Of a DNA stretch of 64,000 nucleotides, positions 1-64,000 are shown piece by piece (position 1 is the stretch's first letter; the number at the start of each line of letters is the position of its first letter). This stretch comes from Octopus sinensis (lineage: Eukaryota), in the NCBI RefSeq assembly GCF_006345805.1, contig NC_043005.1, forward strand, positions 14,694,001 through 14,758,000, read 5' to 3'. The notes under the pieces are model-generated. The model did no database searches. It saw nothing but the letters and a program-made list of their open reading frames with translations, and had not been told where the DNA came from. The translations under genes were made by a program, and so were the position numbers.

Positions 1-769
1 CTGAATGATAACTAAGTTATTTTACTAAATTCTTTGTTATATTTAAAATTAATTGAAAGAAACACAGAACATCTCAAAATAAATACAGTAAAGAAAGGGT
101 TAACAAATGAAACGTGCTGAAAGAAAAGAAGAAACATTGGAATTACTTGACATTTTAAGATCCAAGCTATTCCTCAAAGGATGGTGGCTGAAATATTTGT
201 TAGAATATTTTTGTTGAAATACAATGTCTTGGTTTCAGTTAATTTCGAGAATGATGAAGCATTTATTAAATAACTTTGGAATTTTAATGAAAGATTTTTC
301 ATTTCGACCACTTTAAAACAAAGAATTGATATTAGGGAAGTAGGGTCCATCTTTGGCAGGTTGTCACCAAAATGGTTCAGAAGTAAATGAATGGTAGCTA
401 TTAATATTTGTAATCATATTAAATTCAATGATTTAAATAATTAGTAGGAGGAAGAATTATCATTAATAATATTTGTTACGAACATTAAACACTTTTGATA
501 TATATGTAACAAATAATTTATTGTATGTTTGTATGCAAATCAAGCAAAATGTGAATATGTAAAAGGTGAGAGCTGCAATATCTCATATAAATAAAATCAT
601 AATTGCCTTTTAATAGTGAGAATAATTTCTTAGAGAGAAAGTGGAAGAGTAAAACTGATATTTAATGAAACAATATTCATCCAGGATCTAAAAATACAAG
701 GTGTCCCAATGGTCTCCGTGGAGGGATTAATTCTAAGGCTTTTATAAGACTGCTAAAACATCATCATCA

Positions 770-1760
770 TCATGAATATCTAACATCCACTGTCTATGCT
801 GGCATGGGTGGACAGTTTGACCAGGGTTGGTAAGCTGGAAGGCTGCACCAGACTCCAGTCTGATTTGGCATGGTTTTCTGCAGCTGGATGCTTTTCCTAA
901 CACCAACCACTCCAAGAGTGTAAATGGATGTTTTTATGTGCCACCGGCATAGGTGCTATTTGCATGACACCAGTATGTGCCATGACTGTGATTTTACTTA
1001 GCTTGATGGTTCTTCTTCTCAAGTACAACGTAATGCCAAAGGTCTTGATCACGGTGTCCTTGAGGCTCAACACTTAAAAGGAGCTTTTCACGTGCCACCG
1101 GCATCAGCCACTTTGCCTCTGTGAGGCCCAACATTTGAAAGGTGCACTTTATGTGCCATCAGCTATGACTATGATTTCACTTAGCTTGATGGGCTTTCTC
1201 AAGCACAGCATAATGCCAAAGGTCTCAGTCACCAGTCATTGCCTCTGTGAGGCTTAAAGTTCAAAGAGCATGCTTCACCACCTCATCCCATGTCTTCTTG
1301 TGTCTACCTCTACCACAAGTTCCCTCTGCAGTTAGAGACTGACACCTCTTTACACAGCTATCCTCATCCACATGCATCACATGGCCATACCATCACTGTC
1401 ATCTCTCTTGGACACCACACTTGATGCCTCTTATACCCAACTTTTCTCTCAAGATGCTTGCACTCTGTTGAACATGCACACAAACATTGTACATCCAGCA
1501 AAGCATACTGGCTTCATTTCTTTCAAACCAACGCATGTCCTCAGCTGTCACAGCTCATGTTTCACTGCCATAGCATAGCTGGTCGCACACAGGCATCATA
1601 CAATCTGCCTTTCTCTTAAAGAGAGAGGCCTTTTGTTGCCAGTAGAGGCAAGAGCTCTCTGAAATTTTCCCAGCCTATTCTTATTCTTATAGCTACACTT
1701 TTCAGCATCCACCTCTGCTACTAACTTGGTCACCTTGATAACGGAAGCTTATACCAATGG
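770..1760 (-). mobile_element. RTE-clade LINE 3' fragments
   Basis: Same 3' sequence and (ATG)n tail as the RTE at 16270-17935. Confidence 0.7.
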
Positions 1761-2019
1761 CAGTTTATTTACTGTACCTTTTTGGTGTTTATTGTACCTG
1801 TGTGTCTTCCACACACACAATGGCTATTTACCCTGTTAACCCTCCTCTGATATTGCTGCACCTCTTATATGTCCATAGTTTATTATTGCCATGATGCCTT
1901 TAGGTGCAAAAACTAAGCTTTTCTTTTTGTTTGGCATCACTTCTTACAAACTGATTGGCTGGAAAAATGTCAGTAGACTTTATAATAGAGTCAAGGAATA
2001 TATTGGATGAGGTGGTGAA

Positions 2020-2560
2020 ACATGACCTTTGAACACTGGGACTCATAGAGGCAGTGACAGGAGACCGGAACCTTTGGAGATATGCTGTGATTGAGAAGAC
2101 TCGGGAACTAAAGTGAGATTGCAGCCACACATGTCCAGCCCTGTTAAGAATACCCTGATGCGTTGGGCAATATGATATGCTTGAGAAGACCCGCTGAATA
2201 AAACGAATATCGTAACTAGGGCTGGTACCCCAGACTGGCCCCCATGCTGGTGGCACGTAAAAAGCACCGTCTGAACGTAGTCAATACCAGGTCCACCTGA
2301 CTGGCTCTCGTGCCATGGCACGTAAAAAACACCAACCAATTGTGATCGATGCCAGTACCTACTAACTGACTCCTGTACTGGTAGCATGTAAAAAGCACCC
2401 ACTACACTCTTGGAGTGGTTGGCGTTAGGAAGGGCATCCGACTGTGGAAACATTGCCATATCAGATTGGAGCCTGATGCAGCCACTCTCCAGACATCAGT
2501 CAAACTGTCCAACCCATGCCAGCATGGAAAACGGACATTAAACTATAATGATGATGATAA
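2020..2560 (+). mobile_element. RTE 3' end fragment with (ATG)n tail
   Basis: Matches the 3' ends of the other RTE copies in the window. Confidence 0.65.
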
Positions 2561-3013
2561 TTTCTGTTGAAATGCTCTGTGTTTCTTTCAATTACTTTAA
2601 ATATAACAAAAAATTTAGTAAAATAACTTATCATTAAGCTAGTATTAGGAATATAAACTTTGACTAAGGTTTCGTGGAAGATTTTAATTCAGAACTTTTG
2701 AAAACAAGACGTTTGTACTGCAGAGCCAGAGACGTTTTCAGGCGGATTGGTATCAAAAGTGTTAAAGGATCTTACTAAAATAGCTGTGGTCAATATTATT
2801 CAGCAGAGGTTTTTAATTTTTAACTTAAACACTGCAGGTCAAATTTTACAACAGTTGTCTGCATGGCACATACAACAATTGTCATCAACTACAGTCCCTG
2901 GCTAAGTAAGGCCTTCTGAGTGTAAATGATAGGCAGAAATTGGAAAACATCCATCATTCACATACACACACAACAGCGAAAAGACAATATTTGTAGCATT
3001 AAGTGAAACACAC

Positions 3014-3230
3014 TAAGGCGGTGAGCTGGCAGAAATGTTAGCACACCGGGCAAAATACTTAGTGGTATTTCGTCTGTCTTTACATTCTGAGTTCAAATTC
3101 TGCTGAGGTCGACTTTGCTTTTCATTCTTTCGGGGTCAATAAGTACCAGTTGCGTACTGGTGACAATCTAATTGACTAGACTCTCCCCGCAAATTTCAGG
3201 CCTTGTGCCTAGAGTAGAAAAGATTAAATA
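3014..3230 (+). mobile_element. tRNA-derived SINE with 8-bp TSD (aaacacac)
   Basis: GGCGGTGAGCTGGCAGAA head, B-box-like GAGTTCAAATTC, TSD at 3006-3013 and 3231-3238. Confidence 0.7.
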
Positions 3231-3339
3231 AAACACACCTGACCCCAGACATATTGGATGCAGAAATACATATGTCAGGCTATGTACTACACAGAACTGA
3301 TCACAGAATAAAGAAACAATGAGGAGTAGCACTCTACAT

Positions 3340-5170
3340 CCACGAAGACCTAGCAATAAATGTCCTCCTCTTCCACTCCAACAGTGTGTGATGCACTAAT
3401 AGTGCATGCGACCAACCTCAATGTGATCATAGGCATTACTTAATGGCCTCTTGATGCAGCTAATCATAGAGATCACTTCAGGGATGCTTCACCACTCATA
3501 AGTCAATACTATGCCATACTATTGAAAACTTGCCAAAACAGCCTCACTAAGCCATTGATGTAACTATTTCAAAAGTCACTTGAAACTGACATATTCCCAG
3601 AACTATTGAAAGAAGCAACAGTAACACCTATCCATAACGGAGGTAGCAGGGCTGAAGCTAAAAATTACAGACCGGTTTCTCTCACATCTCACACATCTAA
3701 AATTGCCTGATAAAGAATAACTGCATATCTTGAAGAAAACAACCTCTCAGATAATACACAGCATGGTTTTCGGACTGGACGAGGTTGCCTGATACAACTA
3801 TTACAACACCATAAAACTATTCTCAATAATCTCCTAAATGGGAAAGGACACTGACTGCATATACCTTGATTTTGACATCATGGAATCATGTCATAGGATA
3901 AGGGATCTTGGTATCATAGGACAACTCGGAGAATGGTTCTTTAGGATAGGAATCAATCTGTTGCTGCAAATGGTTATCTCTCAGCAAAGTTACCTGTAAT
4001 AAGTGGCATACCAGAGGGTATGGTTCTAGGACCATTATTATTTACCATACCCTATCAGGCATAAGCTCGCAAGTGCAATTGGTCAATCTAATGAATTACG
4101 CTGACAATACAAAATATCAATGGCTATCCAAACTCCAAAATGTGCAATCACACTCCAAAATGACCTAAACGTCATTTATCAATGGGCAGATAAAAATAAT
4201 CTGAGATTTAGTGCAACCATAATTTCAGGCCCTTCCTTATGGAGGGAACTGACACAAATCCCAATATTTGGTGCCAGATAATGCAATAATTCAGAGCAAT
4301 GATGACATACGGGATTTAGGAATAATCATGTCCAATGATGCTTCTTTCATCAGCTACATCACCAAACTGCCCTCTAAATGCAGACATCTCATGGATGGAT
4401 CCTACGAAGCTTCATGACAAGAGAACCGATAGTTATGCTAACTCTATGGAAAACCGTTGTTCTGAGCAGATTAGATTACTGCTCACAGCTTTGGTCTCCA
4501 AATTCATTTGGTCTCATAGAAGAAATTGAGGGGTTACAAAGAACATTCACCAGTAAAATAACTTCAGTTAATGGCCTTAATTTCTGGGAATGCCTGAAAG
4601 CTCTGCATCTCAACTCCCTTGAATACCAAAGAGAGAGATATATACTATTATATATTTCTTTACTACCCACAAGGGGCTACACACAGAGGGGACAAATAAG
4701 GACAGACAAACGGATTACGTCGACCCCAGTGCGTAACTGGTACTTAATTTATCGACCCGGAAAGGATGAAAGGCAAAGTCAACCTCGGCGGAATTTGAAC
4801 TCAGAACGTAACGCATTTCGCCCAGCGTGCTAACATTTCTGCCAGCTCGCCGCCTTATATACTATTATATATTTATGGAAGATCCTGGAGAGGCATGTTC
4901 CAAGTATTGGCATTAAAGTGAATTTTAATGCTTGAACTGGTGGGTACTGTCAGCTCCCAAACATACCATCTTCAAACTTACGAGCAAAAACACTCTACTG
5001 TACCGGTCTAATACTCAGAGGTCCTCAAGTATTCTACTGCTTACCCAAAGAGATTAGAAATACAAAAGGGACCTCTACTGAAACTTTCAAAAAAGTATTG
5101 GATGAACTCCTAAGGACAATATTGGACCAACCAACCATTCAAGGATACACTCGTGGGGAGATCAGCAACC
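3340..5170 (+). mobile_element. Degenerate CR1/L2-like LINE reverse-transcriptase relic (left arm only)
   Basis: Interrupted motifs: NYRPVSLTS, QHGFR, VLGPLLF, YADNTK, LSRLDYCSQLWSP, LQRTFT. Confidence 0.8.
4658..4855 (-). mobile_element. SINE inserted in the LINE relic, 19-bp TSD (tatatactattatatattt)
   Basis: TSD at 4639-4657 and 4856-4874. Same head as the SINE at 3014. Confidence 0.8.
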
Positions 5171-5317
5171 ACAGACTCTATCATCGACCAACTTTTAATC
5201 ATAATGTGACAACAAAACTAAAAAAAAATTAAATTAAGGAAGTGCTCTAGCATGGCCGCAGTCCAGAGACTGAAACCATTAAAAGAATAAAAGAATATAT
5301 ATATATATATATATATA

Positions 5318-5770
5318 TGACACGTAAAAGCACCATCCGTTCGTGGCCGTTTGCCAGCTCTGTCTGGCCCCCGTGCCGGTGACACGTAAAAGCACCATCC
5401 ATTCGTGGCCGTTTGCCAGCCCTGTCTGGCCCCCATGACGGTGACATGTAAAAGCACCATCCGTTCGTGGCCGTTTGCCAGCCCTGTCTGGCCACCATGT
5501 CGGTGACATGTAAAAGCACCATCCGTTCGTGTCTGTTGCCAGCCTCGCCTGGCCCCGTGCCGGTGACACATAAAAGCACCATCCGTTTCATGGCCGTTTG
5601 CCAGCTCTGTCTGGCCCCCGTGTTGGTGGCACGTAAAAGCACCATCCGTTCGTGTCCATTGCCAGCCTCGCCTGGCCCCGTGCCGGTGACACGTAAAAGC
5701 ACCATCCGTTCATGGCCGTTTGCCAGCTCTGTCTGGCACCTGTGCGGGTGGCACGTAAAAAGCACCCACT
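5318..5770 (+). repeat. Minisatellite of 60/62-bp units (7 units) inside an RTE 3' region
   Basis: Repeating tgacacgtaaaagcaccatccgttcgtggccgtttgccagc...; leads into the RTE 3' end and (ATG)n tail at ~5910. Source of the spurious ORFs at 5218-5814. Confidence 0.9.
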
Positions 5771-5936
5771 ACACTCACGGAGTGGTGGGCGTTAGGAAGG
5801 GCATCCAGCCGTAGAAACACTGCCAGATCTGACTGGGCCTGATGAAGCCTTCCAGCTTCACAGACCCCAGTTGAACCGTCCAACCCATGCTAGCATGGAG
5901 AACGGACGCTAAATGATGATGATGATGATGATGATG

Positions 5937-5985
<49 letters not shown>

Positions 5986-6119
5986 AAGTATTGGTTATAG
6001 AAACAAAAGAAGTGCTCAAATATACATGAGACAAAGATAAAGAAGCATTCGTTATAGAACCAAAATTCTTTTGCAGTCCTATAAACCCTTTTGTTTCTAT
6101 AATATGAGACAAATTTTAT

Positions 6120-7140
6120 CATCATCATCGTTTAACGTCCACTTTCCATGCTAGCATGGGTTGCACGATTTGAACAAGGATTGGCGAACCAGTTGGCTGC
6201 ACCTAGCTCCAATCTGATGTGGCAGACTTTCTACAGCTGGATGCCCTTCCTAACACCAACCACTTCGAGAGTGTAGTGGGTGCTTTTACATGCCACCGGC
6301 ATGAGAGCCAGTCAGGCAGTACTCGCAACGGCCACACTCGAGTGATGTTTTTTATATGCCACTTGTATAGGAGCCAGAGGCAGTGGCAACAACCTCGTTC
6401 GAATGTGTTTCACTTGCTACCAGCACAAGTGCCAGTAAGGTGATGCCGGTAACAATCATGATTGAATGGTGCTTTTTACATGCCATTGCCATGGAAGCCA
6501 ATCAACTGCTCTGGCAGCGATCATACACGGATGGTGCTCTTGGAGCTCCACTGTCATTGGTGCCAGTCATTGAATTTGCGAATTTGATTTGATTTTGATT
6601 TCACTTGCCTCAACAGGTCTTCACAAGCAGAGTTTAGTGACCAATGAAGGAAAGGTATGCATAAGTGGGCTGGTTACACCCCTGGCATAGGCCACAGGTT
6701 ATGGTCTCACTTGGATTGCCAGGTCTTCTCATGCACTGCATATTTCCAAGGTCTCAGTCACTAGTCATTGCCTCAGTGAAGCCTAACGTTTGAAGGTCAT
6801 GCTTCACCACCTCATCCCAGGTCTTCCTGGGTCTACCTCTTTCACGGGTTCCCTCAACCGCTAGAGTGTGGCAATTTTCACACAGCTATCCTCATCCATT
6901 CTTGCCACATACCCAAACCATCGCAGTTGTCTCTCTTGCACACCATATCTGATGCTCCTTAGATCCAACTTTTCTCTCAAGGTACTGACATTCTGTCAAG
7001 TATGCACACTGACATTATACATCCATCGAATCATACTGGCTTTATTCCTTGCAAGCTTACACATATCCTCAGTAGTGATGGTCCATGCTTCATGCCATGT
7101 AGCACGGCTGTTTGTACATATGTAGCACGGCAGTTCGTAC
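6120..7140 (-). mobile_element. RTE LINE 3' portion (mirror ~61630-62580 +)
   Basis: The mirror copy encodes AMLHGSEAWSVTAEDM...LRWMC; (ATG)n tail. Confidence 0.75.
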
Positions 7141-7620
7141 TCAAATATGATATATATATATATATGTGTGTGGGTGTGAGTGTGTGTGTGTGTGTATGTG
7201 TGTGTGTGCAGGTTGTATCTCCTTCACATCATATAGTTGTTGTAAACGAACATCCCCGTCATACAAGCAGTGTCCCTTGTTTCCAATCTACCATGATTTA
7301 TTTCCACACCATCAGGAAATATTACATTCCTTGGAAGCAAGTGAGGGTTAGTGAGAGGAAGGGCATCCACCTAGAAATAATCTACCTCAACAAATTCCTT
7401 ACGACCCATACAAGCAGGTACAAAATGAATATTAAAATACTGATGATGATGATGATGATGAGGAGGAGGAGGAGGAGGATAAAGGTGAGAAATATAATTG
7501 GAAATGTGACAGAATCTCTATGTAGAGCATCGGAATGTAGTGTTTAGTTTTACATCTTTGGTTTGGAAAATGGATTTGGTGCCAGGAAGATTTATCTGTT
7601 GAAACAACAGCATGGATCAT

Positions 7621-7661
7621 TTAGAATTCATCCTGCTCCCTCTCTTTATTATTAATAACAT
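7621..7661 (-). CDS. Left gene exon 6 coding part (DVINNKEREQDEF*)
   Basis: Follows an 85-nt intron; acttttgccag| acceptor, phase 1, TAA at 7621-7623. Confidence 0.8.
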
Positions 7662-8513
7662 CTGGCAAAAGTCACACAAGCAAAATTACAGAACTATTTC
7701 ATTGTTTCTTATAAGATTGTATGAGAAATACTTTTTATCAACTTACCATTTATTGATTTACATTCATGGTAAGGAACTTGAGATAATTGATCAAGAAGAT
7801 AAATACAGGAATATATTTCAGAAGTATCCATATTCTTCACTTTGATCTAAATTAAAGTAACAAAAAGAAAAGCAACAAAATTACATCTCCAGGAATTACA
7901 TGGCTTTAGACAGGTGTCACATTTGTTCTGGACCCAGTAATTAAACAGATGGGGAACACCTCACTTATCCATCCACTCAGCAATTTTATCTCTTCTTCAA
8001 CTGAAGTGTTCTTTCAAATATTGATAACTTCATACAAGACCATCTTTACAGGGGCTCAGCTGCTCACATTCTTTACACATGATTTAGGAAACTCAAAACA
8101 ACATAAAGGAATTCTATTGGATCCACAGATGATGGCATCAGGGACAGAACCTGGTCTTGTCATCTTAATAAATTCAACTTGAAAATATTATTCCATTCTA
8201 AATCATAAATTCATGTAGAACTGAATGTTGAATCACAGTTAGTGATGGAGTCTGGTAGATATAACCTGTCTACATTTGGGTCTCTTACCTATTCTATATC
8301 CCCCATTTGTGTCTACATAAGTTGCCTAGACTGCCTCTTGGTATATCATCTCACCTTTGTATCAGTTCTCTATCACTCATCTCTCTATTATCCACCCACA
8401 CTCCACCACCAGCCTGTCTAACTAACAATAACAGTGAATCTCTCCTTTTCTCTGTACCCTGCAGTCATTGTAGGAATGTTACTGGACCTGTCTACCCTCT
8501 TGTCTCTCTCATA

Positions 8514-8555
<42 letters not shown>

Positions 8556-10640
8556 CTTACTCTCTTCCATTATGCCTCTACTATAAAGGGTGGCACTGGA
8601 ACTATCTGTACTCAATACTGCCTACAACCAGTCTTGTCCTCTCTTTCAATGCAGTCAACATCCTTTTTCTCTTTTCTTTTGCCACCCCTCAGTCCCATCT
8701 TTCTGTTTCTGCTATCATACACTTGGCCCCTTCCCCAAACACATCCTAGTTTGCTCCCACCATCACTCTACCTGCTACCCACCCTGTTTGTTGTCAAGAA
8801 TGTGACAGTCTCTCTAGTAGGGGACCATGCATGTGTGTGCCTGTGTAAATATTCACATTCTGCCCTGGGGTAAGCCAGAGACGACGATGATGACGTTTGT
8901 TGTCATTTCCCCATCAGAAAATTGTCCTGTAGCACTGCACATTCAAAGACAGGTGGAATAACATCTCCCTTCATAGAAAGCCAGGAAAGGGTTAGTGACA
9001 TAAAAAACACTGAGTTGAAAAGCATCTCCTTCATAATATGTATTCATCTAACCCATGCTAGAATAGAAAAAAGCAGTTGTAAAGCAAACAAATATATTCA
9101 TAGAATATTTGTTTATTTACAATGTTGTGTATATCAGAACTGAATTAAATCTAAATATTAAAGTATGATATTCTCTTTCATCCTTTTTTTTTTTTACTAT
9201 AATCTTGTTTCACCCAATGTGAGGTTTTAGAATATTTAAATATATAAGCAGGCATACGTACAGTAATAATCATTAATACAGTTGGTTATGTTAATAAATG
9301 TCTAAGGGGCTTATTTGGAAAAGCTGAGATTATTTATACAAATCTAAAAAACATGACAGGCAAGAAATATATTGAGGTTCAGTCAAGCAGGTATACTCAT
9401 TCTAAATGAAAAAGTAATAAAGGGTTTTACTTACATCTGTGCCCAGCTGAAATTTTCCTCTTGTCAATAACTTAATTTCTGACAGTGTATTCATTTCCGT
9501 AGGAAGGAGGAATGATTTATTTGCTGTTGTTGAATTTGGTTGAAATACTACCTTCTGTTTAACATAAGGGTCTAACCTTATATAAAACTCATATTTGCCA
9601 TATGCGTTATTACGTTGAACTTCAAAGGTCCAGTGTGTCCCTAGAAAGTAAGAGACAAAAAACGTCATCATCAGGCACAACAAAATTTCAAAATTATTAA
9701 ACATAAAATGATCATTGTCTTGTAAGGAGGTTGGATTTCAAATAAAATCATTAGAATATGATTGGAAAACATTTAGTTTTCCAATCATAGATTTATTACG
9801 TTTCTTTTCTTTTGTAATTTATTGAGATTATTTATTTCTATATCAAACAACAGAAGGAGAGGCTTTAAAAACTTTAAATAGTCACACATATGAGAAGGTA
9901 CCCAAAAGTAACTGGAAGCATTCTCTATGGGAAAAGCCCATTGTAGTCGAGGATTCTGAATTGACAAACTTTTTGATATGACTGGTGTGTCCTGGAGCTG
10001 CTGCCAACAAATTTTGAACAAGGAATTTCAAATGAAAAGAGTTGCAGCAAAATTTGTGCTTCACTTGTTCACAGAAGATCAGAAAGCAGTCTTGACTGAA
10101 TGTGTGACTCCTCTTACCCTGCCTCCCTATTCACCTGATCTTGCTCTTTGCAACTGTTTTTTTTTTTGTTCCTCTGAATAAAAAATGTCCTCAAAGGAAA
10201 ACATTTTGCAGATGTGGAAGAGAGGAAGTAAAAAACAAAACAAGCGTCAAAAGGCATCACTTTGCAAGAGTTCCAGGACTGCTTTGAACAGTGGTCTGAA
10301 TCGATGCATTGCTTCAAATGGAGAATACTTTGATGGCGATAGAAGTGTAAACATGTAAGACTAAGTGAATAAAATAATATAGCAAAATTCTGGTTTCTTT
10401 TGGGTGTTCTAGATCAGTGATTTTCAAGTCAGTTTAACTCTGAACCCTTTTCTGTCCCTAATGCTATTTTTAAATTACCCCAACCTTGTTATGATTCAAT
10501 GCATCTCTTCTTCTGATGTATATATATTAAAAATACGCAGCCATGTTCTGTGGCTAAGATGCTCAATTTGCAACCAGATCATTTAGTGTTTACTTCCAAT
10601 ATGTGGCACCTTGGAAAAGTGCCTACTACTATAAGTATAA

Positions 10641-10695
<55 letters not shown>

Positions 10696-13600
10696 CAAAT
10701 GAAAGACAGAAGATGGAATATACAAGAATTTTTTATTAGTCCCGACAATTGTTTCGGTACATCTAGCATTGATTCCTCTTGGGTGGGACACTCAACAACT
10801 GATTCTGGAGCATCTGGTGGTGCAGTTGTATCTCGTTGGGTGATGAATAAATAAAAACAACTCGTTAAAATAACTGTTCCACAACGTAACTTTCTGTTTT
10901 GTAGAGAGAAAAAAACAGCCAGACGGAGGAAAAAAATCTTCATATTTATATAGAAGATGAAAAATAAAATTGCAGAAGACAGAGAAACAAACATGTAATC
11001 CAGTGAGAGAAGTATTGAAAATAGCCATTAATAGATATGGATGTATAAACGTCCTCGGGCAAGCTGCATGGCATGAATACACAAGTGCATACAAGCATCA
11101 GCAAAAATGTGAGCATACACAAATGCTAGGTTTGGTGCAGTCCTGATCACAAAGTGAGTCAGTTATTTACTAGGTGTTTAGAAGAACGAGGAGGTTAAAA
11201 GTAAACTTAAGTCATCCATGCCTTAAAGTAAATTAAATTACATTGTGTTAACGGTTATTCAAAATTCCTTCTCACTGCATTATGCAAAAGTACATTTATA
11301 TGCATCTCAATAGTCGTTCAGAGATTCTATTAGGTATCTTCTCGTTAGTCCACAGAATATACAGGGATTCCTCGAAGCAGAGACAGCATCTCCTGGAAAT
11401 TACATCGTATGGTTTTGTATGTCTAACTATGGACCAATTAATGTTGTACTTCGTTTTACCCTCCTTCAGTCGCCATATAAAATCTGCCAAAGATGTCGAA
11501 TGTCTCTTATTGATTGATTTAAAGCTGGCAATATGGTTATGATGATGATTCTTAAATGAATCAGTGCCGTCTGCCCAATGTAATCATAGAGCCCTTCCCT
11601 TGTGTGCACGGTACATTTATATACAAGATTTGTACTCATACAGAGATTCATTAAAGGACATTTTGATTTATCTCTCCATGAGCATTTATCATATTTATTT
11701 GTATACAAGTCAGTCCCAACTCCATTTACCAGCGCTGTTATCGTGCTAGCTGTACCATGAGTATTTCTCCTACTACAAACTGGTCAAAGTTGATGACTAT
11801 CAATGTGGTTTACATCTCCTTGGTTGGTATTTAGATGCAAATGTTTGCTAGACCCAGTATGACAATATCGAACAGCTCTTCAGATGCTGTCAAACACTGC
11901 TAGGCACAATGCACTTCCAATTTTGTCTAGATTGTGTCATTCTTTTCCATCTCAACCGAAACTGTTTGACTGAATCATCTTCCCATTGTCACGGAGGCCC
12001 TCCAAATGGCCTTTTCTACACTCTGGGATATCACTTGGCAACTGCATGGTTCCACCTGTTGTCTGTGAACCTTGTGACATATCCAGCACAGTGGAACTTG
12101 TGCTTTCGATACCCTGCCATCACATTGTTCACTGAGCGCCATCCTCAAACTATTTCGAATTCTCTCAGTCATGTTCCTAGCATGGATCTTTCCATGGACC
12201 TTTGCACCATAGCCAATCAATATTTTATCTTCTTCATAGTAGCCCATGTCTCATTTGTGTGCCCTACATGGAGGGGGTGTTCTATTATTACAATTATCAC
12301 CATAACAATAATCAATGATTCATATGGAAACTTGCTTGCTCTCTCGACTGTTAGTGGCTGACATATTTTGATAGTCCGGTGACTATGATCCTTGTAAACG
12401 CCTTATAGGGGTGAGACAAGAGGCATATGCAGTGATAGTTTTTAAAATTTTCTTTATCACTCTTCTTGTGACGTAGAATGGTATTTGAAGATATTTTACC
12501 CTCCTTTAGAAAGTGGTTGAAATGTAGAATGAGGATTTTCCATAGTTCTTCACATTCACATCTTAAAAACTCTGTTGTGATGCCATTTTCCCAAGCGCTA
12601 TTTCTGTTTTCACCAGTTTGAGGGTTTTTCCAATGCCACTTATTGGAAGAGGTGGCACTTCTTCCTGCATTTGTTGCAGTGTGGAATCAAGCTTCAGCAA
12701 TGATTTAAGAACATTAGTGTAGAAGGTGTTATGTCCTCTCTCCTCCTCGGTCACCTTGAGCTCATCCTTATGCAACATACTTAATGTATGTGTGTTGTTC
12801 AACTGCCAGACCCTTTGGTTGTTCATTATAGGAAAATCCCTTCTTGATGGACGTATTGTGATGAAAACACAATATACTTCAGATCTAAGTAAAAAAAAAT
12901 CACCCCAGAATTCACTGTGAGGAAAACTAATACATATTTCCCTGATGTGGTGCATTGTCAGTGTCACATCCTCATTTCATTTCTAAAGCAAAATCAAACC
13001 GGCCAGTGTGGAACATATTGAGATAGTATATAAACTGTACACTGGTTTGCAATGGTATTGTGTAAGCTGAAAAAAAGAGAAACAAGAACACACAGCCTCT
13101 GTCTTTTCAGTCACACACAGACATTAAGTTATCTTGATAAATAGATATTGAGATATTAAATTAGAAGGACACTCAAAAGGGTAATATTTACACATTAACC
13201 TGTGCTTTAGTAAATTCTTCTAAATAGGGGAAAAAGACTTATGAATGGATTTTAATCAGTATGATTCATATAATTAAAAAAATAAAATCTCTCTCGGCTG
13301 GTTCGTCAGGCTGGAGTGGGCTATAGAAACTATGCTGATGAGGTCAAATAAACTGAAACATGACTGTAGTTATCTCATCCTTCAACATGGATCGTGTATT
13401 TCCTAATCTCATTAAATTTGGCTGATAATTTTTTTCAGTTTTGGGAAACAATCTCCCTGTTTCCTTTGAATTTTGCTTACACTGACCACAGAATTTTGCT
13501 TCCTTTCTAAAGATAAAAGACTAAATTTCAGTTGTGGCAAGAGTCACAGCACCCCCTGCAAGAATAGACTGACCAAACGTCTAAAAATAGTAGCGGTCTG

Positions 13601-16600
13601 AATGATATAGGAGAGTAGGCATTGATCGCAGGATGTCTTAGGTGTCATTTTGGCAGTTTGTTGGAATATCGTTTATTGGTTCATGGATAGTTTTTTGGAT
13701 CGTTAAGTTGTTGTTACCCTGCTTCGTTATATGCTTTATTATTACTCCACAATTATAATGTAAAAATATATCGTCATAACAATTGGCAATACAACAATTT
13801 CATTTAAGAATTTTTGCATATGGCATTCAATGTATTACCCCTAAATATATTATATTCAAATTCATGTAATTATTTCATTTGACTTATCTCTCATGAATCA
13901 CTTCTTTTTTTCATCTAATTCTATGAAATATATTGGCCAAAATTATCGGTAACTGTTTTCCTATCTGTAAAAACGTTTCTTATTTGGAATAACTTTACAG
14001 ATGTTTGTCTTTTCTTATCGCTGACAAAACAATTGTGAATTGAACCACTAAATGTAGAATAATGTGTCTTTCTTGGGGATTGAAAGGCAACAATAAGATT
14101 TGAACTCATAATATGAACCTTTCAAGTTGAATTCATTAATATTACAGTCACATGCTCCCTTGTGCATTTTGTAGGGTGTAGGGGTTGTACTAAGGAAAAC
14201 AATTCCTTGAGGAATTAAAGGAGAAGAAAAAAAACAGTAAAAGAACAAACAATAAAGAACAGTTCTGAGGCAAAATCTTACAATTTGATAATGTCATTTT
14301 GGCTCCTGGACATGGTGCTTCGCACAGAACACCATACGCTTCTTCAAGATCTTTATTTTCAATAACTATCTACAATAGAAGATCAGTGCAGGAATTTAAA
14401 ATAGTTTCATGATGATAATGATGATGGTGGTACTGATGGTGGTTGTAGTGGTGATGATGATGGTGGAGGTGATGAGGATGGTAGTGGTAGTGTTGGAAGT
14501 GGTGGTGGAGATGGTGGTAATGGTTGTGTTGGTGACGATGATGTTCATGATGAGAGTGATGATGATGATAATGATGATGGGGATGATAATGATGATGGTA
14601 ATGATGATCACGGTGACAATAAAACATTTGTAGTAAACGGCCAGTACAGACCAGTGTGGAATAGTGTCCTCACACACACACCCACACACATATTAAACCA
14701 GCTTCTTTCAGTTTCTGCCTCCGAAATCCACTCACAAAAAAATCTTGGTCAGCCAAGGGGTTTAATAGAAAATACTTGCCTAAGGTGCCACATTGAGAGA
14801 TGAATTGAAACCATATGAGCCCACTTTTTAAGCATACACCAATCCCTGTGCCTTTATACACACACACACACATACACACACCTGGCTCTCCATGCTTGTG
14901 AGATTAATGTGCAAGTGGCCGAGTATTCCACAGAATACATACTCTTAACATAGTTGTCAGGGAGATTCAGTGTGACACAGAATATGAAAAGGATGGTCCC
15001 TTTCAAACAGGCACTACTCAATTTTTGCCAACTGAGTAGACTGGAGCAATGTGAAATAAAGTGTCTTGCTCAAGGACTGAATGTGCCACCAGGAATCGAA
15101 CTCATAACCTTATGAGAGTGAGCTGAATATTCTAACCACTAGCCACCTGCCTTTACTAGACACACATACACAGGGAGAATGCAGAGCAAAATGTTATAAA
15201 CTGTTTCATGTTGAAAGACCTTTGGACAAACTTTACACCTAATTCCACAGCCATTCTCATATGCCCCTCCAGATCAAACTTTGAGAGATTAATCAATAAT
15301 AGACAGATATTTACACATGCTTAAGGAAATGATTAAATGGGATGTATAAACAAATTCTTTGGGGATCCTGAAATGGTTTAATGATATTTAGAATAAGAAA
15401 ACTACTAGATTCTTTCAAATAGATATCACTAACTACTATGCATCCATCGGCCATGTCCAATGAAATTGTAAGAAGGATTATACTGGGATGAAGCATTATT
15501 CACTATCTGTAATTGTAGCAAAAATAAAGTTGAACAGTATAAGGAAAATCTTTTGCAATTTTAAAATAGATCTGGATTTTCCATCTCTGTAGAGACAGAT
15601 CATAGTAAAGTAAAAAATTTTTTAGATATTACCCTTGACCTTATTTCTGAACTGCATCAACCATTTCACAAACCCAGTGACAACCTTAAGTACATAAGCC
15701 ACAACTCAAATCATCCAAAATGCATTATAAACTCTATAATTAAGGCAGTCTCAATTAGAATTTCTAAGCTTTTAACTAGGAAAAAATTTTTAAACAACAT
15801 GGGAGATATAACCTAACTTCAGCTGAAGTCGGTTACCAAGAAGAAATTAAATACATCCCAAATAGTAGTGATTCAGTCAAAGATAATAATGTTAACAATG
15901 GACAAATTATGATTCTGGTGACTCACAGGTGGTGTAGTTAGGACAAAGGACACAGAAACACCCTTAACCAACAGAAAGAAAGATAAGTGAACACACATAA
16001 AAGTAAGAGACAATCGAGTAACATTAATTCAAGTAAATTGACTGCTAAATCTTCACAACCTCCCAAATATGGTAGGTATAATGTTAATCACCAGCAAGAG
16101 GTGGAAGATAGGAAGCGTGGTGTGCAATAATCGCCCATATAAGATTTATTTTAATACAAGCTGACTAGCTCATGACAAAAGCATGAAGAGGAATAGTGAA
16201 GAATGTAGTAATTCTAAGAAACAGAGTGGTAGATTAAAGCAAGTAGTCTGATATAATGCACCATTGACATTGCAAATCACCACCAGTATCCTGAGACAAT
16301 TCTTCGTGGCCTTAGAAAAGCAGTTCCCACAACACAGCTTACACTGGTTATGCCTATGAAGTTCCTAAGGCAGCTGCAGGAGAAATATGTAGCCAAAGAT
16401 AAAATCTTTGTACTTGGCTTTTGTGACTTAGAGAAAGCCTTTGACAGGGTCCCCTGATCCCTCGTCAGATGGTCAATATGGAAACTAGGGATAGTTTCCA
16501 ATGAATGGCTGGTGAGAGCTGTACAAACCATGTACAGGGATGCTGTCAGTAAGGTGAGGGTTGGCAATGAGTACAGTGAAGATTTCAGGGTACAAGTAGA

Positions 16601-19600
16601 GGTTAACCAAAGATTGGTGCTCAGGCCCTCTTGTTCATCATAGTTCTCCAGGCAATAACAGAGGAAGATAGGCTGCCTCTGAGAGTTCCTCTATTCTGAT
16701 GACCTTGTTCTTATCGCTGAATCATTACCAGAACTAGAGAAGAGGTATGAAGCAAGGTCTAGAATTGAAGGGTCTTTGAGTTAACCTAGCAAAAACCAAA
16801 GCATTAGTAAGTAGGAAGGCAGACAAATTACAAATCCCTTCAGGTAGATGGACCTGCTTGATCTGTAGGAAAGAGATACGTAGAAACTCCATAATATGTT
16901 CTGAGTGTAAGTCATAGACATATAAGTGGTGCAAAAATATCAGAAGATGCATGGGAACAATAAATACAGAAAATTGACTCTATCAACTGCCAGGCGTGTA
17001 AGCTTCCATTATTTAGGTGACCAAGTTTGTAGCAGAGGTGGATGCTCCGAGAGCATAGCTGTGAGAATAAGATTAGGCAGGACAAAGTTCAGAGAGCTTC
17101 TACATCTGCTAGCAACAAAGACTTCTCTCTCAGATTGTATGATGCCTGTATGTGAATAGCCATGCTGCATGGCAGTGAAACATGGGCTGTGACAGTTGAG
17201 GACATGTGTTGGCTTGAAACAAATGAAGCCAGTATGCTTCACTGGATGTGCAACGCAAGTGTGCATGTTCAACAGAGTGTAAGCAACTTGAGGGAAATGT
17301 TGGGCATAAGAGGCACTGGATGTGGTGTGCAAGAGAGATGACTGTGATGTGATGTGTATGGATGAAGATAGCTGTGGAAAGAAGCAACAATCTCTAATTG
17401 TGGAGGGAAGCTACGGTAGAGGTGGATCCAGGAAGACATGGGATGAGGTGGTCTTCGAACTTTAGGCCTCACGGAGGCAGTGACTAGTGACAAGGACCTT
17501 TGGTGAAATGCTGTGCTTCAGAAGACCCATCAAGTCATGTGAAATTGTGATTATGGCCATTGCTGGTGTTGTGTAACTGGCACCTGTGCTGGTGACACAT
17601 AAAAATACATTTCAAGCATTGGGCCTCACCGAGGCAAGATGGCCAATGTCAGTGACACATAAAAAGCATCTTTCAAGTGTTGGGTCTCATAGAGGCAATG
17701 ATGAATGACGAAGACTCTTGACATTTTGCCAAGTGAAATCATAATTGTGTCAGATACTGGTGTCATGTGAATGACACCAGTATCTGACACAATACTGTTG
17801 ACATTAGGAAGGGCATCCAGCTATTGAAACCAAGCTAAATCAGACTGGAGTCTGGTGCAGCTTCTAGCTTGCCTGTTCTGGTCAAATCATCCAACTCATG
17901 CCACATTGGACAACGGATATTAAATGATGATGATGATATATATATGTATATGTATGGATGTATTTATGTATGTATTGATGATGATGATGATTATGGGACA
18001 GACAGAAGACAGATAGACATGGCCAGTCTATGGGGTTAGCCTGGGTTTCACATCCATAAAGCGCTTAGCTTTACAGTGTTTCTTCAGACCCTAAAATCCG
18101 TTGGCCTATGGCTTCTCTAGAAAATGGAGGAGGAAAAAGGACATCATTATTCAACAACCAGTGATTGTTGCTTTGACTGCTAATTAACTGACCATGTTGG
18201 CATGTAGATCCCAGGACACCAGCAAGAATTTCCTGAAGTGCATGCAGGGTCCAAAGACCACTATCCTAGATTTAAGGATATTCCCTATATCAAGGGAGTC
18301 CTTTTAATATTCTCATCTATTTGGCTATGCACAGTTTACAGTGCTTGGTCCCATTTATGTAATGACCTGGAGTTTCTAGGATCCTCCCTAATGTTATGTG
18401 TGGGGTCTTTCAGCCACCATGCATGACTGGCTAAGGATGAAGCATATCTCCTTTCTGGGATCCTGAAAGAGGATTTGTGGTTGGAGAAGTGCTGTTTGAA
18501 TGTGTTACTGAAACATCCGATATGTCTCCATGTTTAGGTGTTGGCAATAGTTTCTGTTGATGTTACTACCATTGTTGTTGGTATTTGTGTTGGCATCGTT
18601 GAAGCTGGTGTTGGTGTTTGTGCAGTTAATACTTGCTGCTGTTGTTATTATTATTTTTATTCCCAATCACACTTCCACCATCATCAGAAAAGAGGCTGTC
18701 TATATCAAGGCTTATATTAATTTTAGTGTTAGGGTTATAGGCAAGGCTTTGTCTATTTGGGTCAATGCTAGTACTACCACTGCTATGATTTATATTCCAT
18801 ATTAGGCAGAGATGAATGGGATAACTTTAGAGTAGATCTGCTGAAGATCAAACTATATTATGGTGATATGGAAAGTTAGAGTCTATGATGGCAAAGAAGG
18901 TTTTGGCTAAGCCCTTAAGCTTAAAGAAAAGTGGGGTGTATACCTGTTATGGAGATTATATCCCCCCACGTGATGAGTGGTATGTGGCTGTCATTATAAA
19001 TACTGTCAGTTAGTGTCAGTGTAGGAGAGAGTACAAAGTAGACAGTCATAGATAGTCGTGGCCTTTTCTAACTAACTATGCTGCTTTAATGCTCTGGACA
19101 TTACAACAGTCTGACAAAGGATTACAATAGTGGCGATGAGGAATTAACAAGCTCACAAAAGTATTTTGTGCAAATTTTATGGTATACAAAATCGTAAAAT
19201 CATGGTAAAGTTGTTGGCCAGTTTGCTTGAATTGCTAAAAGAGCAACAACAACTGAAAGAACAATAACAGCAGCAGCTACAACTGCAAGAGCAACAGCAA
19301 CAAATGCTGCAATTAATGAAGTTGTCTAAAAATGTTGAGAAGATGTTCCCGCTAGATTATGTTGCAAATTGAACAACGAAGTTTAAGAATGAACCAGACA
19401 AAGGAGTTACCTTCAAAGCATACTACAGAAGATACAAACAAATCTTCAATAAAGAGTGCAAAGTTTGGGACGACGATATGAAAATGCATCTTATCTTAAG
19501 AAAACTGGCAGCAGCAGTGCATTATAGTAATTATATACTCCCGAGAAACCCTTCTGGATACAAAAGACATACTGTGTAAAATTTCTAGTGAGAAAAGCTC

Positions 19601-20713
19601 ATTCTTCACTACATGCTGGAAATGTTTGAACCTAGAAAAGAATGAAGAGGACTACATCACATAGAATAACAGAGAATGTGAAAAGTTTAAACTGGACAAA
19701 TTAACGCCAGATATATTCAAGTGCCTGATATTTATTCAGGGACTAACTGCAGAGAAAGACACAGAAGTTACAACAAGAATTGTCACTAGGTTGGAACAAA
19801 ACCAAGCTGTAACCTTACAACAAGTGTCAGAAGAGTGTGAAAGAATAGTAAAAGAGAGCAAATTGAACATAAAGATTGCTCCCAAGTGAAACAAGTGCAA
19901 AATAGCCAGAATAGAAATCAAGTGTGTATTAAAGTACAGTTCAAACAGGACAAAAATCAAGGAACAAAGCCATGTTTGCATGTGACAGTCTACACTTGAG
20001 AAAAAACTGCCCATTTAAAAAGGTGAATGTTTCTGTTGAGGAAAAATTGGACACATACACTGTAAAACCAAGATGACAAAACATTGGAACAAAGCGAAAA
20101 GAATATGTCATCAAAGAAAAAAATAATGTAACAAAGAGGAAATATGTAAATGTGAAAATTGAAAATCTAAGAGTAAAAATGCAGTTAGACACTGAAAGAA
20201 GAATGAATGAAGAAACTTGGAAGTATATCAGTAAACTGAAATTAAGTAAATCTACAAAAGTAGCACATGGTGTTATGGGTAAAAGATTGTATTTTGTAAA
20301 TGAATTTGTGTGATGTGACATTTTGTGACCAAATGAAAATAGCAAAAATATATATGTTAAAAATTTCAGTTAATCTATTTGGCACAGAGTGGATGGAAGT
20401 ATTCAAATTGTGGAATGCACCTAAAAGTGTTTTGGGTGGAAATATTGTTGGTTCTGTCAAAAGTTCAAATGCAGCTGAGAGGTTGAAATGGAAAATAAAA
20501 GTTATTTCCAGAAGTTTTCTCAGTTAGAGTAAATAAAATTTATTTAAGCCATTCACTGTTCACCATTACACCAAATTCTTCTTGGAACCCCCCCCCCCAC
20601 AAATTATTGTGAAATTTAATGGGAACATACTGCATATAAAACATTAATTACCTGTTTCAGCTTATTTCTTTTAAAATACCATAATTCTTGATGAAACAGG
20701 TGTAATAAAATCT

Positions 20714-20745
<32 letters not shown>

Positions 20746-21971
20746 TTATTCTAATTTACCTGGAACTCCGTAGATGGACGAATGTCAATAGAATGTGGTC
20801 TTGTGTCGTTGACCAAGTCAATTTCAGTTGTGAAGCAGTTGTCCTCGTTTGGACATGTTATGTTTGTATATGTATCCCCGTTCAAAATAAGGTGAACTGA
20901 AGACTTATGTGCCTCAGTGTAACAAATTTCCACATTCCATTTTCTGGCCTGGGTATCTGACAAATAATTTGAAAAAATGAAAAATGTTTATCAATTATTT
21001 TCAAAACATCTTTAAAATATTTATACTGTGAATAGTTATTCTATTCTTCTCCTCTCTAGTAATTTATTACCAATTTCAGCCAGACTGTGGCCATGCTGGG
21101 GCACCACCCTAGTTATGCCAAAAAAACTAGTGTATAATATTGGAATTTTTTTTGAAAAAAACACCAAAATCTGAATAATTATTGTCAGTTGGAACTCTTC
21201 AAACATTTACTTTCAAGAAACTATGTTTTTTTTCTTTATATATGTTTTGTTCATGAATAAATCTGTTTGCCTTATTTTTAAAATCATTTTTCTCTACAAC
21301 AACCACTCTAGTTTCATGACAGAATGCCTGATGCTAATGCAGTGGAAAGAATTACTTTATCATTATGGCCAGTATTTCTCTGCTTTTCTCTTTTACATTT
21401 CAATATCCATTCCATCAATGCTAACATGAAAGAAGGAAAAACAGAGTAGAAGCCAGGAAGCTCACAACAAAACCATAAGCAATTTCTGAAATGGAACATC
21501 ATTATCATCATTTCAATATCTACCTTTCCCATGCTTGCATGGGTCAGGTGGAATTTTTTGAGGCAGATTTTCTACAACTGGATGCTATTCCTGTCACCAA
21601 CTCTCACCTTTTTCCATAAAACTGGTAACAAGGGACACTGCCTTTATGATGGTGATGCTTGTTACAGTCATCACGAGAGGTCACAACAAAGGCAGCAAAC
21701 ACACATGCACATAGCTTTTATGTTTTACTTGTTTCAGTCACTAGACTGTGGCCATGCTGGGGCACCACCTTGAAGAATTTCTAATCGAACGAATTAACCC
21801 AAATACTTTTATTTTCCTTTAAGCCTGCTACTTATTCTATTGATCTCTTTGCCAAACTGCTAAGTTATGGGGACACAAACACAGCAACACTGGTTGCCAA
21901 GCTTGTGGGGTGGGGGGAGACAAACAGACAAAAAGACACACACACACAGATACATACATATGTGTTTGTCA

Positions 21972-22017
<46 letters not shown>

Positions 22018-22226
22018 TCTCTTTACTCTTTTACTTGTTTCAGTCATTTGACTGCGGCCATGCTGGAGCACCGCCTTTAGTCGAGCAAATCGACCCTGGG
22101 ACTTATTCTTTGTAAGCCCAGTACTTATTCTATCGGTCTCTTTTGCCGAACCGCTAAGTGATGGGGACATAAACACACCAGCATCTGTTGTCAAACAATG
22201 CTAGGGGCACAAACACAGACACACAA

Positions 22227-22259
<33 letters not shown>

Positions 22260-24451
22260 CGACAGGCTTCTTTCAGTTTCCGTCTACCAAATCCACTCAC
22301 AAGGCGTTTGTCGGCCCGGGGCTATAGCAGAAGACACTTGCCCAAGATGCCAGGCAGTGGGACTGAACCCGGAACCATGTGGTTGGTTAGCAAGCTACTT
22401 ACCACACAGCCACTCCTGTGCCTATATATATATACTAGCAGAATTGCCCGGCGTTGCTCAGGGCTGAATTGCTTGAAAGTACTGTTAATGATTGCACTGA
22501 ATTATGATGATTATTCAGGCAAATATTGATATAAGCTTACGGTGGGAGATAAGGACTTAACGATCAAACGTGTGCCATTGCATTGTTTTGGGGGAACCAA
22601 ATTTCTGATGAGCATTATAGGGGCACCAACTTTAAATTTGAGAAAGTGTGGTGGTAGTCCGGGGTGCTCAAAGGAATTGAGTACCTCTATTGGATAGTTG
22701 ATGACGTCCTCTGGGTCAGGAGTTGTATCGATAGACTGATATACATAGACTTCCCCAGGAATGAGTTTTAGCATTTTATCATTAATATGGTGAACAGTTT
22801 TATTCCTCGGGGCCAGTATAGCCTTTTTGCCAATCCAATCCATATTCTGATAATTAGCTTGTAGATCTGGGAACACTGCATCTCTGAGATCAGAAGGCGT
22901 CTTAGCAATGGTACAAATGGAATCGATGGCAATATTACCATTTTCATCCCCTGGTATTTTGCCTTCGCCAAGTGCAAGGAGGGTGTGAGGAAATGCTGCT
23001 GATGTGATATTACGTCGCATATGAGCACACATATTGGTGTGAAGTTTGAGAGTTACTTCCATTTATTAAAAAAAATATGCATTAAAATGGAAAAAAATGA
23101 TGGTAAATTATTTGTAAAATCATAGACTCATCGTAGACGCGCGCTAATACCCAGGAGGACTCGATAGGAATCACGACTATAAGATACCCGGTTTTGGTTA
23201 AACTGCATCGCAAAATGTGGGAGTAGTTAGGAATCTAAATCGGAGTAGACAGACACACAACCTTTCTTTTATATATAAATATTTTCGTCCTAAAAAACTT
23301 TGTATGGATTGAATGGTTACCTCTATGGAAATATATACACGCACATTATACATACATGTGTGTATAGATGAATATATAAATACATTTAAATATCTATATA
23401 CTGTTTTGGGCGATCTTTCTGTTTCTTAGAGATAACTTTAGATCTTATTTTCGTCCTAAAAAACTTTGTATGGAGTGAATGGTTACCTCTATTGAAATAT
23501 ATACACACACGTTATACATACATGTGTGCATAGATGAATATATAAATATATTTATATATCTATATACACTTTTGGGCGATCTTTGTGCTACTTAGAGATA
23601 ACTTTAGATCTTATTTTCGTCCTAAATAACTTTGTATGGAGTGAATGGTTACGTCTATGGAAATATATACACACACATTATACATACATCTGTGTATAGA
23701 TGAATATATAAATACATTTAAATATCTATATACACTTTTGGGCGATATTTCTGCTACTTGGATATACTTTAGATCTTATATTCGTCCTAAAAAACTTTCC
23801 AGTCACACACTCACGCACACGCACACACACACACATGCACCCTCATACACACACACGCGCACACACACACACTCACACACACGCACGTTAGCTTACAATT
23901 TTATTTATATATTTGCGTGTCTATGTGTGTAAAGAGGAAGTGGGAGGCAGAGTGAAAGAGTCACTCACTTCAGAAAGTGAATTACTTTCATTTTATTCGT
24001 TGCACACTGTGTGTGTGCGTTTGCGTGTGCTGTATCCCACACTAAGAGAAGCATTTGACTCATACACCACAATGTGAGTTTTCTCTAAATTTTGCTTAAT
24101 TGGGGTTGAAATTTTAAAAAGTGGACCTGGCACGACCCGATGCATTCTACTCTTAAAAATGCTAGGTAAATTGTAATTGAAGAAATCCTATATTGTAGAT
24201 TTCTATAAGATACAAAGGGAGGCAGATAAAATCTGCCTTTTATAATAAGAGATATCTCTTATTATAAAAGGCAGATTTTATCTGCCTCCCTTTGTCTCTT
24301 ATAGAAATCTACAATATAGGATTTCTTCAATTACAATTTACCTAGCGGGTCGTGCCAGGTCAAGTTTTTCAAATTTCACCCCCAATTAAGCAAAATTTCG
24401 AGAAAACCCACATTGTGGTGTGTAAGTGAAGTGCTTTTCTTAGTGTGGGCT

Positions 24452-24516
<65 letters not shown>

Positions 24517-24942
24517 AGCGAAATGCTTCACTCATGCTATCACCCTAATTTCTCCTCCTTTCTCTTTGCAAGTGTGCAACGATTAAAGTGAAAGTATTTA
24601 TATAAAACGAGAGAAGTGTACATTAAACCACTACTCAAAAAAAAAAAACACAGCAAACAGAAACAAATAAATACATAACGATTTACTCCTCACACAATTT
24701 CTTCAATTAGAGTTTACCTATGATTTTTCAAAGTACTTCCATTCGGTCATGGCATACAAAATTTCTTTCAATTTCACCCCCATTTCAGAAAAAATTCAAG
24801 AAAACTAAATATTTTACCATTTCACTCACTTCAAAGCCTTTACTCTGCATATTACTCCCACTTCCTATTTACACACATAGACACGCAAATATATAAATAA
24901 AATTGTAAGCTAACGTGTGTGTGTGTGTGTGTGTGTGAGTGT

Positions 24943-25003
<61 letters not shown>

Positions 25004-28000
25004 TGTGTGACAGGGATGAGCCAGTCAGACTGGTCATCCTTTTTGCTAGAAGATCACCTATGGTCTTTATGCTACACCACTGGTTTTCAGTTCATATTAA
25101 TCAAATTCATATTCACAACAAGAAGGACTATTCATTATAATACATCAGTTCCACACATTTACCCTGGTTCCATTTCGGACAACTGCACAAACATTTGCCA
25201 TTTCACACATGTATGTAAACAAATTCCTTTCTTAAAAATTTCAATTCATTTTCTTTTTCAGTTCATACAAAGTTTTTCAGGACGAATATAAGATCTAAAG
25301 TATATCCAAGTAGCAGAAATATCGCCCAAAAGTGTATATAGATATTTAAATGTATTTATATATTCATCTATACACACATGTATGTATAATGTGTGTGTAT
25401 ATATTTCCATAGAGGTAACCATTCACTCCATACAAAGTTATTTAGGACGAATATAAGATCTAAAGTATATCCAAGTAGCAGAAATATCGCCCAAAAGTGT
25501 ATATAGATATTTAAATGTATTTATATATTCATCTATACACAGATGTATGTATAATGTGTGTGTATATATTTCCATAGACGTAACCATTCACTCCGCACAA
25601 AGTTTTTTAGGACGAAAATAAGATCTAAAGTTATCTCTAAGAAACAGAAAGATCGCCCAAAAGTGTATATAGATATTTAAATGTATTTATATATTCATCT
25701 ATGCACACATGTATGTATAACGTGTGTGTATATATTTCCATAGAGGTAACCATTCACTCCATACAAAGTTTTTAGGACGAAAATAAGATCTAAAGTTATC
25801 TCTAAGAAACAGAAAGATCGCCCAAAACAGTATATAGATATTTAAATGTATTTATATATTCATCTATACACACATGTATGTATAATGTGCGTGTATATAT
25901 TTCCATAGAGGTAACCATTCAATCCATACAAAGTTTTTTAGAACGAAAATCTTTATATATAAAAGAAAGGTTGTGTGTCTGTCTACTCCGATTTAGATTC
26001 CTAACTACTCCCACATTTTGCGATGCAGTTTAACCAAAACCGGGTATCTTATAGTCGTGATTCATATCGAGCCCTCCTGGGTATTAGCGCGCGTCTACGA
26101 TGAGTCTACGATTTTACAAATAATTTACCATCATTTTTTTCCATTTTAATGCATTTTTTTAAAATAAAGGGTAGTAACTCTCAAACTTCACACCAATATG
26201 CGTGCTCATATGCGACGTAATATCACATCAGCAGCATTTCCTCACACCCTCCTTGCACTTGGCGAAGGCAAAATACCAGGGGATGAAAATGGTAATATTG
26301 CCATCGATTCCATTTGTACCATTGTTAAGACGCCTTCTGATCTCAGAGATGCAGTGTTCCCAGATCTACAAGCTAATTATCAGAATATGGATTGGATTGG
26401 CAAAAAGGCTATACTGGCCCCGAGGAATAAAACTGTTCACCATATTAATGATAAAATGCTAAAACTCATTCCTGGGGAAGTCTATGTATATCAGTCTATC
26501 GATACAACTCCTGACCCAGAGGACGTCATCAACTATCCAATAGAGGTACTCAATTCCTTTGAGCACCCCGGACTACCACCACACTTTCTCAAACTTAAAG
26601 TTGGTGCCCCTATAATGCTCATCAGAAATTTGGTTCCCCCAAAACAATGCAATGGCACACGTTTGATCGTTAAGTCCTTATCTCCCACCGTACACTTATA
26701 TCAATATTTGCCTGAATAATCATCATAATTCAGTGCAATCATTAACAGTACTTTCAAACAATTCAGCCCCGAGCAACGCCGGGCAATTCTGCTAGTATAT
26801 AATAAAAATTTGTATGTTTATCAAGATTCCTAATGCGAAATCGTGTTGAAACAGATATTATTCTATTTCGAGACTATATATTTTCTCTTCATTTGTTTAT
26901 TATCGTTCTTATTTCAACAGACATGAGTTGAAATACAAATAGTAATAAATGAGTGAAAAACAAATATTTAGTATGTTTATTTGGGAATTTTTAAAAAATG
27001 ACCATCCTGAAATCTTTATATATAAAAGTAAGGTTGTGTGTCTGTCTCCTACGATTTAGATTCCTAACTACTCCCACATTTTGCGGTGCAGTTTAACCAA
27101 AACCGGGTATCTTATAGTCGTGATTCATATCGAGCCCTTCTGGGTATTAGCGCACGTCTACCATGAGTCTACGATTTAAAAAAAAAATTTACCATCAATT
27201 TTCCCCCATTTTTAATGCATTTTTTTTCTATTATATAAGGGAAGTAACTCTCTAAAAATGTATTATTAAATCTCAGAACATAAAAGCTACAGTAACACCC
27301 CCCTTTGTGGTTAGCCATATTGAGATGGCTATTATACTTTACATCTCTAAAAATGCTTATATAGTTATTTCCCTTACAAACCCGAGCAACGCCGGGCGAT
27401 ACTGCTAGTACAATATAAATATATTCAGATATATATATACTCACAAGGCACTGGTCAGCCTGAAGCTATAGGTGCCACATAGTGAGACTGAACCTGGAAC
27501 CATATGGTTGGGAAGCAAGCTTCTTACTACACAGACACACCTGTGCATATAAATATGTGTGTGTAGAAATTTATAATAAATTATTAATTATAATTGAGGG
27601 TACACAAAGTACCAGTGTTACTAGAAATAAGAGTTGAAAAATACTAAATCTCTGAGAGAGATTCATGTAGTAGCAGCATGATAAAATGATAGTATGTTGT
27701 CAACTTAATGTGACAGTCCCATGAAAGGGAAGAATGCTACTGTTGTGTAGCCCTAGGAAATACTGTTTCCTGTTGGGCTTGACACATTTCCTGTTCTGTC
27801 ATCATAGAACCTCATAAAGAATGGTGCAAACAAGCTCCCTTTAAATGGGAAAACCAAGTTCAAATGACTGCAGTACGGGAATTCTGCAATAGCATTAACC
27901 CTTTAGTGTTTAAACCAGCCAAATCCGGCCCAATATATTCTACATGTTTTATATTCAAACTGGCGATATCTAGCCTCTCACTCCTAACCTACAATGTCAT

Positions 28001-28637
28001 TCTGAAAATAAACAATCACATCATTGAAACCTCAAAGCTATAAGATAATGCATGATTAATTCAAAACAATTTGAGTGAAAAAGTATTACATTTAACAGAG
28101 TATTCTGAACACTAAAGGGTTAAACTTTGAGCTACCATATTTCTGTTGAAATGCACTGCCATTGTCTATTAATTTTGGAAGTTGTGAAGAATTCATTTAA
28201 ATAACTTTGTCATTATGAAGCAAATGTTTGGAACATGACATGAGATTTTGATGGCAGGTTTTACTTCAGATGAATTTAAAACAGAGAATGTCTATGATTC
28301 AACCAGGAGTGACGTTACTATGTGGTTTGGGATCAAAAAGATTAAACCAAGTGATAGATAAGGTCAACCACCCAAGAACAGGAACAGAAATGAACTCTAC
28401 AACAGGCTACCACAGAATCCCCAACTATCCAGTTCCACACTTTAGATTTTAGCTGACCTGAGACTGTTGTACAAGACCCTAATCCAGGGTACCATACAGT
28501 AGAAACTGACCTGAAAACAAACCTCTTCATTATACACAGCCATACATAATGATTGCAGAAATAAATAAATAAGAGAACTTACAAAAGAAATGAGGTAAAA
28601 CAAAGAATAAAATACTGCAATAGGAAAGAACCAGCAT
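7621..28637 (-). CDS. Six-exon gene, left paralog; 228-aa predicted secretory/ER-luminal protein with two beta-rich repeats and C-terminal QDEF
   Basis: Exons of 55+197+88+206+100+41 = 687 nt. All introns are GT-AG with phases 1,0,1,0,1. Translation: MLVLSYCSILFFVLPHFFYTQARKWNVEICYTEAHKSSVHLILNGDTYTNITCPNEDNCFTTEIDLVNDTRPHSIDIRPSTEFQIVIENKDLEEAYGVLCEAPCPGAKMTLSNWTHWTFEVQRNNAYGKYEFYIRLDPYVKQKVVFQPNSTTANKSFLLPTEMNTLSEIKLLTRGKFQLGTDIKVKNMDTSEIYSCIYLLDQLSQVPYHECKSINDVINNKEREQDEF*. No transcript evidence is available to me. Confidence 0.85.
7747..7846 (-). CDS. Left gene exon 5 (IKVKNMDTSEIYSCIYLLDQLSQVPYHECKSIN)
   Basis: tttaatttag| acceptor, g|gtaagt donor, 100 nt, phase 0 to 1. Confidence 0.88.
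9435..9640 (-). CDS. Left gene exon 4 (first part of repeat domain 2)
   Basis: ttactttctag| acceptor, gat|gtaagt donor, 206 nt, phase 1 to 0. Confidence 0.9.
9889..10413 (+). mobile_element. Internally deleted mariner/Tc1 relic (mirror 58342-58867 -)
   Basis: PPYSPDLA motif, RVAAKFV, C-terminal CIASNGEYFDG, degenerate TIRs (cccaaaagtaactggaa / ttctggtttcttttggg). Confidence 0.85.
11290..11730 (-). mobile_element. Penelope-like GIY-YIG endonuclease relic (mirror ~57050-57490 +)
   Basis: KCPL..LVYKCTV..YIGQT; FIWRLKE..YNINWSIV..RRCCLCFEES. Confidence 0.8.
11960..12230 (-). mobile_element. Old RTE-like LINE 3' relic (mirror ~56520-56830 +)
   Basis: Degenerate CAGYVTRFTDNRW..YPR..KRPFGGP. Confidence 0.6.
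14282..14369 (-). CDS. Left gene exon 3 (IVIENKDLEEAYGVLCEAPCPGAKMTLSN)
   Basis: cttctattgtag| acceptor, t|gtaaga donor. Phase 0 to 1 exactly bridges exons 2 and 4, and the N-terminal part resembles exon 5. Confidence 0.8.
14409..14630. repeat. Degenerate trinucleotide (GAT/GGT) tract (mirror ~54165-54360)
   Basis: Low-complexity tract, ~40 nt upstream of the exon 3 acceptor. Confidence 0.9.
15150..16150 (+). mobile_element. Penelope-like RT relic (mirror ~52400-53560 -, which retains an extra ~245 bp)
   Basis: FLDITLDL..LHQPFHKPSDNLKYISHNSNHPKCII; degenerate LYWDEA (YRDDG-type) motif. Confidence 0.7.
16270..17935 (+). mobile_element. RTE LINE RT and 3' end, degenerate; only the 5' part is mirrored at ~51690-52270 (-)
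   Basis: FCDLEKAFDRVP, LVRAVQTMYRDAVSKVRVG, FLYSDDLVLIAES, RIRLGRTKFRELL; (ATG)n tail. Confidence 0.88.
18190..18640 (-). mobile_element. Penelope-like GIY-YIG relic (left arm only)
   Basis: NTFKQHFSNHKSSFR..SHAWWLKD..NGTKHCKLC. Confidence 0.65.
18937..20521 (+). mobile_element. 3'-truncated Ty3/gypsy LTR retrotransposon (5' LTR ~18937-19126, PBS 19131-19141, degenerate gag and protease)
   Basis: TGTA...TACA LTR ends, TGGCGATGAGG PBS, Q-rich gag start, degenerate CCHC knuckle, MQLDT protease-like motif, multiple stops. Confidence 0.8.
20760..20956 (-). CDS. Left gene exon 2 (first part of repeat domain 1)
   Basis: ttatttgtcag| acceptor, cag|gtaaat donor, 197 nt open, phase 1 to 0. Confidence 0.88.
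22022..22420 (-). mobile_element. tRNA-derived SINE (family also at ~29020-29418 and ~35110-35510)
   Basis: Head caggagtggctgtgtggtaag...ggttcagtcccact, internal CA/TA microsatellite. I recognise it as an abundant Octopus-type SINE. Confidence 0.85.
22435..23281 (-). mobile_element. Non-autonomous Helitron (~847 bp) carrying a PIF1-type helicase fragment
   Basis: 3' hairpin plus CTAG before T. ORF has LAPRN, INDKML, SID, YPIEVLNS, GLPPH, KVGAPIMLIRNL, CNGTRL. The 5' TC is mutated. Confidence 0.92.
23281..23800. repeat. ~166-bp satellite, 3 units plus partial
   Basis: Unit starts at 23281, 23447, 23613 and 23778. Confidence 0.92.
24161..24346. repeat. Zero-spacer palindrome, 93-bp arms, 1 mismatch, centre 24253/24254
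   Basis: Arms compared base by base; imperfect symmetry continues outward to ~24010 and ~24470. Confidence 0.95.
25270..25949. repeat. ~166-bp satellite, 4 units, inverted relative to 23281-23800
   Basis: Repeating aaagttttttaggacgaaaataagatctaaag... Confidence 0.92.
25950..26795 (+). mobile_element. Non-autonomous Helitron (846 bp) carrying a PIF1-type helicase fragment
   Basis: a|TC at 25950, cccgagcaacgccggg hairpin, CTAG|t at 26792-26795. Near-identical to the copy at 22435-23281. Confidence 0.93.
27013..27408 (+). mobile_element. Short non-autonomous Helitron (396 bp)
   Basis: a|TCTTTATATATAAAAG ... hairpin ... CTAG|t. Confidence 0.9.
28583..28637 (-). CDS. Left gene exon 1 (signal peptide)
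   Basis: gccATG context, MLVLSYCSILFFVLPHFF+T, donor T|gtaagt (phase 1). Confidence 0.8.
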
Positions 28638-29516
28638 GGCAGTAGATGGAACGAATTGGATATTCTTGACAAATGGTAACTTTCCTTATATTCTTGAAAT
28701 CTTTTGTAAACAGTGTTGATTAGAATTTCTAAATGTTTGTAGACAGGAGTATTATTAATTTCTTTATTTTCTTCTGTTTAACTGTATTTACAAACTGTAA
28801 AGAAAAAGGATAAAATTCTTGGGACTTCAAATTCTTAGGTTTTTTGGATTTTCTTTTTTAATAAATCAACAAAACTGAAAGTCTGACAGAGATCTGGGGA
28901 TATATTTTTTAATGTTTGGACAATATTATTGCATCTTAGCTTTTATAATACATCGTCTGGCAGTTATGACAAAGATTTTTTATAAATGGACAATAGATAG
29001 AAACATACATATACATATACTCTCTCTTTTACTCTTTTACTAGTTTCAGTCATTTGACTGTGGCCATGCTGGAGCACCGCCTTTAGTCGAGCAAATCAAC
29101 CCCGGGACTTATTCTTTGTAAGCCTAGTACTTATTATATCGGTCTCTTTTGCCGAACCGCTAAGTGACGGGGACGTAAACACACCAGCATCGGTTGTCAA
29201 GCAATGCTAGGGGGACAAACACACACACACACACATACATATATATACATGTATACGACAGGCTTCTTTCAGTTTCCGTCTACCAAATCCACTCACTAGG
29301 CATTGGTCTGCCCGGGGCTATAGCAGAAGACACTTGCCCAAGATGCTACGCAGTGGGACTGAACCCGGAACCATGTGGCTGGTTAGCAAGCTACTTACCA
29401 CACAGCCACTCCTGCACCTATATATAGAATATCAAGAAAGTCAGGAGATATGAGATGGAGATATTTATGTCACCAGTTGATATCCATAGGATGGCAATCA
29501 TTTCACAAACAAGCAT

Positions 29517-30604
29517 ATAGTTTCCATCCGGATATTGTACGATGGGTTGGTGCCTTCCTCTCAGATCGCTCCTTCCAAGTCCAAGTAAATGGTTCGCGGT
29601 CCGACGTATCCAGTGTGAGCAGTGGCGTGCCTCAAGGTTCAGTGCTTGGGCCCTTATTGTTCTTAGTCTTCATAAATGACTTGCCCGACGACCTCACGCA
29701 ACACACCCTTCTATTTGCCGACGATGTCAAACTGGTCACTCCTCGCGGTGATATAGAGGATCTTCGTCGATGTCTCCACCAAATTTGGAGGTGGTCTAAC
29801 GAATGGGACCTGTGTCTGAACGTGTCAAAGTGCTGTCATCTGCCTGTTGGCTCTCCTCCTGCAACTCAACTTGATTTCGAGCCAGGTCGTCTGCTGCTGG
29901 AGAGGACCGATCAGGTAAAGGACCTGGGTATCTTGGTGGATTCCTCCTTTTCGCCTTCGGCCCAGTGCGTCCATGCTGCCAACAAAGCACGTGGAATTCT
30001 GTTCTTGATTCGACGGTCATTCGAAATGCTCACAGCAGCCATATTCCTACCACTCTATGTCACGCTGGTGAGACCCATATTGGAATACAGGATTCAAGCC
30101 TCTTCTCCTTATCTCCTCAAAGACATACAGCATCTCGAAAGAGTCCAGAAGCTGGCTACCAGCATGGTTCATGGTCTCAAAATTTGTCCTATGAAGAAAG
30201 GCTGAGGACGCTCGACCTTTATTCTCTAGAAAAACGCCGCCGCCGTGGTGATCTCATTCTCGCCCACAGCATCATAAGCGGAAAGTGTAACCTCTTGAAA
30301 GAGCTGTTCTTCACTCCTGCTCCAGAGCGTCGGCTGCGGGGTCATTCCGAAAAGTTCTACCTGCAACGATTTCATCTCAATCGAAGGAGAGGAGCTTTCT
30401 CCGTCCGGGTTGCGGATCCGTGGAACAAGCTGCCAGACGAGATGGTGAAGATGCCGACGACCGCTTTGTTCAAAGCCTCCCTTGACCTCAAGTGGCCTGA
30501 ACTCTTTACATGAACACCACCCTGTACTTAACTCCATGTCCCCCTACATGGCCTTACTATTTGCTTTTGAGCCAAATTAACTAACTAACTAACTAACTAA
30601 CTAA
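29517..30604 (+). mobile_element. 5'-truncated CR1/L2-like LINE, nearly intact RT C-terminal half, (TAAC)n tail; left-arm specific
   Basis: SGVPQGSVLGPLLF, LFADDVKL, KDLGILVD, ERVQKLAT; one frameshift at ~30180. Empty site at ~44400 in the right arm. Confidence 0.92.
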
Positions 30605-32129
30605 CATGAGGAAATGATTTACTTTAATGTATAATAAAACATTTTACGTGTCTGCACTTTTGTGCATGTTATAAATTACATAGTACTATTGTACATTTGA
30701 CAAACAAATGCAGGTATAGAAGGCTTGCTCATCAGATCAGCAGCATGCCATGGTTACATCCATTTTTCAACTCCAATATACACCTGTCACAGCTCCCAAC
30801 TACTCTTTGCATACTCTGCCTGGTATAATATGTCACCCAGGACAGGACAGGCTGAGGAGTCAGTGCCACACAGGGCAATATTCAAGTATGAGTGGAGACA
30901 TCCATGTACTGCATCGCCGCATCTCCCATAAGAGAAAGAGCATGCCTTTGTGCAGGTTGGGGAAGAAGTCAACCCCCAAATGCACAGTGCACATCATAGT
31001 GGGAAAAGGGGACAATAACCTCTGTGAATTCGAGGAAAAATGTGTCTGTTGATGGCATGCCACGACATGTTTTGGATGTGTGCAGGTAGATGGGGGCCAA
31101 CAATAATGGACAAGAGGACAAAGCCAGCAGCAACATGCCAGGAACTGAGGCCAGTCCCGAAGTCCCTTGGCGATCACAGAGGGACCGGTGCCCTCCTCAC
31201 TGGTTGGCTGATTATGAGACAAGTTAAGGCATGTGGTAAGGGTTGAGGAGAGGACATGGGCAGGTTGGTTGAATGATCTTCCTGAGTGCTATAAGCATCA
31301 CCATCAATTCATAGTCAGAGGCCTGGCTGTGCAGTAAAGAAGTTTGTTTCCCAACCACTTGGTTTTGAGTTCAGTCCCACTGTGTGGCACCTTGGATAAG
31401 TGTCATCTACTTTAGCCTTGAGATGACCAATGTCACCTTGTCAACAAAGGAAACTGCATGAGTGTATGTGTGTGTCTGTGTGCGCATATTAACTTCTCTT
31501 CACCATCCACTTTCACTTGCTTGCATCATGGCTCAGAGAGAATCTACTGGGGCAGATTCTGTATGACTGGATGCCTTTCTTGTAGCCAAACAAAGCCTTG
31601 TTAAAGGATTTGGTGCAGAGAAACTGAAGGAAGCCTTGAGTACACATACACGCATATAACAGACATACATATTGCATAGTGGGGTAATAACTCGCTGACA
31701 TTTTTGGGCCGTTGTTAATCACGTGTGTGATGTCTTTCAAAGAAATATGGCATAATCTACATTTACAGTTGTATCTTGGAACTCCAATGGCTTCACTGTC
31801 TCTTTTGTTAATTAGATATTTAATTGGCAGTTTCCTGTTCAGTGCATGAAGTTAAGCCTAGAAGGTCTCTCCACAGGCTAGAAATAACAGCCAAATCAAT
31901 GGCAATCACAGTTGTAAAAAAAAAAAGACAAAAAGCTTTTTTATTTTCCAAAATTCCAATTTTGAAGAAAACAAAATATATTCAATGGAAATTAAATAAG
32001 TAGAATGGAATAACAGGACACGAGAGTCTTTACTACTCGATGTACATATTGTCTGAAGTGTGTGTTCTTGATAATCGTTGAGAACAAGTAGTTTTACACC
32101 AATTACACTATTTTTTCTTAGTTTAAAGG

Positions 32130-32500
32130 CCGTGGACTGAAGATGTGAAATTTCCGAAGCCTCTCCCCAACCCACCTTTCGCGAGCGCGCATTTTTTTCA
32201 TCATAGTCGTTTAGAGCAAGTTGTTTTACACCTATTACGCTATTTTTGTTTTTGTTTTTGTGCCCGGGTCAGACGCTTTCGGAAATTCCCGATGTAAATT
32301 TTCCGAGGCCTCTCCCCCACCCCCTTTCGCGTGCGCGTTTTTTTTCATATTCGTTCAGAAAGTTGTTTTACATATTACACTATTAGCAGACGCTTTCGGA
32401 ACTTCCCGATGTTTTTCCGAGGCCTCTTCCCCTTTCGCGTGCGCGCATTTTTTTTTCATATTCGTTCAGAGGAAGTTGTTTTACACCTATTACACACATT
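32130..32500 (+). repeat. Three degenerate ~115-150 bp direct repeats
   Basis: Recurring ccgaggcctct...ctttcgcgtgcgcg...gttgttttacac. Confidence 0.6.
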
Positions 32501-32812
32501 TTTTTTTTGTTTCTTTGAATGGTGTAACGCTTTAGTTTAACCGCGCTGAGAGACGAAAACCTAAGACTTTAAATTTAAATTTTAAAATGCTGATTTTTCT
32601 GCAACTAAAAATTCTTCAAGGCGGTGCCCCAGCACAGCCGCAGTCTAATGACTGAAACAAGTAAAAGGTGAAAAAAAAAGTCGAAAAATAAAACCGTGGG
32701 GCTTTTGTCCTCGTTTTGGCGACAGTTACCCTTATTTATTATATTTATTCTTAACAGCTTCACCTTCACTATGAGAATAGCTGCTCACTGACCAAAATCT
32801 AAGCGAAATGCT

Positions 32813-33191
32813 TGTTGGAAGCACTCCGTCGGTTACGACGATGAGGGTTCCGGTTGATCCGAATCAACGGAACAGCCTGCTCGTGAAATTAACGTGTAAG
32901 TGGCTGAGCACTCCACAGACACGTGCACCCTTAACGTAGTTCTCGGGGATATTCAGAGAGTGACAAGGCCGGCCCCTTGAAATACAGGTACAACAGAAAC
33001 AGGAAGTAAGAGTGAGAGAAAGTTATAGTGAAAAAGTACAGCAGGGATCACCACCATCCCCTGCCGGAGCCTCGTGGAGCTTTAGGTGTTTTCGCTCAAT
33101 AAACACTCACAACGCCCAGTCTGGGAATCGAAACCGCGATCCTATGACCGCGAGTCCGATGCCCTAACCACTGGGCCATTGCGCCTCCACA
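32813..33191 (-). mobile_element. tRNA-derived SINE, 12-bp TSD (aagcgaaatgct)
   Basis: tRNA-like head with A and B boxes. TSD at 32801-32812 and 33192-33203. Confidence 0.85.
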
Positions 33192-34636
33192 AAGCGAAAT
33201 GCTAAACTCAAGGGGAATAACTACAAATGTATCCAGGTTAAAAAAAAAAGTCAATTTCTTTATTCACTATATAAGGTTAAGAAAGAGGGAACGATACGAG
33301 GGGTCAGGGGATCGAATAGGACGAAGCGTATGAATAAACTATTCTAAATATATACAATTAAATGAGAATGAATGATTAACAAAGAAATGAAGCGGAGGAC
33401 GCGGTCGACCCCGCAAACCACATTCTCACACTGAAGAATTTGTTTTTTTCCTTTATTTGTACCCGCTTAATCAGGTTCTTTCACTCGCAACATACTTGCT
33501 ACTGACTTCCATCTTTTCCGAAACACGCTTTGCGACGGGCATTTTTTCTCCAACCTTATTTTTCGTTTCAAGTGGAAAACGAAACTGTTAATTAAGTCGA
33601 GGCTGGAGAGAAATATGCCTGTTGCAATTCCTTTCACTCACGTCTTCTTCCATACTACCTCTTTCGCAACAGCAACTATCGAGAGAAAACAAGCTCGCTC
33701 CTCCCTATTCAGGGAGGTCGGCAGAACGATCTTAATTACAGATTCGCTCGACAGTTGTACTCTTCTGGAATGCGACAGCAGGTGTTCGACATAAGCCCAG
33801 AGTTCAGTCACCTTTCTAACATTGCCAGGACAAAGACTTCTCGTAATTACCCATAGGCCCCGGCCCGAATGTTCTTCAGAATAGTTGATCTTCGTCGAAG
33901 CCTAGGGTTTCTCCCAGGAAACTTGAATTCTACTAACCCTCTATAGAAAGACAAGGTAGTACAACCGCCAACGCCGTTGCCCGACTGGGAGAAAAGAATA
34001 TGCACACCACCCGTTTTCGGCGTAACAAAACCCCTAACCCTAAAACTAGCTCTAAACACCGGGTGTGCGTATTCTTTACCTTCACCAAATTTTCAAAAAA
34101 AGTTTTTGTTTCGTGAAAAGATGCACTTCATGTAAATATTTTTCGAAGGCTTTGGTGAAATGAAAAATGAGTAGTTTCAATTTATTTGGTCTTCCTGATC
34201 CAAAACTTCGTTTTTTCGAAACTCCTCTCCCTACTACCGCGGGAGAAAAAAACATTTCCCCACAAATTCCTTTATGCTGTTTGAAAGGTATTTGTATAAA
34301 ATTTCATTCAAAGATATCCATTTTCCTGAAGGTTATGAGGGTAAAAATTCGGATCGTGTGTATTTTCCGAAACACCTCTCCTCAACCCCCCCCCCGGAAA
34401 AATCTTTCCCATAAATCCCTATATACTCCGAAAGTTCCGAAGTAATAAAATAGGTGGGGGTGCATACATACGTGGATGGATGGATTTATTTATTTCTTAC
34501 GGCGATGTACTTGGTTAGCAAGTTACTTGACCTGAGATCGATCTGTGTGCAGGAACAGAAGCAATTGCAACTTGGAAGATGTCTGTAAGCCGTTTAAGAA
34601 CACACAAAAACCGTTAGATTCACTTCAACATTTAAA

Positions 34637-34741
<105 letters not shown>

Positions 34742-35585
34742 TTACACTGTCGAAGGTGCAATGTCTTACATACACACATGCAAATATAAACCTACCTATA
34801 CACATGTACAAGCACACGCAATCATATAAACGCGTATACACACGCATATAGGTATAATCTTATATACATACGTCTTTTTTCACATACAACGTTTAAACAC
34901 ATATACACACATACATACGTACGTACATGCGTATGTGCATGCATATATATCATGAATTAACTGTTACTTTCTCAGTTGCGGCTTCAAGTTCAATCAGTGA
35001 ACAGGTCGCAGTTTCAAAGCGAAGAAAATATGTTGACACCAATTCAATTTAAATGTTGAAGTGAAACTAACGGGGTTTTTTTGTGTTCTTAAATGGCTTA
35101 CAAACATATACTCTTTTACTCTTTTACTTGTTTCAGTCCTTTGACTGCGGCCATGCTGGAGCACCGCCTTTAATCGAGCAACTCAACCCCGGGACTTATT
35201 CTTTTGTAAGCCCAGTACTTATTCTATCGGTCTCTTTTGCCGAACCACTAAGTAACGGGGACGTAAACACACCAGCATCGGTTGTCAAGCAATGCTAGGG
35301 GGACAAACACAGACACACAAACATACACGCACACACATATATATATATACATATATACGACAGGCTTCTTTCAGTTTCCGTCTACCAAATCCACTCACAA
35401 GGCATTGGTCGGCCCGGGGCAATAGCAGAAGACACTTGCCCAAGGTGCCACGCAGTGGGACTGAACCCGGAACCATGTGGTTGGTTAGCAAGCTACTTAC
35501 CACACATCCACATATATATATATTGGTAAAACGGTAAGATAACAAAAGAAAGAAAGAGACCTCAATATTATGTAATGTAACATAT

Positions 35586-35729
<144 letters not shown>

Positions 35730-35734
35730 ATGTG

Positions 35735-36740
35735 TGTGCAAGCCATTTAAGAACACACAAAAACCGTTAGTTTCACTTCATTATTTAAATTGTACCTTTT
35801 ACTGAACAGACGTGTTTTTCTGTTGCTCCCGTTTAATTGTAGGTTTTCTTTTGGGGATTACCGTTGGGGTTTTTTTTTTTTAACTATTTTACAACTTTTG
35901 CTGTTTTCTATGTCTTTTGACGTCTCCCAATATGTAATTCCAGACTTGTTGGAGGAATTGTGCAAACAAACGTTACCCTCCCATTTTGCCAAACGAAGGA
36001 AGAGAAAAACATACCAGAAAATGACAAAACCGATCTCCGAATTGAAACGCAAAATGGTAAATGGGAAAATGAACTTAGGCGTCCGTGGCCGACGTCACTA
36101 GAGAAACAGTGCAAGTCAGCCAACGCTTTTATCATTTTCTGGTATGTTTTTCTCTGCCTTCGTTTGGCAAAATCGGAGGGTAACATTTGGATTAATATAT
36201 AGATCCGCGCCCAGGTGGGAAAAATGGAAAAGAATATGTGTAACAGGTGTAAGGCATCGTGTATTGAAGGAATATGACGAAAAAAAATCGCGCTGACAAA
36301 GGGGAAGGGGCTCGGAAAATTCCCACGATCAACCGTACTAGATCCACGCCCGGGTTGGAAAAATGGAAAAGAATATGTGTAACACATATGTTTGCACAAT
36401 TCCTCCAACAAGTCTGGAATTACATATTGGGAGACGTCAACTTCCCTGTTGTACTGATGGCGTAAAAAATTTTGTACAGGGAGAATTCGCATAAAAAACG
36501 AAATTGCTTAAGCAGGCAATGTGGCCAAAAGACATAGAAAACAGCAAAAGTTGTATAATAGTTAAAAAAAAAACCCAACGGTAATCCCCAAAGTGAAAAC
36601 CTACAATTAAACGGGAGCAACAGAAAAACACGTCTGTTCAGTAAAAGGTACAGGCGACGAGAATATTTTGACACAAATTCAATTTAAATAATGAAGTGAA
36701 ACTAACGGTTTTTGTGTGTTCTTAAATGGCTTACACATAC
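35735..36740. mobile_element. Foldback / MITE-like element with long nested inverted repeats
   Basis: IR pairs 35735-35790/36680-36740, 35790-35920/36520-36655, a perfect 50 bp pair at ~35920-35970/36388-36438, and ~35985-36030/36126-36170. Confidence 0.7.
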
Positions 36741-36749
36741 ATTATATCT

Positions 36750-37146
36750 TCTTTATATATAAAAGAGAAGTTGTGTGTCTGTCTCCTACGATTTAGATTC
36801 CTAACTCCTCCCACATTTTGCAGTGCAGTGTAACCAAAAGCGGGTATCTTATAGTCGTGATTCATATCGAGCCCTTCTGGGTATTAGCGTGCATCTACGA
36901 TGAGTCTACGATTTAAAAAAAAAATTACCATAATTTTTTTCCATTTTAATGCATTTTTTCGCTATTATATAAGGGAAGTAACTCTCTAAAAATGTCTACG
37001 ATGAGTCAACGATTTAAAAAAAAATTTACCATCATTTTTTTCCATTTTTAATGCATATTTTTGCTATATTTTGGCTATAACTCTCTAAAAATGCTTATAT
37101 AGTTATTTCCCTTACAAACCCGAGCAACGCCGGGCGATACTGCTAG
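36750..37146 (+). mobile_element. Short non-autonomous Helitron
   Basis: TC start, hairpin, CTAG|t. Confidence 0.9.
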
Positions 37147-37352
37147 TTATATATATATATATATGTGTGTGTAAACAATTGCAGCGTGGAAGATGTTTGT
37201 AAGCCATTTAAGGACACAAAAAAACCCCGTTAGTTTCACTTCAACATTTAAATTGAATTGGTGTCAACATATTTTCTTCGCTTTGAAACTGCGACCTGTT
37301 CACTGATTGAACTTGAAGCTGCAACTCAGAAAGTAACAGTAATATATGCATA

Positions 37353-38127
37353 CTAGCAGTATCGCCCGGCGTTGCTCGGGTTTGTAAGGGAAATAACTAT
37401 ATAAGCATTTTTAGAGATGTAAAGTATAATAGCCATCTCAATGTGGCTAACCACAAAGGGGGGGGGGTGTTACTGTAGCTTTTTACGTTCTGAGATTTAA
37501 TAAATTTTTAGAGAGTTACTTCCCTTATATATGCCAAAAATGCATTAAAAATGGGAAAATTGATGGTAATTTTTTTTTTTATCGTAGACTCATCGTAGAC
37601 GCGCGCTAATACCCAGAAGGGCTCGATATGAATCACGACTATAAGATACCCGCTTTTGGTTAAACTGAACCGCAAAATGTGGGAGTAGTTAGGAATCTAA
37701 ATCGTAGGAGACAGACACACAACTTCACTTTTATATATAACTAGCAGTATCGCCCGGCGTTGCTCGGGTTTGTAAGGGAAATAGCTATATAAGCATTTTT
37801 AGAGAGTTATAGCAAAAAAATGCATTAAAAATGGAATAAAAAATGATGGTAATTTTTTTTTTAAATCGTTGACTCATCGTAGACATTTTTAGAGAGTTAC
37901 TTCCCTTATATAATAGCGAAAAAATGCATTGAAATGGAAAAAATTATGGTTTTTATTTTTAAAATCGTAGACTCATCGTAGACGCGCGCTAATACCCAGA
38001 AGGGCTCGATATGAATCACGACTATAAGATACCCGGTTTTTGGTTAAACTGCACCGCAAAATGTGGGAGTAGTTAGGAATCTAAATCGTAGGAGACAGAC
38101 ACACAACTTCACTTTTATATATAAAGA
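37353..38127 (-). mobile_element. Two short Helitrons in head-to-tail tandem (37353-37740, 37741-38127)
   Basis: CTAG at 37353 and 37741; TC 5' end at 38127/38126. Confidence 0.88.
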
Positions 38128-38454
38128 TTTGTGCAACAACTAAAACATTCGGTTGTGCAAATTGTTTGCACAGGAAACCTGCCCTGTGTGGCGGTTTTTG
38201 CCGTTTTTGTGGATCTGTTTCAGCTTTTTTAGCGATTTCTGTTTTGGCGACTTCAAGCCATGAAGTCGTTGTTCTAAAAGAACGCTGGTCTCCTTGACAA
38301 AGCTTTACGACGTTGATTTCCCTACCCTGCCTTCCCCACAGCTTCACGAGGGAGGGAAGAAGGGGGAGAGCTACACAGGTGCAGGTGCGAGCATGAACGC
38401 CACCGCCGCCACCGACACACGAAAAAATTGGAAGAACCCAGACGACAGCTTCAG

Positions 38455-38720
38455 CCACCACCACCACCACCACCACCACCACCACCAACACCATCACCAC
38501 TACCACCATGACCACCACCACCACTACGCCCATGACCATCACCACCATCATCACGAAGACCACCACGACCACCACCATCATCACCACCCCCACCACCAAC
38601 AACAACAACACCACCACCACCACAAACACGACGACCACCACGACCACGACCATATCACCACTACCAGCACCACCGCCACCACCGCTGCCACTACCACCGC
38701 CTCCACCACCACCATACTAT
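38455..38720. repeat. (CAC)n-rich trinucleotide tract, flanked by ~230-bp direct repeats (~38129-38365 and ~38830-39060)
   Basis: Low complexity; explains the poly-His/Val/Thr ORFs. Confidence 0.85.
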
Positions 38721-39060
38721 GCCTCTGCTCTCTCCTTTTGGCTACTAAATCCATTACCATATTTCACAAGTACCATCGCCATACAATATTGCCTTAAAAA
38801 GTTTGTTTGGATAATATTTTTTAAGTAAAAGTTGTGCAACAACTATAACATTCGGTTGTGCAAATTATTTGCACGGGAAACCTTCCCTGTGTGGCGTGTT
38901 TCCCGATTTTGTAGAATTTGCTTTCGGGCTTTCTTAGCCATTTCTGTTTTGGTGTCTTCAAGCCATGAAGTCGTTGTTCTAAAAGAACGCTGGTCTCCTT
39001 GACAACGCTTTACGACGTTGATTTCCTTACACTCCCTTCCCCACAGCTTCACGAGGGAGG

Positions 39061-39635
39061 GAAAAAAATATGCGTTAAAATGGAAAAAAATTATGGTAAA
39101 TTATTTTTAAAATCGTAGACTCATCGTAGACGCGCGCTAATACCCAGACGGGCTCGATATGAATCACGACTATAAGATACCCGAATTTGGTTAAACTGCA
39201 CCGCAAAATGTGGGAGTAGTTAGGAATCTAAATCGTATATATATAGAAGAAGAGAGGTTGTGTGCTGTCTGTCTCCTACGATTTAGATTTCTAACTACTC
39301 CAACATTTTGCGATGCAGTTTAACCAAAACCGGGTATCTTATAGTCGTGATTCATATCGAGCCCTTCTGGGTATTAGCGCGCGTCTATGATGAGTCTACG
39401 ATTAAAAAAAAAATTTACCATCATTTTTTTCATTTTAATGCATTTTTCGCTTTTATATAAGGGAAGTAACTCTCTAAAAATGTCTACGATGAGTCAACGA
39501 TTTTTTAAAAAATTCACCATAATTTTTTTTCCATTTTTAATGCATTTTTTTGCTACTTTTTGGCTATAACTCTCTAAAAATGCATATATAGTTATTTCCC
39601 TTACAAACCCGAGCAACGCCGGGCGATACTGCTAG
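39061..39635. mobile_element. Head-to-head Helitrons: partial (-) ~39061-39236 and full (+) ~39237-39635
   Basis: Shared 5' 130-bp block in inverted orientation; CTAG|t at 39632-39635. Confidence 0.8.
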
Positions 39636-39864
39636 TTTATATATAAAGAAGAAGATATATGCATGCACATACGCATGTACGTACGTGTGTATGTGTGTAT
39701 ATGTGTTTAAACGTTGTATGTGAAAATAGACATATGTATATAAGATTATACCTATATGCGTGTGTATACGCGTTTATATGATTGCGTGTGCTTGTACACG
39801 TGTATAGGTAAGTTTATATTTGCATGTGTGTATGTAAGACATTGTACCTTCGACAGTGTAACAG

Positions 39865-39907
<43 letters not shown>

Positions 39908-40244
39908 ACTTGAACATACACACATATCAGTACATAAACATACGTACATTCACACACATACACACATACATACACACACGCGCGCATGCACAAATATCAT
40001 GAATTAACTTTTGCTTTCTCAGATGCAGCACGAAGTTTTGTCAGGAAACAGATCGTGGTTTCAAACAGACGAAAATATTTTCACACAAATTAAGTTTAAA
40101 CGTTAAAAGTGAATCTAACGGTTTTTGTGTGTTCTTAAATAATGGCTTACAGACATCTTCCAAGCCGCAATTGCTTCTGTTCCAGCACACAGATCGATCT
40201 CAGGTCAAGTCACTTGCTAACCAAGTACATCTCCATAATAACTA

Positions 40245-40677
40245 TATATGGCGATCTTTCGTCTCTAGTAGACCTTTCCGTCGATTTCCGTAAAAAATTT
40301 TTTTTTTTTTTACATATGGGCTTGCGGGAACTTTTGAAGTAATATACATACATATACACATACACCAGTAAAAAATTTCAGTTATCTCTTTCTTTCACAC
40401 ATTACTCTGTCTCTTCACACACACTAACAGAAGCACTTCACTTACACAACATACTGTCTGTCTCCCACACCCCATCAAACACACACACACACATGTACAT
40501 CAATGCTTCACATGCACGGTAACTTCAAAAGAACTTCCCTCGTCATACAATCGCTTTCTCTTAGTCTCTTTCGCTCTCATTACTTCAAAAGTTCCCGCAA
40601 GCCCATATGTAAAAAAAAAAAAAATTTTTACGGAAATCGACGGAAAGGTCTACTAGAGACGAAAGTTTGCCATATAT
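40245..40677. mobile_element. MITE-like element with ~100-bp terminal inverted repeats in a TA context
   Basis: ctttcgtctctagtagacctttccgtcgatttccgtaaaa...gaagtaat mirrored at ~40575-40675. Confidence 0.7.
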
Positions 40678-41879
40678 ATATATATACACACAAAATTTCG
40701 AGGACTGACCACTAAAGTAGGCAGTCTATATGTTAAACAAAAACGTCAAATCATTTGTCTTGTTATTTTTACATTTTGGTTTTTTTGCTGAGACTTTTCT
40801 TGAGAACACATTCTTCGTGGTAATGGCGATTTGACGTCTATGTTTAGCATATAGGCTGTCCACTTTAGTGGTCAGTCCTCTAAATTTTGTATGTAACACA
40901 GTTTTTAAACTTCGGATTTTTTTAAATATGCTAAGCCACTGGTTTTAATTGATTAATTTTAATATATGAATTATATATATATAGGCATACCTACAGATAT
41001 GCACCCCACCTATTTTGTTACTTCATAACCTCCAGAAAAACGGATACTTTTTAACAAAATTTTCAACAAATACCGCTTAGGAGCTGGGAATCAGAGTATT
41101 AGGGATTTGTGAGAAAGATTTTTCTGATGGGCCTGGAGAGAGGAGTTTTGGAAAATACATACGAAACGAAATTTTATACAAATACCTTTCAAACAACATA
41201 AAGGAATTTGTGGGGAATTTTTTTCAGCTGGGGTAGGGAGAGGAGTTTCGAAAAAACGGAGTTTTGGATCAGGAAGACCAAATAAATTGAAACTACTCAT
41301 TTTTCATTTCACCACAGCCTTCGAAAAATATTTACATGGTGGGACATCTTTTCACGAAACAAAAACTATTTTTGAAAGTTTGTCGTAAAGAATACGCACA
41401 CCCGGTAAAGTTAGTTTTAGGGTTAGAGTTTTTGTTACGCCGAAAACGGGTGGTGTGCATATTCTTTACCTCCGCCGAAAATTTATTTGTACACCACCCC
41501 CATTCCTCCCCATCACACTCCGATCGATTTTGGCCAATTTCTTTAAACCGAAAAACCAAGGGAGAGAGCATTTGGATCTTTACCTTTTGACCTACAGATT
41601 AAAAAAAAAAATTATTTGTAACTAAACACTTTCAAACTTCGGACACTGATAGAATGTGTCATATAAAACATCTTTTACTCTTAGCGTTTTTGAGAAAAAC
41701 TTATATTTACGAAGTTATTTTACCTTAAAGTTGTCGTATTTCGGTAATTTCAACCAATCAATGACGTGTATTCAGCTGAATGTTGTTTGTCAACAACTAT
41801 CAGCGCTGTATTTTTCGTTTGTCACTGTTATTTACGACATGCTAGGGTCTGCATATAGATGACCTCAAGATTTATGCTA

Positions 41880-42801
41880 AAAATGTTAACAATGCCAAAA
41901 AACAATTGGAATTAATAACAACATTTTCAGCAGACATAAGAATGAAATTTGGTCAGAGGAAATGTTCTTATTTAATTGTTGAACAGGGGAAATCAGTCTC
42001 CCAGACACAAAACCTGTGCATCAATGGTTTCACTATCTCTCCTCTTTCACACAAAGAATACTACAGGTACCTTGGCATTGATGAAAATATATCCTACCAA
42101 GTTACTGTGAATCTGGAAGCACTCCGTCGGTTACGACGACGAGGGTTCCGGTTGATCCGATCAACGGAACATCCTGCTCGTGAAATTAACGTGTAAGTGG
42201 CTGAGCACTCCACAGACACGTGTACCCTTAACGTAGTTCTCGGGGATATTCAGCGTGACACAGAGAGTGACAAGGCTGGCCCTTTGAAATACATGTACAA
42301 CAGAAACAGGAAGTAAGAGTGAGAGAAAGTTGTGGTGAAAGAGTACAGCAGGGATCACCACCATCCCCTGCTGGAGCCTCGTGGAGCTTTTAGGTGTTTT
42401 CGCTCAATAAACACTCACAACGCCTGGTCTGGGAATCGAAACCGCGATCCTACGACCGCGAGTCCGCTGCCCTAACCACTGGGCCATTGCGCCTCTGCTT
42501 ACTGTGAATAAAGATAGAGGGACCCAAGAACACAAGACCAAGGAAAATGTGGCAGTCTCAACTCTCCTCTTACAACAAGTTAATATCCCACAATGCATTT
42601 ACAGTACCAGTGCTGATTCCAATATTTGGAATATTTTACTGGTCTGTAGATGAAATCCATTCCATAGACATTAAAGCCTTCATGATTCTCACATCAACTG
42701 GAAATCTCCACAAAAATAGTGATATCAACAGGTTCTACCTAAGAAGAGATAAAGGAAGTAGGAGCTGGAGGTCAGTGCAGACAGCTTTTGAATGTCGCAC
42801 A

Positions 42802-42842
<41 letters not shown>

Positions 42843-43340
42843 ACAGCACTTGCTAAACAACAAAAACAAATACATTAACTTAGAGCTGAAAAGTGAAGTA
42901 AACAACATCCCATGTGTTGGAATGGAGCTCCTCAGGAAGTACTCTCTTCGTGATTACCTCCCATACAACCCCAAATCAGCTGGATTTCGGATACCTTAAA
43001 GAAGACCTGAAGATGAAACACTCAGCATACCAAAAAAAAGACCATACATGGATATGTTTCTTGTAGACTCGAAGAAGATAGTAATATTGACACGAAGCAA
43101 AGCCTCTTTAGAACTCATGATGTCTATGTCACATCATACTTCAAAGGCTGTACATTTACAGTCCAAGAACAGGAAACTGCCAACTAAATATCTAATTAAC
43201 AAAAGAGACAGTGAAGCCGTTGGAGTTCCAAGATACAACTGTAAATGAAGATTATGCCATATTTCCTTGAAAGACATCACACACGTGATTAACAACGGCC
43301 CAAAAATGTCAGCGAGTTATTACCCCACTATGCAATATGT
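41880..43340 (+). mobile_element. R4/Dong-like LINE relic; its C-terminal part is duplicated at ~31670-31840 (-)
   Basis: DLKIYAK, FSADIRMKFGQRKC, YLGIDE, HNAFTVPVL, LPTKYLINKR, DITHVI..PKMS. Confidence 0.7.
42113..42498 (-). mobile_element. SINE inserted in the R4-like relic, 11-bp TSD (ttactgtgaat)
   Basis: TSD at 42102-42112 and 42499-42509. Same family as the SINE at 32813. Confidence 0.85.
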
Positions 43341-44561
43341 ATGTCTGTTATATGCGTGTATGTGTACTCAAGGCTTCCTTCAGTTTCTCTGCACCAAATC
43401 CTTTAACAAGGCTTTGTTTGGCTACAAGAAAGGCATCCAGTCATACAGAATCTGCCCCAGTAGATTCTCTCTGAGCCATGATGCAAGCAAGTGAAAGTGG
43501 ATGGTGAAGAGAAGTTAATATGCGCACACAGACACACACATACACTCATGCAGTTTCCTTTGTTGACAAGGCATTGGTCATCTCAAGGCTAAAGTAGATG
43601 ACACTTATCCAAGGTGCCACACAGTGGGACTGAACTCAAAACCAAGTGGTTGGGAAACAAACTTCTTTACTGCACAGCCAGGCCTCTGACTATTAATTGA
43701 TGGTGATGCTTATAGCACTCAGGAAGATCATTCAACCAACCTGCCCACATCCTCTCCTCAACCCTTACCACATGCCTTGACTTGTCTCATAATCAGCCAA
43801 CCAGTGAGGAGGGCACTGGTCCCTCTGTGACCGCCATGGGACTTCAGGACTGGCCTCAGTTCCTGGCATGTTGCTGCTGGCTTTGTCCTCTTGTCCATTA
43901 TTGTTGGCTCCATCTACCTGCACACATCCAAAACATGTTGTGGCATGCCATCAACAGACACATTGTTCCTAGAATTTACAGAGGTTATTGTCCCCTTTTC
44001 CTACTATGATGTGCACCATGCATTTGGGGGTTGACTTCTTCCCTGACTTGCACAAAGGCATGCTCTTTCTCTTCTATGAGATGCGGCGATGCAGTACATG
44101 GATGTCTCCCCTCATACTTGAATATTGCCCTGTGTGGCACTGACTCCTCAGCCTGTCTTGTCCTGGGTGACATATTATACCAGGCAGAGTATGCAAAGAG
44201 TAGTTGGGAGCTGTGACAGGTGTATATCAGAGTTGAAAAATGGATGTAACCATGACATGCTGCTGATCTGATGAGCAAGCCTTCTATACCTGCATTAGTT
44301 TGTCAAATGTACAATAGTACTATGTTATTTATAACATGCACAAAAGTGCAGACACGTAAAATATTTTATTATACACTTAAGTAAATCATTTCCTCATGAT
44401 GTTGTTTGTGAAACGATTGTCATCCTATAGATATCAACTGGTGACATAAATATCTCCATCTCATACCTCCTGACTTTCCTGATATTCTATATATGTATAT
44501 GTATGTTTCTATCTATTGTTCAGTTATAAAAAATCTTTGTCATAACTGCCAGACGATGTAT

Positions 44562-44568
44562 TATAAAA
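44562..44568 (+). promoter_or_regulatory. Candidate TATA box (TATAAAA) ~310 bp upstream of the right ATG; mirrored at 28941-28947 (-)
   Basis: The motif is conserved in both arms, but the sequence is AT-rich and the TSS is unknown. Confidence 0.2.
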
Positions 44569-44872
44569 GCTAAGATGCAATAATATTGGCCAAACATTAA
44601 AAAATATATCCCCAGATCTCTGTCAGACTTTCAGTTTTGTTGATGTATTAAAAAAAAAAACCCCAAAAAACCTAAGAATTTGAAGTCCCAAGAATTTTAT
44701 CCTTTTTCTTTACAGTTTGTAAATACAGTTAAACAGAAGAAAATAAAGAAATTAATAATACTCCTGTCTACAAACATTTAGAAATTCTAATCAACACTGT
44801 TTACAAAAGATTTCAAGAATATAAGGAAAGTTACCATTTGTCAAGAATATCCAATTCATTCCATCTACTGCC

Positions 44873-44927
44873 ATGCTGGTTCTTACCTATTGCAGTATTT
44901 TATTCTTTGTTTTACCTCATTTCTTTT
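44873..44927 (+). CDS. Right gene exon 1 (signal peptide)
   Basis: gccATG, MLVLTYCSILFFVLPHFF+T|gtaagt. Confidence 0.8.
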
Positions 44928-47900
44928 GTAAGTTCTCTTATTTATCTATTTCTGCAATCATTATGTATGGCTGTGTATAATGAAGAGGTTTGTTTTCAGG
45001 TCAGTTTCTACTGTATGGTACCCTGGATTAGGGTCTTGTACAACGGTCTCAGGTCACCTAAAGTCTAAAGAGTGGAACTGGATAGTTGGGGATTCTGTGG
45101 TAGCTTGTTGTAGAGTTCATTTCTGTTCCTGTTCTTGGGTGGTTGACTTTATTTATCACTTGGTTTAATCTTTTTGATCCCAAACCACGTAATAACGTCA
45201 CTCCTGGTTGAATCATAGACATTCCCTGTTTTAAAATGATCTGAAGTAAAACCTGCCATCAAAATCTCATGTCATGTTCCAAACATTAGCTTCATAATGA
45301 CAAAGTTATTTCAATGAATTCTTCACAACTTCCAAAATTAATAGACAATGGCAGTGCATTTCAACAGAAATATGGTAGCTCAAAGTTTAACCCTTTAGTG
45401 TTCAGAATACTCTGTTAAATGTAATACTTTTTCACTCAAATTGTTTTGAATTAATCATGCATTATCTTATAGCTTTGAGGTTTCAATGATCTGATTGTTT
45501 ATTTTCAGAATGGCATTGTAGGTTAGGAGTGAGAGGCTAGATATCGCCAGTTTGAATATAAAACATGTAGAATATATTGGGCCGGATTTGGCTCGTTTAA
45601 ACACTAAAGGGTTAATGCTATTGCAGAATTCCTGTACTGCAGTCATTTGAACTTAGTTTTCCCATTTAAAGGGAGCTTGTTTGCACCATTCTTTGTGAGG
45701 TTCTATGATGGCAGAACATTCTTCACCCCACCCTAACATAAAAAAGTGTTTTCTGCCAAAATTACAATTCTTACTCTAAATCATAATTTTCAAAAATTCC
45801 ATTTTAAATTTATTGAACTAAAATCAGTTTAATTTCATAATAACAAACCAATTTCTTGCTATTTATTAAACTTTTGTGAAGGCTCAGGATGTTGGGTTCA
45901 CAAACATAGGTTCATGGGTTCAATTCTTAGACGGAGTGATGCACTGCATCCTTGAACAAGGAGATCCCTTTCATGACACAGCTGAAAATAAGTACCAATC
46001 CAGTGCTGGTACCTTTTTTTCAGCTGAGTATACTGGAGCTTAGTATTGGTGCAGCCCTCCTTCCCTTCAGCTGTTAAATCCTTGATGTTACACTATATTA
46101 AGGGCAGGAGATCTGAGAGGATGTCTATGTCTACCTGTGACTACAGAGCAACCTAAAACAAATAAAAAAAAAACCTGGTACATGTTACCAGGTCATATTC
46201 ATTTGCCAACGACAGCTTTGCTTTATTTCCATATTATAACGAAATTCCATAATCTAATCATAATCTGTGATAATCGAGTCTTGACTTTATTACACATATA
46301 AGGATTTGTGTAGTTAATTATTGAGTCATTTTAACCCATTCAGAAGTGCAACAATATCAAAGGAAGGCTAACTGGGCAAATGTATGAATGTGGCAGATGC
46401 TCAGGAGCAATAACCACTGAAAATGTGCAGAGAACAACTTCTGCCACATTCCAGGGAGAAAAACTAGAAGTAGTTGATAGCTTCCGTTACCTAGGCGACC
46501 AAGTTAGTAGCGGGAGTGGGTGCACTGAAAGTGTAGCTACTAGAATAAGAATAAGTTGGGCAAAGTTCAGGGAGCTCTTACCTCTGCTGCTGACAAAGGG
46601 CCTCTTACTCAGAGTAAAAGGTAGACTGTAAGATGCATGTGTACGAACAGCCATGCTACATGGCAGTGAAACATGGGCCGTGACTGCTGAGGACATGTGT
46701 AAGCTCACAAGGAATGAAGCCAGTATGCTCTGCTGGATGTGTAATGTCAGTGTGCATACTTGACAGAGTGTAAGTACTTTGAGAGAAAAGTTGAACCTAA
46801 GAAGCTTCAGATGTGGTGTGCAAGAGAGACAACTGTGCTGGTGTGGTCATGTGGCAAGTATGGATGAGGGTAGCTGTGAAAAAGTGCCACACCCTAGCAG
46901 TTGAGGAAACCTGTGGAAGAGGTAGACCCAGGAAGACTTGGGATGAGGTGATGAAGCACGACCTTCGAACATTAGGCCTCACCGAGGCAATAACTAGTGA
47001 CCGAGACCTTTGGAAATATGCTGTGCTTGAGAAGACCCGGCAATCCAATTGAGACCATAACCTGTGGCCTATGCCAGGGGTGTAACCAGCCCACTTATGC
47101 ATACCTTTCCTTCATTAGACACTAAACTCTGCTTGCAAAGACCAGTTGAGGCAAGTGAAATCAAATTCAATGACTAGCATCCATGCTAGTGGAGCGCTAA
47201 GAGCACCATCCGAGCGTGATCATTGCCAGAAGCAGCTGACTGGCGTCTGTGGCAGTGGCATGCAAAAAGCACCGTTCGAAGGTGATCGTTACCAGTGTCG
47301 CATTACTGGCACTTGTGCCAGTGACACGTGAAAAAATATTCGAGTGAGGTCATTGCCAGTGCCACTGGACTGGCTCCTGTGCAGGTGGCATGTACAAAAG
47401 ACCGTTTGAGATTTATTCATGAACAAAATATATATATAGAAAAAACATTTTCTTGAAAGTAAATGTTTGAAGAGTTCCAATTGACATGATTATTCAGATT
47501 TTGATGTTTTCCAAAAAAATTCCAATGATATTCACTGTTTGATTTGCATAACTAGGGTGGTGCCCCATCACGGACACAGTGTCTGGTTGAAATCTTTATA
47601 TATAAAAGTGAAGTTGTGTGTCTGTCTCCTACGATTTAGATTCCTAACTACTCCCACATTTTGTGGTGCAGTTTAACCAAAACTGGGTATCTTATAGTCG
47701 TGATTCATATCGAGCCCTTCTGGGTATTAGCGCGCGTCTACGATGAGGCTACGATTTAAAAAAAATTTACCATAATTTTTTTCCATTTTAATGCATTTTT
47801 TCGCTATTATATAAGGGAAGTAACTCTCTAAAAATATCTACGATGAGTCAACGATTTAAAAAAAAAATTTACCATAATTTTTTTTCCATTTTTAATGCAT

Positions 47901-50900
47901 TTTTTTGCTATTTTTTGGCTATAACTCTCTAAAAATGCTTATATAGTTATTTCCCTTACAAACACGAGCAACGCTGGGCGATACTGCTAGTTGGTAATAA
48001 AATACTAGAGAGGAGAAGAATAGAATAACTATTCACAGTATAAATATTTTAAAGATGTTTTTAAAATAATTGATAAACATTTTTCATTTTTTCAAATTAT
48101 TTGTCAGATACCCAGGCCAGAAATGGGATGTGGAAATTTGTTACACCGAGGCACATAAGTTTTCAGTTCACCTTACTTTGAACTCGAAAATTTTTAAAAC
48201 CATAGCATGTCCAAGCAAGCAGAACTGTTACGAAACTGAAATTGACTTGGCCAACGAAACAAAACCAAATTTTATTAAAGTTAATCCATCTAAGGAGTTC
48301 CAGGTAAATTAAAATAAACACACATACACACATGGACACACATACACACATGGACACACATACACACATGCATGCGCACATGCGCACACACACAGATTCT
48401 ATTACTCCTGTGTCATTAAGAATTATGGTATTTTAAAAGAAATAAGCTGAAACAGGTAATTAATGTATTTTATATGCAGTATGTTCCCATTAAATTTCAC
48501 AATATTTTGTGGGGGGTTTTTTTCCCAAGAAGAATTTGGTGTGAATGGTGTAACAGTGAATGGCATAAATAAATTTTATTTACTCTAACTTTAGTCTTTG
48601 CTCTCTCACTCTAATTCTAGGCTTTGATTGGTAACATTAAACTTTCTTTACTTTTTAATTCACTCTATCTTATTTTTATTTCTTAGCGTCACTCTAATTA
48701 TCAGCTCTGATTGGTAATAATAAAACCTTTAACTTTTAAATTTTAAACAATTGTATCAATCTACCAGTATCCCCTATCCTTTATCTTTAAATTACCTTTG
48801 TATCTTTTTGTTGTACTAATACCTGTCCCTTCAATACATACATATGTTTTATGTACTTTAGCCAAAGGAATTTATAAATTATCGTTCTTAATTAATGGTC
48901 GTATCTGTATATATATTCAGATTTGGAAAGGCCTGGGCAGCCCATGATGATGTAGTCAACCGTCTTATTGTTGCTGGTTGCACATTCTGCATTTGGTGTT
49001 AGGGCCTGTTTTCATTATTTTGCTTTTATAATTGTTTGTAGTCAGGCATTGGTCTTGTGCAGCGAGAATCTGTCCTTCAGTTTCGGCTTTTAGTCCAGAG
49101 CCTTTGAGCCATTGTTGGTTTTTACTTAGGCTCACTTCTTCTCTGTCAAGCCTTGCAGGGTATTGGCCATGAAGTGATTTTTATCTCTATTTCTTTTTCA
49201 GTATCTTTTGTAATTCTGTTTTCATATTGTTTTCTGTCTCCTAATTTTCTCTTTCATTTCTATGTGTTGTATTTTAGCTGTTTCATCTATTCCTAGATAT
49301 TTGTACAGGCAACGATTGTGGTCTAATTCTCTAATTCCTTCTATGGCACTCCTTTTGTTCTTCTGGTAAAACATTGTTGTTTTCCAGGTGTTTTATAAGC
49401 CAGCTATAGATGACTGATGTTAGGGTTTGGCAGGATGTTGATAGGAATGTTATTAGCCTGTAATTTTGTGAGTGTACGGTGTCTTTGTTTTGGGGAATTA
49501 GGGTGGTTTGTCCTTCCAGCATCCAATTTGGTGTTGATTCTGGATCACTTACCAATAAATTGAATGCTGATGCTAAGTGGTTATGGGTACTGGTGAGGTA
49601 TTATTATGTGTGTGTGTATGTGAGAGAGAGAGGGAGAGAGAAGGGTGGAAATACCATGCTTTTCAAAATTAAAATTTTGTTTTTCACACATCCACTTGTG
49701 GTCTTTGACTTTTCTTTCATTGTGAAAAGTACATTGAAGGAGGGAAGAGAGGCATAAAATTTTTTCTTTTATTCCATGTTACATATGTTTCAAATGTAGA
49801 ATAAGATAAAACGACAAAGTATAAAATGTGTGTGTGAAAGAGAGAGAGGTTGGGGTGGAAATACCAACATTTAAAAGACGTGGATTTAAAAAATTCTTCT
49901 TTTAAAACAGCTTCCTTTCATTGTTTTGCAATGCATGAAAAAAAAAACGGTGAAATTCAAACAGCTATTACCGCAAGTCTGTTTTTCCAGTTTCCAGTGA
50001 GAGTAGGTGGGCACAATGAGTAATATTTACTACATTTTTGACTTTGAAGAAAATGTATTTATTACAAATGTTCACTACCTTGCCAAAACTATATAAGTGT
50101 ATGAAAGACCTTCTCTAAAGCCAGTAAAATCTATAACATATTCAGAACACTATTTCAGAAAATTATCTCTGTTTTCTTTGAGTATATAAAAGACAAATTT
50201 AGGCGGGGCAAAATGGGTAAGACCAGACAAGATGAATATGCTCTTCCTGTTCCCTAGAAATAAATTTGAAAAGAGTTATTACACATAAACATCCATCCTT
50301 AGACATCATCAGAAAGGTCAGTAGTGCAACAAAAATTTTAACTATTTTGGTCAAATGAAAGAGGATTATGGAAAAATAGCACATAATATGAAATTAATGA
50401 AACTCAGCATAATATATTTTTCATAGCTTCTTGTGGCCTCATTGTTGTCTTGTACCTTGTTTGGCCATAGCTTCTTCACCCAAAATTATCCAAATATTTT
50501 GTTACCTCAGTTATGATCAGATCATATTTGAGGAAAAATTTCTTGAAAATAGTACCTGTCACCTATGTTTCAAACACTCAACTTCAACAACAATTATGTA
50601 AAAGGTACTGACCAATTTTTACTCCCAAAGATGATACAAAACGAGAGAAAATAACAAGAAATAAGAAATTATTCATTTTGACCCAGTTACCAGTTTTGCC
50701 CCACTTCCACACAGTAATTTCAAGTGTTTGACAGAATGATGAAAAATATATGAAAAAATAAGAAAGAAAAAAGGTTTGATTTAATGAAACATTTGAATAT
50801 ATATGCAACAATTCTAAAGCTGAAAAAGAATGCTTTTAGTTGTTAAGAGATGTAATTTTATAATTAAAACTAAATTCAAAAGTTTTCTTTACTTATTTAT

Positions 50901-53900
50901 TTACTTCATAAAATAAGACCAGTTTTCAAAGCCTCACTGAAATAAATTTAGAAGTAGAAGTGTGTGTGTGTGCGTTTGACCACTATTGATCAAGCCAAGG
51001 TCAAGCTCAGTCATGTGTTGAAAGAAGGAATTTGTCCTAGAGATAATAACATTTTTCTATTAATCTCTTTATCTTTATATACATTTATACTTACACACAA
51101 ACAAACACACATACATAAATTTTCAAATGTGTTCTGCTGTTTCCATTTTCTTTATTGTCTCAAAAGCAACCTATTCCTTTAGGAAATTTGTAAGTTCTTT
51201 TGCATTATTCGGTGTCTTTAATGTGGCAAAATCTATGGGCATTTATCATAAAAGAGAAAACCCCACTTTTCTTTAAGCTTAAGAGCTATGACTGTCTACT
51301 TTTGTACTCTCTCCTACACTGACACTAACTGACAGTATTTATAATGACAGCCACATACCACTCATCATGGTGGGGGGATATAATCTCCATAACAGGTATA
51401 CACCCCACTTTTCTTTAAGCTTAAGGGCTTAGCCAAAACCTTCTTTGCCATCATAGACTCTAACTTTCTATATCACCATAAATATAGTTTGATCTTCAGC
51501 AGATCTACTCTAAAGTTATCCCATTCATCTCTGCCTAATATGGAATATAAATCACAGCAGTAGTAGTACTACCATTGACCCAAAAGCCTTGCCTATAACC
51601 CTAACACTGAAATTAATATAAGCCATGATATAGACAGCCTCTTTTCTGATGATGGTGGAAATGTGATTGGGAATAATAATAGCAAGTATGCCTTTTCTAC
51701 AGATCAAGCAGGTCCATCTACCTGAAGGGATTTGTAATTTGTCTGCCTTCCTACTTACTAATGCTTTGGTCTTTGCTAGGTTAACTCAAAACCCCTTCAA
51801 TTCTAGACCTTGCTTCATACCTCTTCTTTAGTTCTGGTAATGATTCAGCGATAAGAACAAGGTCATCAGAATAGAGGAACTCTCAGAGGCAGCCTATCTT
51901 CCTCTGTTATTGCCTGGAGAACTATGATGAACAATCTTTGGTTAACCTCTACTTGTACCTTGAAATCTTCACTGTACTCATTGCCAACCCTCACCTTACT
52001 GACAGCATCCCTGTACATGGTTTGTACAGCTCTCACCAGCCATTCATTGGAAACTATCCCTAGTTTCCATATTGACCATCTGATAAGGGATCAGGGGACC
52101 CTGTCAAAGGCTTTCTCCAAGTCAACAAAAGCCAAGTACAAAGATTTTATCTTTGGCTACATATTTCTCCTGCAACTGCCTCAGGAACTTCATGTGACAT
52201 AACCAGTGTAAGCTGTGTTGTGAGAACTACTTTTCTAAGGCCACGAAGAATTGTCTCAGGATACTGGTGGTGATTTGCAATGTCAATGGTGCATTATATC
52301 AGACTACTTGCTTTAATCTACTACCCTGTTTCTTAGAATTACTACATTCTTCACTATTCCTCTTTATGCTTTTGTCATGAGCTAGTCAGCTTGTATTAAA
52401 GATAAATCTTATATGGGTGATTATTGCACACCACGCTTCCTATCTTCCACCTCTTGCTGGTGATTAACATTATACCTACCATATTTGGGAGGTTGTGAAG
52501 ATTTAGCAGTCAATTTACTTGAATTAATGTTACTCGATTGTCTCTTACTTTTATGTTCGTTTCACTTATCTTTCTTTCTGTTGGTTAAGGGTGTTTCTGT
52601 GTCCTTTGTCCTAACTACACCACCTGTGAGTCACCAGAATCATAATTTGTCCATTGTTAACATTATTATCCTTGACTGAGTTGCTATTTGGGATGTATTT
52701 AATTTCTTCTTGGTAACCGACTTCAGCTGAAGTTAGGTTATATCTCCCATGTTGTTTAAAAATTTCTTTCCTAGTTAAAAGCTTAGAAATTCTAATTGAG
52801 ACTGCCTTAATTATAGAGTTTATAATGCATTTTGGATGATTTGAGTTGTGGCTTATGTACTTAAGGTTGTCACTGGGTTTGTGAAATGGTTGATGCAGTT
52901 CAGTAATAAGGTCAAGGGTAATATCTAAAAAATCTTTACTTTACTATGATCTTTCTCTACAGAGATAGAAAGTCCAGATATATTTTAAAATTGCAAAAGA
53001 TTTTACTTATACTGTCCAACTTTATTTTTGCTACAATTACAGATTGTGAATAATGCTTCATCCCAGTATAATCCTTCTCACAATTTCAAGAATCTCTCCA
53101 TTTAGGTCCTTTAAAATGTATATTTTTACAAATTCTGTCAACTGTGCAGAGTTGCTTCATCCCACAGTGATAATAAAATTATTTAGTTCTATCCTTCCTT
53201 GTCGAATATTTTCTCTCGTATTTAGTAATTGCTTTTGTAGCTTCTAATATGATGTCAATTTCACTCCAAGATAATATAGAGTTTTACCTTGCGAAAATGA
53301 TTGCCTTATTTCATCGGACATGGCCGATGGATGCATACTAGTTAGTGATATCTATTTGAAAGAATCTAGTAGTTTTCTTATTCTAAATATCATTAAACCA
53401 TTTCAGGATCCCCAAAGAATTTGTTTATACACCCCATTTAATCATTTCCCTAAGCATGTGTAAATATCTGTCTATTATTGATTAATCTCTCAAAGTTTGA
53501 TCTGGAGGGGCATATGAGAATGGCTGTGGAATTAGGTGTAAAGTTTGTCCAAAGGTCTTTCAACATGAAACAGTTTATAACATTTTGCTCTGCCTTCTCC
53601 CTGTGTGTGTGTGTCTAGTAAAGGCAGGTGGCTAGTGGTTAGAATATTCAGCTCACTGTCATAAGGTTATGAGTTCGATTCCTGGTGGCACATTCAGTCC
53701 TTGAGCAAGACACTTTATTTCACGTTGCTCCAGTCTACTCAGTTGGCAAAAATTGAGTAGTGCCTGTATTTGAAAGGGACCATCCTTTTCATATTCTGTG
53801 TCACACTGAATCTCCCTGACAACTATGTTAAGGGTATGTATATCTGTGGAGTACTCAGCCACTTGCACATTAATCTCACAAGCATGGAGAGCCAGTGTGT

Positions 53901-56900
53901 GTGTATGTGTGTGTATAAAGGCACAGGGATTGGTGTATGCTTAAAAAGTGGGCTCAAATGGTTTTCAATTCATCTCTCAATGTGGCACCTTAGGCAAGTA
54001 TTTTCTATTAAACCCCTTGGCTGACCAAGATTTTTTTGTGAGTGGATTTGGGAGACAGAAACTGAAAGAAGCTGGTTTGATATGTGTGTGGGAGTGTGTG
54101 TGTGAGGACACTATTCCACACTGGTCTGTACTGGCCGTTCACTACAAATGTTTTATTGTCATCATGATCATCATTACCATCATCATTATCATCCCCATCA
54201 TCATCATCATCATCACTCACACCATGAACATCATCATCACCAATGCAACCATCAACAACATCACCACCACTACCACCACCACCTCCAACACCACCACTAC
54301 CATCATCATCACCTCCACCATCATCATTACCAGCATCACCATTATTATCATCATCATGAAACTATTTTAAATTCCTGCACTGATCTTCTATTGTAGATAG
54401 TTATTAAAAATAAAGATCTTGAAGAAGCGTATGGTGTTCGGTGCGAAGCACCATGTCCAGGAGGTAAAATGACCTTATCAAATTGTAAGATTTTGCCTCA
54501 GAACTGTTCTTTATTGTTTGTTCTTTTACTGTTTGTTTCTTTTCCTTTAATTCCTCAGGGAATTGTTATCCTTAGTACAACCCCTACACCCTACAAAATG
54601 CACAAGCGAGCATGTGACTATAATATTAATGAATTCAACTTGAAAGGTTCATATTATGAGTTCAAATCTTATTGTTGCCTTTCAATCCCCAAGAAAGACA
54701 CATTATTCTACATTTAGTGGTTCAATTCACAATTGTTTTGTCTGTGATAAGAAAAGACAAACATCTGTAAAGTTATTCCAAATAAGAAACGTTTTTACAG
54801 ATAGGAAAACAGTTACCGATAATTTTGGCCAATATATTTCATAGAATTAGATGAAAAAAAGAAGTGATTCATGAGAGATAAGTCAAATGAAATAATTACA
54901 TGAATTTGAATATAATATATTTAGGGGTAATACATTGAATGCCATATGCAAAAATTCTTAAATGAAATTGTTGTATTGCCAATTGTTATGACGATATATT
55001 TTTACATTATAATTGTGGAGTAATAATAAAGCATATAACGAAGCAGGGTAACAACAACTTAACGATCCAAAAAACTATCCATGAACCAATAAACGATATT
55101 CCAACAAACTGCCAAAATGACACCTAAGACATCCTGCGATCAATGCCTACTCTCCTATATCATTCAGACCGCTACTATTTTTAGACGTTTGGTCAGTCTA
55201 TTCTTGCAGGGGGTGCTGTGACTCTTGCCACAACTGAAATTTAGTCTTTTATCTTTAGAAAGGAAGCAAAATTCTGTGGTCAGTGTAAGCAAAATTCAAA
55301 GGAAACAGGGAGATTGTTTCCCAAAACTGAAAAAAATTATCAGCCAAATTTAATGAGATTAGGAAATACACGATCCATGTTGAAGGATGAGATAACTACA
55401 GTCATATTTCAGTCTATTTGACCTCATCAGCATAGTTTCTATAGCCCACTCCAGCCTGACGAACCAGCTGAGAGAGATTTTATTTTTTAATTATATGAAT
55501 TATACTGATTAAAATCCTTTCATAAGTCTTTTCCTCTATTTAGAAGAATTTACTAAAGCACAGGTTAATGTGTAAATATTACCCTTTTGAGTGTCCTTCT
55601 AATTTAATATCTCAATATCTATTTATCAAGATAACTTAATGTCTGTGTGTGACTGAAAAGACAGAGGCTGTGTGTTCTTGTTTCTCTTTTTTTCAGCTTA
55701 CACATCACCATTGCAAACCAGTGTACAGTTTATATACTATCTCAATATGTTCCACACTGGCCGGTTTGATTTTGCTTTAGAAATGAAATGAGGATGTGAC
55801 ACTGACAATGCACCACATCAGGGAAATATGTATTAGTTTTCCTCACAGTGAATTCTGGGGTGATTTTTTTTTTACTTAGATCTGAAGTATATTGTGTTTT
55901 CATCACAATACGTCCATCAAGAAGGGATTTTCCTATAATGAATAACCAAAGGGTCTGGCAGTTGAACAACACACATACATTAAGTATGTTGCGTAAGGAT
56001 GAGCTCAAGGTGACCGAGGAAGGAGAGAGGACATAACACCTTCTACACTAATGTTCTTAAATCATCGCTGAAGCTTCATTCCACACTGCAACAAATGCAG
56101 GAAGAAGTGCCACCTCTTCCAATAAGTGGCATTGGAAAAACCCTCAAACTGGTGAAAACAGAAATAGCGCTTGGGAAAATGGCATCACAACAGAGTTTTT
56201 AAGATGTGAATGTGAAGAACTATGGAAAATCCTCATTCTACATTTCAACCACTTTCTGAAGGAGGGTAAAATATCTTCAAATACCATTCTACGTCACAAG
56301 AAGAGTGATAAAGAAAATTTTAAAAACTATCACTGCATATGCCTCTTGTCTCACCCCTATAAGGCGTTTACAAGGATCATAGTCACCAGACTATCAAAAT
56401 ATGTCAACCACTAAAAGTCGAGAGAGCAAGCAAGTTTCCATATGAATCATCACCGTGTCACTTTTGTTGATTATTGTTATGGTGATAATTGTAATAATAG
56501 AACACCTCCTCCATGTAGGGCACACAAATGAGACATGGGCTACTATGAAGAAGATAAAATATCGATTGGCTATGGTGCAAAGGTCCATGGAAAGATCCAT
56601 GCTAGGAACATGACTGAGAGAATTCGAAATAGTTTGAGGATGGCGCTCAGTGAACAATGTGATGGCAGGGTATCGAAAGCACAAGTTCCACTGTGCTGGA
56701 TATGTCACAAGGTTCACAGACAACAGGTGGAACCATGCAGTTGCCAAGTGATATCCCAGAGTGTAGAAAAGGCCATTTGGAGGGCCTCCGTGACAATGGG
56801 AAGATGATTCAGTCAAACAGTTTCGGTTGAGATGGAAAAGAATGACACAATCTAGACAAAATTGGAAGTGCATTGTGCCTAGCAGTGTTTGACAGCATCT

Positions 56901-58075
56901 GAAGAGCTGTTCGATATTGTCATACTGGGTCTAGCAAACATTTGCATCTAAATACCAACCAAGGAGATGTAAACCACATTGATAGTCATCAACTTTGACC
57001 AGTTTGTAGTAGGAGAAATACTCATGGTACAGCTAGCACGATAACAGCGCTGGTAAATGGAGTTGGGACTGCCTTGTATACAAATAAATACGATAAATGC
57101 TCATGGAGAGATAAATCAAAATGTCCTTTAATGAATCTCTGTATGAGTACAAATCTTGTATATAAATGTACCGTGCACACAAGGGAAGGGCTCTATGATT
57201 ACATTGGGCAGACGGCACTGATTCATTTAAGAATCATCATCATAACCATATTGCCAGCTTTAAATCAATCAATAAGAGACATTCGACATCTTTGGCAGAT
57301 TTTATATGGCGACTGAAGGAGGGTAAAACGAAGTACAACATTAATTGGTCCATAGTTAGACATACAAAACCATAGAATGTAATTTCTAGGAGATGCTGTC
57401 TCTGCTTCGAGGAATCCCTGTTTATTCTGTGGACTAACGAGAAGATACCTAATAGAATCTCTGAACGACTATTGAGATGCATATAAATGCACTTTTGCAT
57501 AATGAATTTTGAATAACCGTTAACACAATGTAATTTAATTTACTTTAAGGCATGGATGACTTAAGTTTACTTTTAACCTCCTCGTTCTTCTAAACACCTA
57601 GTAAATAACTGACTCACTTTGTGATCAGGACTGCACCAAACCTAGCATTTGTGTATGCTCACATTTTTGCTGATGCTTGTATGCACTTGTGTATTCATGC
57701 CATGCAGCTTGCCCGAGGACGTTTATACATCCATATCTATTAATGGCTATTTTCAATACTTCTCTCACTGGATTACATGTTTGTTTCTCTGTCTTCTGCA
57801 ATTTTATTTTTCATCTTCTATATAAATATGAAGATTTTTTTCCTCCGTCTGGCTGTTTTTTTCTCTCTACAAAACAGAAAGTTACGTTGTGGAACAGTTA
57901 TTTTAACGAGTTGTTTTTATTTATTCATCACCCAACGAGATACAACTGCACCACCAGATGCTCCAGAATCAGTTGTTGAGTGTCCCACCCAAGAGGAATC
58001 AATGCTAGATGTACCGAAACAATTGTCGGGACTAATAAAAAATTCTTGTATATTCCATCTTCTGTCTTTCATTTG

Positions 58076-58114
<39 letters not shown>

Positions 58115-61100
58115 TTATACTTATAGTAGTAGGCACTTTTCCAAGGTGCCACATATTGGAAGTAAACACTAAATGATCTGGTTGCAAATTGAGCATCTTA
58201 GCCACAGAACATGGCTGCGTATTTTTAATATATATACATCAGAAGAAGAGATGCATTGAATCATAACAAGGTTGGGGTAATTTAAAAATAGCATTAGGGA
58301 CAGAAAAGGGTTCAGAGTTAAACTGACTTGAAAATCACTGATCTAGAACACCCAAAAGAAACCGGAATTTTGCTATATTATTTTATTCACTTAGTCTTAC
58401 ATGTTTACACTTCTATCGCCATCAAAGTATTCTCCATTTGAAGCAATGCATCGATTCAGACCACTGTTCAAAGCAGTCCTGGAACTCTTGCAAAGTGATG
58501 CCTTTTGACGCTTGTTTTGTTTTTTACTTCCTCTCTTCCACATCTGCAAAATGTTTTCCTTTAAGGACATTTTTTATTCAGAGGAACAAAAAAAAAAAAC
58601 AGTTGCAAAGAGCAAGATCAGGTGAATAGGGAGGCAGGGTAAGAGGAGTCACACATTCAGTCAAGACTGCTTTCTGATCTTCTGTGAATAAGTGAAGCAC
58701 AAATTTTGCTGTGACTCTTTTCATTTGAAATTCCTTGTTCAAAATTTGTTGGCAGCAGCTCCAGGACACACCAGTCATATCAAAAAGTTTGTCAATTCAG
58801 AATCCTCGACTACAATGGGCTTTTCCCATAGAGAATGCTTCCAGTTACTTTTGGGTACCTTCTCATATGTGTGACTATTTAAAGTTTTTAAAGCCTCTCC
58901 TTCTGTTGTTTGATATAGAAATAAATAATATCAATAAATTACAAAAGAAAAGAAACGTAATAAATCTATGATTGGAAAACTAAATGTTTTCCAATCATAT
59001 TCTAATGATTTTATTTGAAATCCAACCTCCTTACAAGACAATGATCATTTTATGTTTATTAATTTTAAAATTTTGTTGTGCCTGATGATGACGTTTTTTG
59101 TCTCTTACTTTCTAGGGACACACTGGAGCTTTGTAGTTAAACGTGATCATGCATATGGTGAATATGAGTTTAATTTAGAGCTGGAACCTTACGTTAAAAT
59201 GGATGTAGTATTTAGACCAAATTCTAAAACATCAAATAAATCATTCCTCCTTCCTTCGGAAATGAATACACAGTCAGAAATTAAGTTATTGACAAGAGGA
59301 AAATTTCAGCTGGGCACAGATGTAAGTAAAACCCTTTATTACTTTTTCATTTAGAAGGAGTATACCTGCTTGACTGAACCTCAATATATTTCTTGCCTGT
59401 CATGTTTTTTAGATTTGTATAAATAATCTCAGCTTTTCCAAATAAGCCCCTTAGACATTTATTAACATAACCAACTGTATTAATGATTATTACTGTACGT
59501 ATGCCTGCTTATATATTTAAATATTCTAAAACCTCACATTGGGTGAAACAAGATTATAGTAAAAAAAAAAGGATGAAAGAGAATATCATACTTTAATATT
59601 TAGATTTAATTCAGTTCTGAAATACACAACATTGTAAATAAACAAATATTCTATGAATATATTTGTTTGCTTTACAACTGCGTTTTTCTATTCTAGCATG
59701 GGTTAGATGAATACATATTATGAAGGAGATGCTTTTCAACTCAGTGTTTTTTATGTCACTAACCCTTTCCTGGCTTTCAATGAAGGGAGATGTTATTCCA
59801 CCTGTCTTTGAATGTGCAGTGCTACAGGACAATTTTCTGATGGGGAAATGACAACAAACGTCATCATCATCGTCTCTGGCTTACCCCAGGGCAGAATGTG
59901 AATATTTACACTGGCATACACATGCATGGTCCCCTACTAGGGAGACTGTCACATTCTTGACAAAAAACAGGGTGGGTAGCAGGTAGAGTGATGGTGGGAG
60001 CAAACTAGGATGTGTTTGGGGAAGGGGCCAAGTGTATGATAGCAGAAACAGAAAGATGGGACTGAAGGGGTGGCAAAAGAAAAGAGAAAAAGGATGTTGA
60101 CTGCATTGAAAGAGAGGACAAGACTGGTTGTAGGCAGTATTGAGTACAGATGGTTCCAGTGCTACCCTTTATAGTAGAGGCATAATGGAAGAGAGTAAGG
60201 GGAGAGAGAGAGAGAGAGGAGAGTATAAGAGAGACAAGAGGGTAGACAGGTCTAGTAACATTCCTACAATGACTGCAGGGTACAGAGAAAAGGAGAGATT
60301 CACTGTTATTGTTAGTTAGACAGGCTGGTGGTGGAGTGTGGGTGGATAATAGAGAGATGAGTGATAGAGAACTGATACAAAGGTGAGATGATATACCAAG
60401 AGGCAGTCTAGGCAACTTATGTAGACACAAATGGGGGATATAGAATAGGTAAGAGACCCAAATGTAGACAGGTTATATCTACCAGACTCCATCACTAACT
60501 GTGATTCAACATTCAGTTCTACATGAATTTATGATTTAGAATGGAATAATATTTTCATGTTGAATTTATTAAGATGACAAGACCAGGTTCTGTCCCTGAT
60601 GCCATCATCTGTGGATCCAATAGAATTCCTTTATGTTGTTTTAAGTTTCTTAAATCATGTGTAAAGAATGTGAGCAGCTGAGCCCCTGTAAAGATGGTCT
60701 TGTATAAAGTTATCAATATTTGAAAGAACACTTCAGTTGAAGAAAAGATAAAATTGCTGAGTGGATGGATAAGTGAGGTGTTCCCCATCTGTTTAATTAC
60801 TTGGTCCAGAACAAATGTGACACCTGTCTAAAGCCATGTAATTCCTGGAGATGTAATTTTGTTGCTTTTCTTTTTCTTATTTTAATTTAGATCACGGTGA
60901 AGAATATGGATACTTCTGAAATATATTCCTGTATTTATCTTCAGTCTCCATCTACTGAACCTCCTTATCATGAATGTTTATTGGTAAATGGTAAGTTGAT
61001 AAAAAGTATTTCTCATACAATCTTATAAGAAACAATGAAATAGTTCTGTAATTTTGCCTGTGTGGCTTTTGCCAGGTGTTCTTGATAATAAAGAGAGGGA

Positions 61101-61116
61101 GCAGGATGAATTCTAA
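44873..61116 (+). CDS. Six-exon gene, right paralog; as assembled it has a 1-nt deletion in exon 2 (pseudogene allele or homopolymer error)
   Basis: Same splice sites and phases as the left copy, but exon 2 is 196 nt instead of 197. Frame-restored translation: MLVLTYCSILFFVLPHFFYTQARKWDVEICYTEAHKFSVHLTLNSKIFKTIACPSKQNCYETEIDLANETKPNFIKVNPSKEFQIVIKNKDLEEAYGVRCEAPCPGGKMTLSNWTHWSFVVKRDHAYGEYEFNLELEPYVKMDVVFRPNSKTSNKSFLLPSEMNTQSEIKLLTRGKFQLGTDITVKNMDTSEIYSCIYLQSPSTEPPYHECLLVNGVLDNKEREQDEF*. Confidence 0.8.
46380..47400 (+). mobile_element. RTE LINE 3' portion (right arm only)
   Basis: VVDSFRYLGD, RIRISWAKFRELLPLL, GRGRPRKTW. Confidence 0.85.
47593..47990 (+). mobile_element. Short Helitron, right-arm specific, with the empty site visible in the left arm (~21073)
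   Basis: tgaaa|TC...CTAG|ttggtaat versus tgaaa|ttggtaat in the left arm: AT target, no TSD. Confidence 0.95.
48108..48303 (+). CDS. Right gene exon 2 (196 nt; AAA instead of AAAA near the 5' end)
   Basis: Splice sites identical to the left exon 2. The downstream frame is open and keeps all three Cys. Confidence 0.85.
48920..49600 (-). mobile_element. R4/Dong-like LINE RT fragment
   Basis: PNWMLEGQTTLIPQ..QNYRLITFL..HLENNNVLPEEQKEC. Confidence 0.7.
54397..54484 (+). CDS. Right gene exon 3 (IVIKNKDLEEAYGVRCEAPCPGGKMTLSN)
   Basis: ttgtag| acceptor, t|gtaaga donor, 88 nt. Confidence 0.8.
59116..59321 (+). CDS. Right gene exon 4
   Basis: tttctag| acceptor, gat|gtaagt donor, 206 nt. Confidence 0.9.
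60891..60990 (+). CDS. Right gene exon 5 (ITVKNMDTSEIYSCIYLQSPSTEPPYHECLLVN)
   Basis: atttag| acceptor, g|gtaagt donor, 100 nt. Confidence 0.88.
61076..61116 (+). CDS. Right gene exon 6 coding part (GVLDNKEREQDEF*)
   Basis: Follows an 85-nt intron; gcttttgccag| acceptor, TAA at 61114-61116. Confidence 0.8.
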
Positions 61117-61524
61117 ATGATCCATGCTGTTGTTTCAACAGATAAATCTTCCTGGCACCAAATCCATTTTCCAAACCAAAGATGTAAAACTAAACACTAC
61201 ATTCCGATGCTCTACATAGAGATTCTGTCACATTTCCAATTATATTTCTCACCTTTATCCTCCTCCGCCTCCTCCTCATCATCATCAGTATTTTAATATT
61301 CATTTTGTACCTGCTTGTATGGGTCGTAAGGAATTTGTTGAGGTAGATTATTTCTAGGTGGATGCCCTTCCTCTCACTAACCCTCACTTGCTTCCAAGGA
61401 ATGTAATATTTCCTGATGGTGTGGACATAAATTGTGGCTTGTTGGAAACAATGGACACTGCTTGTATGATGGGGATGTTTGTTTACAACAACTATATGAT
61501 ATCAAGGAGATACAACCTGCACAA

Positions 61525-61622
<98 letters not shown>

Positions 61623-62569
61623 CATATATGTGTGCAAACAGCCATACTACAAGTGTACGAACAGCCATGCTACAAGTGTATAAACAGCCATGCTACATGT
61701 GTACAAACAGCCATGCTACATGGCAGTGAAGCATGGTCTGTGACCGCTGAGGACATGCTTAAGCTCGCAAGGAATGAAGCCATTAGTCTCAGATGGATGT
61801 GTGGATGTGTAATGTCAGTGTGCATACTTGACAGAGTGTCAGTACGTTGTGAGAAAAGTTGGACCTAAGGAGCATCAGATGTGGTGTGCAAGAGAGACGA
61901 CTGCGCTGGTATCGGCATGTGGTGAGAATGGATGAGGATAGCTGTGTGTAAAAGTACCACACTGTAGTGGTTGAGAGAACCTGCGGAAGAGGTAGACCCG
62001 GAAGATATGGGATCAGGTGTTGAATCATGACCTTTGAATATTAGGCCTCACCGAGGCAATGACTAGTGACTGAGACCTTTGGAAATATGCAGTGCGTGAG
62101 AAGACCCGGCAAACCAAGTGAAACTATGACCTGTGGCCTATGCCAGTGGTGTAACCAGCCTACTTATGCGTACCTTTCCTTCACTGGACACTAAACTCTG
62201 CTTGCAAAGACCTGTTGAGGTAAGTGAAATTGAAATCGAAATCAAATTTGATGATTGGCATCCGTGCTAGTAGAGTGTGATTGCTGCCAGAGCAGCTGAC
62301 TGGCTTCCGCGGCGGTGGCACATAAAAAGCAGCATTCAAACATGATCATTACCAGCATCGCCTTACTGGCACTAGTGCTGGTGGCACATGGAAAACACTT
62401 GAGCGAGGTTGTTGCCAGTGCCGCTGGACTTGTTCCTGTGCGGGTGGCACGTAAAAAAACACCACTTCAGCATGGCCGTTGCCAGTACCCTCTGACTGGC
62501 CCTCATGCCAGTGGCACGTAAAAGCACCCAGTACACACTTGGAATGGCGGACGTCAAACGATGATGATG

Positions 62570-63670
62570 ATCATCATCATCACCATCATCATTGTTGCCG
62601 TCGTGTAACGTCTGCTTTCCATGCTGGTATGGGTTGGATGGTTTTATTGGGGATTGGTGAGTCAGAAGGCTGCACCAGGCTCCAACCAGATCTGGCAAAG
62701 TTTCTACAGCTGGATGCCCTTCCTAATACCAACCACTCCAAGAGCGCAGTGGGTGCTTTTATGTGCCACCGGCATGAGGGCCTTTTAGGCAGTTCTGGCT
62801 ACCTGCACGGGAGTTAGTCTGGCAGCACTGGGAACGACCACACTTGAATGCTGTTTTCCACGTGCCAGTTAGGCGATGCTGGCAACGGTCACGCTCAAAT
62901 GGTGCTTTTTACATGTCTCTGGCATAGGAGCTGATCAGTGGCCCTGGCAATGATCTCTCTTGGATGGTGCTTTTAATGTTCCACTGGCATGAGTGCTAAT
63001 CAGGCGGTACTGTTATCAGCCATGTGAGCGATTTTGATTTTGATTTTGATTTCACTTGCCTCAACAGATCTTCACAAGCAAAATTTATTGTCCAATGAAT
63101 GTGGGGTACTCATAAGTGGGTCAGTTATACACCACTGGCATAGTTCATGGGATATGGTCTCACTTGGCTTGTCAGGTCTTCTCAAGCACAGCATATCTCC
63201 AAAGGTCTTGGTCATTAGTCATTGCCCCAGTAAGGCCCAATGTTCGAAGGTCGTGCTTCCCCACTTCATCCAAGGTCTTCTTGGGTCTATCTCTTTCACA
63301 GGTTCCCTCAACTGCTAGGATGTCAATAAATGTGAAAAGCTCCTTTCAAATGTTGAGCCTCAGGGACACCGTGATCAAGACCTTTGGCATTAAGTTGTAC
63401 TTGAGAAGAAGAACCACCAAGCTAAGTAAAATCACAGTCATGGCACATACTGGTGTCATGCAAATAGCACCTATGCCGGTGGCACATAAAAACATCCATT
63501 TACACTCTTGGAGTGGTTGGTGTTAGGAAAGGCATCCAGCTGCAGAAAACCATGCCAAATCAGACTGGAGTCTGGTGCAGCCTTCCAGCTTACCAACCCT
63601 GGTCAAACTGTCCACCCATGCCAGCATAGACAGTGGATGTTAGATATTCATGATGATGATGATGTTTTAG
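62570..63670. mobile_element. RTE 3' fragments (minus ~62570-63330; plus ~63340-63670, mirror of 770-1090)
   Basis: Same 3' region and (ATG)n tail as the other RTE copies. Confidence 0.65.
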
Positions 63671-64000
63671 CAGTCTTATAAAAGCCTTAGAATTAAGCCC
63701 TCCACGGAGACCATTGGGACACCTTGTATTTTTAGATCCTGGATGAATATTGTTTCATTAAATATCAGTTTTACTCTTCCACTTTCTCTCTAAGAAATTA
63801 TTCTCACTATTAAAAGGCAATTATGATTTTATTTATATGAGATATTGCAGCTCTCACCTTTTACAAATTCACATTTTGCTTGATTTGCATACAAACATAC
63901 AATAAATTATTTGTTACATATATATCAAAAGTGTTTAATGTTCGTAACAAATATTGTTAATGATAATTCTTCCTCCTACTAATTATTTAAATCATTGAAT

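What the first reader, a model, noticed from the sequence alone, without database searches (positions are those of the whole stretch)
7310..9900. Homogenisation tracts stop at exon edges, leaving divergence islands
Exon 4 differences cluster in codons 4-39 (25 nt), and its last 16 codons are identical and continuous with the near-identical downstream intron. Exon 5 has an identical block (codons 3-17) between divergent patches. Two extra differences lie within ~20 nt of both the exon 5 and exon 6 acceptors. Identity drops abruptly to ~90% below ~7310. Inference: repeated conversion erases intron differences while selection rejects conversions that would overwrite the variable codons. The alternative is micro-conversion from a third paralog.
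Basis: partly seen in the sequence, partly recalled or inferred. Interest (0 to 1): 0.82.

Follow-up and report, generated by a model that had tools for sequence, protein, structure and literature searches.

The report
Diverged exons inside homogenised octopus gene duplicates
Two head-to-head copies of an octopus-only membrane-protein gene have almost identical introns but very different coding exons. This is a clean new example of a known pattern, in which copy-and-paste repair (gene conversion) keeps duplicates alike except where their protein sequences have diverged.

Summary
The window is Octopus sinensis chromosome CM016867.1 and is one large palindrome. It carries two head-to-head paralogs of an uncharacterised, octopus-specific transmembrane protein: LOC118764737 on the left arm (minus strand) and LOC118764774 on the right arm. 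In 7303-9999 the arms differ at 46/306 exon sites against 30/2347 non-coding sites (p=2e-25). Exon 4 has 25 substitutions in 105 nt and exon 5 has 17 in 42 nt.

Synonymous divergence (dS about 0.14) matches unconverted non-coding parts of the same palindrome (13-17%), not the introns (about 1.3%). The exon islands are therefore old sequence, not fast evolution of a young duplicate. A four-way comparison with O. vulgaris shows that every exon-island difference is paralog-specific in both species (45:0).

Introns in the flagged interval also group by paralog, but shallowly, so homogenisation there predates the 2.5-My species split. The adjacent intron 3 shows sinensis-specific conversion.

Conversion is well supported. 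Selection as the protecting force, as opposed to a mismatch barrier, is untested. Island edges only approximate exon edges. This is a known kind of pattern (opsin LW/MW, RHD/RHCE).

The parts
9435..9640 (-). Exon 4 of the left copy (LOC118764737). It has a phase-1 acceptor ...ctttctag| and a donor |gtaagt.
   Evidence: The spliced model is identical to residues 1-216 of NCBI protein P0002. tblastn confirms it.
9524..9628 (-). Divergence island inside exon 4: 25 substitutions in 105 nt (24%), covering codons 4-39.
   Evidence: Difference list. HMM segment. In the species quartet all 26 shared differences in exon 4 are paralog-specific.
7747..7846 (-). Exon 5 of the left copy (100 nt, phase 0 to 1).
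7753..7794 (-). Divergence island inside exon 5: 17 substitutions in 42 nt (40%). It includes runs of 3-4 adjacent changes.
   Evidence: All 19 exon 5 differences are paralog-specific.
7621..7661 (-). It follows an AG, encodes (D)VINNKEREQDEF plus a stop codon, and is open in both arms. It is not in any annotated model. It may be an alternative terminal exon or an exon relic. Five paralog-specific differences lie in 7653-7679.
   Evidence: Annotated proteins continue with ...SMWRVELT... instead, which is encoded outside the window.
7200..7302 (.). Unconverted, old-divergence non-coding stretch (12.6%) inside a shared SINE-like element. A sharp tract boundary lies at 7302/7303.
   Evidence: In the quartet 19 of 27 variable sites below 7303 are paralog-specific.
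7303..16879 (.). High-identity block of the left arm, pairing with R about 61424-51686. Non-coding divergence is 0.3-2.4%, varying by sub-tract.
59116..59321 (+). Exon 4 of the right copy (LOC118764774).
   Evidence: P0018 and P0003 carry this sequence.
60891..60990 (+). Exon 5 of the right copy.
14282..14369 (-). Exon 3 of the left copy (R copy at 54397-54484). It has only 5 differences and is homogenised like the introns.
20760..20956 (-). Exon 2 of the left copy (R copy at 48108-48303). It differs at 33/196 sites against 3/118 in the adjacent intron 1, with omega about 2.
   Evidence: Quartet: 31 paralog sites, 0 species sites.
28583..28637 (-). Exon 1 of the left copy, encoding the signal peptide (R copy at 44873-44927). 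There is 1 difference.
10000..12000 (.). Part of intron 3 with O. sinensis-specific arm-to-arm conversion (R about 58756-56780).
   Evidence: d(sinL,sinR)=13/1916 against d(vulL,vulR)=44. Ortholog distances are 29 and 32. There are 8 species-grouping sites and 6 paralog-grouping sites.

Best explanation
The window holds an old inverted duplication: a palindrome of more than 100 kb with its centre near 37.4 kb. It carries two head-to-head copies of an octopus-specific single-pass membrane-protein gene.

Repeated non-reciprocal exchange between the arms (gene conversion) has reset most non-coding DNA, and also exons 1 and 3, to about 99% identity. This happened in several events of different ages. 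In the flagged interval (7303-9999) the last reset came shortly before the O. sinensis / O. vulgaris split. In intron 3 a reset came after it, in O. sinensis only.

Short stretches inside exons 2 and 4-10 were never overwritten. They keep the old divergence, raised further by amino-acid-changing substitutions.

Shown: the mosaic, its age structure, its conservation in two species, and post-speciation conversion next door.

Inferred: that the islands survive because conversions covering them are selected against, or because their own mismatches block heteroduplex formation. I cannot separate these two.
For: 1. Exon dS is 0.136 and dN is 0.156 over the spliced six-exon model (annotated exons 1-5 plus the unannotated 7661-7621 segment). 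4-fold sites differ at 4/58, against 1.28% in flanking introns (p=0.0066).
2. The same palindrome has non-coding stretches at the 'old' level. These are 7200-7302 at 12.6%, and 6260-7135 at about 17% with a TE truncation junction shared by both arms. The change at 7303 is sharp and falls inside a SINE.
3. In the quartet with O. vulgaris, exons 4+5 give 45 paralog, 0 species and 1 singleton site, and exon 2 gives 31 paralog and 0 species sites. Introns in 7303-9999 give 18 paralog sites and 26 singletons. The internal-to-terminal contrast has p=7.6e-10.
4. In intron 3 the sinensis arms differ at 13 sites, the vulgaris arms at 44, and orthologs at 29 and 32. There are 8 species-grouping sites. 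A second patch at 15500-16000 has 9 species against 4 paralog sites.
5. The pattern holds gene-wide in O. vulgaris: exons 6-10 are 11-18% diverged against 0.8-4% for their flanks. Islands overlap 8 of 9 exons.
6. Exon 5 of L is closer to O. bimaculoides P0013 (73%) than to R (67%). Exons 1 and 3 are 94% and 90% identical between L and R, but 48-83% identical to O. bimaculoides proteins.
7. Both arms are present in the same arrangement in independent assemblies of two species.
Against: - In the flagged interval, intron and exon topologies agree for the only sister species available. Conversion there rests on branch-length and dS arguments.
- The exon 5 patch (40%) and the exon 4 island (24%) exceed the 13-17% 'old' level, and exon 2 has omega about 2. 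Extra exon-specific change is therefore needed on top of retention.
- 11 of 19 islands gene-wide are non-exonic (microsatellites, block ends, the old flank), so islands are not an exon-only feature.
- The per-exon comparison with O. bimaculoides is at protein level, on short fast-evolving segments, and is not consistent across exons. Downstream exons place R, not L, nearest P0013.
- Nothing tests selection directly. Since the species split, exons 4-5 show 1 change where about 3 are expected, which is not significant.
Confidence: 0.7

Rival explanations
1. The inverted duplication is young (about 1% old). After it, very fast exon-restricted change produced the islands, by positive selection, by an exon-targeted mutational process, or by segment switching of the ASSET type described for snake toxin genes. 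No conversion is needed.
For: - Exons are far more diverged than introns, as in venom gene families (PMC2474615, PMC2711939).
- Exon 2 has omega about 2 and the whole CDS has omega about 1.15.
- The 42-nt patch at 40% has runs of adjacent changes.
Against: - Synonymous and 4-fold sites are also diverged.
- Non-coding stretches of the same palindrome sit at 13-17%, with a sharp boundary inside a SINE.
- There has been no acceleration since the 2.5-My split: 1 change in 306 nt across four lineages.
- Species-specific homogenisation in intron 3 shows that conversion does operate here.
- Exon 5 types appear to be shared with O. bimaculoides.
Confidence: 0.12
2. The islands were pasted into one arm by short ectopic conversions from a third, more distant family member elsewhere in the genome.
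For: - The family has other members in O. sinensis, such as LOC115217968 and LOC115217916 on another chromosome.
- O. bimaculoides has at least three genes in this subfamily (P0006, P0012, P0013).
- Patchy, multi-nucleotide differences are what micro-conversion would leave.
Against: - There is no third copy of any exon in the window.
- Protein searches found no O. sinensis or O. vulgaris protein closer to either island than the other arm is. The remaining family members are at most 46% identical in exon 4.
- Island divergence matches the unconverted flank, so no donor is needed.
- The same islands would have to be imported at nine exons.
Confidence: 0.08
3. The introns are alike because they are functionally constrained, not because they are converted.
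For: None specific. It is a logical alternative for any case where introns are more conserved than exons.
Against: - The near-identical introns are full of transposon remnants and microsatellites: a mariner-like fragment, a LINE reverse transcriptase and a GIY-YIG element.
- Orthologous introns differ as much as or more than the arms do in intron 3. Constraint cannot produce that.
Confidence: 0.03
4. The palindrome is an assembly artefact. Either it is a fold-back chimera, or two haplotypes were joined head to head, in which case the islands would be allelic.
For: The O. sinensis right copy has a 1-nt homopolymer deletion in exon 2 that O. vulgaris lacks. This hints at local assembly errors.
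Against: - The same two-arm, head-to-head arrangement occurs on one chromosome in an independent O. vulgaris assembly.
- The arms differ by kilobase-scale TE insertions.
- Both gene types are annotated as separate genes in both species.
Confidence: 0.02

Closest known systems
Primate red/green (LW/MW) opsin genes, and the Teshima-Innan model of duplicates diverging under gene conversion
   Same: Introns are homogenised by conversion while a peak of divergence persists over functionally different exon codons. Exons group by paralog across species (review PMC3924837).
   Different: - Here the duplicates are inverted (palindrome arms), not tandem.
- Islands occur in eight of nine exons rather than one, and span tens of codons.
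- The functional difference is unknown.
- In the flagged interval the introns do not group by species for the one sister species available.
[quoted passage not shown]
   Same: Local divergence peaks lie inside otherwise homogenised duplicates and are read as selection against conversion (PMC3924837; PMC3728101).
   Different: Those genes have known functions and population data. Here there are only two reference genomes and an orphan protein.
Arm-to-arm conversion in large palindromes of primate sex chromosomes
   Same: There are long inverted repeats around a spacer, genes in the arms, and arms that are more alike within a species than between species in some segments.
   Different: - Arm identity here is a mosaic (83-99.7%) rather than uniformly above 99.9%.
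- The arms are broken by TE insertions.
- The embedded genes are kept different rather than identical.
Accelerated exon evolution and ASSET in snake venom genes
   Same: Introns are much more conserved than coding exons, and short exon segments are radically different (PMC2474615, PMC2711939).
   Different: There is no sign of continuing acceleration. Synonymous sites are diverged to the level of unconverted flanks. Direct evidence for conversion exists nearby. There is no evidence that the protein is a toxin.

Membership tests
Concerted evolution with selected divergence islands (opsin / RHD-RHCE type) | Non-coding divergence between paralogs is far below synonymous or unconverted divergence. 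| tested here: met
   Introns are 1.28% diverged, against dS 0.136, 4-fold sites 6.9% and unconverted flanks 12.6-17%.
Concerted evolution with selected divergence islands (opsin / RHD-RHCE type) | Exons (islands) group by paralog across species. | tested here: met
   Exons 4+5 give 45 paralog and 0 species sites. Exon 2 gives 31 and 0.
Concerted evolution with selected divergence islands (opsin / RHD-RHCE type) | Introns group by species, meaning paralogs within a species are closer than orthologs. | tested here: inconclusive
   Not met in 7303-9999 (18 paralog, 0 species sites; arms 1.28% against orthologs 0.43-0.72%). Met in 10000-11999 for O. sinensis (arms 13 differences against orthologs 29 and 32). 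Also met at 15500-16000 (9 species against 4 paralog sites).
Concerted evolution with selected divergence islands (opsin / RHD-RHCE type) | Island sites carry a functional difference kept by selection. | not testable with these tools
   The protein is an orphan, with no Pfam, PDB or significant Foldseek match. Omega is 1.15 overall and about 2 in exon 2, without a significance test.
Palindrome with arm-to-arm gene conversion | Long inverted repeats around a spacer, present in independent assemblies. | tested here: met
   The arrangement also occurs in O. vulgaris.
Palindrome with arm-to-arm gene conversion | Species-specific homogenisation of the arms. | tested here: met
   In 10000-11999 the arms differ at 13 sites in sinensis and 44 in vulgaris.
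ASSET / accelerated exon evolution (venom-gene type) | Continuing excess of exon change over intron change along recent lineages. | tested here: not met
   Exons 4+5 (306 nt, four lineages) show 1 singleton. Introns show 26 in 2347 nt.
ASSET / accelerated exon evolution (venom-gene type) | dN significantly greater than dS. | tested here: inconclusive
   Omega is 1.15 overall, 1.98 in exon 2 and 0.8-0.9 in exons 4-5, from small counts.
Immunoglobulin-like cell-surface receptors | A recognisable Ig or beta-sandwich domain by profile or fold. | tested here: inconclusive
   - No Pfam family passes threshold.
- The AlphaFold model is all-beta with pLDDT 75-90 over residues 20-220.
- The best Foldseek hits are tandem Ig-like receptors (PirB/LILRB3, KIR), but only at E>=2e-3 and TM about 0.1.

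The most novel reading that the evidence does not exclude
The islands are not just relics. In this reading, this octopus-only surface-protein family has a process that replaces short exon segments wholesale, by segment switching or exon-targeted hypermutation. The palindrome's conversion machinery keeps everything else identical. The locus would then be a two-cassette diversity generator for an unknown recognition function. The 42-nt patch at 40% divergence, omega about 2 in exon 2, and island divergence above the 13-17% background are the only hints.
Probability: 0.08. Interest if true: 0.75.

Novelty: new member of a known kind. Interest (0 to 1): 0.4.

Why it matters
This is a tidy, multi-exon example of divergence islands surviving inside a conversion-homogenised duplicate, confirmed in two species. 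I found no earlier report from a cephalopod.

It marks the variable ectodomain stretches of an uncharacterised, octopus-specific membrane-protein pair as the parts most likely to matter for function. It gives dated conversion tracts, one before and one after a 2.5-My split, that could calibrate conversion rates in octopus genomes.

It also warns that trees built from the introns or flanks of such gene pairs will badly under-date the duplication.

Tried and rejected
- **First protein searches.** A Pfam scan and a first homology search with my exon 4-6 peptide gave nothing. The word-indexed search missed proteins that the exhaustive HMMER search later found.
- **RNA genes.** The Rfam and tRNA scans of the window were empty.
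- **Exon finding.** My strict splice-site exon finder missed exons 1-3. A looser, phase-constrained search plus the divergence-island signature found them.
- **'Exon 6' (7661-7621).** I first accepted it. I dropped it as an annotated exon once P0002 and P0017 showed a different continuation.
- **O. bimaculoides orthologs.** The genomic loci of P0012 and P0013 are not on record. P0006's locus turned out to be a third, non-palindromic paralog. No deeper intron tree was therefore possible.
- **Other look-ups.** P0001 and P0015 were not on record.
- **RNA-editing idea.** I considered that edited mRNA had been retro-copied into the gene. I rejected it because the substitution spectrum in the islands is mixed, not A-to-G.
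- **Purifying selection since the split.** I could not claim it for the exons: 1 change was observed where about 3 were expected, which is not significant.
- **Structure search.** It gave no significant fold match.
Full report
**What the window is.** The 64-kb window is a mosaic palindrome. The arms pair as 423-1091 with 64000-63332 (98.7%), 7145-16879 with 61580-51686, and further patches run inward to a centre near 37.4 kb. Identity ranges from 83% to over 99%, and the arms are broken by kilobase-scale transposon insertions. The window is 100% identical to Octopus sinensis chromosome CM016867.1 (GCA_006345805.1), locus L002. No tRNA or Rfam family is present.

**The gene.** Splice-site and phase logic gave a six-exon model on the minus strand of the left arm. 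The same approach gave a mirror model on the plus strand of the right arm. I located the first exons using the local clusters of arm differences.

| Exon | Left arm (minus strand) | Right arm (plus strand) |
|---|---|---|
| 1 | 28637-28583 | 44873-44927 |
| 2 | 20956-20760 | 48108-48303 |
| 3 | 14369-14282 | 54397-54484 |
| 4 | 9640-9435 | 59116-59321 |
| 5 | 7846-7747 | 60891-60990 |

An exhaustive HMMER search with exon 4 then found the annotated proteins:
- The first 216 residues of O. sinensis LOC118764737 (P0002) equal my exons 1-5 exactly.
- The right copy is LOC118764774 (P0018).
- O. vulgaris has both types: P0001/P0017 are L-type and P0003 is R-type.

The proteins are uncharacterised. 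They have a signal peptide, an all-beta ectodomain, one transmembrane helix and a Ser/Thr/Pro-rich tail. No Pfam family passes threshold, and there is no PDB sequence match and no significant Foldseek match. Every relative to which a source attaches a species name is from Octopus.

The annotated genes continue outward beyond both window ends. The real exon 6 lies about 200 nt left of position 1.

**The observation.** A two-state HMM beats a one-state model by 82 log-likelihood units. It calls 7200-7302 (12.6%), 7753-7794 (40%), 9524-9628 (24%) and a histidine-codon microsatellite (14417-14553) as high-divergence segments, against 1.0-2.4% elsewhere. In 7303-9999 exons differ at 46/306 sites and non-coding DNA at 30/2347 (p=1.7e-25).

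The pattern extends beyond the flagged range:
- Exon 2 differs at 33/196 sites, against 3/118 in the adjacent intron 1.
- In O. vulgaris, exons 6-10 differ by 11-18% against 0.8-4% for their flanks.
- Gene-wide in O. vulgaris, islands overlap 8 of 9 exons. However, 11 of the 19 islands are non-exonic.

**Old or fast?** Nei-Gojobori estimates over the spliced six-exon model (annotated exons 1-5 plus the unannotated 7661-7621 segment) give dS 0.136 and dN 0.156. Strict 4-fold sites differ at 4/58, which is well above the intron rate (p=0.0066). The same palindrome contains non-coding DNA at that older level. One stretch is 7200-7302 at 12.6%, with a sharp boundary inside a SINE-like element. Another is 6260-7135 at about 17%, where both arms share the same truncated-TE junction and so derive from one duplication. 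The islands are therefore at least as old as the unconverted parts of the duplication. A young duplicate with only amino-acid-driven change is rejected.

**Cross-species test.** I retrieved both arms of O. vulgaris (L001 and L003) and aligned the four arms.

| Region | Paralog-grouping sites | Species-grouping sites | Singletons |
|---|---|---|---|
| Exons 4+5 | 45 | 0 | 1 |
| Exon 2 | 31 | 0 | 4 |
| Non-coding 7303-9999 | 18 | 0 | 26 |

In non-coding 7303-9999 the arms differ by 1.28% in sinensis and 1.45% in vulgaris, while orthologs differ by 0.72% and 0.43%. In the flagged interval the intron tree therefore has the same topology as the exon tree, and homogenisation there predates the species split. 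That split is dated to about 2.5 My (cited in PMC10700109).

The ratio of internal to terminal changes is very different: 45:1 in exons against 18:26 in introns (p=7.6e-10). Exons and introns therefore do not share one history, and a uniformly faster exon clock cannot explain it.

Next door, in intron 3 (10000-11999), the sinensis arms differ at 13 sites, the vulgaris arms at 44, and the orthologs at 29 and 32. There are 8 species-grouping sites. This is direct evidence of conversion in O. sinensis after the split. A second such patch lies at 15500-16000.

**Deeper time.** At protein level, exon 5 of L is closer to O. bimaculoides P0013 (73%) than to R (67%), and R resembles P0012. Exons 1 and 3 are 94% and 90% identical between L and R, but only 48-83% identical to any O. 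bimaculoides protein. This fits a duplication about as old as the 34-My split (date cited in PMC10700109), with later homogenisation of some exons. The segments are short, however, and the signal is not consistent across exons. I could not obtain the O. bimaculoides loci.

**Mechanism.** The best reading is an old inverted duplication whose non-coding DNA and conserved exons are repeatedly reset by arm-to-arm conversion. Tracts that cover the diverged codons are not retained. Island edges lie inside exon 4 (12 nt from the acceptor, and 49-89 nt from the donor). They spill 10-18 nt into introns at exon 5 and at 7672/7679. They therefore follow the variable codons rather than the exon edges.

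Two forces would give this picture, and I cannot separate them. One is selection against losing the paralog-specific residues. The other is the islands' own mismatches blocking heteroduplex extension.

Island divergence (24-40%) exceeds the 13-17% background, and exon 2 has omega about 2. Some extra amino-acid-driven change is therefore likely as well.

**Rivals.** These are a young duplication with exon-restricted acceleration or segment switching, micro-conversion from a third locus, intron constraint, and assembly artefact. Each is weighed in its own section. No third copy exists in the window or among annotated proteins, but unannotated loci could not be searched.

**Comparison and novelty.** The pattern is the one described for primate LW/MW opsins, for RHD/RHCE and for Tigriopus GOT1 (PMC3924837, PMC3728101). 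It superficially resembles venom-gene ASSET (PMC2474615, PMC2711939). I found no cephalopod report. It is a new member of a known kind. It is a good teaching case and a pointer to functionally important ectodomain stretches in an orphan octopus gene pair, not a new mechanism.

Noticed in passing
window 48120 (right-copy exon 2): The O. sinensis right copy has a 1-nt deletion in an A-run (A4 to A3) that breaks the frame when the L-type acceptor is used. O. vulgaris R and both L copies have A4. It may be an assembly homopolymer error or a real frameshift rescued by an AG 8 nt downstream. It probably explains why NCBI's model LOC118764774 starts inside exon 4.
   Followed up: partly
window 7621-7661 and 14340-14369: The unannotated open segment after exon 5 (VINNKEREQDEF, then a stop) resembles the start of exon 3 (VIENKDLEEAYG). 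Other family members (P0005, P0014) repeat an exon 3 + exon 4 unit. The segment may therefore be the relic of a lost repeat exon, or an alternative terminal exon giving a secreted short form.
   Followed up: partly
window 14373-14669 (minus strand), array at 14418-14608: An 18-nt-period CAT/CAC-type microsatellite gives a 99-codon histidine-rich open frame just upstream of exon 3. It is the only HMM island in the high-identity block that is due to repeat slippage rather than substitution clusters.
   Followed up: no
window 16880-18651; 1092-7144 vs 61581-63331: There are arm-specific insertions: 1.77 kb in the left arm only, and about 6 kb against 1.75 kb of different transposon content near the outer ends. 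The latter includes a 62-nt tandem repeat at 5318-5766.
   Followed up: no
window 9880-10180 (+), 11300-11780 (-), 11955-12976 (-): Transposon remnants lie inside the near-identical intron 3: a mariner-like transposase fragment, a GIY-YIG (Penelope-like) fragment and a LINE reverse-transcriptase fragment. They are shared by both arms.
   Followed up: no
window 13000-13500 and scattered (10 sites): At these 'cross' sites sinL equals vulR and sinR equals vulL. Neither simple orthology nor simple conversion predicts this. It could reflect arm swapping by crossover within the palindrome, or ancestral polymorphism.
   Followed up: no
window 22429-23798 vs 25434-26801: A separate small inverted repeat (97-98%) with about 165-nt tandem repeats sits inside intron 1 of the left copy. 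Related copies occur at several other places in the window.
   Followed up: no
proteins P0004 (2296 aa) and P0007 (1923 aa): Very long relatives match the exon 4 domain in 10 and 5 separate stretches. The domain therefore also occurs in long tandem arrays. Their species and loci were not examined.
   Followed up: no
window 59256 (right-copy exon 4, codon 47): [quoted passage not shown] O. vulgaris R carries the L-type residue here. That could be a point change in sinensis or a one-site conversion in vulgaris.
   Followed up: no

Follow-up and report, generated by a model that had tools for sequence, protein, structure and literature searches.

Coding islands of divergence between inverted octopus paralogs in a palindrome whose arms exchange sequence by gene conversion

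Two paralogous genes of Octopus sinensis, lying head to head as inverted copies within a palindrome on chromosome CM016867.1 (assembly GCA_006345805.1), retain short and strongly divergent patches in their exons, while the sequence that surrounds these patches has been homogenised by gene conversion between the palindrome arms. Of the explanations that we have weighed, the best, and in our judgement probably the correct one, is that conversion keeps the arms alike and that the exon islands have been kept apart, in part by past positive selection. The evidence comes from a stretch of 64,000 nucleotides, here called the window, which matches CM016867.1 at 100% identity and to which the coordinates below refer, and from comparison with the same locus in Octopus vulgaris.

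Organisation of the palindrome

Copy A (LOC118764737) occupies positions 28637..7747 on the minus strand and copy B (LOC118764774) positions 44873..60990 on the plus strand, bearing out the two paralogs reported in a preliminary description of this DNA and placing them in inverted orientation. The high-identity block of arm A (7145..31840) forms an inverted pairing with 61582-43167, the corresponding block of arm B (43167..61582). The spacer between the arms (31841..43166) contains many ∼400-bp dispersed repeats together with smaller internal inverted repeats. Arm identity is 95.3–97.5% in the long collinear BLAST blocks, with one segment around exon 2 at just 83%, and fixed A/B differences amount to 0–2.7% in non-coding 500-bp bins.

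A third copy of arm A, 99.3% identical, is found 850 kb away in the O. sinensis assembly and may be a haplotig. Its presence lends some colour to the idea that the paralogs are themselves alleles or haplotigs misjoined as an inverted repeat, but this idea is barely credible and is already refuted by the independent O. vulgaris assembly GCA_951406725.2. There the same head-to-head layout is seen, with copy-specific exon sequences common to both species; 163 exon sites follow the pattern expected of orthology, against one at which A equals B within species.

Exon structure of the two copies

Exon 1 (E1) of copy A (28583..28637, minus strand, 55 nt) carries the start codon and the signal peptide and is followed by a phase-1 intron, the sequence reading ATG...TTTT and then GTAAGT. 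It encodes the first 18 residues of P0003 (XP_036361597.1) with no mismatch, and one replacement separates it from E1 of copy B (44873..44927, plus strand). Over E1, E2, E4 and E5 this protein is an exact match to copy A. The remaining in-window exons of copy A, all on the minus strand, are E2 (20760..20956, 197 nt, bounded by AG and GT), E3 (14282..14369), E4 (9435..9640, 206 nt) and E5 (7747..7846, 100 nt). E3, an 88-nt exon with the sequence 'IVIENKDLEEAYGVLCEAPCPGAKMTLSN', was located by tblastn of P0002 and P0003 together with splice-site mapping. The O. vulgaris model P0001 uses instead an open reading frame at 14206-14119 as exon 3, which the family alignment shows to be false, the real E3 being 14369-14282. 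The false exon had given copy A an apparent splice-acceptor loss and an altered Cys.

On the plus strand, E3 of copy B lies at 54397..54484, E4 at 59116..59321 (1 nt different from the O. vulgaris orthologue) and E5 at 60891..60990 (identical to the orthologue). E2 of copy B (48108..48303, plus strand) is 196 nt long, compared with 197 nt in its O. vulgaris orthologue, one A being missing in the O. sinensis assembly from an A-run ∼14–17 nt into the exon. With the standard acceptor the reading frame is broken; use of an AG 8 nt farther on would put it right. The deletion, which the preliminary description does not mention, is confined to the O. sinensis assembly and falls in a homopolymer run, so that an assembly error is plausible. 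The same assembly has a second frameshifting indel, a 1-nt insertion in E7 of copy A. If these indels are genuine, decay may be under way in O. sinensis in at least one copy.

A sixth exon ending in EREQDEF, which the preliminary description had placed at 7661-7621 on the minus strand, proves to be non-coding sequence of intron 5. In the RefSeq and family proteins E5 is followed by DSMWRVELTS..., and P0003, P0019, P0002 and P0027 all run from E5 into D[SA][MV]WRVELTS. The true E6, which encodes this motif, is found at 38835-39067 of L005, ∼200 bp to the left of window base 1. The EREQDEF segment has 3 differences in 41 nt, the background level of intron 5.

Gene conversion and the islands that escape it

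The level of fixed A/B differences changes greatly along the gene: among the introns it rises from 0.45% (intron 3) and 0.83% (intron 4) through 2.1% (intron 2) and 4.1% (intron 1) to 7.5% (intron 5). In the exons it is 3.4% for E3 and 10.6–22% for E2 and E4–E8, and the exon patches reach 14–20% mismatch compared with 2.6% across the aligned arms. Distal intron 5 (window positions below 7145), which is made up of a dispersed repeat family, shows 12–25% A/B difference; it was dropped as a neutral yardstick because the repeat copies are about equally similar everywhere.

Concerted sites, at which A and B agree within each species and the species differ, number 25 in introns 2 and 3, where they are clustered, and the exons contain just one, in E1. 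Twelve clustered sites mark a conversion tract in intron 2 (15659..16170) that is later than the species split, and a second group is located in intron 3 (10742..12156). In O. sinensis the two copies of intron 3 differ by 0.9%, less than the 1.2% between orthologues; in O. vulgaris they differ by 2.0%. We conclude that gene conversion within the chromosome, from arm to arm, is at work here, that it has continued after the split of O. sinensis and O. vulgaris, and that it keeps the 5′ flank, introns 2–4 and those parts of the exons that are conserved 98–99.5% identical.

The patches that are not homogenised take up, counted from the 5′ end, the last two-thirds of E2, the first half of E4 and the second half of E5; just beyond the window, much of E6–E8 has diverged likewise. 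In copy A the E2 island extends over ∼20887-20770 and continues ∼70 nt into intron 2, with 8 mismatches in the first 70 intron bases; the E4 island covers ∼9628-9524, the 3′ third of that exon being homogenised, and the E5 island ∼7794-7753. These patches hold an older divergence of 13–22%, silent sites included, and all A/B exon differences except one are common to both species. In E4, A and B show 26 fixed differences over its 206 nt, whereas the introns on either side show 31 over 5654 sites (p = 1.5e-23). Synonymous divergence (dS) is 0.16–0.17 in E4 and 0.23 in E5, compared with 0.005–0.013 in the flanking introns, a difference of 10–30 times (Poisson p from 2e-7 to 3e-4), and the silent changes co-locate with the replacement patches (p = 0.02). 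With silent sites so far above the introns, the contrast between exons and introns must come mainly from homogenisation of the introns by conversion, and not from fast evolution of the exons after a recent duplication.

This last scenario, in which the introns show the true age of the duplication and strong positive selection pushed substitution in the exons well beyond the neutral rate, would fit the raw contrast between exon patches and arms. It is already contradicted by the silent divergence in E4 and E5, and the spread of divergence among the introns of a single gene also speaks against it, as do the sites at which A equals B within species, which record conversion after the species split.

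The edges of the patches are sharp and lie inside exons, and E7 of copy B is 83% identical to P0023, which is encoded on another chromosome, and just 55% identical to E7 of copy A. Both observations could be taken to mean that ectopic conversion brought the patches in from more distant members of the family, much as exon segments are described as being switched in some toxin families. No donor for the divergent patches was found among the family members, however, and for the other exons the nearest further member is 32–65% identical, which is below the identity of A to B. E7 is equally well explained if copy B has kept the ancestral, family-consensus state and copy A has changed. Changes polarised with an outgroup are, moreover, symmetric (20 derived in A, 19 in B), and we regard segment replacement as very unlikely. 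The outgroup, a gene of O. bimaculoides, lacks E5–E6 and may itself be a paralog. Both copy lineages appear to have changed about equally after the duplication.

Under the explanation that we favour, conversion-homogenised arms with exon islands held apart, the two proteins would have to stay different, so that selection would act against homogenising conversions and remove those in which the protein differences were lost. Conversion tracts may, in addition, be stopped by strong local mismatch, and such a block could by itself preserve the islands, with selection not involved.

Codon substitution and selection

Codon models were fitted with our own implementation, not with PAML or HyPhy, to an ectodomain set of 400 codons, partly outside the window, that runs up to E8, short of E9–E10 (the transmembrane helix and tail). 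The models assume that all sites share a single tree, an assumption that conversion breaks, and a control with rate classes answers this problem only in part.

Counts of codons with replacement and with silent-only changes reproduce those given earlier, with a total of 59/8 when the supposed E6 (3/0) is included. The five real exons give 56/8 (E1 1/0, E2 24/2, E3 3/1, E4 17/4, E5 11/1), and the many codons with two substitutions that had been remarked upon are also present, 20 in-window codons having at least two. As nonsynonymous and synonymous sites stand at ∼3.8:1, a ratio of 56:8 is near the neutral expectation (binomial p = 0.06). A dN/dS (ω) well above 1, as had been expected, is not borne out for the window: ω for E1–E5 is 1.1–1.4 and not significantly greater than 1, the pairwise maximum-likelihood values being 1.11–1.20 (p 0.55–0.74) and the stem-branch value 1.39 (p = 0.31). 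This result counts against demonstrated selection for amino-acid change in the window as a whole.

Only E2 stands out in the window, at nominal significance, with ω of 3–3.9 in pairwise comparison and 5.6 on the stem branches (p 0.008–0.04), whereas E4 and E5 have ω ∼0.8–0.9 and the values for E3–E5 are about 1. For E6–E8, outside the window, ω is 1.9–2.4 (p 0.009–0.044). The whole ectodomain gives 1.5–1.8 (p 0.01–0.06), with 1.81 on the post-duplication stem branches (p = 0.011). A positively selected class is favoured by the comparison of M2a with M1a, for which 2ΔlnL is 26.2, falling to 10.6 (p = 0.005) when rate classes are added. The excess of amino-acid change is thus real, but it is modest evidence for positive selection.

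Orthologues tell of a quieter recent period. They differ between O. sinensis and O. vulgaris at 11/400 and 13/400 codons, with dN of 0.005 and 0.010, lower than the orthologue intron divergence of 0.013–0.017, and dS of 0.016–0.024, close to the intron value. Orthologue ω is 0.23 for copy A (p = 0.02) and 0.60, not different from 1, for copy B, and no continuing acceleration is seen between the orthologues of these two species. The amino-acid differences between A and B would then date from the interval between the duplication and the species split, with positive selection, seen best in E2 and E6–E8, responsible for part of them; since the split, selection on both copies would have been purifying or relaxed.

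These values bear again on a recent duplication followed by strong positive selection. The 59/8 codon split, the high ω of E2, the support for M2a and the greater change at codon positions 1 and 2 than at position 3 would all suit it; the in-window ω, which is not significant, and the orthologues, which show no continuing acceleration, do not. Taken with the silent and intron divergence described above, they leave it improbable.

Relaxed constraint or pseudogenisation, with one or both copies decaying neutrally so that an ω of ∼1 reflects loss of function, might likewise be read from the values for E3–E5, from the ω of the copy B orthologues and from the two indels. RefSeq and O. vulgaris gene models for copy B are, in addition, truncated or chimeric. 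Neutral decay is nevertheless rejected, because the 174 exon differences produce no stop codon, exon lengths are unchanged in every O. vulgaris copy and in A', the second copy of A, AG/GT splice sites are intact in every copy, Cys and Trp are invariant, copy A is constrained between orthologues, and changes at codon positions 1, 2 and 3 number 65, 69 and 40 (p = 0.014), the third position having changed least. Both indels are confined to the O. sinensis assembly, and decay gives no account of unconverted islands that coincide with coding patches. We attach little probability to it. The preliminary description was therefore right to prefer positive selection to decay, in so far as E2, E6–E8, the stem branches and M2a point to some such selection, but the strong excess that it claimed was overstated.

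The same description held that Cys and Trp are unchanged, and this is confirmed for all 11 Cys and all 6 Trp of the mature ectodomain. Sparing of the β-strand cores, which it also proposed, is not seen in the AlphaFold2 model: 29/116 strand and 26/80 non-strand residues vary in the window (p = 0.26), and 71/223 and 52/158, respectively, in the whole ectodomain (p = 0.83). Along the sequence the variable sites form clusters (p = 2e-4). By proxies that use no 3D coordinates, they show no bias to one face of the strands, and the comparison of polar with hydrophobic positions gives p = 0.10. These proxies lend no support to a clustering of the variable sites on a surface, and the absence of loop or polar enrichment is not what one would expect from surface-limited diversifying selection.

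Protein family and predicted structure

Copies A and B belong, on the evidence of their sequences, to an Octopus-restricted and uncharacterised family of predicted type I membrane glycoproteins. An exhaustive HMMER search (phmmer) with P0001 as query returned 14 proteins with E-values up to 1e-10, the query among them and all from Octopus; a word-indexed homologue search had given just one protein. Family members come from O. sinensis, O. vulgaris or O. bimaculoides, the sole non-Octopus entry being a weak match to a bacterial protein. No hit was obtained in Pfam, the PLAT model included, and searches of PDB sequences and PDB profiles identified no family. A literature search on the gene symbols found nothing.

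The proteins are ∼550 residues long and are predicted to consist of a signal peptide, a four-module, all-β ectodomain of ∼420 residues, a single transmembrane helix and a tail rich in Ser, Thr and Pro. The AlphaFold2 model, calculated from the family alignment headed by P0019 (pLDDT 79, pTM 0.70), is all-β with a C-terminal transmembrane helix, its helices spanning residues 2–19 and 440–468. In a 20-sequence alignment C100, C104, W117, C196, C211, W219, C307 and C320 are nearly invariant. Among the four ectodomain modules hhalign detected no similarity. Foldseek aligns 115–155 columns of the model with the C-terminal domain of lipoprotein and pancreatic lipases, a β-sandwich of the PLAT/LH2, C2 type. 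The match has a probability of 0.99–1.0 and an rmsd of 4.6–5.6 Å, but E-values of just 0.04–0.1, and TM-scores, normalised to the full lengths, of 0.17–0.20.

From the combination of a variable ectodomain and fixed Cys and Trp residues, the two proteins may be surface receptors or adhesion molecules that differ in binding specificity. The pair may even be a cephalopod counterpart of the paired or diversified surface recognition receptors, with a scaffold and promoter-proximal region kept alike by conversion and binding patches selected apart to give two specificities, although we consider this reading rather unlikely. If true, it would point to roles in, for example, immune, self/non-self or chemotactile recognition, and the Octopus-only family would be an unrecognised receptor repertoire with a new β-sandwich ectodomain.

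Comparison with known systems

Three points of wider interest follow from the locus itself. It is a clear case, from an invertebrate, of coding islands that withstand conversion within a palindrome, and its islands point directly to residues by which the two proteins may differ in function. As an Octopus-only membrane family of no known domain with evidence of episodic adaptive change, the proteins are candidates for a part in cephalopod lineage-specific biology. More generally, comparison of exons with introns can badly overstate positive selection where paralogs exchange sequence.

Accelerated exons and conserved introns are also found in venom toxin families such as the crotaline snake phospholipases A2 (PLA2), three-finger toxins and conotoxins. 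The octopus genes resemble these in having exons that diverge several-fold more than introns and dN close to or greater than dS. They differ in encoding a ∼550-residue membrane protein and not a small secreted toxin, in the lack of continuing acceleration between orthologues, and in a low intron divergence that is explained by demonstrable conversion.

The primate Y chromosome, with arm-to-arm conversion in its ampliconic palindromes, provides a parallel for the palindrome (PMC3403216, PMC2997549). The octopus locus has the same layout of large inverted repeats around a spacer, and here too conversion within the chromosome keeps the repeats highly identical. On the Y the arms usually share more than 99.9% identity, coding regions included. 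The coding patches of the octopus locus, by contrast, escape homogenisation, and that locus has no known link to a sex chromosome.

A peak of exon divergence between homogenised introns is the signature predicted for selection that opposes conversion, as reviewed by Fawcett and Innan (2011; PMC3924837), and has been described for human RHCE/RHD (Innan 2003) and for exon 5 of the red and green opsins (Teshima and Innan 2008; both in PMC3924837). Like these, the octopus genes are paralogs that lie near each other, with near-identical introns and short divergent coding regions. Two features of the model of Innan and of Teshima and Innan, namely continuing conversion and a narrow peak that includes linked silent and non-coding sites, are found here; for a third, functional importance of the differences inside the peak, an ω at or above 1 and the invariant Cys and Trp would be indirect evidence at most. 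The octopus copies are, however, inverted and exchange sequence between palindrome arms, their family is uncharacterised and confined to Octopus, and in place of one peak there are several islands distributed over at least seven exons. Divergence peaks that persist under conversion are an established model, and the octopus pair shows this pattern.

Palindrome architecture

The window sequence is eukaryotic in character (G+C 33–45%), with abundant microsatellites and transposon remnants, and matches Octopus sinensis GCA_006345805.1 chromosome CM016867.1 (~14.694–14.758 Mb) with 100% identity. Self-comparison reveals one large inverted duplication that covers most of it, with arms at 7145–31840 and 61582–43167 in reverse orientation, separated by a repeat-rich spacer of 11 kb. 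Over long collinear blocks the arms are 95.3–97.5% identical, a figure that drops to 83% in a single segment around exon 2. The two paralogs lie head-to-head, copy A (LOC118764737) on the minus strand and copy B (LOC118764774) on the plus strand. Mis-assembly is excluded as an explanation for this arrangement, since it recurs in an independently made assembly of a second species. Beyond a low-similarity stretch, the outermost parts of the window (423–1091 and 63332–64000) are again inverted copies, 98.7% identical; the homogenised palindrome is thus patchy and reaches past both window ends.

Several repeats lie in the window. Copies of a dispersed ~800-bp repeat, 73–83% identical, are found at 1170–1749, 6260–7135, 17001–17528, 46479–47399, 61683–62547 and 63153–63318; on each side one copy directly borders the high-identity arm block at its outer end (7145 and 61582), so the repeat may delimit the homogenised region. 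A SINE- or MITE-like repeat of ~400 bp (80–95% identical, both orientations) is concentrated in the spacer, with copies at 27013–27424, 36750–37148, 37352–37740, 37739–38130, 39240–39647 and 47593–47992. Intron 1 of copy A alone contains a Helitron-like ORF encoding a Pif1 helicase 2B domain (22514–23062, minus strand; Pfam E 3.7e-14), framed by inverted 1.37-kb repeats (22429–23798 and 25434–26801; 98% identical) that hold 165–166-bp tandem units. Because of this insertion, intron 1 measures 7.6 kb in A compared with 3.2 kb in B.

A third copy of arm A (locus L003, CM016867.1 15,571,252–15,634,676; LOC118764738, protein P0019) lies ~850 kb away and is 99.2–99.3% identical; across the aligned codons of exons 1–8 it agrees with copy A at every nucleotide. 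It represents either a haplotype left uncollapsed in the assembly or a segmental duplication of very recent date.

Gene family and predicted protein

A word-indexed search matched a single O. vulgaris protein, and an exhaustive HMMER search with the O. vulgaris protein returned 14 proteins at E ≤1e-10 (query included) and 17 at E ≤0.001. Every other family member is an 'uncharacterized' protein from one of three species, O. sinensis, O. vulgaris or O. bimaculoides; the sole non-Octopus entry in the HMMER results is a weakly matching bacterial protein. No family was found in a Pfam search, no match in a PDB sequence search, and no mention of LOC118764737 or LOC118764774 in the literature. We conclude that the gene family is uncharacterised and found only in Octopus.

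Full-length members of ~450–610 residues comprise a signal peptide, an ectodomain marked by Cys and Trp residues, one transmembrane helix and a Ser/Thr/Pro-rich tail. The four ectodomain modules have no detectable relatedness when compared with one another. An AlphaFold2 model based on 20 aligned family sequences has reasonable confidence (pLDDT 79, pTM 0.70) and predicts an all-β structure except for the signal and transmembrane helices. Foldseek finds local similarity only, to the lipase PLAT/LH2 sandwich, with probabilities of 0.99–1.0 but E-values of 0.04–0.1.

The nearest O. bimaculoides gene, LOC106880512 (locus L002, CM046612.1 43,891,578–43,915,024), is far more compact, its introns measuring 0.16–1.2 kb compared with 1.3–8 kb. 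Its exons 5–6 are not detectable, and the 10 kb upstream of it contain no inverted partner. The palindrome may have arisen only after the O. bimaculoides lineage had split off, or LOC106880512 may be a degenerate relative.

Exon structure and codon differences

Exon boundaries were set by splice sites and annotated proteins. The preliminary description had reported a strong excess of replacement over silent-only codons between the copies, and its counts were reproduced for the five exons E1–E5 (1/0, 24/2, 3/1, 17/4 and 11/1) and for its sixth exon (3/0). That sixth exon, encoding an EREQDEF tail, proved spurious, as all family members run from E5 into 'D-x-x-W-x-[VI]-E-L-T' (among them O. sinensis RefSeq proteins P0003, P0019 and P0027; O. 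vulgaris P0002 and P0018). The true next exon lies ~200 bp past the left end of the window in A and ~400 bp past the right end in B. All Cys and Trp residues are kept between A and B, as described; the proposed sparing of β-strands does not hold, the strands varying too. Mismatch density peaks at 14–20% in E2, E4 and E5, compared with 2.6% across all aligned arm sequence, and the intron sequence adjoining these exons is near-identical between A and B.

AG/GT splice sites are kept in every copy compared. Exon lengths are conserved except for two single-base indels and 3 extra nt in A E8, all in the O. sinensis assembly, and an outgroup E8 that is longer by 12 nt. Copy B lacks one A from the A-run at the start of E2 (48108–48125) and copy A has one extra base in E7 (L005 47089–47183, outside the window); each breaks the frame. 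In O. vulgaris both orthologues are intact, as is the second A copy of O. sinensis. The indels reflect either mistakes in the assembly or pseudogenisation specific to the species, and they are the probable reason why the RefSeq models of B are truncated and the model of A is shortened.

The O. vulgaris copy B annotation (P0001) is chimeric, taking its first exon from a spacer repeat (35910–36056, plus strand) and omitting E1–E3. An exon that it uses within intron 3 (14119–14206, minus strand) was rejected as spurious.

Gene conversion and the divergent exons

Site patterns, scored at each aligned site in four sequences (A and B of two species), show that A/B divergence is very uneven along the gene. 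Fixed A/B differences common to both species amount to 0.45% in intron 3, 0.83% in intron 4, 2.1% in intron 2, 4.1% in intron 1 and 7.5% in intron 5, and to 10.6–22% in E2 and E4–E8. Introns 2 and 3 contain 25 sites at which A equals B within each species while the species differ, with clusters at 15659–16170 and 10742–12156; the exons contain only one such site, in E1. In intron 3, A and B differ by 0.9% in O. sinensis, less than the orthologues do (1.2%), and by 2.0% in O. vulgaris. The clustered sites and the low O. sinensis divergence are the signature of arm-to-arm gene conversion that was ongoing after the species separated. Lineage-specific single changes in intron 3 (9641–14281; O. vulgaris loci L001 and L006) number 31 and 33 in the O. 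vulgaris copies and 7 and 8 in those of O. sinensis; this ~4-fold deficit suggests very recent homogenisation in O. sinensis only.

The exons differ in this respect, 163 of 165 informative A/B differences being common to both species. Silent divergence is 0.17 in E4 and 0.23 in E5, 10–30 times that of the flanking introns (Poisson p 2e-7 to 3e-4), the divergent island of E2 reaches 70 nt into intron 2, and silent changes fall preferentially among the replacement patches (p 0.02). These features indicate that the exon patches are older sequence that escaped homogenisation, not young, fast-evolving sequence. Both this silent-site evidence and the intron pattern contradict a recent duplication followed by very strong selection on the exons alone. 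Replacement of exon patches by sequence from other paralogs finds a suggestive parallel in exon 7 of B, 83% identical to family protein P0023, but a derived state of A accounts for this equally well, and no donor was found among the paralogs. We conclude that gene conversion is the dominant cause of the exon/intron contrast.

Selection on the ectodomain

Codon models, run with our own scripts rather than standard software, were applied to a 400-codon alignment of exons 1–8, built from A and B of O. sinensis, both O. vulgaris orthologues, the near-identical third O. sinensis A copy and, as outgroup, the nearest O. bimaculoides gene. Between A and B the whole ectodomain has dN 0.175 and dS 0.111 (Nei-Gojobori; ω 1.5–1.6). 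The 'positive selection on a constrained fold' proposed earlier is borne out in part, being weak within the window, where pairwise maximum likelihood for E1–E5 gives ω 1.11–1.20 (p for ω = 1, 0.55–0.74). By region, ω is 3.0–3.9 in E2 (p 0.016–0.036), 0.78 in E4–E5 and 1.9–2.4 in E6–E8 (p 0.009–0.044), and over all of E1–E8 it is 1.5–1.6 (p 0.04–0.06).

On a five-taxon tree ω is 1.81 for the two stem branches that follow the duplication, with ω = 1 rejected (p 0.011), and 0.36 for the branches after the species split. Stem ω is 1.39 (p 0.31) for the window exons only and 5.6 (p 0.008) for E2 alone. Model M2a fits better than M1a (2ΔlnL 26.2), the gain being 10.6 (p 0.005) with two extra rate classes meant to absorb regional differences in depth. 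Between species, ω is 0.60 for the B orthologues and 0.23 for those of A, the latter below 1 (p 0.02); polarised amino-acid changes divide into 20 derived in A, 19 derived in B and 38 unresolved. We read the A/B amino-acid divergence as having built up before O. sinensis and O. vulgaris separated, in part under positive selection and to a similar extent in both lineages; both copies are conserved since that separation.

Neutral decay of the copies is contradicted by their open reading frames, intact splice sites, invariant Cys and Trp residues and constrained orthologues, and by a deficit of third-position changes (65, 69 and 40 A/B differences at codon positions 1, 2 and 3; p 0.014). Positions that vary between A and B coincide with those variable in the family as a whole (p 9e-5), and they form clusters along the sequence (p 2e-4), with no concentration in loops or at polar positions.

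Comparison with known systems

In our reading, conversion keeps the scaffold and regulatory flank of the A/B pair alike, and several ectodomain patches are held apart. The locus would add a new example, from an uncharacterised Octopus-only family, of an already known phenomenon. In duplicated genes under conversion, selection for difference between copies allows a narrow peak of divergence to persist between homogenised flanks, as in RHCE/RHD and opsin exon 5 (PMC3924837). The octopus pattern, a divergence peak amid converted flanks, is of the same type, and from this match with the theoretical and empirical case we interpret A and B as a palindromic gene pair under conversion.

Follow-up and report, generated by a model that had tools for sequence, protein, structure and literature searches.

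The question raised by this locus is what kind of protein is encoded by a pair of mirror-image octopus genes whose exons differ between the two copies far more than their introns do, and whether that protein could be a resident of the endoplasmic reticulum (ER), as an apparent C-terminal signal had seemed to imply. The window, by which is meant the whole stretch of 64,000 nucleotides analysed (Octopus sinensis, NC_043005.1, positions 14,694,001 to 14,758,000 of the forward strand; CM016867.1 is identical to it in sequence), includes a span at 7621-28637 that an initial annotation, made from the letters alone, had read as encoding a signal peptide, two beta-rich repeats and a KDEL-like QDEF terminus. 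This span proves to be the 5′ half (first five exons) of LOC118764737, on the minus strand, with 100% identity over the first 217 residues of the model protein. The gene has at least 12 exons and is cut by the left edge of the window, exon 7 (DSMWRVELTS...FDIFQ), which encodes a third unit, being found about 200 nt past window position 1. The five exons stand as originally read, but the units number four rather than two and the gene continues outside the window. As far as can be judged from sequence, it is the gene of an octopus-only, uncharacterised membrane receptor-like protein, of which the flagged region is the front half, and the proposed identity as an ER-resident protein is dismissed. 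When six LOC identifiers from the family were looked up in the literature, no paper was found.

All five of these exons of the gene (copy A) have canonical AG/GT borders, and together they code for the signal peptide and two all-beta units. Exon 1 (28583-28637, minus strand, as are the others), with its ATG at 28637, is a 100% match to LOC118764737 and encodes the signal peptide (MLVLSYCSILFFVLPHFF plus 1 nt), ending in phase 1, such that the Tyr codon of YTQA is split across the junction with exon 2. Unit 1 is made up of exon 2 (20760-20956, phase 1-0; YTQA/RKWNVEIC...TEFQ) and exon 3 (14282-14369, phase 0-1; IVIENKDLEEAYGVLCEAPC...), and unit 2 of exon 4 (9435-9640, phase 1-0; WTHWTFEV...GKFQLGTD) and exon 5 (7747-7846, phase 0-1; IKVKNMDTSEIYSCIY...YHECKSIN), the donor of which joins exon 7 beyond the left end of the window. 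The structure as read, with a 1-0 exon plus a 0-1 exon for each unit, checks out in both its coordinates and its AG/GT borders, and the motifs cited for it (WNVEI, WTFEV, FQ/IVIENKDLEEAY and ..TD/IKVKNMDTSEIY) are all found in copy A.

The mirror copy (copy B; LOC118764774, a paralogue of LOC118764737) lies head to head with copy A, on the plus strand at 44873-61116. Its exon 1 (44873-44927) encodes the signal peptide (MLVLTYCS...), while exons 3, 4 and 5 are at 54397-54484, 59116-59321 and 60891-60990, the last of these holding the Met start of LOC118764774 isoform X2 (P0007), which reads on as ...ECLLVN/ASVWRVELTS. Exon 2 (48108-48303) has a 1-nt deletion in an A-run near its start (AGAAAATGG to AGAAATGG) and gives an open frame only with the acceptor AG at 48114-48115, the exon then starting at 48116; in the O. 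vulgaris B copy exon 2 is in frame. The NCBI modelling of copy B covers exon 5 onward only.

What had been taken for the terminal exon of copy A is an in-frame ORF within intron 5, in which an AG at 7663-7662 is followed by (D)VINNKEREQDEF and TAA (7661-7621, minus strand), the ORF lying 85 nt into the intron. Its counterpart in copy B, (G)VLDNKEREQDEF and a stop codon (61076-61116, plus strand), is likewise within intron 5 and also reads ...EREQDEF before the stop. The claim that both copies contain EQDEF followed by a stop is therefore correct as regards an in-frame ORF but not as regards a protein terminus, since the ORF is intronic and is skipped by gene models and relatives alike; its place is in the intron after exon 5, outside the predicted conserved protein. 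It is unused in all annotated models (O. sinensis and O. vulgaris) and in all relatives that cover the junction, the latter without exception reading YHEC.L.N/[DA]S.W[KR][IV]ELTS, with 0 ending in QDEF. Exon 5 splices into the third unit in LOC118764737, in the O. vulgaris orthologue and in all family members covering the junction (the exon 5 to exon 7 junction being based on gene predictions in four species together with conservation across paralogues).

It might still be asked whether the ORF could yield a soluble two-repeat protein with a QDEF end, which the KDEL receptor would return to the ER, either as the main product or as a minor isoform with an alternative terminal exon. This we consider highly improbable. 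Admittedly, of the acceptor-like sites in intron 5 the AG at 7663-7662 is the earliest to have a good pyrimidine tract (0.70), and it lies in frame; the ORF is unbroken in copies A and B and in the B copy of O. vulgaris, and its A and B versions have 3 differences in 41 nt (above the intron average), all of them non-synonymous and in the first five codons. However, the two copies share about 99% identity in the intron around the ORF, which makes its preservation uninformative, and any AG in intron 5 yields a short ORF. No poly(A) signal follows within 320 nt in copy A (the first AATAAA is 321 nt downstream) or within 1.2 kb in copy B, the annotated models of both species omit the ORF, and family members covering the exon 5 junction all run straight into unit 3. 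In the O. bimaculoides locus L003, which holds a different paralogue with much shorter introns, nothing aligned to exon 5, to the QDEF ORF or to exon 7. As to the tetrapeptide itself, KDEF and HDEF are functional in retention by the KDEL receptor, though less so than xDEL (PMC7617889), and the intronic ORF is like such KDEL/HDEL-type signals (e.g. the HDEF of calumenin) in ending Q-D-E-F. QDEF has F at its last position, as against the pattern [KRHQSA]-[DENQ]-E-L, and is a candidate retrieval signal only; unlike the known signals, it is not the C-terminus of a conserved protein, and the family is membrane-anchored. ER residence is unsupported because the QDEF terminus is unsupported, and the protein does not have the character of a soluble lumenal one, the O. 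vulgaris orthologue (P0004) and 12 further members each having a transmembrane helix followed by a tail. The case illustrates how easily a few in-frame codons near the start of an intron can pass for a meaningful C-terminal signal.

Counted at 50% identity, the family has about 23 members, none of them from outside Octopoda. An exhaustive HMMER search (E ≤ 1e-3) returned 24 representatives, one of which is an unrelated metagenome protein; many of the matches span the full length of the query, and those members named by source come from O. sinensis, O. vulgaris, O. bimaculoides or Argonauta hians, without exception. In its architecture the protein opens with a signal peptide, after which come four beta-sandwich modules in tandem, of about 95-108 aa and each encoded by a phase 1-0 exon and a phase 0-1 exon; a short stalk then leads to a single transmembrane helix, and the cytoplasmic tail is 40-200 aa long. 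The 1-0/0-1 phases are seen for exons 2+3, exons 4+5, exon 7 and exons 8-10, giving four modules with phase-1 intron borders. In most full-length members the fourth unit leads into the transmembrane helix and a tyrosine-containing tail, and 13 members, P0004 (98% identical) among them, have a strongly hydrophobic 19-mer, then R/K, then the Tyr-containing tail; for the copy A gene the transmembrane exon is downstream of the window (L001 52718-52762). Pfam matches in 17 family members were weak and fell solely on the transmembrane segment. The tails often contain the motifs [D/E]-I-Y-x-N-[L/M/T] and Y-E-[D/E]-L, while that of P0004, which ends ...TTEIYY, has only a membrane-proximal YQML, the distal Tyr motifs of the family being missing. 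At the other end of the protein an 18-residue hydrophobic core is followed by YTQA/R, and the conservation of this core and of ..QA/[TR]xW across the family, together with an AlphaFold helix at residues 2-22, upholds the cleavable-looking N-terminal signal peptide that had been proposed. There are five N-x-S/T sequons in residues 23-215.

Going by its signal peptide, transmembrane helix (present in the orthologue and relatives) and tail, the predicted protein is probably a type I single-pass membrane receptor. It would be N-glycosylated and exposed at the cell surface, where the ectodomain would bind a variable ligand (non-self, conspecific or environmental) and the tail would signal through phosphotyrosine. 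That the gene encodes a diversifying octopod cell-surface recognition receptor, one of a paralogue pair in a palindrome, we think quite probable, receptor function, ligand and signalling being what we infer from the features just described.

The fold of the extracellular units is harder to place. The architecture had been described as unrecognised, and so it is by the libraries: Pfam gave no ectodomain match for either window protein (E ≤ 10) or for 17 relatives (E ≤ 1), and no PDB sequence was matched in a profile search at E ≤ 10. An AlphaFold model made with a 3-sequence alignment was not usable (pLDDT 30), but with a 19-sequence alignment the model (pLDDT 72, pTM 0.67) was all-beta, with 7-8 strands per unit, which together with the exon phases bears out the reading of the units as beta-rich, exon-paired modules. 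Their resemblance to one another is supported mainly by the recurring phase pattern and the predicted strand number, but sequence similarity between units is marginal (pairwise z-scores 1.6-2.9), the best profile-profile result being unit 1 versus unit 2 (P = 0.015, 74-85 columns). The suggested likeness to PLAT/LH2 domains, which are also all-beta sandwiches (about 100 aa, up to eight strands), is not supported: PF01477 was not matched by either window protein (E ≤ 10) or by 17 members (E ≤ 1), and there were 0 PLAT/LH2 structures among the top 50 Foldseek matches in the PDB, with the whole four-domain model as query. The best of those matches, though weak, were tandem Ig-like receptors (PirB/LILRB3, KIR and a designed Ig dimer; 6grq, 7k80, 9f2d), with a best E of 2.4e-3 (none at E ≤ 1e-3), probability ≤ 0.44 and TM-scores ≤ 0.17.

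Ig-type modules are beta-sandwiches of 7-9 strands and about 100 aa, with phase 1-1 borders, and the modelled units, with their 7-8 strands, agree with this description. Cysteine placement gives an Ig B-F-like pair in unit 1 only, the pair in units 2 and 3 being modelled in the last two strands, and no Ig Pfam model (ig, I-set, V-set, C2-set, Ig_2/3) was matched in 17 members at E ≤ 1. Assignment of the predicted fold to the Ig-like class is weak. There are similarities to the vertebrate multi-Ig paired immune receptors (LILR/PirB, KIR), in that these too are type I proteins built of beta-sandwich domains in tandem, each about 100 aa long and with phase 1-1 borders, belong to lineage-restricted, multi-copy, clustered and fast-evolving families with tyrosine motifs in their tails, and supply the best (weak) Foldseek matches; however, the octopod family has no Ig Pfam match (17 members) and its tail motifs are not canonical ITIM/ITAM, and the likeness does not demonstrate homology.

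The two copies lie in a palindrome, detected by self-BLAST, of which the left arm (423-34948) carries copy A and the right arm (39655-64000) copy B, with a spacer of about 4.7 kb (34949-39654) between them; on the left, homology extends past the window over the whole gene. An assembly fold-back artefact was considered as its origin and rejected, because the pair, again head to head and again with exons of A type and B type, is also present in the O. vulgaris assembly, which is independent. Palindromes are characterised by inverted arms that are long and highly identical and by conservation in a related species, and the human Y and X examples, which undergo arm-to-arm gene conversion, are comparable in that the arms here are at least 34 kb long and 97-99% identical over most non-coding sequence, and in that the arrangement is conserved in a sister species. 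Genes carried by the arms of classical palindromes remain almost identical, whereas here it is patches of coding sequence that are most divergent, and no sign of conversion later than the split between the two species was detected. Divergence in the non-coding parts of the arms forms a mosaic (1.3-1.5%, 2.3-2.9%, and 5.5-8.7% beside exon 2), which suggests, from its range of 1.3% to 8.7%, earlier conversion.

Between copies A and B the introns differ by 1.37% over 7,529 sites and the exons by 11-22%, about ten times as much: the figures are 13-19% for exons 2, 4 and 5 (16.8%, 13.1% and 19% respectively) and 17%, 22% and 11% for exons 7, 8 and 9. With dN of 0.16-0.23, dS of 0.07-0.14 and dN/dS of 1.2-2.5, the unusual divergence between copies that had been remarked upon is supported. 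The differences fall in sharp-edged patches within exons, being concentrated in the first two thirds of exon 4 and forming two patches in exon 5. They are older than the split between O. sinensis and O. vulgaris: in exon 2, 31 of 196 sites distinguish A type from B type in both species alike, and at most one site fits concerted evolution after the split. Separate O. bimaculoides orthologues for A and B (P0027 and P0026) were also considered, but these are unsupported by the tree, although a few patches fit that pattern.

Probably, the introns were made alike by arm-to-arm gene conversion, and selection maintained the differences between the exons. The paralogue pair would then be older than its introns imply, conversion having evened out most of the non-coding sequence up to a time not long before O. 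sinensis and O. vulgaris separated, and selection for different ectodomain surfaces would have both kept and added to the patches of difference in the coding exons. 'Islands of divergence' maintained by selection amid gene conversion are the subject of the Innan and Teshima models.

Two other accounts of the divergence need to be weighed against this one. In the first, the duplication is truly as young as about 1.4% would imply, the introns were never homogenised, and the exons diverged in a short burst, driven by positive selection, by clustered mutation focused on exons or by short tracts converted from other paralogues. The very sharp borders of the patches, with introns beside exons 4 and 5 that are 98-100% identical, fit such a burst, as do the clustering of silent changes beside replacement changes and the grouping of A and B as sisters in the protein tree (189/200 bootstraps), and there is precedent in the 'accelerated evolution' of venom genes (PMC6062510; its refs 20, 22, 23). 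Yet the silent sites are themselves 4-5 times more diverged than the introns, and both the mosaic of the arms and the 5.5-8.7% divergence flanking exon 2 are predicted by partial conversion; moreover, change since the split has been no faster in exons than in introns (about 0.5%), so that the burst must have begun and ended within a narrow interval. On balance we find a young duplication doubtful.

The second account, that in O. sinensis one copy or both are pseudogenes in decay or truncated forms that are secreted, with exons that have diverged under relaxed constraint, strikes us as unlikely. In its favour are three 1-nt indels relative to O. vulgaris (the deletion at about 48121 in exon 2 of copy B and, in the O. 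sinensis assembly outside the window, an insertion in exon 8 of copy A and a deletion in its exon 10 that gives an in-frame TAA ahead of the transmembrane exon), which if real would leave the O. sinensis proteins truncated or dead; dN/dS is also near 1 for exons 2-5, and the NCBI model of copy B starts only at exon 5. Two of the three indels, however, fall within A-runs and the other adds one T, a pattern typical of long-read assembly error. Neutral decay predicts exons differing by about 1.4%, like the introns, and relaxed constraint was rejected because exon divergence is far above this level; nearly all the exon differences predate the split, each type being kept in O. vulgaris with open frames, and exon 7 has 41 substitutions in 78 codons with 0 stop codons.

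Returning to gene conversion opposed by selection, one may go further and propose that A and B are members of an undescribed family of diversified recognition receptors specific to Octopoda, an invertebrate counterpart of the KIR/LILR-type families, in which conversion within the palindrome erases neutral differences while selection keeps ligand-binding exon patches distinct. We put this forward as a speculation, with the odds against it. To our knowledge, cephalopods lack adaptive immunity of the antibody type, and we know of few variable receptor families described in them besides protocadherins, GPCRs and chemotactile receptors. If the proposal were true, the coding patches would be the sole 'old' sequence in otherwise young arms, and the locus would be a candidate cephalopod system for non-self or chemotactile recognition, and would also show, unusually cleanly for a natural case, selection working against gene conversion on a scale smaller than an exon. 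An octopod-confined, receptor-like family with no recognisable domain, and with ectodomain exons far more diverged than their introns, is in any case a tangible candidate for a recognition system particular to one lineage, and the conserved palindrome offers a testable case of gene conversion versus diversifying selection.

In venom genes, according to Nakashima (1993 and 1995), coding regions reportedly diverge much faster than non-coding parts. The 'accelerated evolution' of venom genes is documented as KA/KS > 1 in PMC6062510, which lists the Nakashima papers as refs 22 and 23. The octopod genes are like those of crotaline PLA2 and Conus toxins in that coding sequence outpaces non-coding sequence, dN/dS is about 1 or above and the duplicates are recent tandem or inverted ones; they differ in that the predicted product is a receptor-like membrane protein rather than a secreted toxin, that divergence is patchy within exons, and that the pair lies in a palindrome, where gene conversion is an alternative explanation. 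As for the excess divergence at silent sites, clustered multi-nucleotide mutation is one possible source.

The span flagged in the initial annotation is the 5′ half of a gene (copy A, minus strand) that has a mirror-image partner (copy B, plus strand). Its product is a receptor-like type I membrane protein restricted to octopods, with four modules of two exons each, predicted to be beta-sandwiches. The window, identical in sequence to chromosome CM016867.1, has a eukaryotic composition (GC 34-45%, with many microsatellites and transposon fragments). When the exons of copy A are rebuilt from sequence, with AG/GT borders at every junction, they fall exactly where originally proposed, and the motifs quoted at that time are found: exon 1 at 28637-28583 (an ATG and 18 hydrophobic codons, with a phase 1 border at its end), exon 2 at 20956-20760 (phase 1-0), exon 3 at 14369-14282 (phase 0-1), exon 4 at 9640-9435 (phase 1-0), exon 5 at 7846-7747 (phase 0-1), and a sixth ORF at 7661-7621 reading (D)VINNKEREQDEF-TAA, all on the minus strand. 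The second copy of this gene occupies 44873-61116 (plus strand). Over its first 217 residues the rebuilt copy A protein matches “uncharacterized protein LOC118764737 [Octopus sinensis]” (P0001, 385 aa) at 100% identity; this NCBI model passes from exon 5 to an exon coding DSMWRVELTS...FDIFQ, about 200 nt past the window's left edge, and then to more exons; its O. vulgaris orthologue (P0004, 98% identical) extends further, completing unit 3 and adding unit 4, a stalk, a transmembrane helix and a tail of 86 residues. Copy B corresponds to NCBI LOC118764774 (P0007), where the junction likewise runs from ...ECLLVN into ASVWRVELTS. At the O. bimaculoides locus encoding the relative P0002, introns are about 0.5-1.1 kb, as against about 1.6-7.6 kb in the O. 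sinensis genes, the extra length being mostly repeats.

It had been proposed that both copies end in EQDEF plus a stop codon and that this KDEL-like terminus implies residence in the ER. The ORF does read so in both copies, yet the conserved protein does not end in this tetrapeptide and the LOC118764737 model skips it, so that the argument for ER residence falls away: the QDEF terminus is an intronic coincidence. The ORF begins 85 nt inside intron 5, at the earliest AG that has a reasonable pyrimidine tract, and in this intron a short ORF results whichever AG is used. Its retention in copy A, copy B and O. vulgaris B is uninformative, given that the intron around it is in any case about 99% identical. 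Copy A has no poly(A) signal in the next 320 nt and copy B none in the next 1.2 kb, no counterpart was found at the O. bimaculoides locus, and in the family alignment none of the members covering the exon 5 junction ends after unit 2; all of them read YHEC.L.N up to the junction and [D/A]-S-x-W-[K/R]-[I/V]-E-L-T-S beyond it. The likeness to a KDEL signal is not absurd, since xDEF C-termini can serve as weaker KDEL-receptor signals (PMC7617889); that a rare soluble isoform ending in QDEF is also made is nevertheless very improbable.

The pairing of exons into units was correctly recognised, while their number proves to be four rather than two (exons 2+3 and 4+5 inside the window, 7+8 and 9+10 outside it). 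Every pair comprises a phase 1-0 exon of 65-78 codons and a phase 0-1 exon of 29-33 codons, the latter always beginning I-x-[V/I/L/M]-x-[N/T], with an aromatic residue some 10 positions on. Sequence similarity between units is marginal (pairwise z-scores 1.6-2.9), so that the case for repetition leans mainly on gene structure and predicted structure; in profile-profile comparison units 1 and 2 match with P = 0.015 over 74-85 co-linear columns and units 2 and 3 with P = 0.05, the remaining pairs being not significant.

As to the fold, no Pfam match to the ectodomain was found in any of 17 members examined, and no PDB sequence matched the family profile even at E ≤ 10. An AlphaFold prediction from three sequences was unusable (pLDDT 30); that from 19 family members reached pLDDT 72 and pTM 0.67, with pLDDT 80-94 over most of units 1 and 2, and consists of a helix at residues 2-22, corresponding to the signal peptide, and otherwise of beta strands only, 7-8 per unit. 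No Foldseek match to the PDB reached E ≤ 1e-3; TM-scores were low throughout, the best matches being tandem Ig-like receptors (PirB/LILRB3, KIRs), pilins and other multi-sandwich proteins. A PLAT/LH2 relationship, suggested earlier, finds no support, such structures being absent from the Foldseek top 50 in the PDB. An Ig-like sandwich would agree with the phase 1-1 modules and the ...D-x-S-E-I-Y-S-C... motif, and may be taken as a lead rather than as demonstrated membership.

An exhaustive HMMER search of 1.84 billion representatives (E ≤ 1e-3) returned 24 proteins, of which one is an unrelated metagenome protein and many others align across the full query; members with a named source come only from O. 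sinensis, O. vulgaris, O. bimaculoides or Argonauta hians, and are always annotated “uncharacterized”. In thirteen members a 19-mer of strong hydrophobicity (mean Kyte-Doolittle 2.8-3.9) precedes R/K residues and a tail that reaches about 200 residues at most; a [D/E]-I-Y-x-N-[L/M/T]-like motif occurs in six of the tails, and four have Y-E-[D/E]-[L/F] or Y-L-E-I close to the C-terminus. Architecture, lineage restriction, copy number and divergence pattern together suggest that these proteins may act as recognition or signalling receptors. Cytoplasmic [D/E]-I-Y-x-N-[L/M/T] (YxN type) recurs in the tails of P0011, P0014, P0015, P0020, P0027, P0032 and P0033, several members also have Y-E-[D/E]-L near the C-terminus, and the tail of P0015 (Argonauta) contains several copies of a (S)DIEQLYxxPI repeat.

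Self-comparison shows the whole window to be one large inverted duplication, with arms at about 423-34948 and 64000-39655 and a spacer of about 4.7 kb (34949-39654), carrying the two paralogous genes head to head; homology between the arms runs on through the whole gene, past the window. In O. vulgaris, which was assembled independently, the pair also stands head to head and shows the same A and B types of exon, so that an assembly artefact can be rejected as the origin of the palindrome. Outside the coding sequence the arms form a mosaic, differing by 1.3-1.5% in the 3′ part, by 2.3-2.9% around exon 1 and over parts of intron 2, and by 5.5-8.7% in the introns on either side of exon 2.

The most interesting property of the gene pair is that, within a palindrome conserved in a sister species, patches of exon have diverged about ten times as much as introns. 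The earlier impression of an unrecognised, fast-diverging protein was right. In the introns around exons 3-6 (7,529 aligned sites), A differs from B by 1.37%, and the B copy of O. sinensis from that of O. vulgaris by 1.06%; between A and B the exons differ by 1.8% (exon 1), 16.8% (exon 2), 5.7% (exon 3), 13.1% (exon 4), 19% (exon 5), 17% (exon 7), 22% (exon 8) and 11% (exon 9), in sharp patches whose adjoining introns are 98-100% identical. Both dN and dS lie far over the intron rate (0.16 and 0.14 for exons 2-5, 0.23 and 0.09 for exon 7, 0.13 and 0.07 for exon 9), and silent third positions of unchanged codons show 4-5 times the divergence of introns (P = 0.003-0.03). Relaxed constraint cannot account for exons that have diverged more than introns. 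Nearly every exon difference is common to both species within each type, exon change since the O. sinensis/O. vulgaris split has been close to the intron rate, and no more than one site is compatible with concerted evolution after it. In the protein tree A and B are sisters (189/200 bootstraps), and both have derived residues relative to the O. bimaculoides relatives.

The divergence would be explained most coherently if the duplicates were of greater age than most introns imply: arm-to-arm gene conversion would have homogenised a large part of the arms until not long before the species split, and selection favouring distinct ectodomain surfaces would have held the coding patches apart. A rival account, in which the duplication is young and was followed by a brief burst of change focused on the exons, would resemble the accelerated evolution described for venom genes (PMC6062510), and is considered rather unlikely, though deserving of some weight.

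Three 1-nt indels break frames in the O. sinensis assembly that are intact in O. vulgaris, namely in B exon 2 (window 48108-48125) and, outside the window, in A exon 8 (about 47128-47132) and A exon 10 (about 50475-50485), the last two numbered on L001, a locus record reaching past the left edge; two lie in A-runs and one is an extra T, and they may be long-read assembly errors or real lesions. Immediately upstream of exon 3 lies an imperfect CAC/CAT microsatellite (14370-14630, mirrored near 54150-54400), which generates long His/Tyr-rich pseudo-ORFs on one strand and differs between the copies by 15 nt in length and several substitutions. Intron 1 of copy A holds a nested inverted repeat (22425-23798 and 25434-26804, 97.9% identical), each arm of which contains a Pif1-helicase (2B domain) ORF fragment that is probably left over from a Helitron; the stretch between the arms contains tandem repeats of about 165 bp (23280-23798, 25257-25950). 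The inner part of the left arm also contains a retroelement fragment, a 251-aa ORF at 29450-30205 (plus strand) that encodes a reverse-transcriptase domain (RVT_1, E = 6e-16). Finally, the O. vulgaris gene model P0003 has a first exon (MSFDVSQYVIPDLLEELCKQ...) that falls within the palindrome spacer at 35910-36056 (plus strand), with partial inverted copies at 36112-36189 and 36388-36438; P0003 seems to be chimeric, fusing a spacer ORF with exons of copy B.
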